This document shows positions 1 through 64,000 of a stretch of DNA of 64,000 bases, piece by piece. Source of the stretch: Thermodesulfobium acidiphilum (GTDB lineage Bacteria; Thermodesulfobiota; Thermodesulfobiia; Thermodesulfobiales; Thermodesulfobiaceae); assembly GCF_003057965.1 (NCBI RefSeq), contig NZ_CP020921.1, positions 1,538,916-1,602,915 on the forward strand. The letters are read 5' to 3'. Below the pieces are notes generated by a model. The model did no database searches, was not told where the DNA came from, and worked only from the letters and a program-made list of their open reading frames with translations. Positions within the stretch are counted from its first letter, which is position 1; each line of letters starts with the position of its first letter. The position numbers and the translations under genes were made by a program.

Positions 1-98
1 CAAAAAAGAACTACATTGACTTTGTTTGAGGCATAAGCATACCCTGTTTTAAAACATAAAGAAAATAATACAATTAGAAATAATATCCTCGATTTAAT
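1..98 (-). CDS. 5' end of a secreted protein running off the window edge; possibly glycoside hydrolase family 57
   Basis: GGAGG (110-106), 7 nt spacer, then ATT opens IKSRILFLIVLFSLCFKTGYAYA-SNKVNVVLF(W): basic N-terminus, hydrophobic core, AxA cleavage site. KVNVVLFW resembles the start of the GH57 WHxHQP motif. Not in the ORF track. Confidence 0.5.
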   Translation of the reverse strand, partial: MKSRILFLIVLFSLCFKTGYAYASNKVNVVLF

Positions 99-160
99 AA
101 AGCTTCCTCCAACAAAGAATTAAGTAAATATAACACATTTTTATAAAAAAGTATAAAAAC

Positions 161-186
161 GGCAGGAGAAAAATACTTCTCCTGCC
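161..186 (-). terminator. Intrinsic terminator after cstA
   Basis: GGCAGGAGAA/TTCTCCTGCC stem followed by a T-rich run on the minus strand. Confidence 0.8.
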
Positions 187-197
187 AAAAATAACTA

Positions 198-2078
198 TTA
201 ATCGCTTGTAGATTTTACAGCGTCAGATCCCGAAAGTATCTTTAACCAAACTCTTATTGAATCGAAAAGTACCCATATTCCCATAGCAAGGAGTAATATT
301 GACAAAAATGCGTTAATTACTCCTGCTACATTCCCCTTCTGTGCCATCGGCAAGAATATATTGGCAAAATTCATCCATGCTGCAGTAAATGTGATCGTTA
401 CCATAAAGGCACCAGGGATCATTGTGACCAAAGAATAAGATATCTTTCTTGTTCTTCTTAAAATTTCAGTAGTAGCAATCAAGAGCGCAAGACAGGCCAA
501 AAGCTGGTTTGATGCACCAAACATAGGCCATATGGTGGAAACATTGCCAGAGTAAAGAAGGTAGCCCCAGAAAAACGAAACCAAAAAACCAGTTAACACA
601 ATACCGAAATTCCAGTGTATATCTTTGAATTTTGGAACAAATATACCCAAAAATTCTTGTAAAAGATATCTTCCAACCCTTGTACCCGCATCTACTGCAG
701 ATAATATAAACATTGCCTCAAACATAATTATAAAGTGATACCAATAACCCATCATACCAGTAAGAAACGGAACATTATCGAAAATATAAGCTATACCTGC
801 TGCAAGAGAAACAGCACCACCCGGTCTACCTACAAGATTTTCTCCTACCAATTGAGAAATATAAGCAACTTGCTGGGTATGCATACCAAGTTTCTGAAAA
901 ACAGCAGGTGCAGTATTTATAGCAAAATAGTCTCCTACAGGCAACACACAAGCAGCAATTAAAGCAAGGGCAGCAACAAAGCTTTCCATTATCATTGCGC
1001 CATACCCAATAAATCTTGCATCAGTTTCACAACTCAGCATTTTCGGTGTAGTACCAGTTCCAACCATACAGTGAAAACCAGATATAGCGCCACAAGCTAT
1101 TGTTATAAATAAATATGGGAATAGTGGACCCGGAATGATTGGACCTCCTCCACTTATAAATTTAGTGAATGGCGGCATTTGTAGCATTGGATGAGCTATT
1201 AATACTCCCAGAGCAATCGCCACTGCTACACCTATCTTCATATAACTGGACAAATAGTCTCTTGGCAAAAGAAGCATCCAAACTGGAAGTACAGATGCAA
1301 AAAAAGCGTAAGTTGGAAGCAAAATTTTCATTGTTTGTTCGCTATAAGTAAAGTATTTCGCAAACTCTGTACCAGGCACAATACTCCCAAGCCATGTTGC
1401 AACAAACAATAATATAACTCCAATTAAAGAGGCTTCACCTATTTTTCCAGGTCTAAAATGAAACATCCAAAACCCCATCAGAAATGCAATTGGAATTGTT
1501 AGACCTACAGTAACTGTCCCCCAGGGAGAACCCTTGAGAGCATTTACTACCGCAATGCTTAAACCAGCAAGAGTGAGAACCATTATAAGAAATATTGCAA
1601 GTGACATTACTCTACCAGTAGGAGTAGAGATTTCTTTTCTAGCAATTTCTGCAATAGACAAACCGCCCTGTCTTACAGATAAGACTAAAACAACAAAATC
1701 ATGTGTAGCACCAGCTATCACAGCACCTAAAACGATCCAAAGAAGTCCAGGCATAAAGCCCCACTGCGCAGCAAGAACCGGTCCAATCAATGGCCCTGCT
1801 CCTGCAATAGCCGCAAATTGATGCCCAAATAAAACATATTTATTTGTGGGCACATAATCTCTTCCGTCATTAATTTTACAGGCAGGCGTCTCTCTACCCG
1901 CATCTAAGCACATTACTTTGGCAGCGAGCCAGGCACTGTAATATCTATATCCAACCGCCCATAAACAGAATCCAAAAACCAGAAGTAAAATTGCGCTTGG
2001 AACACTCATAAGAAAAGAAAGAGCAAATAAAGCAAGTGCACAAAGTAAAACAACAGGCAAAACTACACTCATTTTCAT
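198..2078 (-). CDS. cstA: Carbon starvation protein A (peptide/pyruvate transporter)
   Basis: DGRDYVPT, LFGHQFAAIAGAGPLIGP and IACGAISGFH motifs; many TM helices. Confidence 0.95.
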   Translation of the reverse strand: MKMSVVLPVVLLCALALFALSFLMSVPSAILLLVFGFCLWAVGYRYYSAWLAAKVMCLDAGRETPACKINDGRDYVPTNKYVLFGHQFAAIAGAGPLIGPVLAAQWGFMPGLLWIVLGAVIAGATHDFVVLVLSVRQGGLSIAEIARKEISTPTGRVMSLAIFLIMVLTLAGLSIAVVNALKGSPWGTVTVGLTIPIAFLMGFWMFHFRPGKIGEASLIGVILLFVATWLGSIVPGTEFAKYFTYSEQTMKILLPTYAFFASVLPVWMLLLPRDYLSSYMKIGVAVAIALGVLIAHPMLQMPPFTKFISGGGPIIPGPLFPYLFITIACGAISGFHCMVGTGTTPKMLSCETDARFIGYGAMIMESFVAALALIAACVLPVGDYFAINTAPAVFQKLGMHTQQVAYISQLVGENLVGRPGGAVSLAAGIAYIFDNVPFLTGMMGYWYHFIIMFEAMFILSAVDAGTRVGRYLLQEFLGIFVPKFKDIHWNFGIVLTGFLVSFFWGYLLYSGNVSTIWPMFGASNQLLACLALLIATTEILRRTRKISYSLVTMIPGAFMVTITFTAAWMNFANIFLPMAQKGNVAGVINAFLSILLLAMGIWVLFDSIRVWLKILSGSDAVKSTSD

Positions 2079-2251
2079 ATTCTATTACCCCCATCTTTTT
2101 TATAAAACTAATATCAAAAAAATTTTGTGAGCATTTTCCACCCTCTTTCTATAAAATTCTCTATTTAACATTATACAAAGTATTTTCTAAAATAATAAAT
2201 TGATAAGAATATTCTGAATTATCTTATATATCTTTTCTAATAATAATAAAA

Positions 2252-2277
2252 AAAGAGGAAGATTTCTCTTCCTCTTA
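2252..2277 (-). terminator. Intrinsic terminator after the small ORF
   Basis: AAGAGGAAGA...TCTTCCTCTT inverted repeat with an A-run on the left side. Confidence 0.7.
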
Positions 2278-2297
2278 AGAGAAAAACTTTAAACTAT

Positions 2298-2510
2298 TTA
2301 GACTAAATTACTATTTTGCACAGTATTTGTTTTTGAGCGTAAGTTTGAAGTATTACTGCTTTCTTTTAACGGTTTAGAGTTTTGCGTTAGTTTGGATACC
2401 TGTTGGTTTACCATTGTTTCAAAAAGACTCGCCTTTTTATTGGGTGCTGTATTTTGTGTAATATTCGGTAGAGATCCAGAATCAATTTTGTTAAGGGCCA
2501 TTTCTCTCAC
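2298..2510 (-). CDS. Small low-complexity hypothetical protein (N/S/T/K-rich)
   Basis: SD GGGAG upstream and a terminator downstream; no recognisable domain. Confidence 0.55.
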   Translation of the reverse strand: MREMALNKIDSGSLPNITQNTAPNKKASLFETMVNQQVSKLTQNSKPLKESSNTSNLRSKTNTVQNSNLV

Positions 2511-2566
2511 TCCCTTTTAGTTTAATATTATTATTTATATTATACTACAAAGAGTATCAAAGCCTT

Positions 2567-3598
2567 TTATACTCCTGGGAGATTTATTGCGAAAAAGCCC
2601 TTTAATATATATCCAAATCCTACATATACTGCAAGAACTCCAAAAAGAATATAAAGAAAATTCATTGGCAAATACTTCTGTGTCTTAGGACCAATATATG
2701 CTCCAATTAGTATTCCTGCCATGCCTATAAGAATTGGTGGAGCTATCTTTATGCCAAACATTAACCAACCTACTATTGTTGAAAGCATGCCAAGGGTTAC
2801 TGCCATTACAGATGCGCCTGGAACAATATAGAAGGGAAGTCCAAGAACTATTGAGAGGAATGGAACATAAAGAAATCCTCCTCCTACACCAGCAACAGCA
2901 GATATAAATCCTACCACTACGCCAAACAAAAAAGGTCCGAAGTTTTTTACTTTGAAGTGTTCTCCAAAGAAGTCAAATTCTACTGCTGCTAATCCAAGCT
3001 TTAGGTTTTCAATACCTTTTAATTCACTAAGACGTCCTTCAGCTTTTAACTTCTTTACTTCCTCCTGGAATCTTTTTGCGGCATCTTTACCTTTGCTCTT
3101 TGTCTTTGCTGCAAAGGGGGTTACCTGATAAAACATAAATATAGACACAAGAAGCGTAAGACAACCAAATATGCCTATAACGCTTGACATGTTTAGCTTT
3201 CCACCTGTAAGCCATACCCCCGCTTGAGCTCCTAATACGCTGCCAATACCCATAGCAAGACCAGCAGTCCAGATCAGTCTCTTGTTCAAAAACCACTGTA
3301 TGGTACCCATAGTAGTGTTTACGCTTGTAATAAGTGAGTTAGATAACCTTATATTATCTGACAAATACTTACCTGAATCTATTTCTTTACCACCAACTGA
3401 AGCCTTTATGCCTTTTAAAGAACTAGCCTTTGCACCAAGACCCAATACAGAAATATGGCCAAAACCTGCCATAATACCCCCAAAAGCACCTACAGTTGCC
3501 ATAATCCAACCGTTCCAAATTGACCAAAGAAAATATACTACTGCATCAATCTGAACCTTTTGATCACCAATTTGAAGCCAATCTACTGGAAAGATCAT
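2567..3598 (-). CDS. TauE/SafE family (TSUP) sulfur-anion transporter
   Basis: GFISAVAGVGGGFLYVP repeat motif, multi-TM, SD AGGAGG. Confidence 0.85.
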   Translation of the reverse strand: MIFPVDWLQIGDQKVQIDAVVYFLWSIWNGWIMATVGAFGGIMAGFGHISVLGLGAKASSLKGIKASVGGKEIDSGKYLSDNIRLSNSLITSVNTTMGTIQWFLNKRLIWTAGLAMGIGSVLGAQAGVWLTGGKLNMSSVIGIFGCLTLLVSIFMFYQVTPFAAKTKSKGKDAAKRFQEEVKKLKAEGRLSELKGIENLKLGLAAVEFDFFGEHFKVKNFGPFLFGVVVGFISAVAGVGGGFLYVPFLSIVLGLPFYIVPGASVMAVTLGMLSTIVGWLMFGIKIAPPILIGMAGILIGAYIGPKTQKYLPMNFLYILFGVLAVYVGFGYILKGFFAINLPGV

Positions 3599-3638
3599 AT
3601 TGCCTCCTTTCTAAGATATTATAAATTTTGATAAAGAA

Positions 3639-4427
3639 CTAATTAGCAACTTCTCCCTTTCTAAATACTATTAATGGACAATTTTTACAAACATCTGAAC
3701 CAGGAAATTCATCTCCAGGTCTTACTATAGATACGCTCCCATACTTTTCAATTCTCTCATTGAACCAGGAAACCAAATCTTTTATATCTTCGCCAGGAAT
3801 TACTACGTTAGTCTCGCCTCTCTCAGTCTTACCAGCGTTATAACTACCACTGCAAGCGGGATGTGTTGAAGCAAGTTTCGTATTATAAACATAAACATTA
3901 CCAGCACAAGCTGCAGAGTTCATCGTAACATTCGGTTTCATTGGATGAATATCTCTTAGTGCCATCCAACCCACGCTAAGTTGATAAGCTTGCATATTAT
4001 CACAATAGAAATGAACGACATCTGGGTCAAAATAGGTTTTTCCAAGAGGAGAAACTACAATCGCCTTTAATTTTCCTTCTTCTAATCGTGGCTTAGAAAG
4101 AAGAAATTTTTCAGCCTGTTTCATATCTCTTACATACTTTAAATGACTCTTTACCTCTGCCTCATCAAAACCCTTCCACCCAAATACATACGCTGCATTA
4201 GAACAACCCAAAGCTTCTTTTTCCTGCAGAACTGTAATCCCTTTCATTCTTGGCCCAATTTCTGCCTGACAAAAGGTAAGAGGCTTATTTGGCACGTAAT
4301 AATCCTTTACATTTTTTTTAAAATCCTGTAATTCTTCATCTTTAAAAATAAATTTCACAGCTACAGGAAAATGCATAAACCTAAATTCTTTCATAAGAAA
4401 GTCTTGAATCTCAGAATAGTTTTTCAT
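3639..4427 (-). CDS. DUF169 family protein
   Basis: PVAVKF, TFCQ, GCSNA, AACAG, ACSGS conserved Cys pattern and C-terminal CKNC. Start corrected to ATG 4427 (SD AGGAGGG). Confidence 0.85.
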   Translation of the reverse strand: MKNYSEIQDFLMKEFRFMHFPVAVKFIFKDEELQDFKKNVKDYYVPNKPLTFCQAEIGPRMKGITVLQEKEALGCSNAAYVFGWKGFDEAEVKSHLKYVRDMKQAEKFLLSKPRLEEGKLKAIVVSPLGKTYFDPDVVHFYCDNMQAYQLSVGWMALRDIHPMKPNVTMNSAACAGNVYVYNTKLASTHPACSGSYNAGKTERGETNVVIPGEDIKDLVSWFNERIEKYGSVSIVRPGDEFPGSDVCKNCPLIVFRKGEVAN

Positions 4428-4512
4428 AATCCCTCCTAATTTATTAATATGCTTAATATATAAATTATTATTTTTTATAAAAAATTTTTCAGTCATATCT
4501 ATTGCTAAAAAA

Positions 4513-4528
4513 TGTCATCTATATTACA
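4513..4528. promoter_or_regulatory. Putative Crp/CooA-type operator TGTCA-N6-TTACA
   Basis: Imperfect palindrome in the divergent intergenic region next to a Crp/Fnr gene. Confidence 0.5.
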
Positions 4529-4580
4529 CTATAATTGTATAGTAAAATATATTTATAGACTTAATTAAGAGGGAGATAAT

Positions 4581-5255
4581 TTGGATAATATTTTGTTCTT
4601 AGATAAAGAACTTAAAGAATTTACAGAACAAGAGTGGTCTAAACTTTTAGAAAAAGCAATCGTTATGAAACTTCCTAAGGGTTCTACTGTTTTTTCTACA
4701 TCAGAGAAATCTCAAGGAGTTTTTATAATCAAATCTGGATGGGTAAAGATATCAAGAATTTCAAAAGATGGCAAAGAATCTGTTGTCGGTTGTATAAGAA
4801 ATCCAAAAGAAATTATAGGATTAGCTGAAGTTTTATTAAATAAAAATAGAACTTGCAATGCAGTTGCTATTACGGATATAGAAATAGGTTTCGTAAAAAC
4901 AGAAGATTTTTACAATCTAATAAAAGAAAATTTTGATATTTCTCTTAAAGTAATGAAACTTTTAGCTGAACGCATGAGAGAAGCAGAAGAGAATGTACAC
5001 AATCTAAGCTCCAAATATGTTTCAAAGAGGCTTGCTTCCTTTTTGTACAAAGCTTCTTTCAAATGGGGGATAGACGATAAAGATGGTATAAAAATTCCTC
5101 TAAATTTAACACATGAAGAAATTGCTCAGGTAGTAGGAACAAGTAGACAGACAACTACAAAAGCTCTTAATATATTACAAAAAAACGGCATTATAAAATT
5201 GGAAAAAAAACAAATAAAAATACTTGATGTAAAAAAACTTTTAAGTTATAGATAA
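4581..5255 (+). CDS. Crp/Fnr family transcriptional regulator
   Basis: cNMP-like beta-barrel and HTH LTHEEIAQVVGTSRQTTTKAL. Confidence 0.93.
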   Translation: MDNILFLDKELKEFTEQEWSKLLEKAIVMKLPKGSTVFSTSEKSQGVFIIKSGWVKISRISKDGKESVVGCIRNPKEIIGLAEVLLNKNRTCNAVAITDIEIGFVKTEDFYNLIKENFDISLKVMKLLAERMREAEENVHNLSSKYVSKRLASFLYKASFKWGIDDKDGIKIPLNLTHEEIAQVVGTSRQTTTKALNILQKNGIIKLEKKQIKILDVKKLLSYR

Positions 5256-5257
5256 GT

Positions 5258-5283
5258 AAAGATCCGGGACTTCCCGGATCTTT
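5258..5283. terminator. Bidirectional terminator between convergent genes
   Basis: AAAGATCCGGGA CT TCCCGGATCTTT hairpin. Confidence 0.85.
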
Positions 5284-5291
5284 ATAAAAGG

Positions 5292-6053
5292 CTATGTTTT
5301 TTTAGGTTCAAGAGTTTTTTTAATCCTGAACATAAAAAACAAGTAATCCATACCAAACTTCAAAAGTTCTTCATCATTTTTCTTCATCGTTTCAATTCGT
5401 ACCTTGCTTATTTCGAAAATATCCAGAAATTTAGTATCAAAGACAAATTTTCTAAATTTGTCCAGATCATAAATTGCCATAAAATACAACGAAGCTTCCT
5501 TCTCGTTAAATGGTTCTACTCCCATCACATTTCTTCTAAGAACAAATTCAAGCCAATCTTTGTTCTTCTCTAATAAATAATCTGCTTTTTGATCTTGTAA
5601 CCAATCCCCTACTGTAAATTCTTTGCCTTGAGAAAAACCTTTACAGAATTTTTCTCTAATAAAAAAGAAAAATTCATCTTCAGGATTTGGATCATCCTTT
5701 TTTCTTAAGGCAGCTATTCCGATAGGATAGGTCCTACAAAGAAGTGGCCTGTTTTGATAAATGCCACAACCTTCCTCTTTACTAAAAACACAAACTCTCT
5801 CGTTAGGTTTTAGCATAATTTGAACCATTGGGATCTTAGTTTTCGGATCAATAATTACTTTAGTGTTATTTTGTAAGAATTCTCCTGAGGACTGCCCAAG
5901 AGCAGTCCTCATTTCCAACACGTCGTAGGGAGTTAAAAGTATATCAACATCTCTGCAACATAAATTCCAACAACTTAAATCTTTATTACAACTAAACGTG
6001 AACTTAGAAGACCTATCCAGTGCTACCCTTTCAACAACATCCATATTAGGCAT
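5292..6053 (-). CDS. YkgJ family (CxxCxxCC-like) cysteine-cluster protein
   Basis: FSCNKDLSCWNLCC...CVF...GCGIYQNRPLLCRTYP. Confidence 0.88.
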   Translation of the reverse strand: MPNMDVVERVALDRSSKFTFSCNKDLSCWNLCCRDVDILLTPYDVLEMRTALGQSSGEFLQNNTKVIIDPKTKIPMVQIMLKPNERVCVFSKEEGCGIYQNRPLLCRTYPIGIAALRKKDDPNPEDEFFFFIREKFCKGFSQGKEFTVGDWLQDQKADYLLEKNKDWLEFVLRRNVMGVEPFNEKEASLYFMAIYDLDKFRKFVFDTKFLDIFEISKVRIETMKKNDEELLKFGMDYLFFMFRIKKTLEPKKT

Positions 6054-6073
6054 AAAGAGACCCCTTTTCTAAG

Positions 6074-7261
6074 CTATTCCTTAAGACCATCTGGTTCTCC
6101 ACGATTGGCTAAATTAGAATATGCAAGAGCTAAAGTTCTATAAGCAAGGTGTGCAATTTTAAAGAAAGGCGCATATATAAACAAAAACATAACAAATGTA
6201 AGATGAATAAAATATGTCCAATATGCAATGCTTGCAAGGTTCATAAGTCTAAAGATCTCCGCCCCCATTCCGGTAAGCCCAAGCCCTGCTACAACGATCA
6301 ACAAAAGCCAATCAAAACTTGAATTCGCACCAACTTTAAGGGTTGATCTTGTATTTATCATCCAGATTGCCCCTATAATTAGTGCTATTCCAGAAACGTT
6401 ACCAAGTATTTTTACAGGATCATATAAGGGATATGGGGAAGGATACCTCAAAACCCACTCATATACCGATGCAGTAGCAGTTGTAAGGAATAGACCCACA
6501 AAAGACCAAAAAACAAGTAAATGAGTAGTAGATCTGACCTTCATAGTATCACAAAGTTTAAACCTTACAGAAGTAAGCGCTTCCCAAATAATACTAGCAA
6601 ATAACCCTATAATACTACCTTGAAACATAACAGGATAAGGTCTTTCAGAATTTAAAGCCTTCCAATAGTTAGATAAACCTATCCAAAAACAAATTACAGC
6701 AAACAAGGCAGCTGGCAAAAAGAAGATATCTATTCCAGTTACAGTTGGAAACAATTTTGCAAAAACAATTTTACCTGCAGTTGAATGCTCGCCCTCAATT
6801 GATAGATTTACTAGAGCCTGTGGATTTACAAGATATTGTAATTTCCCATTGAGCATAAGATCTATCAAGAGTATAACCACTGGCAAAAAAAAGGCAAACG
6901 GCCACATTGCAGGTTTGCTTACAAGTTTAGCCAAAAATTTTACAGGCGCATACTCTTCTATTGTAATTTTTCTTAAAGCACCCAAAACATCACCAGGCTT
7001 TGCACCTCTTGGACAGTACGCTGTACAATCTGCACACTGATGACATAGCCAGATATCAGCGTCTTTAAGAAGTGCATCTTTCATTCCCCACTGTGCCATA
7101 ACCATTTCTTTTCTTGGAAATGGTGAATTATTAGGAGCAAGATTACAAACAACAGAACACGTAGCGCATTGATAACACTTTTTAACGCTATCGCCTCCGT
7201 TAGCAATAATTTCCTTTATGAAATCTAAATCAGTCTTTACAATTTTTTTCGCCATTTTCAT
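6074..7261 (-). CDS. qmoC: Quinone-interacting membrane oxidoreductase subunit C
   Basis: N-terminal CYQCATCSVVC and CHQCADCTAYCP clusters plus a heme-b TM domain; follows qmoB. Confidence 0.95.
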   Translation of the reverse strand: MKMAKKIVKTDLDFIKEIIANGGDSVKKCYQCATCSVVCNLAPNNSPFPRKEMVMAQWGMKDALLKDADIWLCHQCADCTAYCPRGAKPGDVLGALRKITIEEYAPVKFLAKLVSKPAMWPFAFFLPVVILLIDLMLNGKLQYLVNPQALVNLSIEGEHSTAGKIVFAKLFPTVTGIDIFFLPAALFAVICFWIGLSNYWKALNSERPYPVMFQGSIIGLFASIIWEALTSVRFKLCDTMKVRSTTHLLVFWSFVGLFLTTATASVYEWVLRYPSPYPLYDPVKILGNVSGIALIIGAIWMINTRSTLKVGANSSFDWLLLIVVAGLGLTGMGAEIFRLMNLASIAYWTYFIHLTFVMFLFIYAPFFKIAHLAYRTLALAYSNLANRGEPDGLKE

Positions 7262-7267
7262 CCTCCC

Positions 7268-9415
7268 CTAAAAGCCCTTGAATGGGTTAGGACCAATTTC
7301 TTTAACCCTTTCAACATAACCTTTTAGAATATCAGCTATATTCACGTAATCAGAGATCTGAACCTGCATCATCTCTACCCTTTCAGATTCAAGACCAAGC
7401 CTATCAAGAGTCTCTCCTACTTTTCCAAACCTATAGTTACAAAGTTCTGATCCCTTGATGTAGTGACATTGATAATTTTCACCAAACTTACAGCCTAAAA
7501 CTAATGCGCCATCCAAGCCATTCCCAAGCCCATCAGCAATCCAGACAAGGTTCATATTTCCTGCACATCTAAGAGAAATAAACCTAATACCAGGTGGAAA
7601 CCTATGCCTCAAGAAAGCCGCAGCATCAAGAGCAGGATAAGCATCGTTTTCACAGACAAAGGCTAGATAACGGAGTTTTTCCTCGTCATCTTCTGGAACT
7701 TCAATCTCTTTTATCATTGAATTAACCATATCAATCGAAAAGTCGTGGAAAGAAACGATCCTTTCAGGACATGCGCCCATACAGGTTCCGCATCTTCTAC
7801 AACGGTTAAATTTGTAGAATGGGGTTCCTTTTTCATCTTCATCTATTGCGCCAAATGGACACTCTTCGGTACAACGTTTACAGGAAGTACACCTTTGCAT
7901 AAATACCTGTGGATAAGACTTCTCCCATCCTCTTGGATGAACAGCTATACCTCTCTCATAGTGCCACATACATTGAATTGCTTTTAGCGCCGCTCCTATG
8001 GAGTCCTGTATACATCCATACGTTTCCATCGGAGCCCTTATTGTTCCACATGGGTATATCCCAGTTCTTCTACTCTCATATGGAAAACATACATAATTTG
8101 AGTCAGGATAATAACCAGTATCAAGTAAAGGAAGTTCAAGCCCTTGTCTATATTGTAAATTCAAAATATCAGGTTTCTCTTGATTTGCATTAGAAACCAT
8201 ACCTACCACAAGAACAACTAAATCTGCTTCAATAGAGAGTTCATCTCCAAGCAAGGTGTCAGTTACGTCAACGTTTAAGGAAGAATCCTCTCCTAAAGAA
8301 ATCTCTTTAATTTCACATTTTGTAAGTAGTATTCCTGGATCATTTTGAAGTTCTTTATAGAATAATTCGAATTGAGATGGCGTTCTTATATCTTTATAAA
8401 GCACATAGGCGATTCCATCGTTGATATCTCTTACATATTTTGCTTGTTTTAGAGATGCAGCACAACAATATCCAGAACAATATGGGAGATGCTCTGGGTC
8501 CCTTGAACCAGCACACAGCACGAAGGCGACTCTTTTAGCAGTTTTACCGTCAGATGGCCTCGTAATCTTTCCAGTTTCTCTCACCATTCTTTCAAAATCT
8601 ACATTAGAGATAACATCAGGCGAAACTCCAAATCCTAATTTACCAAGTTTTGAAGCATCATAAGGAGTGAAACCAGCTGCGGCTATTATAGTCCCAAATC
8701 TTTTTACCCTTTCTTCACCAGCTACATTTAAAGTAACGTCAAAAAGTCCAGGCATTCCTTCAGTTTTAACGATCTTAGTGTTTAGTAAAACAGTTATATT
8801 AGGGTCAGATTCTACATCTTTAATCATCTTAAATACCGCAGGCTCTTCAAGTGAGGTAAATGGATATTTTGTTGGAGTAGTCTTATACCATTTTGCAGCC
8901 CAACCTCCAAGTTTGTCTTCCTTCTCAATTACTGTAACTTTAAAACCAGCCTTTGAAGATTCGATAGCAGCTGAAAGACCAGACGTACCTCCACCCACAA
9001 CCAGGATCTCTTCTGATAGGTCTTCACCAATCCATGGTTCAGGCAAATTAGTCTTCTCTGCTTTAACAATGCCCATACGAAGGTAGTCTTGTGCTGCCAT
9101 CTGTGCATCATCGCTCTTTGGTTCCATAACCCAGGCAACAAATTCTCTAATGTTTACGCGCTCGACAATACATCCAGGAAAATTAAATATATCAGTTTTC
9201 ACTCTCGGACTGCAAGCAGCAATAACTACTGTATTTATACCCTCATTAGCAATATCATTTTTTATTTCTTCTACAAAGGTAGGGCCGCAAACATTTGCAC
9301 TTGTTTTAACTACAGATACGCCTTTTTCTTTAGCAATTTCTACCAGTTTTTCAATATCAACTGCATCGCCAATCTCGCATCCAGAACAAATATAAACACC
9401 TATTTTCTTATCCAT
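7268..9415 (-). CDS. qmoB: QmoB (HdrA-like FAD/FeS domain plus MvhD-like domain)
   Basis: ACSPR, GGGTSG, CAGSRD..LPYCS, 2x4Fe-4S, CENDAYPALD. Confidence 0.95.
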   Translation of the reverse strand: MDKKIGVYICSGCEIGDAVDIEKLVEIAKEKGVSVVKTSANVCGPTFVEEIKNDIANEGINTVVIAACSPRVKTDIFNFPGCIVERVNIREFVAWVMEPKSDDAQMAAQDYLRMGIVKAEKTNLPEPWIGEDLSEEILVVGGGTSGLSAAIESSKAGFKVTVIEKEDKLGGWAAKWYKTTPTKYPFTSLEEPAVFKMIKDVESDPNITVLLNTKIVKTEGMPGLFDVTLNVAGEERVKRFGTIIAAAGFTPYDASKLGKLGFGVSPDVISNVDFERMVRETGKITRPSDGKTAKRVAFVLCAGSRDPEHLPYCSGYCCAASLKQAKYVRDINDGIAYVLYKDIRTPSQFELFYKELQNDPGILLTKCEIKEISLGEDSSLNVDVTDTLLGDELSIEADLVVLVVGMVSNANQEKPDILNLQYRQGLELPLLDTGYYPDSNYVCFPYESRRTGIYPCGTIRAPMETYGCIQDSIGAALKAIQCMWHYERGIAVHPRGWEKSYPQVFMQRCTSCKRCTEECPFGAIDEDEKGTPFYKFNRCRRCGTCMGACPERIVSFHDFSIDMVNSMIKEIEVPEDDEEKLRYLAFVCENDAYPALDAAAFLRHRFPPGIRFISLRCAGNMNLVWIADGLGNGLDGALVLGCKFGENYQCHYIKGSELCNYRFGKVGETLDRLGLESERVEMMQVQISDYVNIADILKGYVERVKEIGPNPFKGF

Positions 9416-9417
9416 TA

Positions 9418-10680
9418 TTAATTCCCCCTTCCTGATATACTTTGAAGGGCTTTAAGCACTGAGCCTGTTGCTGAGTGCAAAGAGCGTATTACATCGAAGG
9501 GCATTACTGCTGAACCAGCAAGGTATATACCATCTGGTAAACTTTCTGGTTCTATGAAACCATCAGGAGTCTTTTTGGCATTAAAAGGTAAATTCCAGTC
9601 TGCAGTTGTTGGTTGCATACCTGTAGCCAAAACAACCATATCAAATCTTTCTTTATTTTTTGAACCTGCTAATATATCTTCTGCCTCTACCCATACATCG
9701 CCAGAAGGATCTGCTTCAATATTTGCAACTTTACCCTTTACAAAGGTTATATTCGGATTTTCCTTGACATTCCAGTAAAATTGTTCGTATCTACCAGGAG
9801 TTCTTATGTCAATATAGTAAATTGTAGCCTTTACTTCTGGATCCTGATCTAACAAATAGGTGCACTGTTTAAGAGATGCCATACAACATATATATGAGCA
9901 GTAAGGAAGGTGATTTTCATCTCTTGAACCAGCACACTGAACAAATGCAACGTTTTTAACAGGCTTTCCATCAGATGGTCTCAATATCTTTCCGCCTGTA
10001 GGTCCTGACGGTGATGCAAGCCTCTCCATCATCATATTTGTAATAACATTTGGGACTATCCCGAATTTCAAATTGTCAATTTTCCCAGCATCATAAGGCT
10101 GCCATCCAGTAGTTACAATTATTGAATCAACAGTTACATCTATAATTTCCTCTTTCATTTTTAAATCAATTGCATTATACTTACACACGTCAATACACTT
10201 TGAACACTTTTCGCCCAGGCAAACATTTGGATCGATAATTGCATATGGAGGATTGGCAAACTCAAATGGACTATATATGGCCTTTGACTTATTCATATTG
10301 AAATTGAATTCATTATCCTTTTCAACAGGGCAAACGTTAAAACATTCCCCACATAGAGTACAATTATCATTTACAAAACGAGGCATCCTTTTAAGAGTAA
10401 CTTTAAAGTTACCTTTTGAACCTTCAACTTTTAAAACTTCTGTTTGTGTCAAAATTTCAACACCCTTATTTTCCCTCATACGCCTGAAATTAAGTTCCAG
10501 ACCACATGTTGGAGGACAAAGTTTTGGAAAATATTTAGTCAACTGAGCTACTCTACCGCCTAAATAAGGATTTTTTTCAACAAGGTAAACCCCTACACCC
10601 GTTTCAGCGGCCTCAATCGCTGCAGTAATACCACTAATGCCGCCGCCGATAACCAGTACCTTTCCTTGAAATTCTATCAT
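9418..10680 (-). CDS. qmoA: QmoA (HdrA-like flavoprotein)
   Basis: GGGISG, KYFPKLCPPTCGLE, QCAGSRDENHLPYCS. Confidence 0.95.
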   Translation of the reverse strand: MIEFQGKVLVIGGGISGITAAIEAAETGVGVYLVEKNPYLGGRVAQLTKYFPKLCPPTCGLELNFRRMRENKGVEILTQTEVLKVEGSKGNFKVTLKRMPRFVNDNCTLCGECFNVCPVEKDNEFNFNMNKSKAIYSPFEFANPPYAIIDPNVCLGEKCSKCIDVCKYNAIDLKMKEEIIDVTVDSIIVTTGWQPYDAGKIDNLKFGIVPNVITNMMMERLASPSGPTGGKILRPSDGKPVKNVAFVQCAGSRDENHLPYCSYICCMASLKQCTYLLDQDPEVKATIYYIDIRTPGRYEQFYWNVKENPNITFVKGKVANIEADPSGDVWVEAEDILAGSKNKERFDMVVLATGMQPTTADWNLPFNAKKTPDGFIEPESLPDGIYLAGSAVMPFDVIRSLHSATGSVLKALQSISGRGN

Positions 10681-10708
10681 CTACCCTACCTCCAAATAAT
10701 TTAAAAAA

Positions 10709-10742
10709 TAAGTGCTGTGAGGTATTACCCCCACAGCACTTA
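10709..10742 (-). terminator. Hairpin/terminator between aprA and qmoA
   Basis: TAAGTGCTGTG...CACAGCACTTA stem followed by TTTTTT on the minus strand. Confidence 0.8.
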
Positions 10743-10769
10743 GTATTGTAATGCTTAATCTTATTTCAA

Positions 10770-12725
10770 TTAGTCTGGAATAAGCTGAACGTAATCTCTC
10801 TTGAATTCCTTAATTTCTCCGGTCTTCGGATCCATCTTAGAGTTAACAAAACATCTCCAATTTGCATCATCTATGAAATTGAAGTCTTCACGATAGTAGT
10901 ATCCTGGATAACGAGTTTCCTGGCGGAACAATATGTGCCTGAGGTGCATACGGGCCGTCAAGAACCTGTGATAGTTCTCCCATACTCTCATGAGTTGATG
11001 TAGATCCCATGCAGCCATCCTGTAGCTATCTTCTTCCAATAATTGCATATAGTAGAGTGCCTTAGTAAGAAGCGTTTCTGATGTAGAATACCAACCTATA
11101 GTGCCTGCAACATACTCATCCATTATCTTATTCAAACGGAAGAGGAACTGTTTTGGAGTAATATACTGTGGATTAACGGTGTATGGAGTGGTTGAAACTG
11201 TTTTATATTTCTCAAAGAGTTCCATGGGTGCATAAATTTCAGCTGCCAATTCTTCTGCCGTCTTGTCCACTGATGGGGTGTAATCTCTGTTGTTCAGAAT
11301 AAATCTTACTGCTTGCTTAGCTGCTATACGTCCTTCCGCATGTGAACCAGAAGAGAACTTGTGTCCTGAAGCTCCAACTCCATCTCCACAAGTAAACAAA
11401 CCGTTCACAGTTGTCATACGATTGTAAATTTTACCTTTATATTCCCAAACATATCCTGCTTTTTTCGTTGCATCGTTTTGCAGATCTTCTGGACCACAAA
11501 CCCAAAGTCCACAGCAACCAGCGTGTGATCCGAGAAGATACGGTTCGGCTGGCATAATTTCTGAAGGCATCTTGTCAGGTTCTATATTATTTCCAAGCCA
11601 TACACCAACCTGCCCAACTGTCATGTCAAGGAAGTCTTCCCAAGCTTCTGACTCAAGTTCTTTAGCGTGCTTTGCGTCAATTGTCTTTGCAAGTTCAGCA
11701 AGAGCCTTGTCTGTATTCATATACATAGGGCCAAGGCCTCTCTTGAAATCTTCGATCATCATATGGTTTCTAATACAAGTACCAAGGTTCTTATTATATG
11801 GCGCATATTTTTCAATATATTCCGTCTTTGCGCAGTAATCCTCACCTCTTGCATTTGTAGCAGTAGCCTTGAAGAGCAAAAACCACGTTCCTACAGGTCC
11901 GTAACCATCTTTGAATCTGGCAGGTACAAACCTATTCTCCATCATTGTAGCCTCTGCACCAATTTGGAAAGGCATAGCATATGTAGAACCAGCATTCCAT
12001 ACTGGATACCATGCGCGGCCCATTCCTTCAAGGACAGAACGTGGACGATATATGTGAACTGCTCCACCACAAGCGATAATCATTGCCTTTGCCTTTATGA
12101 AGTAAACTTTATTCTCACGAACGCTAAAACCTGCTGCCGCTGCAACTCTATTCTCTTCCTTTGAATCGAGTAAAAGTTTGACAATGAATACTCTCTCGAG
12201 ATACTCTGCTTTGTCATAAGATGCCATTGCCGACTTTGCAGCTTCTGCGACGATACACTTATACGATTCACCCGAAATAGCAACCTGCCAACGACCAGTT
12301 CTACGAGGCACGCCACCCTCTTCTAATTTCAAGTTCTTATCAGTACCTATAGCTTTCCATATTGGAAGCCCCCACTTCTCAAAAAGGTGTACTGAATCAT
12401 CAACATGACGACCAAGATCGAATACCAGATCCTCACGGATGATACCCATAAGGTCTGTACGGACCATTCTTACATAATCTTCAGGTTTGTTATCTCTTCC
12501 AATATATGTATTAATTGCAGAAAGACCTTGTGCTACAGCACCAGATCTTTCAAGAGCAGCCTTATCTACTAAAAGTATAGACACGCCATTTGGCTTTGCC
12601 CATTTAACAGCTTCGTATGCTGCGCCACATGCAGCCATTCCACCGCCAATGATTAGAAGGTCTACTTCCTTCTCTACAATGGCTGGTTTCTCACAATACG
12701 AGAATGTACAAGCTTCTCTTTCCAT
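10770..12725 (-). CDS. aprA: Adenylylsulfate reductase alpha subunit
   Basis: ERSGAVAQGLSAINTY, GRAWYPVWNAGS, ARFKDGYGPVG, GHKFSSGSHAEGR. Confidence 0.99.
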   Translation of the reverse strand: MEREACTFSYCEKPAIVEKEVDLLIIGGGMAACGAAYEAVKWAKPNGVSILLVDKAALERSGAVAQGLSAINTYIGRDNKPEDYVRMVRTDLMGIIREDLVFDLGRHVDDSVHLFEKWGLPIWKAIGTDKNLKLEEGGVPRRTGRWQVAISGESYKCIVAEAAKSAMASYDKAEYLERVFIVKLLLDSKEENRVAAAAGFSVRENKVYFIKAKAMIIACGGAVHIYRPRSVLEGMGRAWYPVWNAGSTYAMPFQIGAEATMMENRFVPARFKDGYGPVGTWFLLFKATATNARGEDYCAKTEYIEKYAPYNKNLGTCIRNHMMIEDFKRGLGPMYMNTDKALAELAKTIDAKHAKELESEAWEDFLDMTVGQVGVWLGNNIEPDKMPSEIMPAEPYLLGSHAGCCGLWVCGPEDLQNDATKKAGYVWEYKGKIYNRMTTVNGLFTCGDGVGASGHKFSSGSHAEGRIAAKQAVRFILNNRDYTPSVDKTAEELAAEIYAPMELFEKYKTVSTTPYTVNPQYITPKQFLFRLNKIMDEYVAGTIGWYSTSETLLTKALYYMQLLEEDSYRMAAWDLHQLMRVWENYHRFLTARMHLRHILFRQETRYPGYYYREDFNFIDDANWRCFVNSKMDPKTGEIKEFKRDYVQLIPD

Positions 12726-12756
12726 TACTTAACCTCCTGAAAAAATTTTTAAGTTA

Positions 12757-13194
12757 CTAAATTGTTGGTAAAGTGTCCCCACGCATATTATGCGTAAAGA
12801 AACCTGGCTTATCGAGATCAGCCATATTTGGATCGGCCTCAAACCCCTCATAAGGCTTAATTGAGCCTTCCGGAACAGTACGGATTGGGAATTTAAATCT
12901 CTTTACTTTGCCATTACGATACTTACATGTCCACATAATGTTATCAGATCCACGAAGTGGTATAGCATTTCCGCCAAGAGGCACAAAGTCTGCATATCCT
13001 CTTACCTCAATTGCCTGCTGGGGACAAATTTTCACACAGCTATAACATTCCCAACAATATTCTGGCTCCTGGTTATAGGCTTTCATAATTTCTCTGTTCA
13101 ATGTCATAAGATCGTTCGGACAAATATACTGACAGGCAGTCTTATCCTGTGCTTTACAACCATCACACTTTTCGGGATTTACCCAACTTGGCAT
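12757..13194 (-). CDS. aprB: Adenylylsulfate reductase beta subunit
   Basis: CDGCK..KTACQYICP, CWECYSCVKICPQ, KRFKFPIRT. Confidence 0.99.
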   Translation of the reverse strand: MPSWVNPEKCDGCKAQDKTACQYICPNDLMTLNREIMKAYNQEPEYCWECYSCVKICPQQAIEVRGYADFVPLGGNAIPLRGSDNIMWTCKYRNGKVKRFKFPIRTVPEGSIKPYEGFEADPNMADLDKPGFFTHNMRGDTLPTI

Positions 13195-13300
13195 ACTCTT
13201 TTCCTCCTTGTTAAATTTCTTAAATTATTGAAAATTTTATTACAAAGAAAACTTTTAAGGCATCTCACCTCCTCGAGAAGTTCAAAAATTTATTTTTATT

Positions 13301-13618
13301 TTACTTCCCTAAAGATTTTAAAAGATCTGGTATCACGTTTACATTCTTTTTTTCGATTACCATTGCAAAAATCTTATCAAGACACTCTCTTGGCAACAAC
13401 TCTACCGTTTGGGTAGAGGAGGTGTCTATTTTTGCTGAAGGATAAACCTCTTTAAGCTTTTGAGCTTGTTCGTATGTAATAGGAACTCTTAATCTCTTTA
13501 ATCCTGCAAAAGCCTCCTGAAGTTCAGGAATTTCAAGCATATTTGCTTTTTTTAAAGCTTCTTCTCTCTCAGGTCCAACCCAAAGTGATATTGTAAGTTT
13601 TATATCAGCGTTACTCAT
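13301..13618 (-). CDS. Hypothetical protein between sat and aprB
   Basis: Good SD (GGAGGTG), starts 5 nt after the sat stop; same position as the small ORF in the Archaeoglobus sat-ORF-aprBA locus. Confidence 0.85.
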   Translation of the reverse strand: MSNADIKLTISLWVGPEREEALKKANMLEIPELQEAFAGLKRLRVPITYEQAQKLKEVYPSAKIDTSSTQTVELLPRECLDKIFAMVIEKKNVNVIPDLLKSLGK

Positions 13619-13623
13619 TGTGA

Positions 13624-14883
13624 TTACACCTCCATTGGAGGAATCGTAAAGACTGGATTACGATTCTCAAGATAGTTATCATTTACGAAAGGTGAACCAA
13701 AACCATATTTATCTGCGCACATCATAACAGTATCAAATACCTCAGGTCTGAATATGAGCCTTGTTGGTTTAACGCCTTGTTGAATGATAGAACGAATTAC
13801 TGTGCCAGAAAACTTTTGTTTTTGTTTTTTGTGCCCATCAAATCCTTCATAAACGATCCCAGCGCAAACTGGACAATAATACCATTCTTTAGTTAGAACA
13901 GACTTAATGCCCAGATCTGGTAGACCTTTGAAGATCTCATGAGCACCATAGGTTGGATAATAATCACCAACGCCGGCGTGATCGCGGCCAAACATATGAT
14001 GAGTACATCCAAGGTTTTTACGAACTATTGCGTGAAATACTGCTTCTCTAGGCCCTGCATACCTCATATCCCAGAGAATCATTGACGTCATATGAACGTC
14101 TTCTCTAAAGTATCCATACTCTCTGAGAGCTGCTTGGCCAAGAACTATGCATTCGTCTATATAATCGCCCTTTCTCTTCTCTCCAACCACGCAAGAAACT
14201 AACACTGCATCTGCATTAGCAGCAAACCATGCACCCTTCATTAGCCACTCGTGACCTGTGTGGGGAACGTTTCTGGTTTGATGGGCTACTACTTTCGTCC
14301 AACCATTTTTCATAAATTGCATTCTTGATTCAGCCGGTGGGAACCAGAAGCGATCAAAGGGTGGATTGAAAACTGGAGGATTGATAAGGGTAATTTTGCC
14401 TCCCAAAAACTTAGCTTTGTAATCGTAAGTTCTCTTTACGCCAGGATGCTTTTCATCATCTGTTCCATAAACATGTTTAGCCATAGCAATCTTGTCATAA
14501 ACAAACATCTCTTCAACATCAAAAATTGCTAAAGGCTGTTCTTTATAGGTGAAAAGTACGCTATCACCCTTGGATATTCCATACTTCTCTATTTCTTCTT
14601 CTGACATGTCAAAAACAATTGGTATAGACCAAACGTATCCATTAGCTAATGTCATGTTATGAACTACGCTGTCTACATCTTTTGCACCCATAAAGCCTTC
14701 AAGCGGAGAAAAGAACCCATAAGCTATGCTTATGCACTCCCTAGCAATTTGCCCTCTAACCGGAATTCTTGCCTTTGCATTTTTTGCAAGTTCTTTCGCC
14801 TTTTCCTTATCCTCGACAACCCTATAAACAAGCTTGCCGCCATGAGGAGAAAGCGTGTTGTCTACTGCCACATGTTGACTCAA
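13624..14883 (-). CDS. sat: Sulfate adenylyltransferase
   Basis: PHGGKLV, FSPLEGFM, HQTRNVPHTGHE, MRYAGPREA, GRDHAGVG. Confidence 0.98.
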   Translation of the reverse strand: MSQHVAVDNTLSPHGGKLVYRVVEDKEKAKELAKNAKARIPVRGQIARECISIAYGFFSPLEGFMGAKDVDSVVHNMTLANGYVWSIPIVFDMSEEEIEKYGISKGDSVLFTYKEQPLAIFDVEEMFVYDKIAMAKHVYGTDDEKHPGVKRTYDYKAKFLGGKITLINPPVFNPPFDRFWFPPAESRMQFMKNGWTKVVAHQTRNVPHTGHEWLMKGAWFAANADAVLVSCVVGEKRKGDYIDECIVLGQAALREYGYFREDVHMTSMILWDMRYAGPREAVFHAIVRKNLGCTHHMFGRDHAGVGDYYPTYGAHEIFKGLPDLGIKSVLTKEWYYCPVCAGIVYEGFDGHKKQKQKFSGTVIRSIIQQGVKPTRLIFRPEVFDTVMMCADKYGFGSPFVNDNYLENRNPVFTIPPMEV

Positions 14884-14922
14884 TGCCTTTTACCCCCTTT
14901 AGAGTAATTTATATAGTATTTT

Positions 14923-15573
14923 TTAAACGACTGGATTAAGCTGAACAAGAATCTTTCTATATATTGCATTAATATCACCCGTACCCTGAACTACCCTTAA
15001 TATGCCTTTATTTTTATAGTATTCTATTAAAGGTTCCGTAGATTTCTGGTATACCTCAAGTCTTTTCTTAATGGTTTCTTCGTTATCATCTGCACGTTGA
15101 TATAGTTCTCCCCCACAAACGTCACATTTTCCCTCAACTTTTGGAGGAGAAAAATAGATGTTATACATTTGACCACATGATTTACACGTTCTTCTCCCTG
15201 TTAATCGCTTCATGAGATCTTCAAATGGGACATCTAATACGAGCGCCACGTCTAGAGGTTTGCCCAAATCACCAAGAAGAGAATCTAACTCTTTAGCCTG
15301 TGAAACATTTCTTGGAAAACCGTCTAAAATAAAGCCGTTTTCTGTATCAGCTTCTTGAAGCCTTTCCTTTATAAGGCCTATTACTACGCTATCTGGAACA
15401 AGTTCACCCTTATCCATATAGCTTTTAGCTTCCTTGCCCAGAGGTGTACCATCCGCCACTGCTTTTCTTAACATATCCCCTGTTGAAATCTGTGGTATCT
15501 TTAACTGCTCCACTAACATCTTCGCCTGCGTTCCTTTTCCAGCCCCTGGTGCACCTAAAAATACTAATCTCAT
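14923..15573 (-). CDS. adk: Adenylate kinase with Zn-lid
   Basis: [24 protein letters not shown], CxxC...CxxC lid. Confidence 0.98.
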
Positions 15574-15956
15574 TAAATTGCCCCACTCCTTTCATATACT
15601 CTTTATCCCTAAGTATTCTCTAAACCCTATTCCTTGAAAATATATCTATAGATTTTTCTAATAGATTCATACACATCATTTATATCTTACTTTATAAAAC
15701 TATTTTTTACAATAGCATTAATAATTTTTTTATATAAGTTTTACTTATGCGAATATAAGAGATATTTATTTCTATTCTTTCTTCAACCACCCTTTTTACC
15801 CTGCACAATTAAATTATATATTCAAAATAATAAAAAGGTTCAAAATTGCCAGATAATACTTTAAAAATATAAAATCAGTTTGATTTATCTATTTAAACAA
15901 GTTTTAGAAGCATTTGAAAAATTTATTAATTACATTTGAATTTTTTTATAAATTAG

Positions 15957-17219
15957 CTAAATTTCTTCTCTTAAGTCAAAAACTCTCTTAGTTTTCTTCT
16001 CGCTTCTTGGCAAACCCCCAAATGCCAATAGTTCAACATCAAAAGTGACACCTGCTCTATCCTTTATCCTTCTTGATATCTTTTTCGATAAGTTTATGTT
16101 ATCTGGTTCTTTACACTCAACCTTCAAAATAGCTCTATCTTTACCCTCAAATCTATCCAAAATTATCTGGTATTCAGAAAACAATTCTTCAAATTCTCTT
16201 AAAACTACTTCTATTTGCGCAGGAAAGCAGTTTACACCCTTTATCTTAAACATATCATCAGACCTTCCAGTTAACCTTTCTATTCTTGGATATTTCAAGC
16301 CGCATTCACACAATTCATGATTTATTGAAGTGATGTCTCTAGTCCTAAATCTAAGAAGCGGAGCACCTTCTTTTTTGAAAGTAGTGATTACCAGTTCACC
16401 CCTTACCCCATCAGGCAACACTTCTAAAGTATCAGGATCTATTACTTCGAAATACATAAAGTCATCAAATACATGAATTCCGTTATGATATTTACAATCA
16501 AGGCCAATACCAGGCCCGTAAATTTCAGTAAGACCATATATATCAAATGATTCAATATTCAAAAGTTCTTCAATTCTCTTTCTCATACGATCCCCCCATC
16601 TTTCCGAACCTATTATTCCAATTTTTAAGGATATTTTCTCTCTTAACCCTCTTCTTTCTATCTCTTCTCCTAATAATAGAGCATAAGAAGAAGTTGAAGT
16701 AAGAACTGTAGATTTTAAGTTTAGCATCATTTCTATCTGTCTATCAGTATTTCCTGGACCAGTTGGTATTGTCATAGCACCTAATAATTCAGCTCCCAGT
16801 TGAAATCCTATACCAGCAGTCCATAAACCATATCCTGGTGTAATCTGAACTCTGTCATTTGGCTTTACCCCCGCTATTTCATAGCACCTCTTCATCATAA
16901 TTTTCCAATCATCAATGTCTTTCTGAGTATATGGTATTATGACTGGTTTGCCAGTAGTTCCGGACGAAGAGTGTATCCTAACTATTTTCTCTTCAGGGCA
17001 GGCAAGCATCCCCAAAGGATATGCATCTCTTAAATCCTCTTTTGTTGTAAACGGCAATTTAGAAAAGTCATTCATCGATTTAAAATCATTCACGTCAAAT
17101 CCTATTTCTCTAAACTTCTTTTTGTAAAAAGGGCTATTTTCTGCAATATTTTTCAAAAAACTTTTAATTTTTGCAAAGCTTGGATTCTCAACGCTCAACT
17201 CCCTTTCTTCTACTCTCAT
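15957..17219 (-). CDS. paaK: Phenylacetate-CoA ligase family protein
   Basis: RIHSSSGTTGKP, YGLWTAG, DIYGLTE, GRSDDM. Start set at the ATG after AGGAGG. Confidence 0.88.
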   Translation of the reverse strand: MRVEERELSVENPSFAKIKSFLKNIAENSPFYKKKFREIGFDVNDFKSMNDFSKLPFTTKEDLRDAYPLGMLACPEEKIVRIHSSSGTTGKPVIIPYTQKDIDDWKIMMKRCYEIAGVKPNDRVQITPGYGLWTAGIGFQLGAELLGAMTIPTGPGNTDRQIEMMLNLKSTVLTSTSSYALLLGEEIERRGLREKISLKIGIIGSERWGDRMRKRIEELLNIESFDIYGLTEIYGPGIGLDCKYHNGIHVFDDFMYFEVIDPDTLEVLPDGVRGELVITTFKKEGAPLLRFRTRDITSINHELCECGLKYPRIERLTGRSDDMFKIKGVNCFPAQIEVVLREFEELFSEYQIILDRFEGKDRAILKVECKEPDNINLSKKISRRIKDRAGVTFDVELLAFGGLPRSEKKTKRVFDLREEI

Positions 17220-17312
17220 ATTTCCTCCTCTTTCTTCTCTCAAGGTTAATGATAGAATTTAAAGATATTTAGTCAGATATGTCAATAGATAAAATTTTAA
17301 GGAGGTACAAAC

Positions 17313-19094
17313 TTGGAAAACAATAAAATCGAAATTCCCAAAAGAACTAAAATTGACAACAATTATAAATGGTCAATAGAAGATCTATATATATCTAGAG
17401 AAGCATTTGATTCTGATTTTAAAAAGGTAAAGAAATTTATTCAAGAAATTAAGAATTACCAAAATGGTTTAAAGAATAAAGAAAAAATTTTAGAATGTTT
17501 AAAATTTAGAGATGAAATTTCAAAAACTTTAGATAGATTATATACTTATGCACATATGAAATTCGATGAGGATTCATCTGTAGAAGAATCTCAAATAATG
17601 CTCTCCAACGTCCAATGGCTTTCGCAAAGCTTTGAGGAATCGATTGCTTTTATAGAACCTGAATTAATATCCTTAGGTAAAGAATTTTTAAATGAAATTT
17701 CTTTAGATCCTGTTTTTGAAGATTATAATTTTGAAATAATTAATCTAATCAGACAAATCCCGCACACTTTAAGTCAAAATGAAGAAAAGTTACTAGCAAA
17801 AACTTCTCTTCTTGCATTTTCCCCTTCCAATATCTATCATCACCTAACTATCAGCGATTTTGAATTTCCTGAAGCATTCGATTCAAACAACAAATTATAT
17901 CCAGTAACACAGGGAACATACTCTTTATATGTACATAGCAAAGATAGAATTTTAAGGGGAAGCGCATATAAATCACTTTTTGGAACTTATAAAAAACATC
18001 AAAATATGCTTGCTTCCAATTTAGATATGTCATTTAAATTCTTAAATTTTTACTCATCAGTAAGAAGGTATGAGTCCTCAATAGACTATTCATTGTTTTC
18101 AGATAACGTAAGCAAAGATTTTTATAAAAATCTAATAAATATTGTGAAATCAAATCTACAACCTCTTCATTCATATATAAAATTAAAATCAAAAATTTTA
18201 GGTTTGGAAAGGGTCAGACTTTTTGATCTTAACGTTTCATTGTTTCATTTCGAAAAGGATATTAGCTTCCTAGATTCAAAAGAAATTATAATAAACTCTC
18301 TCATGCCTCTTGGCAAAGAGTATATTGATTTAGTCCAAAAAGCTTTCATTGAAAGATGGATAGATGTTTATGAAAACAAAAATAAAACCTCAGGTGCATA
18401 TTCCACCTCCTGTTATGATGTGCATCCGTACATACTCCTTAATTATCACGGAAAGTTAGAAGATGTTTTTACTCTTGTACACGAACTAGGTCACGCGATT
18501 CACAGCGCCCTGTCAAACAAAAATCAACCATACTCAAAATCTTCCTATAGTATTATCTCTGCAGAAATTGCATCTATTACAAATGAAATGTTACTTCTGG
18601 AATATCTATTAAAAAATGCTTTAGATGAAACTGAGAAAAAATTTTTCTTAAATAAATTTTTAGAAAATACCAGGACCACTTTATATAGACAAATACAGTT
18701 TGCAGAGTTTGAAATGAAATTATCTGAACTAGTAGATAATTCTCAACCTTTAACCGCACAAAGTCTTAATAGTATATATGACAATTTAAATAGAGAATAT
18801 TATGGCGAATTGTTTGAAACTGATGAATACTCTGGAGTTGAATGGTCAAGAATACCTCATTTTTATAGTCCATTTTATGTATATAAATATGCAACAGGCT
18901 TTTCTTGCGCAAATTATTTTGCACAAAGGATTTTAAATAAAGATATAACAAGTTATATAAAGTTTTTAAAATCTGGCGGATCAAATTTTCCTTTAGAATT
19001 ATTAAAATCTACAGGATTAGAACTTGAAAGCCTTGAATCGGTAGAATTTACAATAAAGAAATTTAAAGAGAGGCTTAAAGAAATTTATATTTAA
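17313..19094 (+). CDS. pepF: Oligoendopeptidase F (M3B)
   Basis: HELGH, GAYS, HPYILLNY, WSRIPHFY. Confidence 0.95.
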   Translation: MENNKIEIPKRTKIDNNYKWSIEDLYISREAFDSDFKKVKKFIQEIKNYQNGLKNKEKILECLKFRDEISKTLDRLYTYAHMKFDEDSSVEESQIMLSNVQWLSQSFEESIAFIEPELISLGKEFLNEISLDPVFEDYNFEIINLIRQIPHTLSQNEEKLLAKTSLLAFSPSNIYHHLTISDFEFPEAFDSNNKLYPVTQGTYSLYVHSKDRILRGSAYKSLFGTYKKHQNMLASNLDMSFKFLNFYSSVRRYESSIDYSLFSDNVSKDFYKNLINIVKSNLQPLHSYIKLKSKILGLERVRLFDLNVSLFHFEKDISFLDSKEIIINSLMPLGKEYIDLVQKAFIERWIDVYENKNKTSGAYSTSCYDVHPYILLNYHGKLEDVFTLVHELGHAIHSALSNKNQPYSKSSYSIISAEIASITNEMLLLEYLLKNALDETEKKFFLNKFLENTRTTLYRQIQFAEFEMKLSELVDNSQPLTAQSLNSIYDNLNREYYGELFETDEYSGVEWSRIPHFYSPFYVYKYATGFSCANYFAQRILNKDITSYIKFLKSGGSNFPLELLKSTGLELESLESVEFTIKKFKERLKEIYI

Positions 19095-19215
19095 TTAATT
19101 AAATAATATAAGTATGTAATATATTAGGTAATATAAAATAAAAATATTGTTCAGAACCAAACAAACAACTTTTCTCGTGCTATTTATTTATTAATTAAAA
19201 AACTAAATTGATTTT

Positions 19216-19767
19216 TTAAGCAATTCTATACTTTTTTATCCCTTCTTCATAGAGATTTTTACCCTTTGTATCTATTACGACAATCACCGGAAAATTTTTT
19301 ACCTCAAGTCTTCTTATAGCCTCAGGACCAAGATCCTCAAAAGCAATAATTTCAGATTTAACAATACATTTAGAAATAAGGGCACCAACGCCGCCAGTTG
19401 CAGCAAAATATATTGCTTTATTTTTAATAATAGATTGTATGACCTCGTTAGATCTATTCCCCTTGCCTATCATCCCCTTTAAACCTAAATCAAGTAAACG
19501 AGGAGTATACTTGTCCATCCTATAACTTGTAGTAGGACCTGCAGATCCTATCACATAACCAGGCCTTGCAGGAGTAGGTCCAACATAATATATGAAGCTG
19601 CCATTAATTTCAAAGGGCAAATCTTTCCCACTATCAAGCGCTTCTATCATTCTTTTATGTGCTGAATCCCTTGCTGTATATATAATACCGTTTAGATACA
19701 CCCTATCACCAATGTTTAAACTTTCTAAAATATTATCCTTTACTGGAACATTTAAATTAAATTCCAT
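19216..19767 (-). CDS. Class I fumarate/tartrate hydro-lyase beta subunit
   Basis: TARDSAHKR, GSAGPTTSYRMD, IGKG, DLGPEA. Confidence 0.93.
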   Translation of the reverse strand: MEFNLNVPVKDNILESLNIGDRVYLNGIIYTARDSAHKRMIEALDSGKDLPFEINGSFIYYVGPTPARPGYVIGSAGPTTSYRMDKYTPRLLDLGLKGMIGKGNRSNEVIQSIIKNKAIYFAATGGVGALISKCIVKSEIIAFEDLGPEAIRRLEVKNFPVIVVIDTKGKNLYEEGIKKYRIA

Positions 19768-19768
19768 A

Positions 19769-20179
19769 CTAACGCACCTTCTCTTTCAAAAAAGCTCCAG
19801 CTTTTTTGTCAACTTTCATTATATGATTAACCAACCAATCTACTAGGTTTTTACTTAATTTCATCGTAAGAGAAATTGATGGGCCATTTTGCTCAAAATC
19901 TTTTTTTAACTCTCCTACATAACTAACAAAATATTTGTGTTGTTCAATTTGCTCATTTAAACCCGGATAATTATATTGTTTCATATATTTTTCCTCAGAA
20001 TTAAAGTGTTCTACAACGTAATCTGACAAAAAGTTTAATGTCTCACCTATTTCTTGTTTCCCTTTACCAGGATTACAAGCATCTAAAAGCTTATTTACTC
20101 TGTTTATAAGTTCTTTGTGTTGATCGCCAATTTCTTTAAATCCAGAACTTAAATCATCGCTCCACTGAACTAATGGCAT
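19769..20179 (-). CDS. Bacteriohemerythrin
   Basis: WSDDLS.G..I.DQH, HF..EE..M...YP, WL.NHI...D. Confidence 0.92.
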   Translation of the reverse strand: MPLVQWSDDLSSGFKEIGDQHKELINRVNKLLDACNPGKGKQEIGETLNFLSDYVVEHFNSEEKYMKQYNYPGLNEQIEQHKYFVSYVGELKKDFEQNGPSISLTMKLSKNLVDWLVNHIMKVDKKAGAFLKEKVR

Positions 20180-20253
20180 AATGTCACCTCTTAATATTAA
20201 TAATCAAAATTATATTTTATATTCCTAAAATTAAAAAAATCAAACAAGTAAAA

Positions 20254-20285
20254 GGAGCTTATGGTTATTTTAAATCATAAGCTCC
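20254..20285 (-). terminator. Terminator after the NifX-family gene
   Basis: GGAGCTTATG...CATAAGCTCC stem followed by TTTT on the minus strand. Confidence 0.75.
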
Positions 20286-20309
20286 CATATGCACAATATA
20301 ATATTTGCT

Positions 20310-20666
20310 CTAACCCATTCCAAACTGATTTGGATCTTTTAGTTCTTGTAACTTGCCTTCTAAAAATAACTTTAGAGCTAATTTAACGTCTTTTTCATCG
20401 GTAGAATAAATTTTTATATTTTGTGATCTTAATAGGTCAAACGCCTTAGGCCCAATATTCTTTGAGATTATAATATCTACGTTTGCATTTACAACTGTTT
20501 GTGCTGCCTGTAAACCTGCACCTTGAGGAGCTTTTAGGTTTTGAACGTTTTCGTATTGTTCCCACGTTTCTCTTTCAGTATCATAAACAAAGAAAAACTT
20601 TGATCTTCCAAAGCTCTCGTCCATAATCATCTTCTCATTATCAAAAACCGCAAACGCTATTCTCAT
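20310..20666 (-). CDS. NifB/NifX (dinitrogenase FeMo-co domain) family protein
   Basis: FGRSKFF, GAGLQAAQ, IGPKAF. Confidence 0.9.
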   Translation of the reverse strand: MRIAFAVFDNEKMIMDESFGRSKFFFVYDTERETWEQYENVQNLKAPQGAGLQAAQTVVNANVDIIISKNIGPKAFDLLRSQNIKIYSTDEKDVKLALKLFLEGKLQELKDPNQFGMG

Positions 20667-20673
20667 TTTTCAA

Positions 20674-21873
20674 CTAATGCTTGCACTCATGGCCTTTGCC
20701 ATGCTCATGATCACAAGAGTTTTTACCTATAACCAATCTATTATTTAAATAAGCATCTACCACTTCTCTTAAAGTTCCACCAGATACACCCGTAATTACC
20801 TCGATACCATTTTGTCTCATTAAATTTTGAGCCATAGGGCCCATCCCGCCTGTCAAAACTACGTTAACTTTTTGTTGAGCAAGCCAATTGGGTATCACAC
20901 CTGGAGCATGCGGGGGTGGTGTAAGATATTCTTCCTTTACAATTTTCCCATCTTCCACATCCACTACTCCAAAAACTTCACAATGACCAAAATGAGCGCA
21001 TAACTCTCCTTGTGCCATAGGTATAGCAATCCTCATAAAACTTTCTCCTCCTTTATTTCGTTCATTTATAGATAATTTATTAATAATTTTGTCAACTATA
21101 TCATCCATAATATTCTTTATATTCCCATCATATTTATCTAAAAGATTCCCTTCATCGCTTTCCTCAACAACCTTTGGGTCGATAGGAATTTTACCCAAAA
21201 AGTCTATTTTATATTGTTTGGAAAGCTCATCTCCGCCGCCTGACTTAAATATATTATGAACAGCCCCACAATTTGGGCATACAAAACCGCTCATATTTTC
21301 AATAACTCCAAGAACGTCAATGCCCACTTGTTTACAAAAAGTTAAAGATTTTCTCACATCTGCAAGAGAAACTTTTTGGGGTGTAGTTACAATTAAAGCT
21401 TTACAATCTGGAATTGTTTGTGCAATAGTTAAAGGCTCGTCGCCAGTTCCCGGCGGACTGTCGATTATAAGATAATCTAAATCTCCCCAATCAACATCAG
21501 ACAAGAACTGTTTTATAATGCCTATTTTTATAGGACCTCTCCATATTATTGCATCGTCTGGATTTTCAAGTAAAAACTGAACAGAAACTACTTTAAGATT
21601 TTTACTCCAAAGAACTGGCTTCAACATTTCACCAGATGGATAAATCCTTTGCCAAACTATGCCCATTATTGTGCCTATACTTGGTCCGTGTACATCTACA
21701 TCCAAAAGGCCAACTTTATATCCTCTATTAGAAAGAAAAACTGCCAAATTAGCAGCAACTGTGCTCTTTCCTACTCCACCTTTGCCGCTCATAACCATAA
21801 TTTTATTAGGAACTTTTTTTAAAAAATCCTCCATCTTTTTAAGCTTTTCTTCGTTTTTATCCTTATCTACCAA
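20674..21873 (-). CDS. Mrp/NBP35 Fe-S carrier ATPase fused to a NifX-like domain (MrpORP type)
   Basis: SGKGGVGKST, IWRGP, DSPPGTGD, ENMSGFVCPNC, followed by MRIAIP..CAHFGHCE domain and His-rich tail. Confidence 0.93.
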   Translation of the reverse strand: MVDKDKNEEKLKKMEDFLKKVPNKIMVMSGKGGVGKSTVAANLAVFLSNRGYKVGLLDVDVHGPSIGTIMGIVWQRIYPSGEMLKPVLWSKNLKVVSVQFLLENPDDAIIWRGPIKIGIIKQFLSDVDWGDLDYLIIDSPPGTGDEPLTIAQTIPDCKALIVTTPQKVSLADVRKSLTFCKQVGIDVLGVIENMSGFVCPNCGAVHNIFKSGGGDELSKQYKIDFLGKIPIDPKVVEESDEGNLLDKYDGNIKNIMDDIVDKIINKLSINERNKGGESFMRIAIPMAQGELCAHFGHCEVFGVVDVEDGKIVKEEYLTPPPHAPGVIPNWLAQQKVNVVLTGGMGPMAQNLMRQNGIEVITGVSGGTLREVVDAYLNNRLVIGKNSCDHEHGKGHECKH

Positions 21874-21876
21874 AAT

Positions 21877-22266
21877 CTAATCCTCCATTACGTTATTTTT
21901 AAATCTAATACATTTTTTTATTTCTTTTTTCCAACACATTTTACATCCTCTTCTACAAGCTTTATCCGGATCTAAAATCTTATAATTGCCGCCAGATATT
22001 ACAAAAGGCCTTCCAAACCATATAGACTGAGCAACTTTAACTCTTGCTGATTTTAATATTCTGCAAAAAGTCGGTGCCGATACCTGCATACTTCTTGCTG
22101 CTTCCTGAAAATCATAGTTTTCCAGATCTACCAACCTTAAAGCCTCAACTTCTTCATAAGTCAAAACGTTTGCCATCTCAAGGCAAGAAGATTGGCAATC
22201 TACAGGCTTGAAGCATTTTATAGCAGGCACACAAAATAGCCTTCTTTCTTTCGGTGGTCTTGCTAC
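21877..22266 (-). CDS. DUF134 family DNA-binding protein
   Basis: EEVEALRLVD...AA.SMQVSAPTF.RIL..AR.KVA. The conserved N-terminus ARPPKER lies upstream of the track's GTG and begins at GTA 22266. Confidence 0.88.
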   Translation of the reverse strand, partial: VARPPKERRLFCVPAIKCFKPVDCQSSCLEMANVLTYEEVEALRLVDLENYDFQEAARSMQVSAPTFCRILKSARVKVAQSIWFGRPFVISGGNYKILDPDKACRRGCKMCWKKEIKKCIRFKNNVMED

Positions 22267-22282
22267 TTTTATTCCTCCTAAT

Positions 22283-22308
22283 TTATTATGAAATATATTT
22301 CATAATAA
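22283..22308. promoter_or_regulatory. Perfect 26-bp palindrome (operator) overlapping a minus-strand promoter
   Basis: TTATTATGAAATATATTTCATAATAA is its own reverse complement. TTGACA (22329-22324), N16, TATTAT on the minus strand. Confidence 0.75.
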
Positions 22309-22357
22309 TACAAAAAAAAATTATGTCAAGTATCAATCAAATCAGTTAAGGAAACTC

Positions 22358-22620
22358 TCAAAGTATTGTTAGCTGGGATGACCATTTGATAGCCTCCATA
22401 TATGCCATTATCACATCATCAAAATTTAATTTCAATTGCTCCGATAATTTTAAGAATTTATCTACTTCTGTTTTTTCATAAGAGATAACGAGTTCTAAAA
22501 CTTGAAAATAGATATTTTTTCCCATCAAAGCATCCTTATACAAGAGTATTAATGAAGTTTGTATGCTTTAACTTTCATATTTTTATTGAATATTGGATGT
22601 CTCGCTACAACAACATCCAC
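22358..22620 (-). pseudogene. Internally deleted EAL-HDOD (YuxH-like) gene
   Basis: SD+GTG opens MDVVVARHPIFNKNMKVKAYKL (YuxH-like N-terminus), abutting KDALMG...LELVISYE...AYMEAIKW (HDOD C-terminus). Confidence 0.8.
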
Positions 22621-22737
22621 TTTTTCCCTCCAAAATAAATGGCATTTTCTACTTAAAAAATATTCTAAATTTAATATTTAAAAGTATATAAGGAATAAAT
22701 AAAAAAAATCAAGTGATAAATTAAAAAAGAAAACAAA

Positions 22738-23928
22738 TTAATATAAATGAAGAATTCCAAACAAAATAAAGGAACCTAAAATAGCAACTGAAATAAGTAA
22801 CACTATATTTACTTTTTTATACAACCCCACAAGAAAAATTATTAAAAAGATAAAAGAAAGTGGATCTTTTACAGCCATTGGAAAGTAAATAATTGACATT
22901 GAAGCTAATAACCCAGTCAACGCAATCAAGAGGCCAAAAATTCCACTCCTAATCCAAGAAAGATGTGATATCCTCTCATAAAATGGAGAAACTATTATCG
23001 TAAATACTATTGAGGGCATGAATGTAAACAAAAAAGAAAATAGTGCCGCAGAAAATGACCCGATAAAAAATCCAATAAATGATGTAACACACAGTATTGG
23101 CCCAGGTGTTATCTGACTAAGGACTATTGCATCAAGAAAGTTTTCCTGACTTATTATCTTCATAGAGTCTACAAAAGTCTTTTGATATAAAGGCAAAGCA
23201 ACTTGAGCTCCACCAAAAGCCAAAAAACTTATCTGAGTAATTTTACAATAAAAAGGGATAAGATTAGGCGTTATAATATATGCAGAAATCACGAGCAAAG
23301 AAAGAGCAATAATACCTATTATAAATTCAATTTTTGGGATATATAGTTTTTTTTTAGAAATAACGTCACTGAAAATGTTTCTCTCTGGAAGAAAATTTCT
23401 GAAAAGTATAGAAATAGAAAAAGAAAGCAAAAAAACTAAAAAGATATTTATTCCTACCATATAACTTATAATACTTAGTAATAGTAATATTCTTCCAAAA
23501 TTTATATCTATATATTTTTTATAAAAGTTTAGGAAAGCTGAAATGAAAAATGCTACTACAAATGGTTTTAAACCATGGAATAAGAGATCAATAGTAGATA
23601 TATTAATGGATTTATAAAAATATGCAAGAATAGATATTAAAATTACAGAGGGGAAAACAAGGGCAAGAGCGCCTATTAAACCTGTCAAAAACCCAAACCT
23701 TCTATACCCAACATAACCAACCAAATTTATCATAATTGGACCGGGCAAAAGTTGAGTTAGAGCAATACCTTTAAGAAAATCATCTTCTGCAACATATCCC
23801 TTTTTTAATACAAATTCTTCTTTTAGATAAGAAATCATAGCAAGCCCCCCAAACACAGTTGAGCCTATAACTAAACAACGAATAATAAATTCAAAATTTA
23901 GAGTAATATTTTTAGACAGATTTTGCAT
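22738..23928 (-). CDS. chrA: Chromate efflux transporter (long-chain CHR)
   Basis: Two CHR repeats: FGG...QLLPGP and FGG...SQITPGP. Confidence 0.92.
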   Translation of the reverse strand: MQNLSKNITLNFEFIIRCLVIGSTVFGGLAMISYLKEEFVLKKGYVAEDDFLKGIALTQLLPGPIMINLVGYVGYRRFGFLTGLIGALALVFPSVILISILAYFYKSINISTIDLLFHGLKPFVVAFFISAFLNFYKKYIDINFGRILLLLSIISYMVGINIFLVFLLSFSISILFRNFLPERNIFSDVISKKKLYIPKIEFIIGIIALSLLVISAYIITPNLIPFYCKITQISFLAFGGAQVALPLYQKTFVDSMKIISQENFLDAIVLSQITPGPILCVTSFIGFFIGSFSAALFSFLFTFMPSIVFTIIVSPFYERISHLSWIRSGIFGLLIALTGLLASMSIIYFPMAVKDPLSFIFLIIFLVGLYKKVNIVLLISVAILGSFILFGILHLY

Positions 23929-23940
23929 CTATGCTTTCTG

Positions 23941-24321
23941 CTAGACTAATTGTTTAGATGTGTTCAAAAATTCTACAGCTTTTGGATAAAGAAATTTAAC
24001 ATCTTCTAAGGTTGGATTCGATCTCAAATTACAGATCGAATCGTTGTCACACTTATGTCTAAAAGTTTTGGCAAATTTTAGGGCATCAAAAAGCTCCTCA
24101 GAAAACTTGTTTTCTTTTACTATTTTTTTATCAAATAGTTCAAAAATCAAATCATGAGTGTACCCAGAAAAATCACCAATATCTAGTATAGCCAATACTG
24201 AATTAAACATCGAATAATAAAGTGCGTTCATTATGTAGTGGCTTTCTGCTCCAAAAGAAAGTAGATCTTTTGCCTCATTTAAATAATTCTCAGCAATTTT
24301 AAGCCTTTCATATTTATTCAT
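23941..24321 (-). CDS. HEPN domain protein
   Basis: A..YL.EA..L...NALYYSMF..V.A.L...TH...F pattern. Confidence 0.7.
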   Translation of the reverse strand: MNKYERLKIAENYLNEAKDLLSFGAESHYIMNALYYSMFNSVLAILDIGDFSGYTHDLIFELFDKKIVKENKFSEELFDALKFAKTFRHKCDNDSICNLRSNPTLEDVKFLYPKAVEFLNTSKQLV

Positions 24322-24391
24322 AATTATTTATTTTAACATGATTCTAAAGTTTTGATATAATAATCAAAATAAGAAACTTCTGGAGGAAAGA

Positions 24392-24976
24392 ATGTTTGAA
24401 CTTGATTGCAGAGGAATGGTTTGCCCAAAACCAGTAGTTCTAACAAAACAAGCTCTCAAAGAACATGATGAAATAATAGTTATAGTTGATAATAAAACTT
24501 CAAGAGATAATCTTAACAATCTTGCAAAAGATAAAAACATGCACTTCGAAGTAGAAGAAAAAAACAACTTATATTATTGCAAAATAAAAAAAGGTAAGAG
24601 TGAACAACCTCAGGAGAGAAAACTTGAAAATTTTTATGGGCAAGCCCCTTGGAGCGTTTTTATAAAATCAAATACTTTAGGACATGGAAGTGACGAACTT
24701 GGCAAGAATCTTATAAATGCCTTTTTTGATGCCATTTTATATTTTGAAGACCACCCAAAGGTTATTGCTTTTATGAATTCTGGCGTTTTTCTAACTCTGC
24801 AAGATTCTGAATGCTTAAAAGAAATTAAAATGCTTGAGGAGAAGGGTTCAAAAATACTAGTTTGTGGAACCTGCCTAAATTTTTTTAACGTTAAGGAGAA
24901 GCTCGCAGTTGGCAAAGTTTCTAATATGTTTTCTATCTTAGAATCCCTTAAAGGAACTTATATAATAGAACCTTAA
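24392..24976 (+). CDS. yedF: YedF-type sulfurtransferase-like selenium metabolism protein (TusA + DsrE domains)
   Basis: LDCRGMVCPKPV, LGHGSDELG..L, MNSGV, CGTCL, VGKVSNM. Confidence 0.9.
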   Translation: MFELDCRGMVCPKPVVLTKQALKEHDEIIVIVDNKTSRDNLNNLAKDKNMHFEVEEKNNLYYCKIKKGKSEQPQERKLENFYGQAPWSVFIKSNTLGHGSDELGKNLINAFFDAILYFEDHPKVIAFMNSGVFLTLQDSECLKEIKMLEEKGSKILVCGTCLNFFNVKEKLAVGKVSNMFSILESLKGTYIIEP

Positions 24977-24980
24977 AATT

Positions 24981-25730
24981 CTAAGAAGTTTCTTCTTGAT
25001 ATTTTATTTGTCTAATTTCACGCATATTTTTATCTATCATTTCCATTATCTTTTTTGAAGATCTTGAAGAATCCTCAGCTAACTTTCTAACCTCTTTTGC
25101 AACTACCGCAAACGTCCTACCAGCTTCTCCTGCTCTAGCCGCTTCAATACTGGCATTCAAAGAAAGTATATTTGTCCTGCCTGCAATGCTTTCCACAACC
25201 TTCACGGCCTCTGATACCTGTTCTTGAGTTTTAATTATGTGTTCAAGTTGTTCTGAGAAATAGTTGTCAATAATTAATTGGATGTCGAGTATAATCCTTT
25301 TAACAAAAGCACTAAAGGATTTTGCGAATTCAGATTCATCCTTTTCTACTTCGTGGACTATAGAAGAGATTTCCTCAAAATAAAGTCTATAAGCTCCTAA
25401 ATACCACGAAGGATAAAGTCCTATTAATTGGTGTTTTTTGCCAACAAAGAGCCTTCTTTGAAAGTACTCTTCATCTATTACAGGACTTGTAAGAGAGATA
25501 AAGTAATCCCTCATAGTTTTACTTAATCTTTCTAATGTAGAATTTTTATCAATTATTTCTTTAAGGTTTGAAAAGCTAGTAATGTGATCGTAAAACCTTT
25601 TCACAAAGCTATCTGCCTTCTTTTCAAAATAAGGCCTAAACTTTGCCATCCTTTGTAAATCTTCGATAGTAAGACCTAAATAACGAAATCTCTGCTGATA
25701 TTTTGAATCATTAGTTAAGTTTTCTTCCAT
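24981..25730 (-). CDS. Globin-coupled sensor (HemAT-like) with a short MCP signalling domain
   Basis: [18 protein letters not shown] globin; [31 protein letters not shown]. Confidence 0.92.
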
Positions 25731-25822
25731 CCCGCACCACCTATTTTTTGTTTCTAATAATTATATATCAATATTACTTAATTTTTAATGCCTCTTTTCT
25801 ATGTTAAAATTCTAAAGATAAG

Positions 25823-26713
25823 TTGAAAACAGATTTAACAAAAAATAACTTGATAGGTTATATTTTCACCATAGGTGCTGCATCTTTATGGGGTTTTGGG
25901 GGGTGTGTGGCAAAATTTGCCTTCAATAAATCTATTGACCCTTTATTGTTTGTAAAGATAAGACTTGTTATGTCATTTTCAATACTTTTTATTTACCTTT
26001 ATTTCTTTAATAGAAAACATATACTCATAGATAAATCTGATATCCTATATTTTTTAATTTTAGGAATATTTGGTATGTCTACTATGCAACTATTTTATTT
26101 AATGGCTATAAAGTATACAAACGTATCTACTGCCGTCTTTTTGCAATACACGTCACCTGTTTTAATGGCTTTATATTTGTACTTTTTTGAGAAAAATCTT
26201 ATCTCGATACCAAAGGTAATGGCAATCTCACTCTCCTTAATTGGAGGCGCATGTTTTGCAGCCAATATGGCAGAAACATCTCTAAAGTTCCAGGGATTCT
26301 TTTACGGGATACTAGCTGCATTAGGAATGGCTTTTATAAGCGTTTATGGTAGAAAGTCCTTAAAAAAATATAGTCCTTTGACACTTATACTTTATTCCTC
26401 TGGCTTTGCAGCAATCTTTATCAATATAATTACTCCATTCGACATCACAATTTTCAGTCTGTCCAAATCGACATGGTTAATATTAGTTTATTTTTCTATA
26501 TTCTCAACATTAATTCCATATTTTCTATATTTTAAAGGAGTTTCAATAATAAGCCCTACAAATGCAGGGATTACAGCATGTTTAGAGCCATTCATTGCTT
26601 CGATTGTTGCATTTTTTTGGCTTAAAGAGAACTTGACAACTCTACAAATTATTGGTGGAATTTTAATTGTTTCAGGAGTTATAACTTTACAAAAATTTGA
26701 CAGATTACCATGA
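25823..26713 (+). CDS. EamA/DMT family transporter
   Basis: About 10 TM; AVFLQYTSP and LEP..A motifs. Confidence 0.9.
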   Translation: MKTDLTKNNLIGYIFTIGAASLWGFGGCVAKFAFNKSIDPLLFVKIRLVMSFSILFIYLYFFNRKHILIDKSDILYFLILGIFGMSTMQLFYLMAIKYTNVSTAVFLQYTSPVLMALYLYFFEKNLISIPKVMAISLSLIGGACFAANMAETSLKFQGFFYGILAALGMAFISVYGRKSLKKYSPLTLILYSSGFAAIFINIITPFDITIFSLSKSTWLILVYFSIFSTLIPYFLYFKGVSIISPTNAGITACLEPFIASIVAFFWLKENLTTLQIIGGILIVSGVITLQKFDRLP

Positions 26714-27561
26714 ATCTAATTTTTGGCCCAGCCGGTAATGAAGAACTCTTTTATAAATCAGGATTCAAATCAACCTTAGATTCTGCAAAATACATCTCAA
26801 AAATGGGGCTTTTTGCATTTGAATATCCGCTCACTCACGGCATAAGGCTAAGCGAGAGCACTGCTGTAAAAATAGGGGAATCTTTTAAGAGTGAGAATAT
26901 AAAGCTTAGTATTCATGCACCATATTATATAAATATAACAAGCCCAAATCCAGAAATATTAGAAAAGAGCGAAAAACATTTGATAAAAACATTGCAGTTT
27001 GGAAATTTGATGGGCGCTGATAGAATAATATTTCATCCAGGAAGTTCTAAAGGAAATAAAAGAAAAGTCATGCTAGAAAGATCTTTTAGTTTTTTAGAAC
27101 AATTTATCAGTAGAAATATAAAATTAATAAAAAACATTAAGCTTTGTCCAGAAACACACGGAAAGAGCATTAGTTTAGGAAATGTTGATGAAATAATAGA
27201 AATATGCAAAATAAATTCCGAGATCTTTTTGCCAGCCATAGATTTTGCTCATCTTTATGCTGTTAGTAAAGGGAATTTGACTCGAGAAGAAGATTTTACT
27301 AGTATCCTTAAGAAGTTTAAAAATTATAAAGAACTTCACATACATTTTAGTCAAATAGAATTTAATAATAGTGGAGAAGTAAGACATAGACCTCTAAACT
27401 CAGGTTTTGGACCACCAATTGATCCTTTCTTATTAAGTCTCTTAAAAAATTCTGTAAAAGGAAGGGTGATAGTTGAAACTCCTGGCACTCAAGCAAGAGA
27501 TGCTAAAATATTACTAGAAAGATTTTTAGTTCTGGAGGGAAAAGGTGTCAAACCCATATGA
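26710..27561 (+). CDS. nfo: Endonuclease IV-like TIM-barrel protein
   Basis: SIHAPYYIN, FHPG, PET.GK...G, IDFAH, HIHFS.IE, GE.RH. Confidence 0.85.
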   Translation: MNLIFGPAGNEELFYKSGFKSTLDSAKYISKMGLFAFEYPLTHGIRLSESTAVKIGESFKSENIKLSIHAPYYINITSPNPEILEKSEKHLIKTLQFGNLMGADRIIFHPGSSKGNKRKVMLERSFSFLEQFISRNIKLIKNIKLCPETHGKSISLGNVDEIIEICKINSEIFLPAIDFAHLYAVSKGNLTREEDFTSILKKFKNYKELHIHFSQIEFNNSGEVRHRPLNSGFGPPIDPFLLSLLKNSVKGRVIVETPGTQARDAKILLERFLVLEGKGVKPI

Positions 27562-27919
27562 CAAAGCACATGAATTAGCTAAATCAATCAAGGATTCACA
27601 AGAGTATAGCGAGCTAACTAAATCAATAGAATTAGTAAAAAGTGATGAAAATCTTTATAAAATGGTCAAAAATTTCTTCACCCTAAAAACCCAGATAGAG
27701 ATAGACATGCTTTCTGGAAAAGAAGAAAGTAAAGAAAAGAAAGATAATCTAAAAAGGCTTCATGATCTTGTAATGGCAATACCAGAGGGCAGAAAAATAA
27801 TCGAATCACAATACAGATTTCAGAGATTGATGGGCGATATCTATAAAATAATCGGTGAAGCTATTAACGAAGGGATGGAATTTTTTAACTTTCTTCAAGA
27901 AAAAGAAGAACAAAAATAA
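27545..27919 (+). CDS. YlbF/YheA/YmcA family regulator
   Basis: NPYDKAHELAK.I..S.EY...DIYKIIGEAI. Confidence 0.88.
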   Translation: MSNPYDKAHELAKSIKDSQEYSELTKSIELVKSDENLYKMVKNFFTLKTQIEIDMLSGKEESKEKKDNLKRLHDLVMAIPEGRKIIESQYRFQRLMGDIYKIIGEAINEGMEFFNFLQEKEEQK

Positions 27920-27926
27920 TATATTC

Positions 27927-28268
27927 CTATCCAAAAAGCTTGTCAAATGGTCTCCTCTCAGGAACAGTTACTCGTTTATCTGGGTTTTGATTCCATTCAT
28001 GACTAACATACAAACCACAATAGCACGATCCATATTCTTCAACGTCTTTATCTTTATACACACAAGGACATATAATATCTCTATCTCTTTCCCTATCACC
28101 AGAGTTCAACCGACAGGGGCAGCCCCTATAACCATTTCTTTTCTCATTTTCCAAAATTCCCCTTATAATTGACATTGTATGTTCTAAATCGTTATTTAAC
28201 TCTTGTCCTTTAGAATGCGCATATTTTGTCAAAATTTCAAATAGTTTCTCAGGGGTTACAGGGGCCAT
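27927..28268 (-). CDS. Ferredoxin:thioredoxin reductase catalytic subunit
   Basis: CPCR, IICPC and CYCGLY motifs. Confidence 0.93.
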   Translation of the reverse strand: MAPVTPEKLFEILTKYAHSKGQELNNDLEHTMSIIRGILENEKRNGYRGCPCRLNSGDRERDRDIICPCVYKDKDVEEYGSCYCGLYVSHEWNQNPDKRVTVPERRPFDKLFG

Positions 28269-28271
28269 GCT

Positions 28272-28532
28272 TTACACTAATCCTTTAATTTTTGCTTCAT
28301 TAAAACCTACTATAATAGTTTCCCCTTTAACTATAGTAGGAAAACCAGGATTAACCTTAGGATTACATTTATCAGCAAATTTCTTGACTGTTTCAAGAAT
28401 TTTGTTTTGTTCATCCTTTGGAAGTAAATCTACATCAATAGCCTCAAAATCAGCTCCTAATTCTTTAAGAAGAGCTTTAGCCTTCTTACAATAAGGGCAG
28501 GTGCTTAAAGCATATACTGTTATCTGAGCCAT
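28272..28532 (-). CDS. Glutaredoxin/NrdH-like redoxin
   Basis: YALSTCPYCKK, GFPT, IVGF; ATG 28532 after GGAGG. Confidence 0.92.
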   Translation of the reverse strand: MAQITVYALSTCPYCKKAKALLKELGADFEAIDVDLLPKDEQNKILETVKKFADKCNPKVNPGFPTIVKGETIIVGFNEAKIKGLV

Positions 28533-28546
28533 AAAAACCTCCAAAA

Positions 28547-28840
28547 TTAAGCTGAATTTTTTTCTATTTCCCTTAAAAGCTTGTATATGACTTTAAAAGT
28601 TAAAACCTTTGAAGTCCTGGCAATAGCATGAGACAAATCATCTGCAGAATAAACATTGCAATTTTGAAGATAAATAGAATCTTGTACGCTAAAATTATTC
28701 TCTTCCATAAAAAGCTCAGGGTCGAAGGCTAAAATTCCATTCTGCTCACCGTAGTAAATTTTCAATAAAGAGGAGAGCAATTCAGTAGCGGAAATATAAT
28801 TACCTATTTGACTGGATGAATCTACAATCTGATAAAACAC
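28547..28840 (-). CDS. Hypothetical protein
   Basis: Strong SD AAGGAGGTGA then GTG; co-oriented with grx. Confidence 0.7.
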   Translation of the reverse strand: MFYQIVDSSSQIGNYISATELLSSLLKIYYGEQNGILAFDPELFMEENNFSVQDSIYLQNCNVYSADDLSHAIARTSKVLTFKVIYKLLREIEKNSA

Positions 28841-28918
28841 TACGGTTCACCTCCTTGAATTTAAGAAACACGAGAATAATTCAACATTTTTTGCAATTAT
28901 AAACCACAAGCCTAAAAA

Positions 28919-29086
28919 CTATAAATCTTCTGAAATATCTTCTTCACTTTCACCAAAAATTGACTCATAGAGCTTTACAATACTACTTTCAATCTCAAGA
29001 TCCAAAGCTCTAATCTCTTTTTCCAACTTCCTATATTCATTTTCAGCTTCACTTTTAAGAATTTCTAGTTGATCTTCAAAGTTCAT
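28919..29086 (-). CDS. Small acidic coiled-coil protein (55 aa)
   Basis: Hand translation MNFEDQLEILKSEAENEYRKLEKEIRALDLEIESSIVKLYESIFGESEEDISEDL; below the ORF-track cutoff. Confidence 0.6.
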   Translation of the reverse strand: MNFEDQLEILKSEAENEYRKLEKEIRALDLEIESSIVKLYESIFGESEEDISEDL

Positions 29087-29390
29087 TTTCCAAACCTAAA
29101 ATTTGAATTACGAGATATTTCATAAACATTATCTTAATTATATATTACTTTATAACTTTAGTCACTTTTTTGGAATATAATAATTTCACTAGCAATTAAC
29201 ATTAAATAATTAAAATTTTAGCATACATCCAATAAAAAATGCTTTTTTGGCTAAACTTCCAGGAAAAAATATCTTTAATCAAATTAGGCACGCAATCTTG
29301 AGAAAAAAAATCATATTTCAAGGCAATCCTAAAATAAATTAATTAACAAAACCTATTCTCTTTTATCAAATTCATTATAAAATATATCAA

Positions 29391-31940
29391 ATGGAGTTAG
29401 ATTTTTATTATGGAAAAGATAAAAAAGAAAGAGAAAGCTTTGTAATATATCACCTGCGCGACCGTCTCCTTTACGGTCGAAAGATATTGTTTGAGAGAAC
29501 CATCTCAGGTTTCATTGACCCTCTGGAAGTAGAAAGTTATTTAAACAAACTATACAGGGAAGTATGTTCTGACATATTAAAATTCTGCATAATAGAAGCA
29601 AGGGGAGAAGGATTCCCAGAAGAAGATATATGCATAGCTGCTGTTGGTGGTTTTGGTAGATGTGAGATGGCCCCTTATTCAGATATTGATTTAGTTTTTT
29701 TGTCCCAAAACGAAGAAGGACCTTTTTTAGATAACGTTCTAAAAAGAGGCTACAGACTTTTGTCAGATATCTTTTTTGGTATAGATTTAGAAGTCGGCTA
29801 TAGTTTTAGAACTACAGAAATAAAACACATCGACCACATTACAAGAACCAGCTTTCTAGATTCTAACATTATTTCTGGAGATAATAACATATTTCAAGAA
29901 TTCAAAAGAAATTTTTGGAATAGATTAAACTTAGCAGAATTCATATTTGTAAAGTTATCAGAAAGAGAAATAGCGTCACAAAAGTTCGGCGATAACCCTT
30001 ATTTATTAAGCCCAAACTTAAAGGAATGTAGGGGTGGGCTTAGAGATTATCATACATTTAAATGGATTTTTCAGAGTAGGTATGCACTTTCAAACTGTTC
30101 AATTGCTAAAGATGTAGAAAATACTTATATTTTGGATAAAGATGATATCAATAGGCTCGAATCGTCATATCGATTTCTTAGAAAAATAAGAATCTTATTA
30201 CATATAATGGCCAGAAAAAGACAGGATTATCTTTCAAAAAATTATCAACCAAGGTTAGCAGAATTTTTAGGTTATAAAAACTCAGTAGAATTTATGAAAG
30301 AATTAATTTATTATCTTGAAAATATCTCAGAAATATCAAGCAGAGGAATAAAAAAGATACTTCAAGAAGGTTTTCAAATTTCAAGTTGCTTCTCAATAAA
30401 AGGAAACAGTATTACTTATCAATATGACTCTCCTATTCAAATTTTTAGATTCGATTTCATAAGAGCTTTTGAATATAAATCTCTTTACGATCTGGAATTA
30501 TCAGTAAATCTTGAAGAAGAATTTATCAAACAACGCAGCAAACTAAAACCCAATGATGAGACTATGAACGTATTTTTAAAAATCCTTAAAAATGGAAAAA
30601 ACAAAGCTTCCATATTAAGAAATATGCAATCTTTGGGTCTGCTTGAAATACTGATACCAGAAACCAGGGGAATTTTTTATACTTTACCCGAAGATCCCAT
30701 GCACGAATTTACTATTGGAGAACACACAATGGTTATGATTGAAACTCTCGAAATGTTTGAAAGAGGCGATTTTGGACAAGAAATAGCAGAAATATTTAAT
30801 TCTTTATCAAACCCACTTGTTTTATATCTTGCAGCTTTATTTCATGATATTGCAAAGTTAAAAAATTCAGAAAATCACGATATAGAAGGTGCAAAAATAT
30901 TTTCTAACTGGGCAAAAAAAACTAGATTAGATCAGAATACTATAAATAACGTTAGTTTTATCATAGCAAACCATCTTCAAATGGTAAGAACTTCAAGATT
31001 AAGAGACCTTCACAGAGAAGAAACTATTGAAGAATTCGCTCAATTAGTTTCAGACACGGAAAGGTTAAAAAACTTATATCTTATTTCTTATGCAGATTTA
31101 TATTCTTTGTCAAAAAAGAAACCAAGCCCGATATCAATTTATCAGCTAAACGAGCTTTTTAAAAAGAGTCAATCAAATTTACTAAGGCCTGCATCAAAAA
31201 CAGACTTTAAAGACGTATTTAAAAAGAATATAAAAAAGAATCTGCCAAACAAAGATGAAATAAATCTCTATATTGACAACATGCCTGCTACTTATTTAAT
31301 GAACATACCACAAGAAATTATTGCGTTTCATTTGGACCTTATTTCCAGATTAAAAAACGAAACGCCTCAAGTATATTTTGAAGAATCAATCAACAAAGAC
31401 TTTTCTAAAGTTACAATTGCTACATATGAGATTGAAGGGCTCCTGTGGAAAATAGCAGCAGTATTTTATGCTCACAATTTAGATATCCACACCGCTGAAT
31501 TATACAAGTTCTCCACAAAACCACCGGTAGTAATTAACGAAATTTGGACAACTTTCAAAAACAAACCAGTTCCTGAGTTTTTAGCGCAATCAGTACAGAA
31601 AGATTTGCGCGATACTCTTAGTTTAAAAAGAGATATATTTGAACTATTAAGACAGAAAAACAAAGATATAGAATTTCCCGTAAAGCTTTTCAACGTTAAT
31701 TGTTTAAACAATATATCCCCTAAATCAACTGTCATAGAAATAATAGCTGAAGATAGACACGGACTTTTGTATAGGTTAACTCAGACCCTATCCTCTCTTG
31801 GACTTTACATACAAACAGCAAAAATTTCCACCTGGGAAGGTAGAGCTGAGGATGCATTTTATATTACAAAGGAAAATAACTTAAAGTTAAGTGAGCAAGA
31901 ATGCCAAGAATATTTGAAAAAAATAGTTTACCATATATAA
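29391..31940 (+). CDS. glnD: PII uridylyltransferase/uridylyl-removing enzyme
   Basis: AVGGFGR.EMAPYSDIDL, PNLKE.RGGLRD, H.FT..EH, LFHDIAK, two ACT domains. Confidence 0.93.
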   Translation: MELDFYYGKDKKERESFVIYHLRDRLLYGRKILFERTISGFIDPLEVESYLNKLYREVCSDILKFCIIEARGEGFPEEDICIAAVGGFGRCEMAPYSDIDLVFLSQNEEGPFLDNVLKRGYRLLSDIFFGIDLEVGYSFRTTEIKHIDHITRTSFLDSNIISGDNNIFQEFKRNFWNRLNLAEFIFVKLSEREIASQKFGDNPYLLSPNLKECRGGLRDYHTFKWIFQSRYALSNCSIAKDVENTYILDKDDINRLESSYRFLRKIRILLHIMARKRQDYLSKNYQPRLAEFLGYKNSVEFMKELIYYLENISEISSRGIKKILQEGFQISSCFSIKGNSITYQYDSPIQIFRFDFIRAFEYKSLYDLELSVNLEEEFIKQRSKLKPNDETMNVFLKILKNGKNKASILRNMQSLGLLEILIPETRGIFYTLPEDPMHEFTIGEHTMVMIETLEMFERGDFGQEIAEIFNSLSNPLVLYLAALFHDIAKLKNSENHDIEGAKIFSNWAKKTRLDQNTINNVSFIIANHLQMVRTSRLRDLHREETIEEFAQLVSDTERLKNLYLISYADLYSLSKKKPSPISIYQLNELFKKSQSNLLRPASKTDFKDVFKKNIKKNLPNKDEINLYIDNMPATYLMNIPQEIIAFHLDLISRLKNETPQVYFEESINKDFSKVTIATYEIEGLLWKIAAVFYAHNLDIHTAELYKFSTKPPVVINEIWTTFKNKPVPEFLAQSVQKDLRDTLSLKRDIFELLRQKNKDIEFPVKLFNVNCLNNISPKSTVIEIIAEDRHGLLYRLTQTLSSLGLYIQTAKISTWEGRAEDAFYITKENNLKLSEQECQEYLKKIVYHI

Positions 31941-31999
31941 TTTCTAATTTGCTCTACGTCAAATAAACTTATTAAGAACCATTTAAGGAGGAAAAAACA

Positions 32000-33199
32000 A
32001 TAGATATCAAGAAAATAATCGAAGATTTTTCAAAAATTAGTTCTAAGAATGAAGAAGTCTTTCGCTTGGGATATTCAGAGGAAGAAGATAAAGCTATTAG
32101 TTATGTTTTGAAATTACTTCCAAAAAATTTTGAAATCAAAACAGATAATATCGGAAATTTGATCGCAATGCACAATCAAGATCCTTTATCCCAAAAGGTT
32201 TTACTCGGTATTCATCTTGATACAATGCCATTTAGCGGCAAATATTCATCGTCACTTCCTATGATAGTAGCAATTGGTTCTATCAACAAATTGTTAGAAA
32301 AGGATTTTTATCCGAAGAAAACAGTGGGCTTAATAATCTTTAGAGCCACTTCTCCAAACAGGTTTTCCAGGGGTTGCATCGGTTCAAGAGGAGCGGTAGG
32401 AGAGCTAAACGAAAGAGATCTGTATCTCTCAGACAAAGACGGAGTATTGCTGCAAGATGAAGTAATAAAGAGAAGCCTTGGGCTTTCAAGCAGTTTTCCT
32501 ACCTTTTTTAAAGACGATGTACATACTTTTTTAGAGATAGAAAGCGACTTTTCTGGTATATTGAGCGAAAAATCTGTTCCACTTTGTATGGTAAAAAATC
32601 AACAAGGCCCAGTTATTTTAAAATTATCCATCGTAGGCAAAATTCAATATACCTGTTGCACTCCATTTAATTTAATTAGAGGTCCTTTAAATGCTTTTAT
32701 AAAAATTTTAGATCTTCTTTATAAAATGATAAAAGAGAATAATCTATTCGGTGGAGTATACGAGGTTAATATGGAACCAAAAGTCATGGGAGTCTTTCCA
32801 AACAGAATAAACTTTAACCTTGATCTTAGATCCCCAGATCTAAAGTTAAGAAGTGAACTTCTTAATAATCTAAAAACTATGATAAACAAAATATCTGAAG
32901 AAGAAAGTTGCCAAATAGATATTTTAAGCCAAATATCTCATTCTCCTCACATCTTTTCTGATAAATTAATCGAAATTTCAAAAAGGGTATTTTTAAAAAA
33001 GAATATCAAACTTATAACAATTGACACTGGAATCTTATCCAATGCAAGGTGGATGAGTCTGGTAAGTCAGGAAACAGGAATGGTGTTATTAAGATACAAG
33101 AAAGGAAATTCGCCTGAAAAAGAAGATATAAACGAAAATGATATAATCCTAAGTATTGATGTTGTAAGTAACATATTAAGGGAGAGGGTTTCTTTATGA
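32000..33199 (+). CDS. M20/allantoate amidohydrolase homologue with degenerate metal site
   Basis: D.IGNL, G.HLDT, RF...CIGS, P....F.LDLRS fold motifs; probable ATA start 8 nt after AAGGAGG. Confidence 0.75.
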   Translation: MDIKKIIEDFSKISSKNEEVFRLGYSEEEDKAISYVLKLLPKNFEIKTDNIGNLIAMHNQDPLSQKVLLGIHLDTMPFSGKYSSSLPMIVAIGSINKLLEKDFYPKKTVGLIIFRATSPNRFSRGCIGSRGAVGELNERDLYLSDKDGVLLQDEVIKRSLGLSSSFPTFFKDDVHTFLEIESDFSGILSEKSVPLCMVKNQQGPVILKLSIVGKIQYTCCTPFNLIRGPLNAFIKILDLLYKMIKENNLFGGVYEVNMEPKVMGVFPNRINFNLDLRSPDLKLRSELLNNLKTMINKISEEESCQIDILSQISHSPHIFSDKLIEISKRVFLKKNIKLITIDTGILSNARWMSLVSQETGMVLLRYKKGNSPEKEDINENDIILSIDVVSNILRERVSL

Positions 33200-34074
33200 A
33201 TACTGGACCATGGCTTATAATATTAACTGGTCTTTCTGGGGCAGGTAAATCTCAAGCACTACATGCCCTTGAAGACCTAGGATTCTTCTGTATAGATAAC
33301 TTGCCGCCGTTTTTATTACCTGAACTTACAAGATTTTCTTTCTCTCCTAAGTTTCCAATTTCCCGCATGGCAGTGGTAATTGATATTAGAGGAAAAACTC
33401 TCTTCCCTGATCTGCAAAATATTCTAAAAAAGATAAAGGAACAACCAATAAACATAACCACACTTTTCCTTGAAGCTAGCGATGAAGTTTTAATCAGAAG
33501 ATTTTCAGAGACAAGGAGGCGACATCCTCTATCTCAAGAGGGGGGATATCTCTCTGCGGGTATCATAAAGGAAAGAGAAATGCTTTCAGCAATAAGAGAG
33601 ATGTCTGATATAGTTATAGATACTTCATATATGAAAGTAAACCAACTAAAAGAAAGATTAAGAGCTTATTTTGCTTCAGAAGAAGAACAAATTTTTAATA
33701 CAACTCTTCTTTCATTTGGCTTTAAATATGGCATACCTATGGATGCAGATATGATTATAGATGTAAGATTTTTGCCAAACCCTTTTTATGAAGAACATCT
33801 AAAAAACCTAACAGGTCTGGATGCTCCCGTAGAAGACTTCATACTTTCACAAGAAGTTACTAAAAATTTTCTTAAAGTTTTAGATCAATATCTTTTGTTT
33901 TTTCTACCAAAGTGTATGGAAGAAGGAAAGAGTAATGTAACAATCGCAATAGGTTGTACTGGAGGAGAACACAGATCTGTTACTATAGTTCGCGAGTTGG
34001 CAAGAAGATATAGAAACTTAGGTTTCAAAATTTTTGAGTGGCACAGAGATCTAAAAATTGGGAGAAATAATTAA
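33196..34074 (+). CDS. rapZ: RNase adapter RapZ/YvcJ
   Basis: TGLSGAGKS, CIDNLP, SETRRRHPL, SFGFKYG, GCTGG.HRSV. Confidence 0.96.
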   Translation: MNTGPWLIILTGLSGAGKSQALHALEDLGFFCIDNLPPFLLPELTRFSFSPKFPISRMAVVIDIRGKTLFPDLQNILKKIKEQPINITTLFLEASDEVLIRRFSETRRRHPLSQEGGYLSAGIIKEREMLSAIREMSDIVIDTSYMKVNQLKERLRAYFASEEEQIFNTTLLSFGFKYGIPMDADMIIDVRFLPNPFYEEHLKNLTGLDAPVEDFILSQEVTKNFLKVLDQYLLFFLPKCMEEGKSNVTIAIGCTGGEHRSVTIVRELARRYRNLGFKIFEWHRDLKIGRNN

Positions 34075-35376
34075 ATGAGTTTCAGACCTTTAAAATGGCT
34101 CAGATGGCTAACGCCCGGTTTAAAGATAAAAAGGTGGATCTTTCTTGGTTCATTATCTTTACTTTTAATAGTAACAAGCCTAATATTATCATTAGAAGCG
34201 ATTCCAATAACAAGATTATTTATAAAGAATTTATCTTACTTTATTAATGAAATTTCTTCAAAAATACCAATCCAGATAATTTCTTTATTACTATTTCTGA
34301 TAGGTTTTGTAGCTCTAATCTATTCTATTAGAGGTTTGGTAAAGCAAATTGTTAAACCTATGCAAATAGGATCAAGAAGAGACGTAGTAGAACTCCTGTG
34401 GCTAGAAAGACAGCTAAAAAAAAGGCCACAGGTAGTAGTAATTGGTGGCGGAACTGGTCAGTCTACAGTTCTTAGAGGATTAAAATATTATCCTATTAAT
34501 CTGACTGCAATAGTAACTCCTTTTGACGACGGAGGCTCTTCAGGATTTATAAGAAAAGAACTGGGATTTCTTCCTCCTGGAGATATAAGAAATTGTCTGG
34601 CTGCGTTATCTCTTCAGGAAGACTTACTTGGAGCTGTTTTACAATATAGATTTAAGGGTGTCCCTGGCCTTGAAGGACATCCAGTAGGAAACATCCTCTT
34701 AGCTGCTGCTACAGAAATAACGGGAGATTTTTTGAAGGCTATTAATATGGTTGAAAAAATAATTTCAGCAAGAGGACATGTTATTCCTTCAACCCTCTTT
34801 AACACAAAACTCTGTGCAAAACTAAAAGACGGTTCAATTGTTAAAGGAGAATCTAACATATCAAAAAGTATTTATCCAATAGAAACTATATTTTTAGATC
34901 CTTTGCCCCCTAGTGCTTTCCCGGAAGCCATAAAAAAAATAAACGAAGCGGATGCAATTGTTATTGGACCTGGAAGTCTCTTTACAAGTATTTTGCCAAA
35001 TCTACTTATGAAAGACCTGTTAAAAGCGATAAGAGAGTCGAAGGCAATAAAAATTTATGTCTGCAACATCATGACACAGCCAGGTGAAACGGGTGGATAT
35101 AAGGCTTCTGATCATGTTAGGGCTTTTCTAGAGATACTTGGTTTTTTACCATTTGACACGGTTCTTCTAAATAACAAAAAACCTGAAAAACTTATCGACT
35201 ATTATGAACAAAAAGGCTCTGAAATAGTAATTAACGACTTGCATGAACTCGAAAGGTTTAATGTCAAAATTGTCCTGGCAGATTTATTATATGAAAAAAA
35301 TCACATAAGGCACGATCACAAAAAATTAGCAAAAATCATTTTTGACAACATATTTAAGAATACCAGAGCACATTAG
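34075..35376 (+). CDS. yvcK: YvcK/GlmR (CofD-like) with N-terminal TM segments
   Basis: GGGTG, DDGGSSG, PPGDIRNC, GPGSLFTS, NIMTQPGET, RHD. Confidence 0.93.
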   Translation: MSFRPLKWLRWLTPGLKIKRWIFLGSLSLLLIVTSLILSLEAIPITRLFIKNLSYFINEISSKIPIQIISLLLFLIGFVALIYSIRGLVKQIVKPMQIGSRRDVVELLWLERQLKKRPQVVVIGGGTGQSTVLRGLKYYPINLTAIVTPFDDGGSSGFIRKELGFLPPGDIRNCLAALSLQEDLLGAVLQYRFKGVPGLEGHPVGNILLAAATEITGDFLKAINMVEKIISARGHVIPSTLFNTKLCAKLKDGSIVKGESNISKSIYPIETIFLDPLPPSAFPEAIKKINEADAIVIGPGSLFTSILPNLLMKDLLKAIRESKAIKIYVCNIMTQPGETGGYKASDHVRAFLEILGFLPFDTVLLNNKKPEKLIDYYEQKGSEIVINDLHELERFNVKIVLADLLYEKNHIRHDHKKLAKIIFDNIFKNTRAH

Positions 35377-35523
35377 ATATAGAAGATATCAAATTAACCA
35401 TAATATAAATGTGATATGATGAAATTATTTTATTTAAGTTAATGAATTAATTTTAAAAAAATTCTACACAAAATTGTTCTTTGAATTTGTTAGATGATAT
35501 AATGTCTTTGGACGGGTGGAAAA

Positions 35524-36408
35524 ATGTTGAAATTAAAAAAGGACGAAAATGAAATAATAAGAAGTGAGATAGCTTCTTTACCAATAGAGAATAAGAGATT
35601 GTCAAAATTTGAGTTGAAAGGGATAATGATTTCTCACTCAAAAATAACTGGCAGGGATATTGTTGTAAAGTGTAAAGACTTTAAGGTAGCCAAGAGAACA
35701 ATTATGTTAGCCCATTTTCTAAACATAAAAACACAATTGTATCAAAACTCAAGACAGAATATTCAAATACCCAAAAAGTTAAAAACTTCTCAAGAAAACC
35801 AGAAAACTACAACAGTAAAATTAGAAAAGCTTTTATTGCCAGATCCACCTGAAACTTTCCCATCTCAAAAATCTATTCAAAGTTTTTTAAGAGGATTATT
35901 TTTAAATTCAGGTTATTTAAGCACAAAAAATGGTTATCATCTCGAAATTATCACAAATAACGAAATATTTGGTTTTTTGTCCACACTTTTAGAGGATGTT
36001 GGCTTTAATTTTAAAATAAGAAAAACTAACAGCTACAGCCTTTTTTTAAAAAATTTTAGAGAAATAGTCTCATTTTTGGCATATATTCAAGTGCATAATT
36101 TTTGTGCTTACATTGAAGCAGAAGCTATAAAAAAGGAAGTTAATAATGAAATAAACAGAGAGGTAAATTATGAAACTGGCAACATAAAAAGACAAATAAA
36201 GGCCTCTCTCGAAATATTAAGATCAATAAATATCCTTGAAAGTTCAGAAAATTATTGTAGATTGCCAATAAAATGGCAAAAGATGATTGCTTTGAAAAAA
36301 AATCATCCGTTACTTTCCATGAAAGAAATAGGAGAACATCTTGGAATGTCAAAAAATCAAGTTTCATCTGTATTTAGACAAATAAGAAAATTAACATTTA
36401 ACCTGTAG
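35524..36408 (+). CDS. whiA: DNA-binding protein WhiA
   Basis: FLRGLFL..G, YHLEI, NR.VNYETGN, C-terminal HTH; canonical position after yvcK. Confidence 0.88.
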   Translation: MLKLKKDENEIIRSEIASLPIENKRLSKFELKGIMISHSKITGRDIVVKCKDFKVAKRTIMLAHFLNIKTQLYQNSRQNIQIPKKLKTSQENQKTTTVKLEKLLLPDPPETFPSQKSIQSFLRGLFLNSGYLSTKNGYHLEIITNNEIFGFLSTLLEDVGFNFKIRKTNSYSLFLKNFREIVSFLAYIQVHNFCAYIEAEAIKKEVNNEINREVNYETGNIKRQIKASLEILRSINILESSENYCRLPIKWQKMIALKKNHPLLSMKEIGEHLGMSKNQVSSVFRQIRKLTFNL

Positions 36409-36418
36409 GAGGGAGAAC

Positions 36419-37426
36419 ATGAGAGTAGCAGTTAATGGTTTTGGAAGAATTGGACGTTTGTTCGTTAGGCTCGCATTTTCGTTGCCAGATATTGAAATAG
36501 TAGCAATAAACAGTTCAAGAAAGATATCTCAATTAGCTCATCTATTACAGTACGATTCTACGTACAGAACCTGGGACAAAGAAGTAAGCTTTGATGATGA
36601 CAATATAATAATCGAGGGTAAAAAAGTAAAAATTCTTGAAGAAAGAAAAGACACGACAAAACTCCCATGGAAAGATCTAGATGTTGACCTGGTAATAGAG
36701 TCAACAGGAGAACTTACAAAAAGGGAACTTGCCGAAAACCACATTACAGCTGGAGCAAAAAAAGTTCTCATCACTGCTCCGGGGAAAGATGTTGACGCTT
36801 TTATTGTTGTTGGGGTGAATGACCAGATACTAGATTTAGAAAAGCACAGAATAATTTCAGCTGCATCGTGTACAACAAATTGTCTTGCACCCGCCATAAA
36901 GGTTTTGTTTGACAAATTTGGAATAGTTTCAGGCTTTATGACCACCGTACACGCATACACTATGGATCAAAGATTGCTTGACGGTACACACAAAAAAGAC
37001 TTTAGAAGAGCACGCTCTGCTGCTATAAACATAGTACCAACTTCAACTGGTGCTGCAAAATCTATTGGAAAAGTTATACCAGAATTAAATGGGAAAATGG
37101 ACGGAGTAGCACTAAGGGTTCCTGTACCAACAGGATCAATGGTTGATCTAAGCGTTATTTTGGAAAAACAACCTTCAATTGAAGAAATTAAATCAGCCTA
37201 CAAAGAGGCTGAATCTTGCGAACCTTTAAAAGGTATTCTAAAGTATACAGAGGTTCCTTTAGTTTCATCTGACTACATTGGTACCTTTTATTCTTCAATA
37301 ATTGACGGCTTAATGCTAAATAAAACTGGAGATATATATAAAATTTACGCATGGTATGACAATGAACACGGTTATGCCTGTAGGGTCGTAGATTTAGCCA
37401 AAAAACTTATACCAGCCTTTAAGTAA
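36419..37426 (+). CDS. gap: Type I glyceraldehyde-3-phosphate dehydrogenase
   Basis: NGFGRIGR, ASCTTNCL, WYDNE. Confidence 0.98.
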   Translation: MRVAVNGFGRIGRLFVRLAFSLPDIEIVAINSSRKISQLAHLLQYDSTYRTWDKEVSFDDDNIIIEGKKVKILEERKDTTKLPWKDLDVDLVIESTGELTKRELAENHITAGAKKVLITAPGKDVDAFIVVGVNDQILDLEKHRIISAASCTTNCLAPAIKVLFDKFGIVSGFMTTVHAYTMDQRLLDGTHKKDFRRARSAAINIVPTSTGAAKSIGKVIPELNGKMDGVALRVPVPTGSMVDLSVILEKQPSIEEIKSAYKEAESCEPLKGILKYTEVPLVSSDYIGTFYSSIIDGLMLNKTGDIYKIYAWYDNEHGYACRVVDLAKKLIPAFK

Positions 37427-37519
37427 AATTTAAAAAAAATTTATTTTTTTATTTTTAACTGATAAATACATGCTATTTATTTGTGTTTTTAAAAAGATTA
37501 GTTACCTAGGGAGGCTGAA

Positions 37520-38710
37520 ATGGAATTTAATAAAAAGTTACTTATAGATTTTCCCGTTTATCAGCTAGAAGGTAAAAGAGTTTTCGTAAGAGCAGATTTA
37601 AACGATCCGGCAGATTCTGATGGCAATCTCACAGGAGATATGAGAATAAGAGCAGTGTTGCCTACAATTGGCTATCTGGTAAACGCAAGAGCAAAGGTAA
37701 TTCTTGCATCCCACTTTGGTCGTCCAAAAAATAGAGAAAAAGAATTCTCTTTAAGAGGTGTAAAGAAAAGGCTTGAAGAACTATCGAGCTTTAGAATTCA
37801 CCTTGCACCTGACTGTCAGGGAGAAGATGTTGTTAAATTGTCAAAAGAATTAAAAAATGGAGAAGTTTTACTACTCGAAAACCTTAGATTTTGTCCAGGA
37901 GAAACTAAAAACGATCCAGAATATGCAAGATTTTTAGCCTCGCTTGGAGATATATATGTAGCAGAAGCATTCGGAGCATGCCACAGAGAACATGCATCAA
38001 TTTCATCAGTACCAAAGTTAATACCTTCCATGGCAGGGTTTCTATTGGCAAAAGAAATAAATACTTTAAACAAGTTATTACACAATCCCGAACAACCGCT
38101 AGTAGTAGTGGCAGGAGGCAAAAAGGTTTCTGACAAAATAAAGGTAATAGGGAATCTAATAGACAAAGTAGACAGTATTTGCGTGGGCGGTGGAATGAGC
38201 TTTGCATTTCTAAAAGCAAAAGGATATGAAATTGGAAAATCATATGTAGAAGATAATATGGACGCTGTAGCAAAGGAAATACTTGGAAAAAATGGGAAAA
38301 AGATATTATTACCTGTAGACGTAATGGTAGCAAAAGAATTAAGGCCTGCATCAGAATCCAAAGTAGTAAATGTAGACGAAATCCCATCCGACTGGTATGG
38401 AGTTGACATAGGGCCAAAGACTATAGAAATGTTTAAAGCTCAAATATCAAAGGCAAAAACAATATTCTGGAATGGCCCACTTGGAATTGTTGAGATTCCA
38501 GACTTTTCGTACGGAACAAGAATAGTAGGTTTATACATTGCACTTTCATCCGCAATCACTGTATCTGGGGGAGGAGACACTGCTGAAGTTGTAAGAATGA
38601 TGAATCTTGATCAACACTTCACTCACGTATCAACAGGCGGTGGAGCCGCATTAAAATTCTTAGAAGGAGCTGATCTACCCGGCATATCAGTTCTTCCAGA
38701 AAGGAGCTAA
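37520..38710 (+). CDS. pgk: Phosphoglycerate kinase
   Basis: SHFGRP, LLENLRF, KVSDKI, WNGP.G, HVSTGGGA. Confidence 0.98.
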   Translation: MEFNKKLLIDFPVYQLEGKRVFVRADLNDPADSDGNLTGDMRIRAVLPTIGYLVNARAKVILASHFGRPKNREKEFSLRGVKKRLEELSSFRIHLAPDCQGEDVVKLSKELKNGEVLLLENLRFCPGETKNDPEYARFLASLGDIYVAEAFGACHREHASISSVPKLIPSMAGFLLAKEINTLNKLLHNPEQPLVVVAGGKKVSDKIKVIGNLIDKVDSICVGGGMSFAFLKAKGYEIGKSYVEDNMDAVAKEILGKNGKKILLPVDVMVAKELRPASESKVVNVDEIPSDWYGVDIGPKTIEMFKAQISKAKTIFWNGPLGIVEIPDFSYGTRIVGLYIALSSAITVSGGGDTAEVVRMMNLDQHFTHVSTGGGAALKFLEGADLPGISVLPERS

Positions 38711-38711
38711 A

Positions 38712-39410
38712 ATGAATTACGCTATTGCAAACTTTAAAATGAACAAAACTTCAGATGAAGTTGAAGAATATGTTTGTGAATTAAGACAAAACCTAAAAAA
38801 TAATGTAAAAACCGTAATTTGTCCCTCCTTTGTTTCTCTTGAAAGGGCTGTAAAAGCATCCTTCGGATCCTTAATTGACATCGGCGCTCAAAACCTATTT
38901 TTTGAAGAAAAAGGCGCCTTTACAGGCGAGATATCTATTGGAATGTTAGAGAATATAGGAGTAAAATACGCGATAATAGGTCACTCTGAAAGGAGACAAT
39001 ACTTCAAAGAATCAGATGACTTATTACTAAAAAAGGTTAAAGCAGCAGCCAACAGATTAAAGGTAATTTATTGCTTTGGTGAGACAGAAGAGGAAAAAGA
39101 TTCTGGTAAATCACTTGAAGTAACGTTTAATCAGTTAAATCTGGTAAAAAGCTTTTTTGAGAAGATAATTTTAGCATACGAACCAGTCTGGGCAATAGGA
39201 ACTGGCAAAACTGCTAATGCAGGAGAATCATTTGCTTTAATTAAAGAATTAGAATCGAAATTAGGAAGCCTCCCAGATTGCCTTTATGGAGGATCGGTCA
39301 ATCATAAAAATGCAAAATCATTTATTGACGCTGGATTTAAAGGTGTACTGGTTGGTTCTGCAAGTCTTGATGTAAAAGAATTTTCAAAAATTATAGAAGA
39401 AATGTCTTAA
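38712..39410 (+). CDS. tpiA: Triosephosphate isomerase
   Basis: ANFKMN, GAFTGE, IGHSERR, AYEPVWAIGTG, YGGSV. Confidence 0.98.
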   Translation: MNYAIANFKMNKTSDEVEEYVCELRQNLKNNVKTVICPSFVSLERAVKASFGSLIDIGAQNLFFEEKGAFTGEISIGMLENIGVKYAIIGHSERRQYFKESDDLLLKKVKAAANRLKVIYCFGETEEEKDSGKSLEVTFNQLNLVKSFFEKIILAYEPVWAIGTGKTANAGESFALIKELESKLGSLPDCLYGGSVNHKNAKSFIDAGFKGVLVGSASLDVKEFSKIIEEMS

Positions 39411-39451
39411 AATAGACAAAGCAAATTCTAAATAAAATCTAGGAGGGAAAA

Positions 39452-40957
39452 GTGAATAAGATCTTGCTTATAATATTAGACGGCTTTGGTTTCAGCAAGG
39501 AAACCTACGGCAATGCAGTTGCAGCCTCTCATATGCCAAACTACAAAAGAATTATGAACACATATCCAAATACCCTCCTTGTAGCATCAGGCGAAGAAGT
39601 CGGTCTTCCACCGGGTCAAATGGGAAATTCTGAAGTAGGTCATCTAAACCTTGGAGCAGGTAGAATTATGTATCAGGAGCTCACAAGAATTAATAAAGCC
39701 ATTAAAGATGGAAGTTTTTTTTCAAACAAAGAATTAAAGGATATCATGAACAAGTCAAGAGAAAAAGCCCTTCATCTTATTGGTCTCGTTTCTGATGGTG
39801 GAGTCCATAGCCATATTGAACACCTAAAGTCTCTTATCACCATGGCAAAAAAAGAAGGAGTAAAAAATGTCTACGTTCATGCAATTACAGACGGCAGAGA
39901 TACTCAACCAGGAACGGCTATAAATTTTTTAAAAGACGTAGAGACTCATATAAAACGGGAGGGAACTGGAGAAATTGTATCTGTGTCAGGAAGATATTAT
40001 GCCATGGACAGAGACAAAAGATGGGAAAGAACCAAGAAAGCTTATGATGTGTTTACGGGAAGAGATAAAACAAACTTTAAAACTTATGAAGAAGCAATTA
40101 GTTATTTATCAGGAAAGGGCGAAACAGATGAATTCTTTACGCCATTTTCGGTAGGTCCTAACCCACAGGAAACAAGAATAAAAAATAAAGATTCAATTAT
40201 ATTTTTCAACTTTAGAGCAGATAGAATGAGACAGATTACCAGAGCACTCTTAGATCCTGAATTCAAAGAATTTGATGTCATAAAACTTAAACTATTTCCA
40301 TTAACTTTTACAGAATACGATAAAGAATTCCCTTTAACAGTAGCCTTCAAAAACGAAATACCAAAAAATGTTTTATCCGAAGTTATATCTAATGAAGGCC
40401 TATTTCAACTTCATACAGCAGAAACAGAAAAATATGCACATGTTACCTTTTTCTTCAATGGCGGTAGAGAAGAGCCATTTGAGAGGGAAGATAGAATTCT
40501 TATTCACTCCCCAAAGGTAGCAACTTATGACCTAAAACCTGAAATGAGCGCTTTTGAACTTACAGAAAGTCTTTTAAAATCCCTGCTTGATAAAAATTAT
40601 AATTTTACAGTAATAAACTTTGCAAATCCTGATATGGTAGGACACACTGGTAATTTTGAAGCTGTAAAAAAAGCTCTTAATGCTGTTGATATCTGTTTAG
40701 GTAAAATATTTGACTTATTTGAAAACAAATTCCCTATTGTGATAACTGCAGATCATGGAAATTGCGAGGAAATGCTTGATAAAAATACTGGGGAACCAAT
40801 GACATCTCATACCACTAATCCTGTCCCATTTATAATAGTAGGGAACAAAGAACCATTAAGAAAAGATGGAATTTTAGCTGACGTAGCACCAACAATCCTT
40901 GAACTCATGGAGATAGTTCAACCAGAAGAAATGACAGGAAAATCTCTTATAATTTAA
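39452..40957 (+). CDS. gpmI: 2,3-BPG-independent phosphoglycerate mutase
   Basis: GQMGNSEVGH, GRYYAMDRD, ETEKYAHVT, DMVGHTG, ADHGN. Confidence 0.98.
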   Translation: MNKILLIILDGFGFSKETYGNAVAASHMPNYKRIMNTYPNTLLVASGEEVGLPPGQMGNSEVGHLNLGAGRIMYQELTRINKAIKDGSFFSNKELKDIMNKSREKALHLIGLVSDGGVHSHIEHLKSLITMAKKEGVKNVYVHAITDGRDTQPGTAINFLKDVETHIKREGTGEIVSVSGRYYAMDRDKRWERTKKAYDVFTGRDKTNFKTYEEAISYLSGKGETDEFFTPFSVGPNPQETRIKNKDSIIFFNFRADRMRQITRALLDPEFKEFDVIKLKLFPLTFTEYDKEFPLTVAFKNEIPKNVLSEVISNEGLFQLHTAETEKYAHVTFFFNGGREEPFEREDRILIHSPKVATYDLKPEMSAFELTESLLKSLLDKNYNFTVINFANPDMVGHTGNFEAVKKALNAVDICLGKIFDLFENKFPIVITADHGNCEEMLDKNTGEPMTSHTTNPVPFIIVGNKEPLRKDGILADVAPTILELMEIVQPEEMTGKSLII

Positions 40958-40976
40958 AAAAATTCAAGAATTTTTA

Positions 40977-41909
40977 ATGAACTCAAAGTTTGTAAAAAAT
41001 CTTTTAAGCGTTTTAGTATCATTATTTTTAATCTATTTGCTATTTATAAATGTTGATATAAAAAGGGTTTTGTATGTTGTTTTTAACTTTAATAGAGTAT
41101 TTATAATAACTTTTTTTATTTTATTTTTTGTTGTACTTAATCTTAGGGCTTATATTTGGAAAAATCTATTAATTAACATATCAAAAGAACTAAGCTTCAG
41201 ACACTTGATTGCTGGAGAAGGTTTGGCATTTGCTATTAATTCTTTTCTGCCATTAAGATCAGGAGATCTACTTAGAGGCCTTTACGTATCAAAAATATCC
41301 AACTTGCCTTTCCCATCAGTTTTGGTTAGCATAGCTACTGAACAGCTTTTAGATTTTTTCACCGTTTTAACGCTTGGCCTCTTTTGTTTGTTTATAGGAG
41401 TGAAGATTGCTATAAATATCCTCCTTTTGCCGATAGCAATGACTATTGTTTTTTTAACGCTATTTTTTTTATCAATGTTTATAAGAAAGAGATTCGAATA
41501 CCTCAAAGTTAGATTCCCAAAATTTTGGCTACTAATTCATCCCTTTCTTAGTTTAACAAGAAGCAGTGTATTTAAGAAGGTTTTTACAGCAAATATTTTA
41601 TGCTTGCTGTTAATTTCATTGGGAATACTTCTTCTTTACTTCAATCTACTTGGGAAAATACTATTTATAGAGTCTTTAATTTCAACCTTTTTTATTAACA
41701 TAGGATTTTTAAGTTTCGGAATATGGATAGCAGCAAAAAACTATGGAATCGACTTTGATGATGCAACAGGAATATTTTTTATATATCAAATAACAATAAT
41801 CCTTGTTAGCTTATCGACCTTTCTTCTCGTAACTATATATGACATATTGACAGCAATAAAGGTAAAAATAATTCCAACTTTTTTCAATAAAAATAAAAAC
41901 AACTTCTAA
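40977..41909 (+). CDS. Lysylphosphatidylglycerol synthase TM (flippase-like) domain protein
   Basis: LRA..W..LL, N.FLPLRSGDLLR, S...EQLLD. Confidence 0.75.
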   Translation: MNSKFVKNLLSVLVSLFLIYLLFINVDIKRVLYVVFNFNRVFIITFFILFFVVLNLRAYIWKNLLINISKELSFRHLIAGEGLAFAINSFLPLRSGDLLRGLYVSKISNLPFPSVLVSIATEQLLDFFTVLTLGLFCLFIGVKIAINILLLPIAMTIVFLTLFFLSMFIRKRFEYLKVRFPKFWLLIHPFLSLTRSSVFKKVFTANILCLLLISLGILLLYFNLLGKILFIESLISTFFINIGFLSFGIWIAAKNYGIDFDDATGIFFIYQITIILVSLSTFLLVTIYDILTAIKVKIIPTFFNKNKNNF

Positions 41910-41997
41910 AAGACTAAGAGCACACAGAATACCATTTAATTTAATATATATAATGCCTTGAGTCTTAAAGATATCCAGGTAAGTGTTCCTAAAAATA

Positions 41998-43017
41998 TTA
42001 TTTTTCAAAAATAATTCTTGAATCAATCTCCTTTATGCTTTTACACCCTGTCAGGATCATTGCAGCATATAATTCCTGAGTATATTTTTCAACCATAAAC
42101 TTTACTCCCTCAGCCATTGCACCAAATGCTCCAGTTATCAAGGGCCTTCCCACAAGCACTCCCTTTGCACCCAGCGCTATCAGCTTCAAAGCATCAACTC
42201 CAGATCTTACACCTCCATCTGCAAGTACTGTAGCATCTTTACCAACTGCCTTTATTATTTTAGGAAGTACCTCAGCTACACCAGGTGTAAAGTCCAGAAC
42301 TCTCCCCCCATGATTAGAAACAACAATTGCACTTGCGCCAGCATCAAAACAAGCAACTGCTTCATCTGGAGTCATAACCCCCTTAACAATAAACGGCACA
42401 TTTACAGAATTAACCAACTCTCTAATTTTACTTACACTTTTTGGCCCTACAGCTTGTCCCTTAAGTTTCATAGTTACAAGACCAGCTCCATCTATATCAA
42501 TACCCACAGCTATTGCCCCTGCTTGAATGGCATCTAAAAACCTTTTTATTATCTCACCCTGATCCACCCTTGGCTTAATAATTGCAACACCCCTTGTAGC
42601 TAACTTTATTGCTTCTAAACCATCTACAAACATACTAGGAACTGCAGGATCTCCTATCCATCCCAAACTTCCTGCTTCATGACATCCTTTAACAAGAGAA
42701 GAAACTAATTCAAATTCAGTAAGTGCCCCACCACAATTAAGCAATGCATTTGTTATTGGAGCTCCCATTATTGGAGTCAATAAGTCTATTCCAAAAAGAT
42801 TAATTGAAGTATCTGGTTCTAAAACATCGTGAACTACTCTTAGATTTAACCTTATATCAGACAAAGCTCTAACGTTTTGTTTAAAAGATTCTCCTGTTCC
42901 AGTTCCCCCCATTCCAGGAACCTCTCCTGCACACGCTCTTCCATCACAAACAGGACAAACTCTACAAAAATTGTTAAATTTCTTTCTAGCCTCTTCTTTA
43001 ATTGTCTTAAAATCCAC
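41998..43017 (-). CDS. FMN-dependent alpha-hydroxy acid dehydrogenase with N-terminal Cys cluster
   Basis: CRVCPVCDGRAC, VKGVMT, VVSNHGGRVLD, DGGVRSG, VGRP. Confidence 0.92.
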   Translation of the reverse strand: MDFKTIKEEARKKFNNFCRVCPVCDGRACAGEVPGMGGTGTGESFKQNVRALSDIRLNLRVVHDVLEPDTSINLFGIDLLTPIMGAPITNALLNCGGALTEFELVSSLVKGCHEAGSLGWIGDPAVPSMFVDGLEAIKLATRGVAIIKPRVDQGEIIKRFLDAIQAGAIAVGIDIDGAGLVTMKLKGQAVGPKSVSKIRELVNSVNVPFIVKGVMTPDEAVACFDAGASAIVVSNHGGRVLDFTPGVAEVLPKIIKAVGKDATVLADGGVRSGVDALKLIALGAKGVLVGRPLITGAFGAMAEGVKFMVEKYTQELYAAMILTGCKSIKEIDSRIIFEK

Positions 43018-43148
43018 TTTTTCCTCCTATATATCAAAAAATATCTTTCATCAAGGTTTAATTATATATTGTTTATTTAAAAAAAATATAATAATATCAA
43101 ATTTTGGTATTTTTCTGACAATTCATTTAATTTTGGTTTAACTCAATA

Positions 43149-44444
43149 CTATTTATAAAATCTTGAGAAAAATAATATAATTATAAAAGATACAGGCATT
43201 GAAATTAAAGTCGAATCAACAAATGGATAAATAGGTTTTTTATAGTGAAAAATATCTACCCAAACAGTCGGCCCAAGTATTGTAAGTAATATGGCCAAAG
43301 CAGCTCCCACCAAACTTCCTAATATTAACGCGTTTTTAGAAATGCTGTTTAAATATATTGAGCAAAAAAGCGCAGGAAAAATCGAACTTGCAGCAAGAGA
43401 ATAAGAAAGCCCAACCATAAAAGCAACGTTTTGCCCCTTAAAAATCGTAGCTAATAAAAAGGCAAAAATACCAATCAAGATAACGGAAAAAGCCCAAATA
43501 TAAGATTTTTTACTATTAATAACGTCCTCTTTTAAAGTCGTAGCTCCTGCTACAAAAAGCCCACTCACTACAGCAAAAATCGTAATAAAAGTTATTATGG
43601 CAGTTAGATAGAATAACAAATCTTGTCCCAAATACCTGGCAAGATGAAGCAAGACCATATTAGCTCCATCGCTCAGATCCTTCTTTTCAAGAATAAGCCT
43701 GGATTCAACACCAAGAAAAAAAACTATTAAATAAAATATGCTGATTAACAGGGTAGCAAGAAAAACTGATATCCTTGCCGATCTCCTATCTGGCACAGTA
43801 AAAAATCTTATTAATATGTTGGGGAGCCCTGCTGTTCCAAAAAGAAGAGCGAAAGATAAAGAGAAATAATCGAAAGAGGAACGAAAGATAGTTTGAGGCA
43901 GAAATATATTAGAAAATATCGCATTGGATAAAAAAATGCTGTTCGTGTTTATTTTATAAAAAATTAGAAATAAAATTATAAAACTAAGAGAAAATAATAT
44001 TACAGTCTTATAAATTTGAAACCATGTAGTTACAAACATCCCACCCCATAATACAAAACAGACAGAAGTTAATGTGACTATAAAAAGCGATAAATTATAG
44101 CCTACTCTACTAACCAAAGAGAGCAGCCATGCAGCACCAATTAATTCTGCAACCAGAAAAATAAGAACACATAATAGTCCTGTTAAACTAAGTACAACTT
44201 TAACATCTTTATCGTCAAATCTAAGAGCAATCAAATCTATATATGTTGATACCCCTCTTCTTGACATCGGTTCAGCTACCAAAAAAAGCATTATTGGCCA
44301 ACCAACTATCCATCCAACAGCATAAAAAAGACCATCGAAACCCTTAGTAGCAGTCAGTCCAACAATTCCAAGAAAAGATGCTGCACCAATATAGTCGCCA
44401 AAAAGTGCTAAGGCATTTTGAAAGGCATTAAATTTATTTTGCAT
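43149..44444 (-). CDS. actP: ActP-like cation/acetate symporter (SSS family), shortened
   Basis: QNALA..GDY..AASFLG, GGM..TTW.Q..K, GTAGLP.IL.RFFTVPD, QNVAFMVGL. Confidence 0.8.
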   Translation of the reverse strand: MQNKFNAFQNALALFGDYIGAASFLGIVGLTATKGFDGLFYAVGWIVGWPIMLFLVAEPMSRRGVSTYIDLIALRFDDKDVKVVLSLTGLLCVLIFLVAELIGAAWLLSLVSRVGYNLSLFIVTLTSVCFVLWGGMFVTTWFQIYKTVILFSLSFIILFLIFYKINTNSIFLSNAIFSNIFLPQTIFRSSFDYFSLSFALLFGTAGLPNILIRFFTVPDRRSARISVFLATLLISIFYLIVFFLGVESRLILEKKDLSDGANMVLLHLARYLGQDLLFYLTAIITFITIFAVVSGLFVAGATTLKEDVINSKKSYIWAFSVILIGIFAFLLATIFKGQNVAFMVGLSYSLAASSIFPALFCSIYLNSISKNALILGSLVGAALAILLTILGPTVWVDIFHYKKPIYPFVDSTLISMPVSFIIILFFSRFYK

Positions 44445-44478
44445 AAAAGATATTATAAATTAAATTAAACAATCGAGA

Positions 44479-44748
44479 TTATTCGATCTTTTTAATTTTT
44501 TTAAGTTCTTTTTCGTAAAAACTATTGTTCCACCAAACATATATTCCTGTAATAAAAAGACACGAAGCTATAACAATAAAACTACACAGTAGGCCGTTAT
44601 TTAAGTTAAACAGAAAATGATTTGAGAGAAAACCTATGTCAAATGCAACCAGGTAAATAAAACCAAAATAGATCAGAAAGACAATAACTGAAAATAAAAA
44701 AGATACTCTTTTATGCAAACTATTAAGTTTCTTTAAATCGTTATTCAT
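44479..44748 (-). CDS. yjcH: DUF485/YjcH membrane protein (ActP partner)
   Basis: YFGFI.LVAF, TGIYVWW.N..Y; directly upstream of actP. Confidence 0.85.
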   Translation of the reverse strand: MNNDLKKLNSLHKRVSFLFSVIVFLIYFGFIYLVAFDIGFLSNHFLFNLNNGLLCSFIVIASCLFITGIYVWWNNSFYEKELKKIKKIE

Positions 44749-44876
44749 TATTATCCCAAGATTTTATGCCCCTCACAATCAGGAGTTATAAAATTACTTA
44801 TTCCATTACTAGATTTTATACGATAAAACTTAAAAAATCTAACTACCTCATAAAATATCTAAAAAAACTTATGAGT

Positions 44877-45070
44877 CTATTTGGATAAATTGTCTAAAGC
44901 ATTTTGAACATGCTACATATACATTAGCACTGGATCTTTACCCATTAAAATGCCACCTGTGCAGCTTCCATAATCCCCTCTTTCGTTGCTCTATTGTCAA
45001 GTACTACCTTTACATAAGATTTAATGCACCATTCACATCTTTGAATAACCGAAAGATTCAGTGCAAGAAA
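44877..45070 (-). pseudogene. Decayed carboxymuconolactone decarboxylase/AhpD-like gene fragment
   Basis: Hand translation LALNLSVIQRCEWCIKSYVKVVLDNRATKEGIMEAAQVA, frameshift, ILMGKDPVLMYM*HVQNALDNLSK*. Confidence 0.7.
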
Positions 45071-45074
45071 TAAA

Positions 45075-45113
45075 AATAAGAGAGACGTTCTCTAATAACA
45101 CATCTCTCTTATT
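45075..45113 (-). terminator. Terminator after satP
   Basis: AATAAGAGAGA...TCTCTCTTATT inverted repeat. Confidence 0.65.
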
Positions 45114-45142
45114 TATTTATATAAGGTTATATATACACTATA

Positions 45143-45697
45143 CTATTTGGTGCTAAATTGTGCTTTAATTATTTCAAACATGCCATACCATGCTGAAATT
45201 GCAGTAGCAATACCCTCATATCCCGCAAAAATTTTTATAGCTGTGCTCTCAGTGTAATGTGCAATAACCAACAATATGAATAGCAATGAAAGGAGAACAA
45301 AAATTACCTGCACAGTTCTATTATTGCTCATAAAAGAAAGATAAGTCATAACAACTGTAAAGATCGTCCATGCAATCAAGGTTACCCCTATAGCAGCGCC
45401 TAAAGCATCTTTTGGCATCCAACCCCAAGCAGGAGAATAAATAAGAGCAGCTAAAGCCATCCAAAAAGAACCATATCCCGTAAAAGCTACCATCCCAAAT
45501 GTATTCCCGGTTCTAAATTCTAAAACTCCAGCTATAAACTGCGCAAGTCCTCCGTAAAACAATCCTAGCGGCAAAGCAGCAAAAAGTGCAGCAGGTACAA
45601 GCCCTGCGTTTGCAACGTTTAATACAAAGGTAGTCAAAGCAAAACCAGCTAGGCCTACAGCACCTGGATTTGCCATTTTCAATTCTGAATTAGACAT
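45143..45697 (-). CDS. satP: Acetate uptake transporter (SatP/GPR1/FUN34/YaaH)
   Basis: ANPGAVGL.GF..TT, FYGGLAQ, NTFG..AF..YG.FW. Confidence 0.93.
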   Translation of the reverse strand: MSNSELKMANPGAVGLAGFALTTFVLNVANAGLVPAALFAALPLGLFYGGLAQFIAGVLEFRTGNTFGMVAFTGYGSFWMALAALIYSPAWGWMPKDALGAAIGVTLIAWTIFTVVMTYLSFMSNNRTVQVIFVLLSLLFILLVIAHYTESTAIKIFAGYEGIATAISAWYGMFEIIKAQFSTK

Positions 45698-45724
45698 TTT
45701 CTTAACCTCCTATATTTTTTTTGT

Positions 45725-47773
45725 TTATTCACCGCGTACAATATTACGAATTTCTTCAACAACATCAGGGTTAACAAGAGTTGTTATATCACCATAGTCT
45801 TCCCTGTTATTTGAAATAGCTGCAAGTATTCTTCTCATAATTTTTCCCGATCTGGTCTTGGGCATATCAGAAACAATATAGACATTTGCAGGTCTTGCAA
45901 TAGGACCAATTATTGAAGAAATAGCGTGTTTTATTTTATCTTCTAAATGTCTATTATTGTCTGATTCATAACCACTCTTCAAAGAAACATACAGATCAGG
46001 TATATGACCTCTTAATTCATCGCTCTTTGGAACTACTGCCGCTTCTGCTACCTCTTCACATGTGAGTGCAGCTGATTCAATTTCTTTAGTTCCAAGTCTG
46101 TGCCCAGCAACATTAATCACATCATCAACTCTTCCCAAAACCCTAATATATCCATCCTTTGCCATCGTTGCTGCATCACCAGAAAAGTATGGCCAATCCC
46201 GCCAGTCCTTGCTTTCTTTATTTTTACAGTATTTTTCATAATATTGTTTTATAAGCCTCTCAGGATCTCCCCAGATTGTAAGCATTCTTCCTGGCCAGGG
46301 ATTTTTTATACACAAATTACCTGCCTTGCCAGAACCTGGTGGAACCTCATTACCAAGTTCATCGTATATGGTAGGATATATTCCTAAAGCTCCTGGTCCT
46401 GCACTCCCAGGTTTCATTGGCATAACACTGGGAATCGTAGTACATAACCAGCCTCCTGTTTCTGTTTGCCACCACGTATCTAACACTACTGCTCTTTTTT
46501 TACCTACTACCTTGTAATACCATCTCCATACTTCAGGTTCAATTGGCTCACCAACTGTTACCAATAATCTAAAGTCACACTTGTATTGAGTAGGATTAGA
46601 CCCAGCCCTCATCAGCATCCTAATAGCTGTAGGTGCGGTATGTAATATACTCACCCCTAACCTCTCTGCTATACGCCATACTCTGTTTACATTAGGATAG
46701 AGAGGAACTCCTTCATACATAACTGAGGTAGCAGCATTTGCTAAAGGCCCATATACTATATAACTGTGCCCTGTAATCCATCCAATATCGGCCATACACC
46801 AGTGCACATCTTCAGGGTGAATGTCGTGTATAAATTTACTCGTTCCAGCAACATAGGACAGGTAACCACCTGTACTATGGGCACATCCTTTAGGTTTTCC
46901 TGTAGAACCACTGGTATACATTAAAAACAATATTGATTCTGAAGGCATTGGAACGTAATCCACCCTTTTACCTCGGTGTTTTTTCATTAAATCATCTAAT
47001 AACAGATCTCTTCCCTCTACCAGGGGTGTTTTGGAAGAATAGGTACCGGGATGCCTTGTCCAAATCAAAACTTTCTCAACCTTTTGTCCAAGTTTTTCAG
47101 CCGTTGCAACTGCAATATCAGCATTTGCTTTATGATCTATAAATTTCCCATTTCTATAATAACCATCAATTGTAATAAGTATCTTGCTCTTTGAATCTGC
47201 AATTCTTTCTCCACAAGCCTGACCGCTGAATCCTCCAAAAACTTCCGAGTGAATTATTCCAAGTCTTGCACAGGCTAGCATTGAAATAGGTAATTCTGGT
47301 ACCATTGGAAGATGAAACGTTACTGTATCGCCAGCCTTTAAACCCATCTCAAGAAGTAGTGAAGCAAATTCATTAACCTTTACATACAATTCTTGATAAG
47401 TAAGGATCCTATCAGGCTCATCTATTGACTCAGAAACCCAAATAATTGCAGCTTTATTTTTATATTTATCAAGATGTCTGTCGACACAATTGTAGCAAGC
47501 GTTCAATTTGCCGCCGACAAACCATCTCCAAAAAGGAGGATTTGAATCATCAAGAGTAGTAGTCCAATATCTATCCCAACTAAGCAAGTTGGCATATTCA
47601 TGAAAACACTCAGGAAAATTCTCTTCATTAAATTTATTCAAAAAAGTTTGATTCTGAACATAAGCATTCCTTACAAATTCTTCACTCGGATAAACATAAT
47701 CCTCTTCAAGCCAATAAGCTCCTATTTCGGCTTCTGAAACTCCCGTCCCATTAACTTGGGTTGTTTCCTCCAT
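45725..47773 (-). CDS. acs: AMP-forming acetyl-CoA synthetase
   Basis: YTSGSTGKPKG, DIGWITGHSY, DTWWQTETG, GHRLGT.E, PKTRSGKIMRR. Confidence 0.97.
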   Translation of the reverse strand: MEETTQVNGTGVSEAEIGAYWLEEDYVYPSEEFVRNAYVQNQTFLNKFNEENFPECFHEYANLLSWDRYWTTTLDDSNPPFWRWFVGGKLNACYNCVDRHLDKYKNKAAIIWVSESIDEPDRILTYQELYVKVNEFASLLLEMGLKAGDTVTFHLPMVPELPISMLACARLGIIHSEVFGGFSGQACGERIADSKSKILITIDGYYRNGKFIDHKANADIAVATAEKLGQKVEKVLIWTRHPGTYSSKTPLVEGRDLLLDDLMKKHRGKRVDYVPMPSESILFLMYTSGSTGKPKGCAHSTGGYLSYVAGTSKFIHDIHPEDVHWCMADIGWITGHSYIVYGPLANAATSVMYEGVPLYPNVNRVWRIAERLGVSILHTAPTAIRMLMRAGSNPTQYKCDFRLLVTVGEPIEPEVWRWYYKVVGKKRAVVLDTWWQTETGGWLCTTIPSVMPMKPGSAGPGALGIYPTIYDELGNEVPPGSGKAGNLCIKNPWPGRMLTIWGDPERLIKQYYEKYCKNKESKDWRDWPYFSGDAATMAKDGYIRVLGRVDDVINVAGHRLGTKEIESAALTCEEVAEAAVVPKSDELRGHIPDLYVSLKSGYESDNNRHLEDKIKHAISSIIGPIARPANVYIVSDMPKTRSGKIMRRILAAISNNREDYGDITTLVNPDVVEEIRNIVRGE

Positions 47774-48027
47774 TTTCCTCCTCCTTTTTTTTACAAAATT
47801 TAAACAATAAAAACATTTAAAATTGGATTGTTATCTGCATCACTCCCTTTATTTTTAAATTACTAGAAATTCTAAAATAAATTATCAGAATTGTCAATAT
47901 TATCAGACAATTAATTTTAAAATAGATTTTTATAAATTGTATTTATATATTTTTAATTTGTTTGACAATTATTTACAATTTGCTGAATATTCTTATGGAA
48001 CTAGAAAATTTTTTGAACAAAAAGTCT

Positions 48028-49077
48028 TTAGAAACTAATCTTTTTTACAATCCCATCTTCAATAACAAAATCATCTTCAATTCTTATTCCTCCCCAACCA
48101 GGATAATAAATGCCTGGCTCAACAGTAAACACATCACCTTCTATAAAATTTTTAATATGATTGATTTCATTTGTAGAAGATAAAACAGGTTTTTCGTGAA
48201 TTTCAAGGCCCAAACCATGTCCAAGACTATGGATAAAGTATCTTGACTCATCTCCAAGAAATTCTCTTACAATTTTTTCAGGAGTAGAAAGTTCTACATT
48301 CTCAGCTATTGAACTAATAGCCTTTTCTCTCGCATTAAAAAGCAACTGATAACGTTCAAAAAATAAACTATTTTCACCATTAAAAATAAAGGTCCTTGTT
48401 ATATCGCCACAATATCCAGAAAATTTAACTCCCATATCTATCAAAACTATGTCTTTTTCCTTTAGTTCAACGCTTTGAGGTTTATAATGAGGAATAGACG
48501 AATTAGAACCAAAAGCTACGATCGGATCAAAGGAAACTCCATCTGCATTCTCGAGAGATTCCGAAACAATCATTGCTGCAACTTTTTTCTCTGTAATACC
48601 AGCTCTCAACATATCTTTAACCTTGTAAAATATTGTACAAGAAATTTCTGCAGCCCTTTTCAAAAGAGACATTTCCTCTTTAGACTTGATTCTTCTTATT
48701 TCACATGTCAGGTCATCTGCATCAAAAAGCCCAAAAGACGTATTTTTCCTTATATATTCAGCATATTTGAAAGGAAAATTTTTACCACAAAGCAAAGAAA
48801 TAGGTTTGTCTATCAGCATACAAAACGTCTTTATATACCCATTTCCTGGTTTTACCTGAACTAACCTTATATCTTTTAGTTTCATGGCTTCCTCTACATA
48901 TCTTCCATCGGTAATAATATAAGGTTTTTCTTCTGGAAGAAAAAAAATTAATCCTTCTCCTGAGAAGCCAGTTAGATAAAGCATATCTATCACAGAATTA
49001 CTAAGAAAACCTTGAGCCCCCCTTTTTTCTATTTCATTTGATAATTTTATCTGCCTATCTTTATAGTGAGAAGTCAT
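48028..49077 (-). CDS. Xaa-Pro aminopeptidase (M24B)
   Basis: YLTGFSG, TDGRY, GDITRT, HSLGHGLGLEIHE, TVEPG, RIEDD. Confidence 0.93.
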   Translation of the reverse strand: MTSHYKDRQIKLSNEIEKRGAQGFLSNSVIDMLYLTGFSGEGLIFFLPEEKPYIITDGRYVEEAMKLKDIRLVQVKPGNGYIKTFCMLIDKPISLLCGKNFPFKYAEYIRKNTSFGLFDADDLTCEIRRIKSKEEMSLLKRAAEISCTIFYKVKDMLRAGITEKKVAAMIVSESLENADGVSFDPIVAFGSNSSIPHYKPQSVELKEKDIVLIDMGVKFSGYCGDITRTFIFNGENSLFFERYQLLFNAREKAISSIAENVELSTPEKIVREFLGDESRYFIHSLGHGLGLEIHEKPVLSSTNEINHIKNFIEGDVFTVEPGIYYPGWGGIRIEDDFVIEDGIVKKISF

Positions 49078-49771
49078 TTCCCAAAAATTCTTTTCTTACT
49101 TCAATGTGTTCTGTTATCTCCCTGGGACTTCCAGAAAACATTATGCTTCCTTTAGAAATAATGTAAGCTCTATCTATAATTTTCAAGGCATCGCGAACGT
49201 TATGATCAGTCAAAAGAACTCCAATTCCCTTTTCTTTCAAGTTGATAATCATGTCTCTCATCTCTGAAACAGATTTAGGATCTATCCCAGAAAAGGGTTC
49301 ATCAAGGAGTAAAAAATCAGGATCTAATATCATACTTCTTGCAATTTCAACCTTTCTTGCTTCCCCCCCTGATAAAAGCTCACATCTTTTTCTCGCTAAA
49401 TCAGATATCCTAAATTCGTCTAAAATTCCCCTAATTTTCCTTTTATCTACCTTTTTTCCTGAAACACTCAAGATTAATAAAAGATTTTCATAAACATTTA
49501 GTTTCCTAAAAAGTGATGATTCCTGTGGAAGATAAGCAATCCCAAGATTTGCCCTCTTATGGATAGGAAACCTGGTAATATTTAAGTCGTCTTTGTATAT
49601 CGATCCTGAAGTAGGCTTGGTTAAACCAACTATCATATAGAAAGTGGTAGTCTTTCCTGCCCCATTAGGGCCAAGAAGTCCAACAACTTCTCCCTCCCCT
49701 ATTTTTATACTTACATCATTTACAGCAAATAACTTGTTATATTTTTTTACAAGGTTTTCAGCTCTAATCAA
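49061..49771 (-). CDS. lptB: LPS export ABC ATPase
   Basis: GPNGAGKTTTFYMIVG, YLPQE.S.FR.L, LLDEPF.G.DP, TDHNVR. Confidence 0.93.
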   Translation of the reverse strand: MIRAENLVKKYNKLFAVNDVSIKIGEGEVVGLLGPNGAGKTTTFYMIVGLTKPTSGSIYKDDLNITRFPIHKRANLGIAYLPQESSLFRKLNVYENLLLILSVSGKKVDKRKIRGILDEFRISDLARKRCELLSGGEARKVEIARSMILDPDFLLLDEPFSGIDPKSVSEMRDMIINLKEKGIGVLLTDHNVRDALKIIDRAYIISKGSIMFSGSPREITEHIEVRKEFLGNDFSL

Positions 49772-50462
49772 AATTGTCCCTCCTGATACTTCTTAAATCA
49801 TTTAGTGCCTTTTTTGCTGCCTCTGATTGCGCTTGCTTTTTGGAGCTGCCAGTAGCAGTATAAAAGAACCTGTTGTCTATAGATAGCTGAACTTCAAAAA
49901 TTGGAGAATGCGAGGGGCCTCTTACATCTACAACCTTATATTCCGGAAGAACCCCAAATAAACTTTGGGTCAACTCCTGTAAAACAGTCTTAGAATCTTC
50001 TTCGTATTCTTCAATCTTTATACTCATTAGCCTATCAATTATTTTATAACAATGTTTGAGGCTTGAATCCATATAAACTGCTCCTAATATAGCTTCAAAA
50101 GAAGCAGACAAAATAGAATCCTTAATTGTTCGTTCGCTAGAACCAATCAACAAGTAACTTTGAAGGTTTAATTTCTTTGCAATCTTTGTTAAATGCCTGT
50201 CAGAGACAAGATAAGCCCTTAATTTTGACATATCGCCTTCGCTCATTTCTGGATACAACACAAAAAGTTTATGGGTAACTACAAGCTTTAAGACAGCATC
50301 TCCCAAAAATTCAAGCCTTTCAAAATCTTTTGCCCCAGGATGGTTGTAAGAATAAGAAGAGTGTGTAAGAGCGGTCATCAGCCATTTCTTGTTTGTGAAT
50401 ATATATCCTAAATCTTCTTCTAATTTTGAAAGATTTATTCTCGTTCTCACCTTTTTTAACAT
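49764..50462 (-). CDS. rnc: Ribonuclease III
   Basis: ALTHSS, ERLEFLGDAVL, C-terminal dsRBD. Confidence 0.96.
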   Translation of the reverse strand: MLKKVRTRINLSKLEEDLGYIFTNKKWLMTALTHSSYSYNHPGAKDFERLEFLGDAVLKLVVTHKLFVLYPEMSEGDMSKLRAYLVSDRHLTKIAKKLNLQSYLLIGSSERTIKDSILSASFEAILGAVYMDSSLKHCYKIIDRLMSIKIEEYEEDSKTVLQELTQSLFGVLPEYKVVDVRGPSHSPIFEVQLSIDNRFFYTATGSSKKQAQSEAAKKALNDLRSIRRDNFD

Positions 50463-50476
50463 CCTCTACTTTTTAA

Positions 50477-51535
50477 TTAGTCTCGTCTTAATAAAAAATT
50501 AAAGATTTTAAAGTTATATCTAAAATAACTTATATCATATTCTCTAAGTAGCCTCATATAATCTACTATAAAATTCACGTTTATTTCCAATATTGATTTC
50601 TTCATCAATTTTAATACATTATAATATTCATTTATTGCATCTTCAATGCTTACTAATTTGAAATTTACTAGCTGATATGGCTTTAATTGGGCTACTTTAA
50701 TTAGATCAGCTTTAATTACGGTAGCAATCTTAGGATAGCCTCCAACAGTGCCTCTGTCCTGCAAAAGAATTATTGGCTTTCCATCAGTTGTAATCTGAAC
50801 AGCCCCAAGGGGACTGGGATCTGATAAAATATTAAACCCACTAACTGGTTTAATTTTTTTATCAGCACAAGATAGTCTGATCCCGATTCTATTACTGCTT
50901 GAAAGTACTATATAAGAATTATTAAAAAATTTATCTACATCATCTTTTGAAAATTTATCATATTGTGATCCTTTCACAACCCTTAAACAAACAATTTCTT
51001 TGTTTTCAATGTTCAATAATGGCAAAAGAATCTTATTTTTTGGTTGAGTGTCATTTTTAACCTTAAATACGTCGCCTTTTAAAAGTCTTCTGCCAAATAT
51101 ACCGCCTAAATTAGATGTTTCAAGAGTTGATGTGCTAGAAAGTATAGGAACAACGTCTATCCCGCCGCAAAAAGCACACCAACATCTAAAGCCTCTGTTA
51201 GAACCATTAAATACAATCCTATCTTTATCCAAAAGTTTAACAGATATCCCTATCGGTATTGCAAAAGACTTATTTCCTCTTATCAAAGTTGCATTCAAAT
51301 CTGCTCCTGAAATGGCAATATAAGTATTTTTATGAACCAAAAATTCAAATCCCCCCTGGGTAATTTCCAACAAGGGAGCATAAGGGTCGTTATCTAACAA
51401 CAAGTTTGCAAGTACAGCTGTAAAGGGATCTACAGGTCCGCTCTCTGGTACTCCAAAAGATTTGTAACCTAACCTAGGATTACCCTGAATAATTGTATGA
51501 AATTTTGACTCTATAACCTCAATTTCAGCAATCAA
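50477..51535 (-). CDS. pxpC: 5-oxoprolinase subunit C (KipA-like)
   Basis: FGVP.SG..D, AN.LL.N, SNRIG.RL, GAVQ...G.PI.L..DR.T.GGYPKI. Confidence 0.9.
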   Translation of the reverse strand: MIAEIEVIESKFHTIIQGNPRLGYKSFGVPESGPVDPFTAVLANLLLDNDPYAPLLEITQGGFEFLVHKNTYIAISGADLNATLIRGNKSFAIPIGISVKLLDKDRIVFNGSNRGFRCWCAFCGGIDVVPILSSTSTLETSNLGGIFGRRLLKGDVFKVKNDTQPKNKILLPLLNIENKEIVCLRVVKGSQYDKFSKDDVDKFFNNSYIVLSSSNRIGIRLSCADKKIKPVSGFNILSDPSPLGAVQITTDGKPIILLQDRGTVGGYPKIATVIKADLIKVAQLKPYQLVNFKLVSIEDAINEYYNVLKLMKKSILEINVNFIVDYMRLLREYDISYFRYNFKIFNFLLRRD

Positions 51536-52184
51536 CTCTGATAAACCTTACATAATCTGACGGTTTTAAGAAAAAGGGGTCCTCTCTTTCGGGAGAAAAT
51601 ATTACCTGCTCAGTCCTGCCAATAATTCTCCATCCGCCAGGAGATCTTGAAGGGTATATTCCAGTTTGATTTCCCGCAATTCCCACAGAACCTGCCTCTA
51701 CAACTAATCTGGGAGTTGATAACCTTGGAGTTGCAATTCGATCAGACAAGATCCCCATATAGGCAAAGCCAGGTGTAAAACCTAACATAAATACCATATA
51801 GATCTTCGAAGTAAATTCTTCTATTACCTCTTCTTCAGAAATATTATGAAAGTCTGCCACATATTTAAGATCCGGTCCATATTGACCCCCAAATTTTACG
51901 AAAATTTCACGAATATTTAACTCCTTATCGCTCGGAGAAAAATTTAACATTGTAAAATCATAAATTGCTTTCACTTCTGACAGGAATTTATTAAAATTGT
52001 GTTTTAAGGGATCAAAATCAATTAATAAACTCGAATAAGAAACAGTTATGTCTATAATATCTAATTTCTTAAATGCCAAAGAAAGAGCACTTATTTTTTT
52101 AGATATTTCATAATCAATTTTGTCTCCGATCTCAATCAATAATGAGCCCTCTGAAACGAGGGAAAACTTTGCGTCTACACCCAC
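51525..52184 (-). CDS. pxpB: 5-oxoprolinase subunit B (KipI-like)
   Basis: YGPDL, LGFTPGFAY, GSVGIAG.QTGIYP..SPGGW.IIGRT. Confidence 0.93.
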   Translation of the reverse strand: MGVDAKFSLVSEGSLLIEIGDKIDYEISKKISALSLAFKKLDIIDITVSYSSLLIDFDPLKHNFNKFLSEVKAIYDFTMLNFSPSDKELNIREIFVKFGGQYGPDLKYVADFHNISEEEVIEEFTSKIYMVFMLGFTPGFAYMGILSDRIATPRLSTPRLVVEAGSVGIAGNQTGIYPSRSPGGWRIIGRTEQVIFSPEREDPFFLKPSDYVRFIRVDC

Positions 52185-52936
52185 TCTCTTGCACTCTTAA
52201 TTAAGATGTTATTATCTGAAAATACCTTTAATAACTTTTTCACAAAATTTTCTGCCCCTGGAGTATCCGAATGAACACAAAATGTTTGAAAATCAACAGT
52301 AATTGTCTTGTTATCAATTGTTTTTAAGGATTTATTCAGGATCATATCTACAGCTCTTCTTACAACAAAATCTTCGTCTTTTAAGATAGCTCCTGGAATA
52401 TTTCTGGCAACCAGAGTACCATCAGAATTATAGGCTCTATCCAAAAAACCTTCTCTTACAACTTTTAAACCAAGCTCTAGAGCAACTTCTTCAGATTTTG
52501 AACTCGGGGGTAAAAAAACGAGTAAATCTTTTGAAAAATCTCTTACAGCCGATAAAAAGGCATGCGCTTCATTTTTGTCTTTAGCTATTTTATTGTAAAG
52601 AGAACCATGTGGTTTTACGTGCTGTATATCCAACTTTTTTGCACGTAAAAAGGAATAAAGAGAACCAATTTGGTATAATGTATACGCATACAACTCGTCC
52701 TTTGACATATGAAATTCTCTTCTTCCAAAACCAATTAAATCGGGATATCCAGGATGAGCTCCAATTGCAACGTTATTCTTTTCTGCTATTTCGACCGTCT
52801 TTAATATCACCATCGGATCTCCTGCATGCATTCCACAAGCAATATTTACCGAGCTAACAAATTTTATTATTTCAGTACTGCCATATTTATAAACTCCAAA
52901 ACTCTCGCCAACATCGCTATTTAGATCTACCAACAT
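52175..52936 (-). CDS. pxpA: 5-oxoprolinase subunit A (LamB/YcsF)
   Basis: DLNSD.GESFG, NIACG.HAGDP, GAHPGYPD..GFGRR, HVKPHG.LYN; ATG 52936 taken as start. Confidence 0.95.
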   Translation of the reverse strand: MLVDLNSDVGESFGVYKYGSTEIIKFVSSVNIACGMHAGDPMVILKTVEIAEKNNVAIGAHPGYPDLIGFGRREFHMSKDELYAYTLYQIGSLYSFLRAKKLDIQHVKPHGSLYNKIAKDKNEAHAFLSAVRDFSKDLLVFLPPSSKSEEVALELGLKVVREGFLDRAYNSDGTLVARNIPGAILKDEDFVVRRAVDMILNKSLKTIDNKTITVDFQTFCVHSDTPGAENFVKKLLKVFSDNNILIKSAREWV

Positions 52937-54209
52937 TTTTAGATTCAATCCTTTCCATACCAATATATGGAATCAGCACATCTGGTACAATCAGACTGCC
53001 ATCTTTATCTTGATAATATTCATAAATCGCTGCAAGCGTCCTCCCAATTGCAAGGCCTGAACCATTTAAGGTGTGGACATATCTAGCTTTTCCATTTTTA
53101 GGTTTATAGCGTATATTCGCCCTTCTAGCTTGAAAATCAGTAAAGTTGCTACATGAAGATATTTCTCTATAATTCTTAGAATATGCCATATATACTTCAA
53201 TATCGTAGGTTTTAGCGGAACCAAAACCCAAATCTCCGCTACAAAGTTCGATAACTCTGTATGGTAGTTTCAGCCCTCTCAAAACTTTTTGTGCTTGCTC
53301 GGTTATAAAGTTTAGCTCACTCATAGATTCTTCTGGTCTACAAAAGACAACCAACTCTACTTTATCGAATTGATGCTGTCTAATTATCCCCCTGACGTCT
53401 TTCCCGTATGAACCCGCTTCTCTTCTAAAACACGCCGAATATGCACAAAACCTTATCGGTAAAGAATCATCAAGTAAAATCTCATCCCTAAAATAGTTAG
53501 TTACAGGCACTTCTGCAGTAGGGATAAGAAAATATGGATCGTCTGCGCATTTAAAAAGCTCATCCCTAAATTTTGGCATCTGCCCTGTTCCATACATTGA
53601 AGCTTCATTAACAAGATAGGGAGGCCACAATTCAATAAAGCCATCAGATTTGTGTATATCCATCATAAAGTTTAGCAAAGCTCTTATAAATCTTGCTCCC
53701 AAACCTACATGAAATGAAAATCTAGAACCAGTAACCTTTCCTGCCCTTTCAATATCAAGTAAACCCAGTGCTTTGCCCAAATCCCAGTGTGGCATAACCT
53801 CAAAGTCAAATTCTTTAGGTTTGTCAAAATAATTAACTACGACGTTTTGTGTCTCATCAGTACCAAACGGCACGTCAGGCGAGAGTATATTTGGCAACTG
53901 ATACCACATGGTTTTAAATTGAGATTCCAAACCTCTCTCGTTTTCTGCAAGCCTAGAAATTTCATCTCCGATACTTCTTGATTTTTCAACAAGCTCAGTT
54001 ACATCTTCTTTATTTTTTTTTAGAATCGAGATCTCTTTAGATAATTTATTTTGAGCTTCTCTTAGATTAGATATTTCATTTCTCAAACTTTTTAATTTTA
54101 GGTCAAGTTCTCTTAAATCATCAAGACTAAAATTTAATTTTATGCCCCTTTTTACTAAAGAATCTTTTAAAGTTTCAAAGTCTTCTCTTAAAAACTTAAT
54201 ATCAAGCAT
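52917..54209 (-). CDS. serS: Seryl-tRNA synthetase
   Basis: LIPTAEVP, FRREAG, RQHQFDKVE, EISSCSN, TLNGSGLA.GR. Confidence 0.98.
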   Translation of the reverse strand: MLDIKFLREDFETLKDSLVKRGIKLNFSLDDLRELDLKLKSLRNEISNLREAQNKLSKEISILKKNKEDVTELVEKSRSIGDEISRLAENERGLESQFKTMWYQLPNILSPDVPFGTDETQNVVVNYFDKPKEFDFEVMPHWDLGKALGLLDIERAGKVTGSRFSFHVGLGARFIRALLNFMMDIHKSDGFIELWPPYLVNEASMYGTGQMPKFRDELFKCADDPYFLIPTAEVPVTNYFRDEILLDDSLPIRFCAYSACFRREAGSYGKDVRGIIRQHQFDKVELVVFCRPEESMSELNFITEQAQKVLRGLKLPYRVIELCSGDLGFGSAKTYDIEVYMAYSKNYREISSCSNFTDFQARRANIRYKPKNGKARYVHTLNGSGLAIGRTLAAIYEYYQDKDGSLIVPDVLIPYIGMERIESKNVGRSK

Positions 54210-54211
54210 TT

Positions 54212-55051
54212 CTAGCTCCTTGAGTAATTTTTTTCCTGAAAGGCAGGATAACTGCCAAAAATTTTTATAAAGGATGTCTTGTCTACAAGAGCTGCAAGAG
54301 CTTCCTTTACGTGTATATCTTCTCTATGTCCTATCATATCTATAAAAAAGATATAATCTCCAAGAACTCTCTTGCTAGGTCTTGATTCAATTTTTGTAAG
54401 ATTAATCTTCCTGAAGGCAAATTCAGAAAGTATTGAAAATAGAGCCCCAGGTCTATCTCTATATGTAGAACAAGCTATACTAGTTTTATCAAAACCAGTC
54501 CTTGGACGATTTGTTCTCCCCAGTAAAAAAAATCTGGTGAAGTTATATTCTTCATCTGAAACGCTACTTAAAATAATTTCAAGTTTATATAATTCAGCAT
54601 TCTTTGGTGATCCTATTGCGGCGGACTTTGGATCCAAAGACGCCAATTTTGCAGCTTCAGCTGTCGACGAACAACTGATTACCTTAGCATATGGCAATAA
54701 TCTAGCTATCATATTCTTGCATTGAGATAAAGGTTGGGGATGTGAAAGAATTTTTTCAATAGAACTAAGCCTAACATCAGGAAGAGCCATCAAGGAATTC
54801 TGAATTTGTAGTACTGTTTCTTCTTGAATTACAAAATCATGCTTAAGCATTAGTTCAAGAACTATGCCAACTGGTCCCTCAATTGAGTTTTCAACCGGTA
54901 CAATTGCATAATCGATATTCCTATTTTGAAGCATATCAAAAATAGTACTGAAATCGGAAATTTCAACCGCTTCAAAATCAACCAAAGAATTTAGTTTAAA
55001 CAATGCTTCGCCTGAATACGAACCCTTTGGACCAAGATATCCAACTTTCAT
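54212..55051 (-). CDS. pheA: Prephenate dehydratase (with ACT domain)
   Basis: LGPKGSYS, PVENSIEG, SHPQ, NFTRF, INLTKIESRP. Confidence 0.96.
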   Translation of the reverse strand: MKVGYLGPKGSYSGEALFKLNSLVDFEAVEISDFSTIFDMLQNRNIDYAIVPVENSIEGPVGIVLELMLKHDFVIQEETVLQIQNSLMALPDVRLSSIEKILSHPQPLSQCKNMIARLLPYAKVISCSSTAEAAKLASLDPKSAAIGSPKNAELYKLEIILSSVSDEEYNFTRFFLLGRTNRPRTGFDKTSIACSTYRDRPGALFSILSEFAFRKINLTKIESRPSKRVLGDYIFFIDMIGHREDIHVKEALAALVDKTSFIKIFGSYPAFQEKNYSRS

Positions 55052-55324
55052 AGTTTATTAAATCCGCACAAACTTAACAAAAAGAATCTCCCCTTAACTA
55101 ATTGTCATATTGATTTATTTTAACACAACATTAAACAAAGCAAACCAAAGATTACATTAATTAAAGCTATATTTTACATTAAAGCCTGCACTTTTAAATA
55201 AATATTAACCGCTACAATGTGATAAGTTTGGTAGTTCTTATTTTTAATTATGTTGATGTTAAATATAAATTGCTACAATATACTAAATGAATAATGAAAT
55301 TAAATTCGTCGGAGTTGATAAAAA

Positions 55325-56518
55325 TTGTCTACTAACCTTTCTGATTTTATTCCAGCCCCTTTAAAGCAGCTTAACTTCAGTTTATATTTTTGGGGACAAG
55401 GAATATCACTAGTTGGAAGTTGGATCCAAAGCGCTGCACTTTCTTGGCTCGTTTATAAAATAACTTCATCCACATCAGCTCTTGGTCTTTTAACCTTTTC
55501 TGCTCAAGTCCCAATGGCAATATTTACACTTTTTGGGGGTGATATAGCCGATACTTTTCAAAAGAAGAAAATATTATATATCACACAAACAGCTTTCACA
55601 TTTGTTGCCCTTTTAATGTTCTTAGCTACCATAGAACATGCAAATTTTTGGTTTTTCATCATGCTTACAAGTATATCCGGCTTTATAGCTGCTTTTGACA
55701 TGCCAACAAGACAGGCTTTCGTGGTAGAGCTAGTTGATAAGAAAGAAGATTTACCACAAGCTATAGCACTCAATTCTGGGATGTTTAATGCAGCAAGAAT
55801 AATAGGACCAACTATAGCTGGATTTTTAGTAGCCCTTTTTGGAGAAGCAATTTGCTTTTTGATAAATGCTATCTCATTTCTTGCAGTACTTACATCACTT
55901 TTTTTTATAAAAACAAAAAAAGGTGAAAACTTAACTAAAAAAGTAGGAGCCAATTTCAAAGAAGCGTACAATTTTACAATTAATAGTAAGGAAATACTTA
56001 TGGCAATAGCAATACTTTCGATGGGAGGTTTTCTTGGAATATCTTATATGGTGCTTTTGCCTGCTATTGCAAAAATAATCTTAAACACCAACGTTCAAGG
56101 TTATGGACTATTAATGGGATCTTCTGGACTGGGATCTTTAGTTGCAGCACTTTTTTTAGGAACGAGAAAAAATACTTCCAATCTTATAAATATTGTAAAG
56201 CGTTCTTCACTTCTCTTATCTGCTAGCCTTATAGGCATAGCTATATTCCAAAATTTTGTTTGTAGCATGATATTCCTCTTTTTATCCGGATTTGGCTTGA
56301 TATCCTTAGCAGTCACAACAAATACTTTAATTCAGATAAAGACACCCAATAACATTCGTGGAAAAATGATGAGTATATATTCACTTTCATTTATAGGTTT
56401 ATCTCCCTTTGGTGCACTTGTTATTGGTTTTCTTTCAAATTCTATCGGCATAGAACCCACTTTGATACTTTGTGGATTTACTCTTCTTTTAGCTGATATC
56501 TTCATTTTTAAACTTTAA
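55325..56518 (+). CDS. MFS transporter (DUF894/H+ antiporter-like)
   Basis: GQ.ISL.G.W.Q..A..WLVY, D.P.RQA, A.ALNS..FN.ARIIGP. Confidence 0.9.
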   Translation: MSTNLSDFIPAPLKQLNFSLYFWGQGISLVGSWIQSAALSWLVYKITSSTSALGLLTFSAQVPMAIFTLFGGDIADTFQKKKILYITQTAFTFVALLMFLATIEHANFWFFIMLTSISGFIAAFDMPTRQAFVVELVDKKEDLPQAIALNSGMFNAARIIGPTIAGFLVALFGEAICFLINAISFLAVLTSLFFIKTKKGENLTKKVGANFKEAYNFTINSKEILMAIAILSMGGFLGISYMVLLPAIAKIILNTNVQGYGLLMGSSGLGSLVAALFLGTRKNTSNLINIVKRSSLLLSASLIGIAIFQNFVCSMIFLFLSGFGLISLAVTTNTLIQIKTPNNIRGKMMSIYSLSFIGLSPFGALVIGFLSNSIGIEPTLILCGFTLLLADIFIFKL

Positions 56519-56557
56519 AAAATAATTTTTAGACTATAGCATCCTTTTTATTTTTTA

Positions 56558-56595
56558 GTCTCATTTTTGACACTTTATGATATAATATGTAGTAT
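56558..56595 (+). promoter_or_regulatory. Sigma70-type promoter of the orp cluster with an overlapping inverted repeat
   Basis: TTGACA (56567-72), N17, TAGTAT (56590-95); GTCTCA-N4-TGACAC (56558-73) overlaps the -35. Confidence 0.55.
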
Positions 56596-56634
56596 AAGTA
56601 TTGATACTAAAATCATAAGAAAGGAAAGGAAAGA

Positions 56635-57219
56635 TTGAAAGTAGCATTATCTGTACACAACGAAATTATTGCTCCCGTTTTCGATTCATCAAACAATATA
56701 GAAATTATCGAAATCGATAACAGCAAAATTAACAGTAGAAAGGTATATAAAATTGATTTAGCAGATATTTTTAGTTTCTTCCTGAGAAATAGTGTTGATT
56801 TAATTATCTGTGGAGCAATTAGCAAACAACTTGAATTTCAACTATCAGCACTATCCAAAGTTATCCCATTCATATGTGGAAGCAAAGAAGAAATTATTTC
56901 AGCACTTTTGAAAAACAAAAACTTTAGCGACTTTTTAATGCCAGGATGTAAAAGAAACAGGTTTAGAGGCGATTTTTTAAAAAATTATATTTCAAAAGGA
57001 GTGACCAAAATGCCAAGAGGCGATGGAACAGGACCATTAGGACAGGGACCATTAGGTGCTGGACAGGGCAGAGGAAGAGGCCGCATGGGAGGACAGGGTT
57101 TTGGACCTGGAGGAGAATGTGTGTGCCCTAACTGTGGAACAAGAATTCCACACAGACCAGGAGTACCATGTGTACAGGAAAAGTGCCCAAAATGTGGAAC
57201 AATGATGATTAGAGGTTAA
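56635..57219 (+). CDS. NifX-like domain fused in frame to a Gly-rich/Cys-rich (MPRGDGTGP...CxCPxC...C...CPxC) module
   Basis: IAPVFD, LIICGAIS, FLMPGC, then internal SD AAGGAG and ATG 57010. Confidence 0.85.
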   Translation: MKVALSVHNEIIAPVFDSSNNIEIIEIDNSKINSRKVYKIDLADIFSFFLRNSVDLIICGAISKQLEFQLSALSKVIPFICGSKEEIISALLKNKNFSDFLMPGCKRNRFRGDFLKNYISKGVTKMPRGDGTGPLGQGPLGAGQGRGRGRMGGQGFGPGGECVCPNCGTRIPHRPGVPCVQEKCPKCGTMMIRG

Positions 57220-57525
57220 AAAATCTGTGAATATCTTAGAAAGCAAAAAACTATGAGAGGCATAAGAAGAGGAAATCCTCGTCACATTGGATGGCACAGA
57301 TACCCTTATGGCAATACTTTTATAAGTGATAGATCTTCCATAGTACTTTTGATATTTTTCATAGGGCTCATTATTTCTCTAGTGATGGGCAAGATTGAAC
57401 TGGTAGTTGGTTGGACTATAGTTTTCTTATTCTTGTGGTTTTTGAGATTTTTTAGATTATAACCTTGAAAGGAGGTGACAGTAATGCCAAGAGGCGATGG
57501 AACAGGACCATTAGGACAGGGACCA
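57009..57525 (+). repeat. 43-bp exact direct repeat (57009-57051 and 57483-57525)
   Basis: AATGCCAAGAGGCGATGGAACAGGACCATTAGGACAGGGACCA occurs twice. Confidence 0.95.
57253..57462 (+). CDS. Small 2-TM membrane protein
   Basis: Basic N-terminus and two hydrophobic stretches; fills the gap inside the operon. Confidence 0.55.
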   Translation: MRGIRRGNPRHIGWHRYPYGNTFISDRSSIVLLIFFIGLIISLVMGKIELVVGWTIVFLFLWFLRFFRL

Positions 57526-57789
57526 ATGACCGGCAGAGGTCTTGGATATTGTTCTGGCAATACTCTACCAGGATTTGCTGCAGCAGGATATAGGATTGGA
57601 AGAGGATTTTTTGGACGTGGTAGAAGATTCTTTTGCAGAGGATTAGGTTGGGTAGGCTTACCAATATACAGTGCATACAATAACCCACAAGCAGAAAAGA
57701 GCTTTTTACAAAATCAACTAAATGCACTTGAAAAAGCTGTAGAAGTTATAAAGGATAGACTAAATTCCATAGAAAAAGAAAAAGAATAA
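57484..57789 (+). CDS. DUF5320 family protein
   Basis: MPRGDGTGPLGQGPMTGRGLGYC, RG-rich middle, C-terminal coiled coil; SD GGAGGTG. Confidence 0.9.
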   Translation: MPRGDGTGPLGQGPMTGRGLGYCSGNTLPGFAAAGYRIGRGFFGRGRRFFCRGLGWVGLPIYSAYNNPQAEKSFLQNQLNALEKAVEVIKDRLNSIEKEKE

Positions 57790-57796
57790 AAATAAG

Positions 57797-57826
57797 TAGG
57801 AGAGGACGATTGTCCTCTCCTATCTT
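57797..57826 (+). terminator. Intra-cluster hairpin/terminator
   Basis: TAGGAGAGGAC-GATT-GTCCTCTCCTA followed by TCTTT. Confidence 0.75.
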
Positions 57827-57872
57827 TAGTTAGATACACATTAATTATTTAATTTACTATTAGGAGGTAGAT

Positions 57873-58235
57873 ATGAAAGTTGCTTTTACATCACAAGGAA
57901 ATAGTTTAGATTCACAATTTGATGAAAGATTTGGAAGAGCAATGTACTTTATAATTTATGATACAGATACCAATGAAACTAAGGTGTTAGAAAATATGGC
58001 AGGGGTAGAATCTGCTCATGGGGCAGGGATTAGTGCCGCTAAAAAGTTAGTCGATGCTAAAGTTGATGCCCTGGTTACGGGTAATTGTGGGCCAAATGCC
58101 TTTTATGTTTTATCTGAAAACAACATCAAAATCTACCTATCAAATGCAAAAACTGTAAAAGAAGCTATAGAAGAATTTAAAAATAAAAAACTTGAAATAG
58201 CAAGTTCACCCACAAAGGGTGGACATTGGAGATGA
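57873..58235 (+). CDS. Orange protein-like NifB/NifX family protein
   Basis: DERFGRA.YF, AHGAGI.AA, TGNCGPNA. Confidence 0.9.
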   Translation: MKVAFTSQGNSLDSQFDERFGRAMYFIIYDTDTNETKVLENMAGVESAHGAGISAAKKLVDAKVDALVTGNCGPNAFYVLSENNIKIYLSNAKTVKEAIEEFKNKKLEIASSPTKGGHWR

Positions 58236-59086
58236 CAATAGCTATTGCATCAGGAAAAGGTGGCACAGGCAAAACTACAATTGCAACCAACCTTGCAATT
58301 GTAGCATCTGAAAAATATGATAGTGTAACTTTATTGGATTGCGATGTAGAAGAACCAAATTCCCATATATTTATAAACGGAAAAAAAATTAAGGAAGAGG
58401 TTGTAAACGTAAGAATTCCTGAGGTTGATGAAAGTCTTTGTACTGAATGCGGAGCATGTAGCAATTTTTGTCAATATAATGCTATAGTATCCCTCAAGGG
58501 CAAACCAGTTGTTTTCAAAGAAATGTGTCACTCTTGTGGCGGATGTACTCTTGTGTGTCAGCCAAAAGCTATACACGAAGTCGATCATAGAATAGGATTG
58601 ATCAATTTTTATAAATCAGGAAAAATAAATCTCATCGAAGGCCTTTTAGACATTGGAAGCCCATTAAGCCCCCCTTTAATTGGAGCGGTAAAAGGATATG
58701 AAAGTAAAGATACGTTAAATATTATCGATGCCCCTCCAGGAACGTCTTGTCCTGTAATAGAAGCAATAAGGGATGCAGATTATCTCATTCTTGTAACAGA
58801 ACCAACTCCCTTTGGCCTAAACGATTTAATTTTAGCAGTTGAAGTATCTCGAAAGTTGAATAAGAAGTTTTCTGTTGCAATAAATAGAGTTGGCTCAGGC
58901 GATGACAGGGTGCATAAATATTGCAAAAAAGAAAACATCCCAATAATACTAGAAATCCCAGACGACAGGAGAATAGCAGAATTATATTCGAACGGCAAAA
59001 TTATCTTAGAAAATTTGCCAGAATACAAAAAGTGTTTTGAAGAAGTTTTAGAAAAGATTGGTACGGTGATTCAAAATGGACAATAA
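58232..59086 (+). CDS. MinD/ParA-type P-loop ATPase with 2x[4Fe-4S] (Orp ATPase)
   Basis: ASGKGGTGKTT, DCDVEEPN, CTECGAC, CHSCGGC, DAPPGTSCP, TEPTPFG. Confidence 0.93.
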   Translation: MTIAIASGKGGTGKTTIATNLAIVASEKYDSVTLLDCDVEEPNSHIFINGKKIKEEVVNVRIPEVDESLCTECGACSNFCQYNAIVSLKGKPVVFKEMCHSCGGCTLVCQPKAIHEVDHRIGLINFYKSGKINLIEGLLDIGSPLSPPLIGAVKGYESKDTLNIIDAPPGTSCPVIEAIRDADYLILVTEPTPFGLNDLILAVEVSRKLNKKFSVAINRVGSGDDRVHKYCKKENIPIILEIPDDRRIAELYSNGKIILENLPEYKKCFEEVLEKIGTVIQNGQ

Positions 59087-59951
59087 ACCAAGAGAAATTG
59101 TAGTAATAAGTGGAAAAGGCGGAACAGGCAAGACAAGCATTAGCGCTTCTTTAGCTTATCTGTCTAAAGATTGCATAGTCGCAGATTGTGATGTAGATGC
59201 AGCTGATTTGTATCTTTTACTTAATCCTATTACTGTCGAAAAACATGATTTTTATAGCGGCCACATTGCTAAAATAAACCAGGAAAAGTGTATAGGATGC
59301 GGAACATGTAAGGAGTTATGTAGATTTGATGCCATAAAGAAAAATAATAACAGTAAATTTAGCGTAGAACCAACATCTTGTGAAGGTTGCAAAGTATGCG
59401 TTGAATTTTGTCCTGAAAAGGCGATAGATTTTCTAGAAAGACTTTGTGGAGAGTGGATGAAGTCAGAAACCAGAGTTGGATTTATGGTTCATGCAAAATT
59501 AGGCATTGCAGCTGAAAATTCTGGTAAACTAGTCTCTTTAATTAGAAATGAAGCAAGAAAACTTGCTCAAGAAAAAGGTAAAAATTTGATCATTATTGAT
59601 GGGCCACCTGGAATAGGATGTCCTGTAATTGCATCTATTACTGGAGCAACTGACGTTTTAGTGGTTACTGAACCAACAATATCGGGTATTCATGACCTTG
59701 AAAGAGTAGTATCACTCGCAAACCACTTCAGAATAAAACCCTATGTAGCAATAAACAAATTTGACCTAAACCCTGAAGTAACAGAAAAAATTGAAAAAAT
59801 ATCAAATGAGTTGAATGCTCAGGTAGTTGGTAAAATCAGATATGACAAATTAGTCACCAAATCTCAAATAGAAGGAAAAACAATTGTAGAATCAAATATA
59901 CCCTCAGCACAAGATATAATTAATATGTGGGAAAGGTTGAAAATTAATTAG
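59076..59951 (+). CDS. Second Orp P-loop ATPase with 2x[4Fe-4S]
   Basis: SGKGGTGKT, DCDVDAAD, CIGCGTC, CEGCKVC, NSGKLV, DGPPGIGCP. Confidence 0.93.
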   Translation: MDNKPREIVVISGKGGTGKTSISASLAYLSKDCIVADCDVDAADLYLLLNPITVEKHDFYSGHIAKINQEKCIGCGTCKELCRFDAIKKNNNSKFSVEPTSCEGCKVCVEFCPEKAIDFLERLCGEWMKSETRVGFMVHAKLGIAAENSGKLVSLIRNEARKLAQEKGKNLIIIDGPPGIGCPVIASITGATDVLVVTEPTISGIHDLERVVSLANHFRIKPYVAINKFDLNPEVTEKIEKISNELNAQVVGKIRYDKLVTKSQIEGKTIVESNIPSAQDIINMWERLKIN

Positions 59952-59966
59952 TTTGAAGGAGTTGTA

Positions 59967-61214
59967 TTGAAAAACGTCATAGCCCTTTTTGATATAGATA
60001 ATATAAATATTTCAGAGGTCAGCACTTTATTATTAGACAACGTAAATGATGGAATATATGCAGTCGATATAGATTTTAAAATAATCTTTTTTAACAAAGC
60101 AGCTGAACATATCACTGGAGTAACAAAGGAAGAGGCAATAAGCAAAAGGTGCTATGACGTTTTTAGATCGAATATGTGTTTAAACAACTGCCCAATAAAG
60201 GAAGCTCTTGAAAAGGGTAGCTGTACCAAAAGGCACGGTTATATAATAGATTCTTCTGGGAACAAAGTTTTTATCAGCGTTTCAAATGTTTTGATAAAAA
60301 ATTTATCCAATGAAATAGTAAGTGTGGCACAAGTATTTAGAGATCAATCTGAAATAATGGCTTTAAGAGAAGAAATCCTTAAAGTCGAAGAAAATTTTTG
60401 TTTTACAAGTAAAAATTTACAAATGCAAAAGAACTTTTCTCTCCTAAAAACCGCTTTACCTAATATAAATAAAATCTATATTATTGGCGAAAAGGGAACA
60501 GGCAAAAGCAACCTTGTAAAGTGGATCTTAAAAAACAAAAATATTAAAAATTTTTCGGAATTTTCTTTAAAAACAATTAAAGAACTAAATCTGGAAAGAA
60601 TTTTTTCAGATTTTGATGCAATCCATATAAAAGACTTAGACTTCATAACTAAAGAATTTAAAATAAAGTTATCAAATTTTCTTAAAAATTTAAGCAATAT
60701 TAATAATAAGCTTATAATCTTTTCGTCTTCTAAAGATTATTTCCCAAGAGATGAATTTTATTTCAATATTAATGAATTCAAATTTGAAATAATACCGTTG
60801 AGATTTCGCAAAGAAGATATTATGTTTTGCGCTGAAAGCTTTCTGTTTCATTTTAGTAAAATCTACGACAAAAATATTTCAGGCTTCACTCAAGAAGCAA
60901 TAAATGCTCTTATTAGTTATGAATTTCCTGAAAACATAGAAGAGCTTAGAAATATCATTGAGAGAGCAGTTCTTATTTGCTCAGAAGAAAGAATTGATGT
61001 AAGTCATTTGCCAGAAACTTTGCAAAAAGAAGTTAATATAAAAGAAGGAATAATTAGTAAAGAAAAAGAAATTATATTAAGCGCTCTCAAAAAAAATAAT
61101 TTTAATAGGGACTTAACCGCAAAAGAACTCGGGCTTACAAGAAGTACTTTTTTTAGAAAACTAAAAAAATTAAAAATTGAAGTACCAAAATCCAAAAGAT
61201 CCAGAAAAAATTAA
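59967..61214 (+). CDS. PAS - degenerate AAA+ - Fis HTH regulator (OrpR-like)
   Basis: Cys-containing PAS, GEKGTGKS, PLR.RKEDI, Fis HTH TAKELGLTRSTFFRKLKK; no GAFTGA. Confidence 0.85.
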   Translation: MKNVIALFDIDNINISEVSTLLLDNVNDGIYAVDIDFKIIFFNKAAEHITGVTKEEAISKRCYDVFRSNMCLNNCPIKEALEKGSCTKRHGYIIDSSGNKVFISVSNVLIKNLSNEIVSVAQVFRDQSEIMALREEILKVEENFCFTSKNLQMQKNFSLLKTALPNINKIYIIGEKGTGKSNLVKWILKNKNIKNFSEFSLKTIKELNLERIFSDFDAIHIKDLDFITKEFKIKLSNFLKNLSNINNKLIIFSSSKDYFPRDEFYFNINEFKFEIIPLRFRKEDIMFCAESFLFHFSKIYDKNISGFTQEAINALISYEFPENIEELRNIIERAVLICSEERIDVSHLPETLQKEVNIKEGIISKEKEIILSALKKNNFNRDLTAKELGLTRSTFFRKLKKLKIEVPKSKRSRKN

Positions 61215-61266
61215 ATTATTTACACATCTTTCAAAGACTACAAATTTTGTGCTAAAATAATTAGTT

Positions 61267-61722
61267 ATGAGGAAACTAATATTTCTAACTATACTGTTTT
61301 TGGTTTTAGCTCAAACGAAAGCCATGGCGATGTCTATAAGCGTGAGCCAGGGCGATCCTGAAAGTTCATACCCCATTCCTTATAGCACTTATCCTTTTAC
61401 ACAAACACTTTTCTTTCATACAATCCAAAACCTAACTGCAAATCAAATTAGAGTATACATATATCTTGATTATCCGCTAGGAATAAAAGCCACAGCTACT
61501 ACCACAAACAATCAAGTCCTTCCAAAGGAAGGCGGTTTTTATTATATTGACATCCCTCCAAAACTCTCAGCTATTATAAGAATAAAGGTTGATTCTTCAG
61601 GTCTAACGAATGAATATGCAATAGAATCTATTTATACTACGAATATTGACCAGGATATTATAAAGCGAATAGACTATTTACTTGTAGAAAAACCAGCAGA
61701 ATTAGATAGTGGTATGTTGTAA
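61267..61722 (+). CDS. Secreted hypothetical protein
   Basis: Signal peptide MRKLIFLTILFLVLAQTKAMA. Confidence 0.75.
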   Translation: MRKLIFLTILFLVLAQTKAMAMSISVSQGDPESSYPIPYSTYPFTQTLFFHTIQNLTANQIRVYIYLDYPLGIKATATTTNNQVLPKEGGFYYIDIPPKLSAIIRIKVDSSGLTNEYAIESIYTTNIDQDIIKRIDYLLVEKPAELDSGML

Positions 61723-62862
61723 TTGCTAAAGATAGCAATTTTTACAGCCGAGCGTTCGGCAGAAGAAATTTCTTTAAATCTTCTTAGATCGATTGAAAAA
61801 ATTCAGCCATTCAAGCTGTATGCTGCTTCTTCTAGCTTTCTTGCTGAAAATATAGATTGTGAAACAATTTATGACACAAGTAATCTTAGCGCTATTGGTC
61901 TGGTAAAATCTCTTCAAAAAACTTTATTAGTTGCAAATTACATTAGAACAATAACTGAAAAGATTAAAGAAATAAATCCAGATATCCTTATATTTGTTGA
62001 CTTCGGAGGAACAAACGTTAGGCTTGCAAAAAAATTAAGATCTATCGGGATAAAGTCACCATTTGTATATCTTTTCCCTCCTGGCCCATGGGGTAAGACT
62101 CAAGAGGAAATGAATAATATTGCACAACCTTTCGACCTATTTCTTGTACCATATAAATTTTATCTCGATGTATACAAAAATACAGGAAAAAAAACTTTCT
62201 TAGTAAAGAATCCTATCATAGATGATAATAATAAAATTTTTCCCGTCAGATCGCTTTCCTTTGGTAAAGGAAAAGTTAATATTGGCATATTTCCAGGAAG
62301 TAGAGCTCAAGAAGTAGACTGGATTTTACCATTTGTCTTAGATGAATGCCTACAAAAACAAAACGATTTTACTTTCAATATAATTCCATTTGGACCTTTA
62401 GAAAAAAACATATTTAAAATTCTAATTTCAAAAAGGATAAACGTAGAAGAAAGGACAATAAAAAGCATTGAAGCAGCAATTGTAACCTCTGGGACAATGG
62501 TCTTAAGAATTTTAAAGGAAAGGATACCGTTCATAGGAGTATATAGAATACATCCATGGGACTTTTTCTTCTATAAGAAAAAACTTGAAAAATCAAATCA
62601 AGTATTTATACCTCCAAAATACAACGAAAAGAGAATATGTTTTCTCTTACCAAACATTTTATTAGGAAAAAATATATTTCCTGAAGTTCTATTTCCCTAC
62701 GAAAAGATGTGGGATAAAGTAGAATACGTTCTAAAAAATCAAAGTACACTTCTTAGCGCGGCTGAAAAAATTATGATTGAGCTAAGCGATGAATCATATC
62801 AAAAAGATCTGGGTAATATTATTTTCACAAACATAAACATTAGACCTCAGCCATTATTTTAG
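61723..62862 (+). CDS. lpxB: Lipid-A-disaccharide synthase-like glycosyltransferase (divergent)
   Basis: PD..I.VD....N.RLAK, Y.FPP..W, FPGSR.QE, TSGT, LPNIL.....PE. Confidence 0.75.
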   Translation: MLKIAIFTAERSAEEISLNLLRSIEKIQPFKLYAASSSFLAENIDCETIYDTSNLSAIGLVKSLQKTLLVANYIRTITEKIKEINPDILIFVDFGGTNVRLAKKLRSIGIKSPFVYLFPPGPWGKTQEEMNNIAQPFDLFLVPYKFYLDVYKNTGKKTFLVKNPIIDDNNKIFPVRSLSFGKGKVNIGIFPGSRAQEVDWILPFVLDECLQKQNDFTFNIIPFGPLEKNIFKILISKRINVEERTIKSIEAAIVTSGTMVLRILKERIPFIGVYRIHPWDFFFYKKKLEKSNQVFIPPKYNEKRICFLLPNILLGKNIFPEVLFPYEKMWDKVEYVLKNQSTLLSAAEKIMIELSDESYQKDLGNIIFTNINIRPQPLF

Positions 62863-63526
62863 AAAGTTTATCTGCAATTTTTAAGGGTTCGGGTATTCTT
62901 GAAAACGAACACTTGAGAGTTATTTCTATTGCATTGGTCAAATTAATCATATTTCCAACAGAAACATAGACAGGAGATACATTATCTTGTGTTCTCAAAA
63001 CTGCTCCTATAGTTTCATTTTTGTCAACAAGTGCGACAAAGCTGCCCTTCTTGGGACCAAGCTCACCTAATTCTTTCCCAAAAAGCCTAGACTTAGCACA
63101 ACCGAAGGTTGGCTTTTTTAGAATATAGCCAATGTGACAGGCAAGACCTGCCCTTCTCGGATGTGCTATTCCCTGACCGTCAACCATTACAACATCAAAA
63201 TCAACTGTAATATCTCTCATAGCAGCAATCAACGGCTTCACTTCTCTGAAAGCAAGAAAACCCGGAATGTATGGAAATCTTACAGCACACCTTGAAACGC
63301 TTGTTTGAATAATTTCTTTATCCTTTAAACTAAAAACCACTGCGCTTGCTTTAGAAAGATTGTTTTTATAAGAAACGTCTAAACCAAGTATTTTTATATC
63401 ATTAGAGATATTAAAATCACAAAAACTTAACATCTTTCTTAAATTATTTTGAAATTCCTTTGCTTCAGAAACTGACATAAGTTCAAGCTTTATAGCTTCT
63501 TGATACAAAAGTTCATACTTTTCCAT
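62840..63526 (-). CDS. nfi: Endonuclease V
   Basis: GLDVSY, FPYIPGFLAFRE, VDGQGIAHPRRAGLA.H, PVYVS.G, R.PEP...AD. Confidence 0.96.
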   Translation of the reverse strand: MEKYELLYQEAIKLELMSVSEAKEFQNNLRKMLSFCDFNISNDIKILGLDVSYKNNLSKASAVVFSLKDKEIIQTSVSRCAVRFPYIPGFLAFREVKPLIAAMRDITVDFDVVMVDGQGIAHPRRAGLACHIGYILKKPTFGCAKSRLFGKELGELGPKKGSFVALVDKNETIGAVLRTQDNVSPVYVSVGNMINLTNAIEITLKCSFSRIPEPLKIADKLSKIMAEV

Positions 63527-63543
63527 CTTGAAATTATCAAGTT

Positions 63544-64000
63544 TTATATTCTAATTTTCAAATCAACAGACCTTATGTTCGGATCTATGTCATGCAATGT
63601 GCTTATCAAAGCAATATTAACTTCTTTTATAACTTTCTCGACAAAAGATCCTAACTCTACCTCTTCGCCATTTACCCAAAGAGCACATTCAACTCTTCTA
63701 AATTTAATAAATTTTTCTTCAATAAAATCAGCAATCGGGACAGGATCGTCAATGGGAAACTGTGGCACAGCCTCAGAAGTAAATTCATCAGTTACCAGTG
63801 CTACAATTTCGTTTGGTTTACACAGAGGTTCTATACCTTTTCTTCTTATTTCAATTCTCTTTTTGCCTTCTTTTTTATATCCTTCAGTAAATAAAATATC
63901 TACTCCTTCAAAAAATTTCGCAACTTCTTCAAGAGTAAGCTCTTTTGAGACTTTTTGAATAATTGCCATCTTTTCAGAATGAGAGATCCCAACCGACCAG
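63544..64000 (-). CDS. mobB: Molybdopterin-guanine dinucleotide biosynthesis protein B (5' end outside window)
   Basis: D....EGYK....RIE, .A.V.D motifs; frame is open to the window edge. Confidence 0.75.
   Translation of the reverse strand, partial: WSVGISHSEKMAIIQKVSKELTLEEVAKFFEGVDILFTEGYKKEGKKRIEIRRKGIEPLCKPNEIVALVTDEFTSEAVPQFPIDDPVPIADFIEEKFIKFRRVECALWVNGEEVELGSFVEKVIKEVNIALISTLHDIDPNIRSVDLKIRI

Follow-up and report, generated by a model that had tools for sequence, protein, structure and literature searches.

Conserved near-cognate codons behind Shine-Dalgarno sites as probable translation starts in Thermodesulfobium

Three genes in the window, i.e. the whole analysed stretch of 64,000 nucleotides from Thermodesulfobium acidiphilum, most probably use near-cognate codons as true translation starts and would be part of a set of at least 20 such genes found across the genus, in a lineage that appears to tolerate several-fold more of these starts than model bacteria. 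The original prediction had located them at ATT (site i), GTA (site ii) and ATA (site iii) behind Shine-Dalgarno (SD) sequences, and the coordinates, spacings and upstream stops were all present as described. Near-cognate initiation is supported as the only reading that would fit all three genes, and the lineage-wide occurrence of a known mechanism at unusual frequency is regarded as real. Ordinary SD pairing 7 to 8 nt upstream would set the ordinary initiator tRNA (CAU) on the near-cognate codon, which would be read as AUU at site i, as AUA at site iii and, in the case of site ii, ancestrally as AUA but as GUA in this genome. Ribosomes would initiate at these codons with an efficiency which, like the initiation itself, we infer. 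As these codons have persisted while the four species diverged, they probably serve as stable weak starts and not as ATGs in decay; such starts are probably IF3-sensitive and would be modulated by the IF3 level. For comparison, three relatives (G001, G002 and G003) were used, which together with this genome (G000) comprise four separately assembled genus genomes.

At site i, on the minus strand, the window contains the 5' part of a VKOR gene of 329 codons (positions 1 to 98), which continues past the window edge. Its ATT at 98-96 follows a GGAGG (106 to 110) at a spacing of 7 nt, and the frame is closed by a TAA (120 to 122) 8 codons upstream; further up, a terminator-like hairpin with a T run (160 to 187) marks the end of the preceding gene. 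From the ATT down to base 1, the frame contains no ATG, GTG or TTG. The first canonical codon (TTG or ATG) lies 58 codons downstream, past the signal peptide and the CPHC motif of a product that consists of a signal peptide, a thioredoxin-like CPHC domain and a VKOR domain. The protein scored 52 bits against Pfam VKOR (PF07884, cut-off 27.5), while the score for Thioredoxin_4 was below the cut-off (18.9 compared to 23.2 bits), with the CPHC motif being present. The ATT is kept in all four genus genomes, in each case with a GGAGG 5-7 nt before it. In the relatives, an in-frame ATG five codons up (G001) or TTG four codons up (G002 and G003) could also be usable as a start; these codons abut or overlap the SD and are without an SD of their own.

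At site iii, on the plus strand, an ATA at 32000-32002, 8 nt behind an AAGGAGG (31985 to 31991), opens a 399-codon gene (32000 to 33199) for a divergent M20 amidohydrolase-like protein. An in-frame TAA (31973 to 31975) is located 8 codons upstream, and a promoter-like TTGAAA-N16-TATAAT (31914 to 31941) showed an 11/12 match. The ATA was found behind the same SD in all four genus genomes. The first canonical codon, a TTG at 32066 to 32068 and thus 22 codons downstream, is not conserved and reads TCT in G002 and G003. A comparison of the 22-codon extension with these two relatives showed 3-4 synonymous and 7 non-synonymous differences, i.e. a weak conservation. The protein aligned over nearly the full length of the NCBIfam profile NF006771 (residues 3-393 on profile positions 9-406 of 413), with 155.7 bits at a cut-off of 399, and reached 142.4 bits against TIGR01879 at a cut-off of 204; no Pfam family was matched at E <= 0.01. 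Since both scores lie under the cut-offs, an assignment as curated allantoate amidohydrolase or hydantoinase/carbamoylase amidase was rejected, and the protein is described as a divergent relative instead.

The DUF134/UPF0251 gene at site ii (minus strand, 21877 to 22266, 129 codons) begins with a GTA at 22266-22264, 7 nt behind an AGGAGG (22274 to 22279). The in-frame TGA at 22302-22300, 11 codons upstream, overlaps the end of the -10 hexamer of a promoter-like TTGACA-N16-TATTAT (22302 to 22329, 11/12 match), which is kept across the genus and would leave a leader of about 30 nt. The first canonical codon is a GTG (22228 to 22230) 12 codons downstream, and a start at this point loses 12 conserved residues. 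The earlier statement that this GTG has no SD holds with respect to a GGAG core, but an AGAAGG is located 9 nt before it. Against PF02001, the protein scored 72.4 bits (cut-off 27); the match pairs residues 2-97 with positions 5-97 of the 98-position profile. Distant DUF134 homologues begin with MPRPRK, and the T. narugense protein is stored with 129 aa starting MARPPKERR, i.e. the ATA is annotated as the start there.

All three relatives have an ATA at the start of site ii with the same SD site, while at the position of the downstream GTG, G001 has ATA and the other two relatives have TTG. Contigs from three other metagenome runs are identical over positions 22283-22333 and show the promoter of site ii, followed by AGGAGGAG-N5-ATA GCA AGA. 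The GTA was found in G000 alone. It mismatches AUG at positions 1 and 3 and lies outside a near-cognate class defined by one mismatch, and a search of the genome for a second solid example of a GTA start yielded none. Judged from the relatives, site ii appears to be ancestrally near-cognate (ATA) with the G000 allele outside this class, and the GTA is best described as a change from ATA in one genome, not as a third habitual start codon. Whether the GTA serves as a start codon in G000 is doubtful.

A genome-wide scan, as proposed along with the original prediction, was run with strict candidates defined as in-frame ATT, ATA, CTG or ATC at a spacing of 5-9 nt behind GGAG, without a usable canonical start and passing a coding-potential filter. 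It gave 28 SD-led near-cognate open reading frames, of which about 5 are expected from chance, compared to 460 canonical ones. Near-cognates made up 31 of 92 triplets in frame but only 10 of 183 out of frame (p = 2e-9), and the in-frame share also exceeded the background codon frequency of 9.7% (binomial p = 3e-10). The controls, two partial genomes only of 0.8 Mb each, showed 4 near-cognate against 262 canonical (G023) and 5 against 273 (G030) without an in-frame excess, resulting in a Fisher odds ratio of 3.6 over the pooled controls (p = 6e-4). A scan for GGAGG at a spacing of 5-9, limited to open reading frames of at least 100 codons without a nearby canonical start, found ATT, ATA, ATC or CTG in 14/43 in-frame compared to 3/87 out-of-frame triplets (Fisher p = 1.1e-5), while raw GGAGG counts without the coding filter gave a weak contrast (14 vs 328 here, 3 vs 154 in G023). 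With 28 candidates per genome, about 1.0 would be expected in 64 kb, and the three sites represent a mild local excess (Poisson P = 0.08).

The near-cognates are used in the order ATT > ATA > CTG > ATC. Among the strict GGAGG-led canonical starts, 221 ATG, 79 TTG (24%) and 28 GTG were counted, which bears out the earlier remark on frequent TTG and GTG starts. The proposed dominance of the SD was not confirmed, as the SD of 23 near-cognate starts was no longer than that of the 460 canonical ones (on average 5.96 compared to 6.23 paired bases, p = 0.17).

The assumption that near-cognate starts are in use throughout the lineage was corroborated, with 20 of the 28 strict candidates backed by family N-termini or orthologues, including those of smc, rnj, ispE, ispA, thyX, lpxC, gmhB, yebC, rsmI and infC. 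A family match was obtained for 17 of 20 scanned candidates, and in 14 of these 17 the profile begins 13 residues or less from the proposed start. For example, residue 2 falls on profile position 2 in YebC, 2 on 1 in SMC, 3 on 2 in ThyX and 4 on 5 in IspE. For one strict candidate, TtuA, the proposed ATA start conflicts with the family profile, which begins at an ATG six codons further on.

Orthologues in all three relatives were found for 18 of 19 queried genes. Of these 18, 15 share an identical near-cognate codon across the four genomes (ATT in 10 genes, ATA in 2, CTG in 2 and ATC in 1), counting a GNAT gene in which G002 and G003 have the ATT one codon away. The remaining three vary: mscS between ATA and ATC, site ii between GTA and ATA, and a response regulator between CTG and the TTG of the three relatives. 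Among the 54 start codons of the relatives (18 genes in 3 genomes), neither ATG nor GTG occurred. Starts with ATT, ATA or ATC were identical between G000 and G003 in 12 of 13 cases, compared to a synonymous isoleucine background of 0.62 (p = 0.018). Between the near-cognate and the first canonical codon, synonymous exceeded non-synonymous differences in YebC (11-12 vs 3), SMC (17-18 vs 7), RNase J (4 vs 0) and site ii compared to G001 (4 vs 0). This suggests purifying selection on most of these stretches, with the exception of site iii compared to G002 and G003.

Common gene finders enforce ATG, GTG or TTG as start, while NCBI table 11 lists ATT, ATA, ATC and CTG as alternative starts. Public gene calls shorten several of the proteins with near-cognate starts: the protein of site iii is stored with 377 instead of 399 aa, here and in T. 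narugense, that of site ii with 117 aa in this genome, and IF3 with 183 aa from a GTG inside the SD. The expectation of systematically mis-annotated N-termini holds for these calls but not universally, as the 129 aa stored for DUF134 in T. narugense demonstrate.

An inspection of infC, also suggested earlier, revealed an ATA start in all four genus genomes, and residue 1 of the Geobacillus IF3 chain aligns with residue 2 counted from this ATA. The conserved codon is a putative signature of IF3 autoregulation. The further parts of the initiation machinery that were inspected look canonical: the initiator tRNA shows C1xA72, three G-C pairs and a CAU anticodon, the P-site and anti-SD stretches of the 16S rRNA, read by eye, have a canonical look, and RsmH and KsgA are both present. 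Compared to the consensus of its 117 nearest homologues, IF3 of the genus deviates at 16 of 70 columns conserved to at least 80%, and at 2 of 32 columns conserved to at least 98% (E to S/T at residue 16, G to S/T at residue 158), and the 'EGR' loop of the C-domain is replaced by 'ESEK'. A literature search on IF3 R168 gave nothing usable.

It is highly improbable that the three codons are ATGs misread in sequencing or assembly. The presence of ATT and ATA at matching positions in four genomes assembled separately refutes an error for both codons, and the ATA of site ii is also found in three further metagenome runs. Only the GTA leaves some room for this explanation, as it is present in a single genome and the one contig spanning it, possibly from the same sample as the genome, showed one unlocated difference in 521 bases. 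Just as slim is the chance that the public calls are right and that translation starts at TTG 32066, GTG 22230 and the TTG or ATG 58 codons into the gene of site i, with the upstream parts being untranslated leader. The stored lengths of 377 and 117 aa correspond to such starts, but an in-frame 'leader' under purifying selection would then encode the signal peptide and CPHC of site i, the (M)xRPxKxRR that defines the DUF134 family and the amidohydrolase profile positions 9-30. Furthermore, the downstream canonical codons are unconserved (TTG 32066 being TCT in G002 and G003, GTG 22230 being ATA in G001).

Unlikely, although less so, is a neutral decay, in which A+T pressure and weak selection would convert ATG to ATA or ATT and TTG to CTG in genes of low expression, without regulatory meaning and with unchanged machinery. 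The G+C content of 33.7% and the dominance of ATT and ATA are in line with this, as are one CTG clearly derived from a TTG kept by three relatives and the GTA derived from ATA. However, 15 of 18 sites are identical in four species at a synonymous isoleucine agreement of only 62% (G000 vs G003), the relatives have an ATG at 0 of 18 sites, and of the two controls without excess one has a similar G+C content (34.9%). A slightly better chance, while still doubtful, can be given to relaxed proofreading by a divergent IF3 that penalises near-cognates less, so that ATT, ATA, CTG, ATC and even GTA approach the efficiency of TTG and GTG and accumulate. The substitutions in IF3 and its 'ESEK' loop are a lead only; the high TTG use (24%) points in the same direction, and near-cognate starts in essential genes are hard to square with the efficiencies of 0.1-1% of such starts in E. 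coli. On the other hand, the ATA of infC in all four genomes would be meaningful only with an IF3 that still disfavours ATA. The initiator tRNA, the 16S stretches, RsmH and KsgA all look ordinary, and there is no free drift among ATT, ATA and ATC (12 of 13 starts identical). Besides, private substitutions are expected in any deep lineage, and an effect of these residues on fidelity would be hypothetical. It is rather improbable, too, that the altered N-terminal strand and C-domain loop of IF3 create a lower-stringency checkpoint with near-cognates, even GUA, as routine starts, and that at least 20 core genes for chromosome segregation, RNA decay, isoprenoid, lipid A and dTMP synthesis and the 16S methyltransferase RsmI form a regulon coupled to the IF3 level via their start codons.

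Start codons are assumed to be almost wholly ATG, GTG or TTG. About 5% of the SD-led genes in this culturable genus would keep ATT, ATA, CTG or ATC over species-level divergence, making near-cognate starts a systematic source of shortened protein models in a deep-branching lineage. The proposed near-cognate initiation in Thermodesulfobium resembles that of infC and pcnB in E. coli (both AUU, infC being autoregulated via IF3) in the SD-led near-cognate codon read by the initiator tRNA, and its infC is likewise non-AUG (ATA, 4/4). One report names two confirmed cases in E. coli (10.1101/063800), whereas at least 20, spread over housekeeping functions, are proposed here for a genome of less than half the size. 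For Staphylococcus aureus, a study using retapamulin ribosome profiling (Ribo-Ret) describes AUA in infC, ccpN and citZ and AUU in cvfC1, with an expression of about 10% of the AUG version (PMC13009471). Low G+C, strong SD use and AUA/AUU starts conserved among species are shared with Thermodesulfobium, but only four sites are given, all with extended SD motifs, while the SD is no longer than canonical here and CTG and ATC are used in addition. In Deinococcus deserti, N-terminal proteomics identified ATC in dnaA, CTG in rpsL and Deide_03051 and ATA in infC (PMC2830850). These 'unwonted', genus-conserved starts in core genes with mis-annotated N-termini are similar to ours; 'at least four' are given there with proteomic proof, compared to about five times as many candidates here. 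Thermodesulfobium could serve as a natural system for the proofreading stringency of IF3 and a possible IF3-tuned start-codon regulon, and concrete candidate sites for ribosome profiling or N-terminomics are supplied. If IF3 were the cause, this would be a case of a universal factor with a naturally occurring fidelity variant.

The starts of lpxC, rqcH and probably rsmI are located at or adjoining the stop codon of the preceding gene, and re-initiation may ease the demands on the start codon in these cases.

The sequence features of all three non-canonical start sites predicted for the window (G000:C1:1538916-1602915) are confirmed in the complete genome of Thermodesulfobium acidiphilum (G000; 1,774,794 bp, 33.7% G+C), where the Shine-Dalgarno (SD) sites, the start codons and the upstream in-frame stops read exactly as first described. 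On the minus strand, GGAGG at 110-106 is followed after 7 nt by ATT at 98-96 (site i), with an in-frame TAA at 122-120 and a frame free of ATG, GTG and TTG down to base 1. Read from ATT, this gene encodes 329 aa with a signal peptide, CPHC and VKOR. Site ii, also on the minus strand, comprises AGGAGG at 22279-22274, 7 nt and GTA at 22266-22264, with an in-frame TGA at 22302-22300 and GTG at 22230 as the first canonical codon (ATG, GTG or TTG). The resulting DUF134 protein has 129 aa, of which residues 2-97 match positions 5-97 of the 98 in the profile. Site iii on the plus strand shows AAGGAGG at 31985-31991, 8 nt and ATA at 32000, an in-frame TAA at 31973 and TTG at 32066 as the first canonical codon; its product of 399 aa is M20 amidohydrolase-like but divergent, with residues 3-393 aligned to positions 9-406 of the 413 in the profile at a score under the curated cut-offs. 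Site i is preceded by a terminator-like hairpin, and sites ii and iii each by a promoter-like site with 11 of 12 positions matched, which leaves just short leaders for the start of translation. The Rfam scan of the window showed no family at its gathering score.

As the original prediction implied, a genome-wide scan for SD sites followed by near-cognate codons (ATT, ATA, ATC, CTG) revealed an in-frame excess. The strict set required GGAGG, a following ORF of at least 100 codons, an upstream stop at most 30 codons away and no upstream canonical codon. For 328 of its 364 SD/frame pairs, a canonical start was located at most 10 nt away; the distance was 11-16 nt for 10 pairs and larger for 26. 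In these 26, near-cognate codons accounted for 14 of the 43 in-frame triplets spaced 5-9 nt from the SD, compared to 3 of 87 out of frame (p = 1.1e-5). Relaxing the SD to any GGAG core and adding a codon-usage filter gave 28 near-cognate ORFs (ATT 11, ATA 8, CTG 5, ATC 4) next to 460 canonical ones, about 5 of the 28 being expected by chance. Here, near-cognate codons made up 31 of 92 triplets in frame compared to 10 of 183 in the other frames (p = 2e-9), and the binomial test against the background frequency of 9.7% in codons 2-30 gave p = 3e-10. For the SD classes [^G]GAGG and AAGGA[^G], the in-frame excess was not significant. As controls, two unrelated complete genomes were run through the identical script, with 0.8 Mb taken from each. 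G023 (34.9% G+C, similar SD use) showed 4 near-cognate and 262 canonical ORFs (in frame 4/50, out of frame 4/100), and G030 showed 5 and 273 (5/92 and 14/193). Compared to the pooled controls, the odds ratio for T. acidiphilum was 3.6 (p = 6e-4), a contrast that is weaker without the coding filter. One control ORF, on the minus strand of G023:C1 (index 791347 from the end of the joined 800-kb sample), shows AAGGAGG-N7-ATA opening the PdxA-like N-terminus IQRAIGITLGDPAGIG; this plausible ATA start indicates that isolated cases occur outside Thermodesulfobium. Outside the window, at about G000:C1:132192 on the minus strand, AAGGAGG precedes an ORF of 563 codons with an in-frame TGA directly past the SD, the first canonical start 90 nt further and no near-cognate codon at spacing 5-9.

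An NCBIfam scan of 20 candidates gave a family match for 17, and in 14 of these the profile begins at most 13 residues from the proposed start (YebC, SMC, ThyX, IspE, RsmI, GNAT, LivH, GmhB, a Gfo/Idh/MocA dehydrogenase, RNase J, LpxC, FPP synthase, a response regulator with GGDEF, and RqcH). Two of the other three were uninformative and one was contradicting, namely a TtuA-like gene with ATA at 1173451 on the plus strand, which was dropped since the family profile starts at an ATG 6 codons downstream. In three other species of the genus (G001, G002, G003), the remaining genomes of the collection being related at the level of the same domain only, 19 genes were sought and 18 showed orthologues in all three. 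For the orphan gene at 987400 on the minus strand (ATA), the query used retrieved no orthologue in the three relatives. The same near-cognate codon was found in all four genomes for 15 of the 18 genes, including the GNAT gene, whose ATT is shifted by one codon in both G002 and G003. The start varies in the other three: mscS shows ATA, ATA, ATC and ATC, site ii shows GTA in T. acidiphilum and ATA in the relatives, and the response regulator starts with CTG in T. acidiphilum and TTG in the three relatives, whereby its position is fixed by a canonical codon. At none of the sites did any relative show ATG or GTG. The near-cognate start codons are identical in 12 of 13 cases, a higher retention than that of synonymous Ile codons (background 0.62, p = 0.018), and in most genes the stretch upstream of the first canonical codon shows an excess of synonymous change, except for site iii compared to G002 and G003 (3-4 synonymous, 7 non-synonymous changes). 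Judged from these comparisons, the putative near-cognate starts are a conserved, genus-wide habit. An in-frame TGA lies 6 nt before the lpxC start, and the end of the gene before rqcH overlaps with rqcH, so translational coupling may help in those two. The mscS orthologues of G002 and G003 (L066, L067) both contain one in-frame TAG within the match.

The respective reports give two confirmed near-cognate starts for E. coli (10.1101/063800), four for S. aureus (PMC13009471) and "at least four" for Deinococcus deserti (PMC2830850); measured against these figures, the number in Thermodesulfobium would exceed those confirmed or mapped in the cited model bacteria several-fold, up to roughly tenfold. 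By title or abstract, neither a paper on Thermodesulfobium start codons nor a cross-genome survey of start-codon usage was found; Tables S3 and S5 of Hecht and Table S5 of Baudet may hold more counts.

The closest database proteins carry the name Thermodesulfobium. At site i, ATT lies 5-7 nt past GGAGG in 4/4 genomes; the relatives additionally contain in-frame canonical codons upstream (ATG 5 codons up in G001, TTG 4 codons up in G002 and G003), which adjoin or overlap the SD and are both missing in T. acidiphilum. At site iii, GGAGG-N8-ATA is present in 4/4 genomes, and TTG 32066 is replaced by TCT in G002 and G003. The recurrence of ATT and ATA at these positions in all four genomes rules out sequencing errors there, and near-cognate initiation is by far the best reading of the ATT and ATA sites.

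Site ii differs in that all three relatives show ATA instead of GTA behind the same SD, with promoter and palindrome conserved; in place of GTG 22230, G001 has ATA, and both G002 and G003 have TTG. A metagenome contig (X1) covering 21880-22400 shows 1 differing letter, whose location is not given, and possibly originates from the source sample. The GTA is read as a single-genome derivative of ATA and a putative start, its sequence being known from T. acidiphilum and possibly from a contig of the same sample. Three further metagenome runs contain contigs with an identical promoter, in which the gene strand continues AGGAGGAG-TAAAA-ATA GCA AGA, as read from the printed consensus. The segment at 22283-22333 (minus strand) upstream of the DUF134 gene, comprising the palindrome tatgaaatatatttcata and the promoter-like site, is conserved genus-wide and shows 100% identity in these contigs with divergence on either side. 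It looks like a strongly constrained putative operator.

Regarding the cause, the proposed SD-dominated start selection was not borne out, since near-cognate starts showed no difference in SD length from canonical ones; an extended SD compensating for the weak codon is rejected on the same grounds. The initiator tRNA is canonical (C1xA72, three G-C pairs, CAU; three CAU tRNAs in total), which rules it out as the cause. The 16S 3' tail ...GGATCACCTCCTTTCT and the P-site stretches, inspected around positions 1338-1339 and 1400-1402, appear canonical by eye in comparison with E. coli, so that an altered P-site or anti-SD was rejected. Loss of RsmH or KsgA was dismissed as well, both being above cut-off in 4/4 genomes. 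The altered IF3 fidelity suggested originally is retained as a lead: compared to 117 homologues, IF3 differs at 16 of 70 conserved and 2 of 32 nearly invariant columns. The latter two are private to the genus, E being replaced by S/T at residue 16 and G by S/T at residue 158 (infC at G000:C1:274042-274581, outside the window), and the "EGR" loop reads "ESEK" in the genus. However, infC itself keeps an ATA start, behind GGAGGTG in 4/4 genomes and with residue 1 of Geobacillus IF3 aligned to the residue just after it. Since this start is retained and the other inspected parts of the machinery appear canonical, the data argue for ordinary proofreading, which would act on unusually many starts that are weak by design.

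The IF3 of the genus also carries a one-residue insertion within the N-terminal IRAxEVRL motif; a literature search on IF3 R168/Arg99 gave nothing usable. The rsmI gene for the 16S C1402 2'-O-methyltransferase (G000:C1:208171, outside the window) starts with ATT in 4/4 genomes. In E. coli, non-AUG initiation increases when this methylation is lost, and therefore a feedback loop is conceivable. A tRNA-Sec gene is located at G000:C1:221880-221973.

The expectation of mis-annotated N-termini holds for sites ii and iii and IF3 in T. acidiphilum, but not for the DUF134 protein of T. narugense, which is stored in full with 129 aa (MARPPKERR...), compared to 117 aa (MPAIKC...) here. The site iii protein is stored with 377 aa in this genome and T. 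narugense and with 394, 332 or 324 aa in other relatives; IF3 is stored with 183 aa, the start being taken as a GTG inside the SD. For the site ii gene, three JGI calls (P0129-P0131) begin LYYYEIYFIIIGGVK; they take a TTG within the -10 region as the start and read through promoter and SD.
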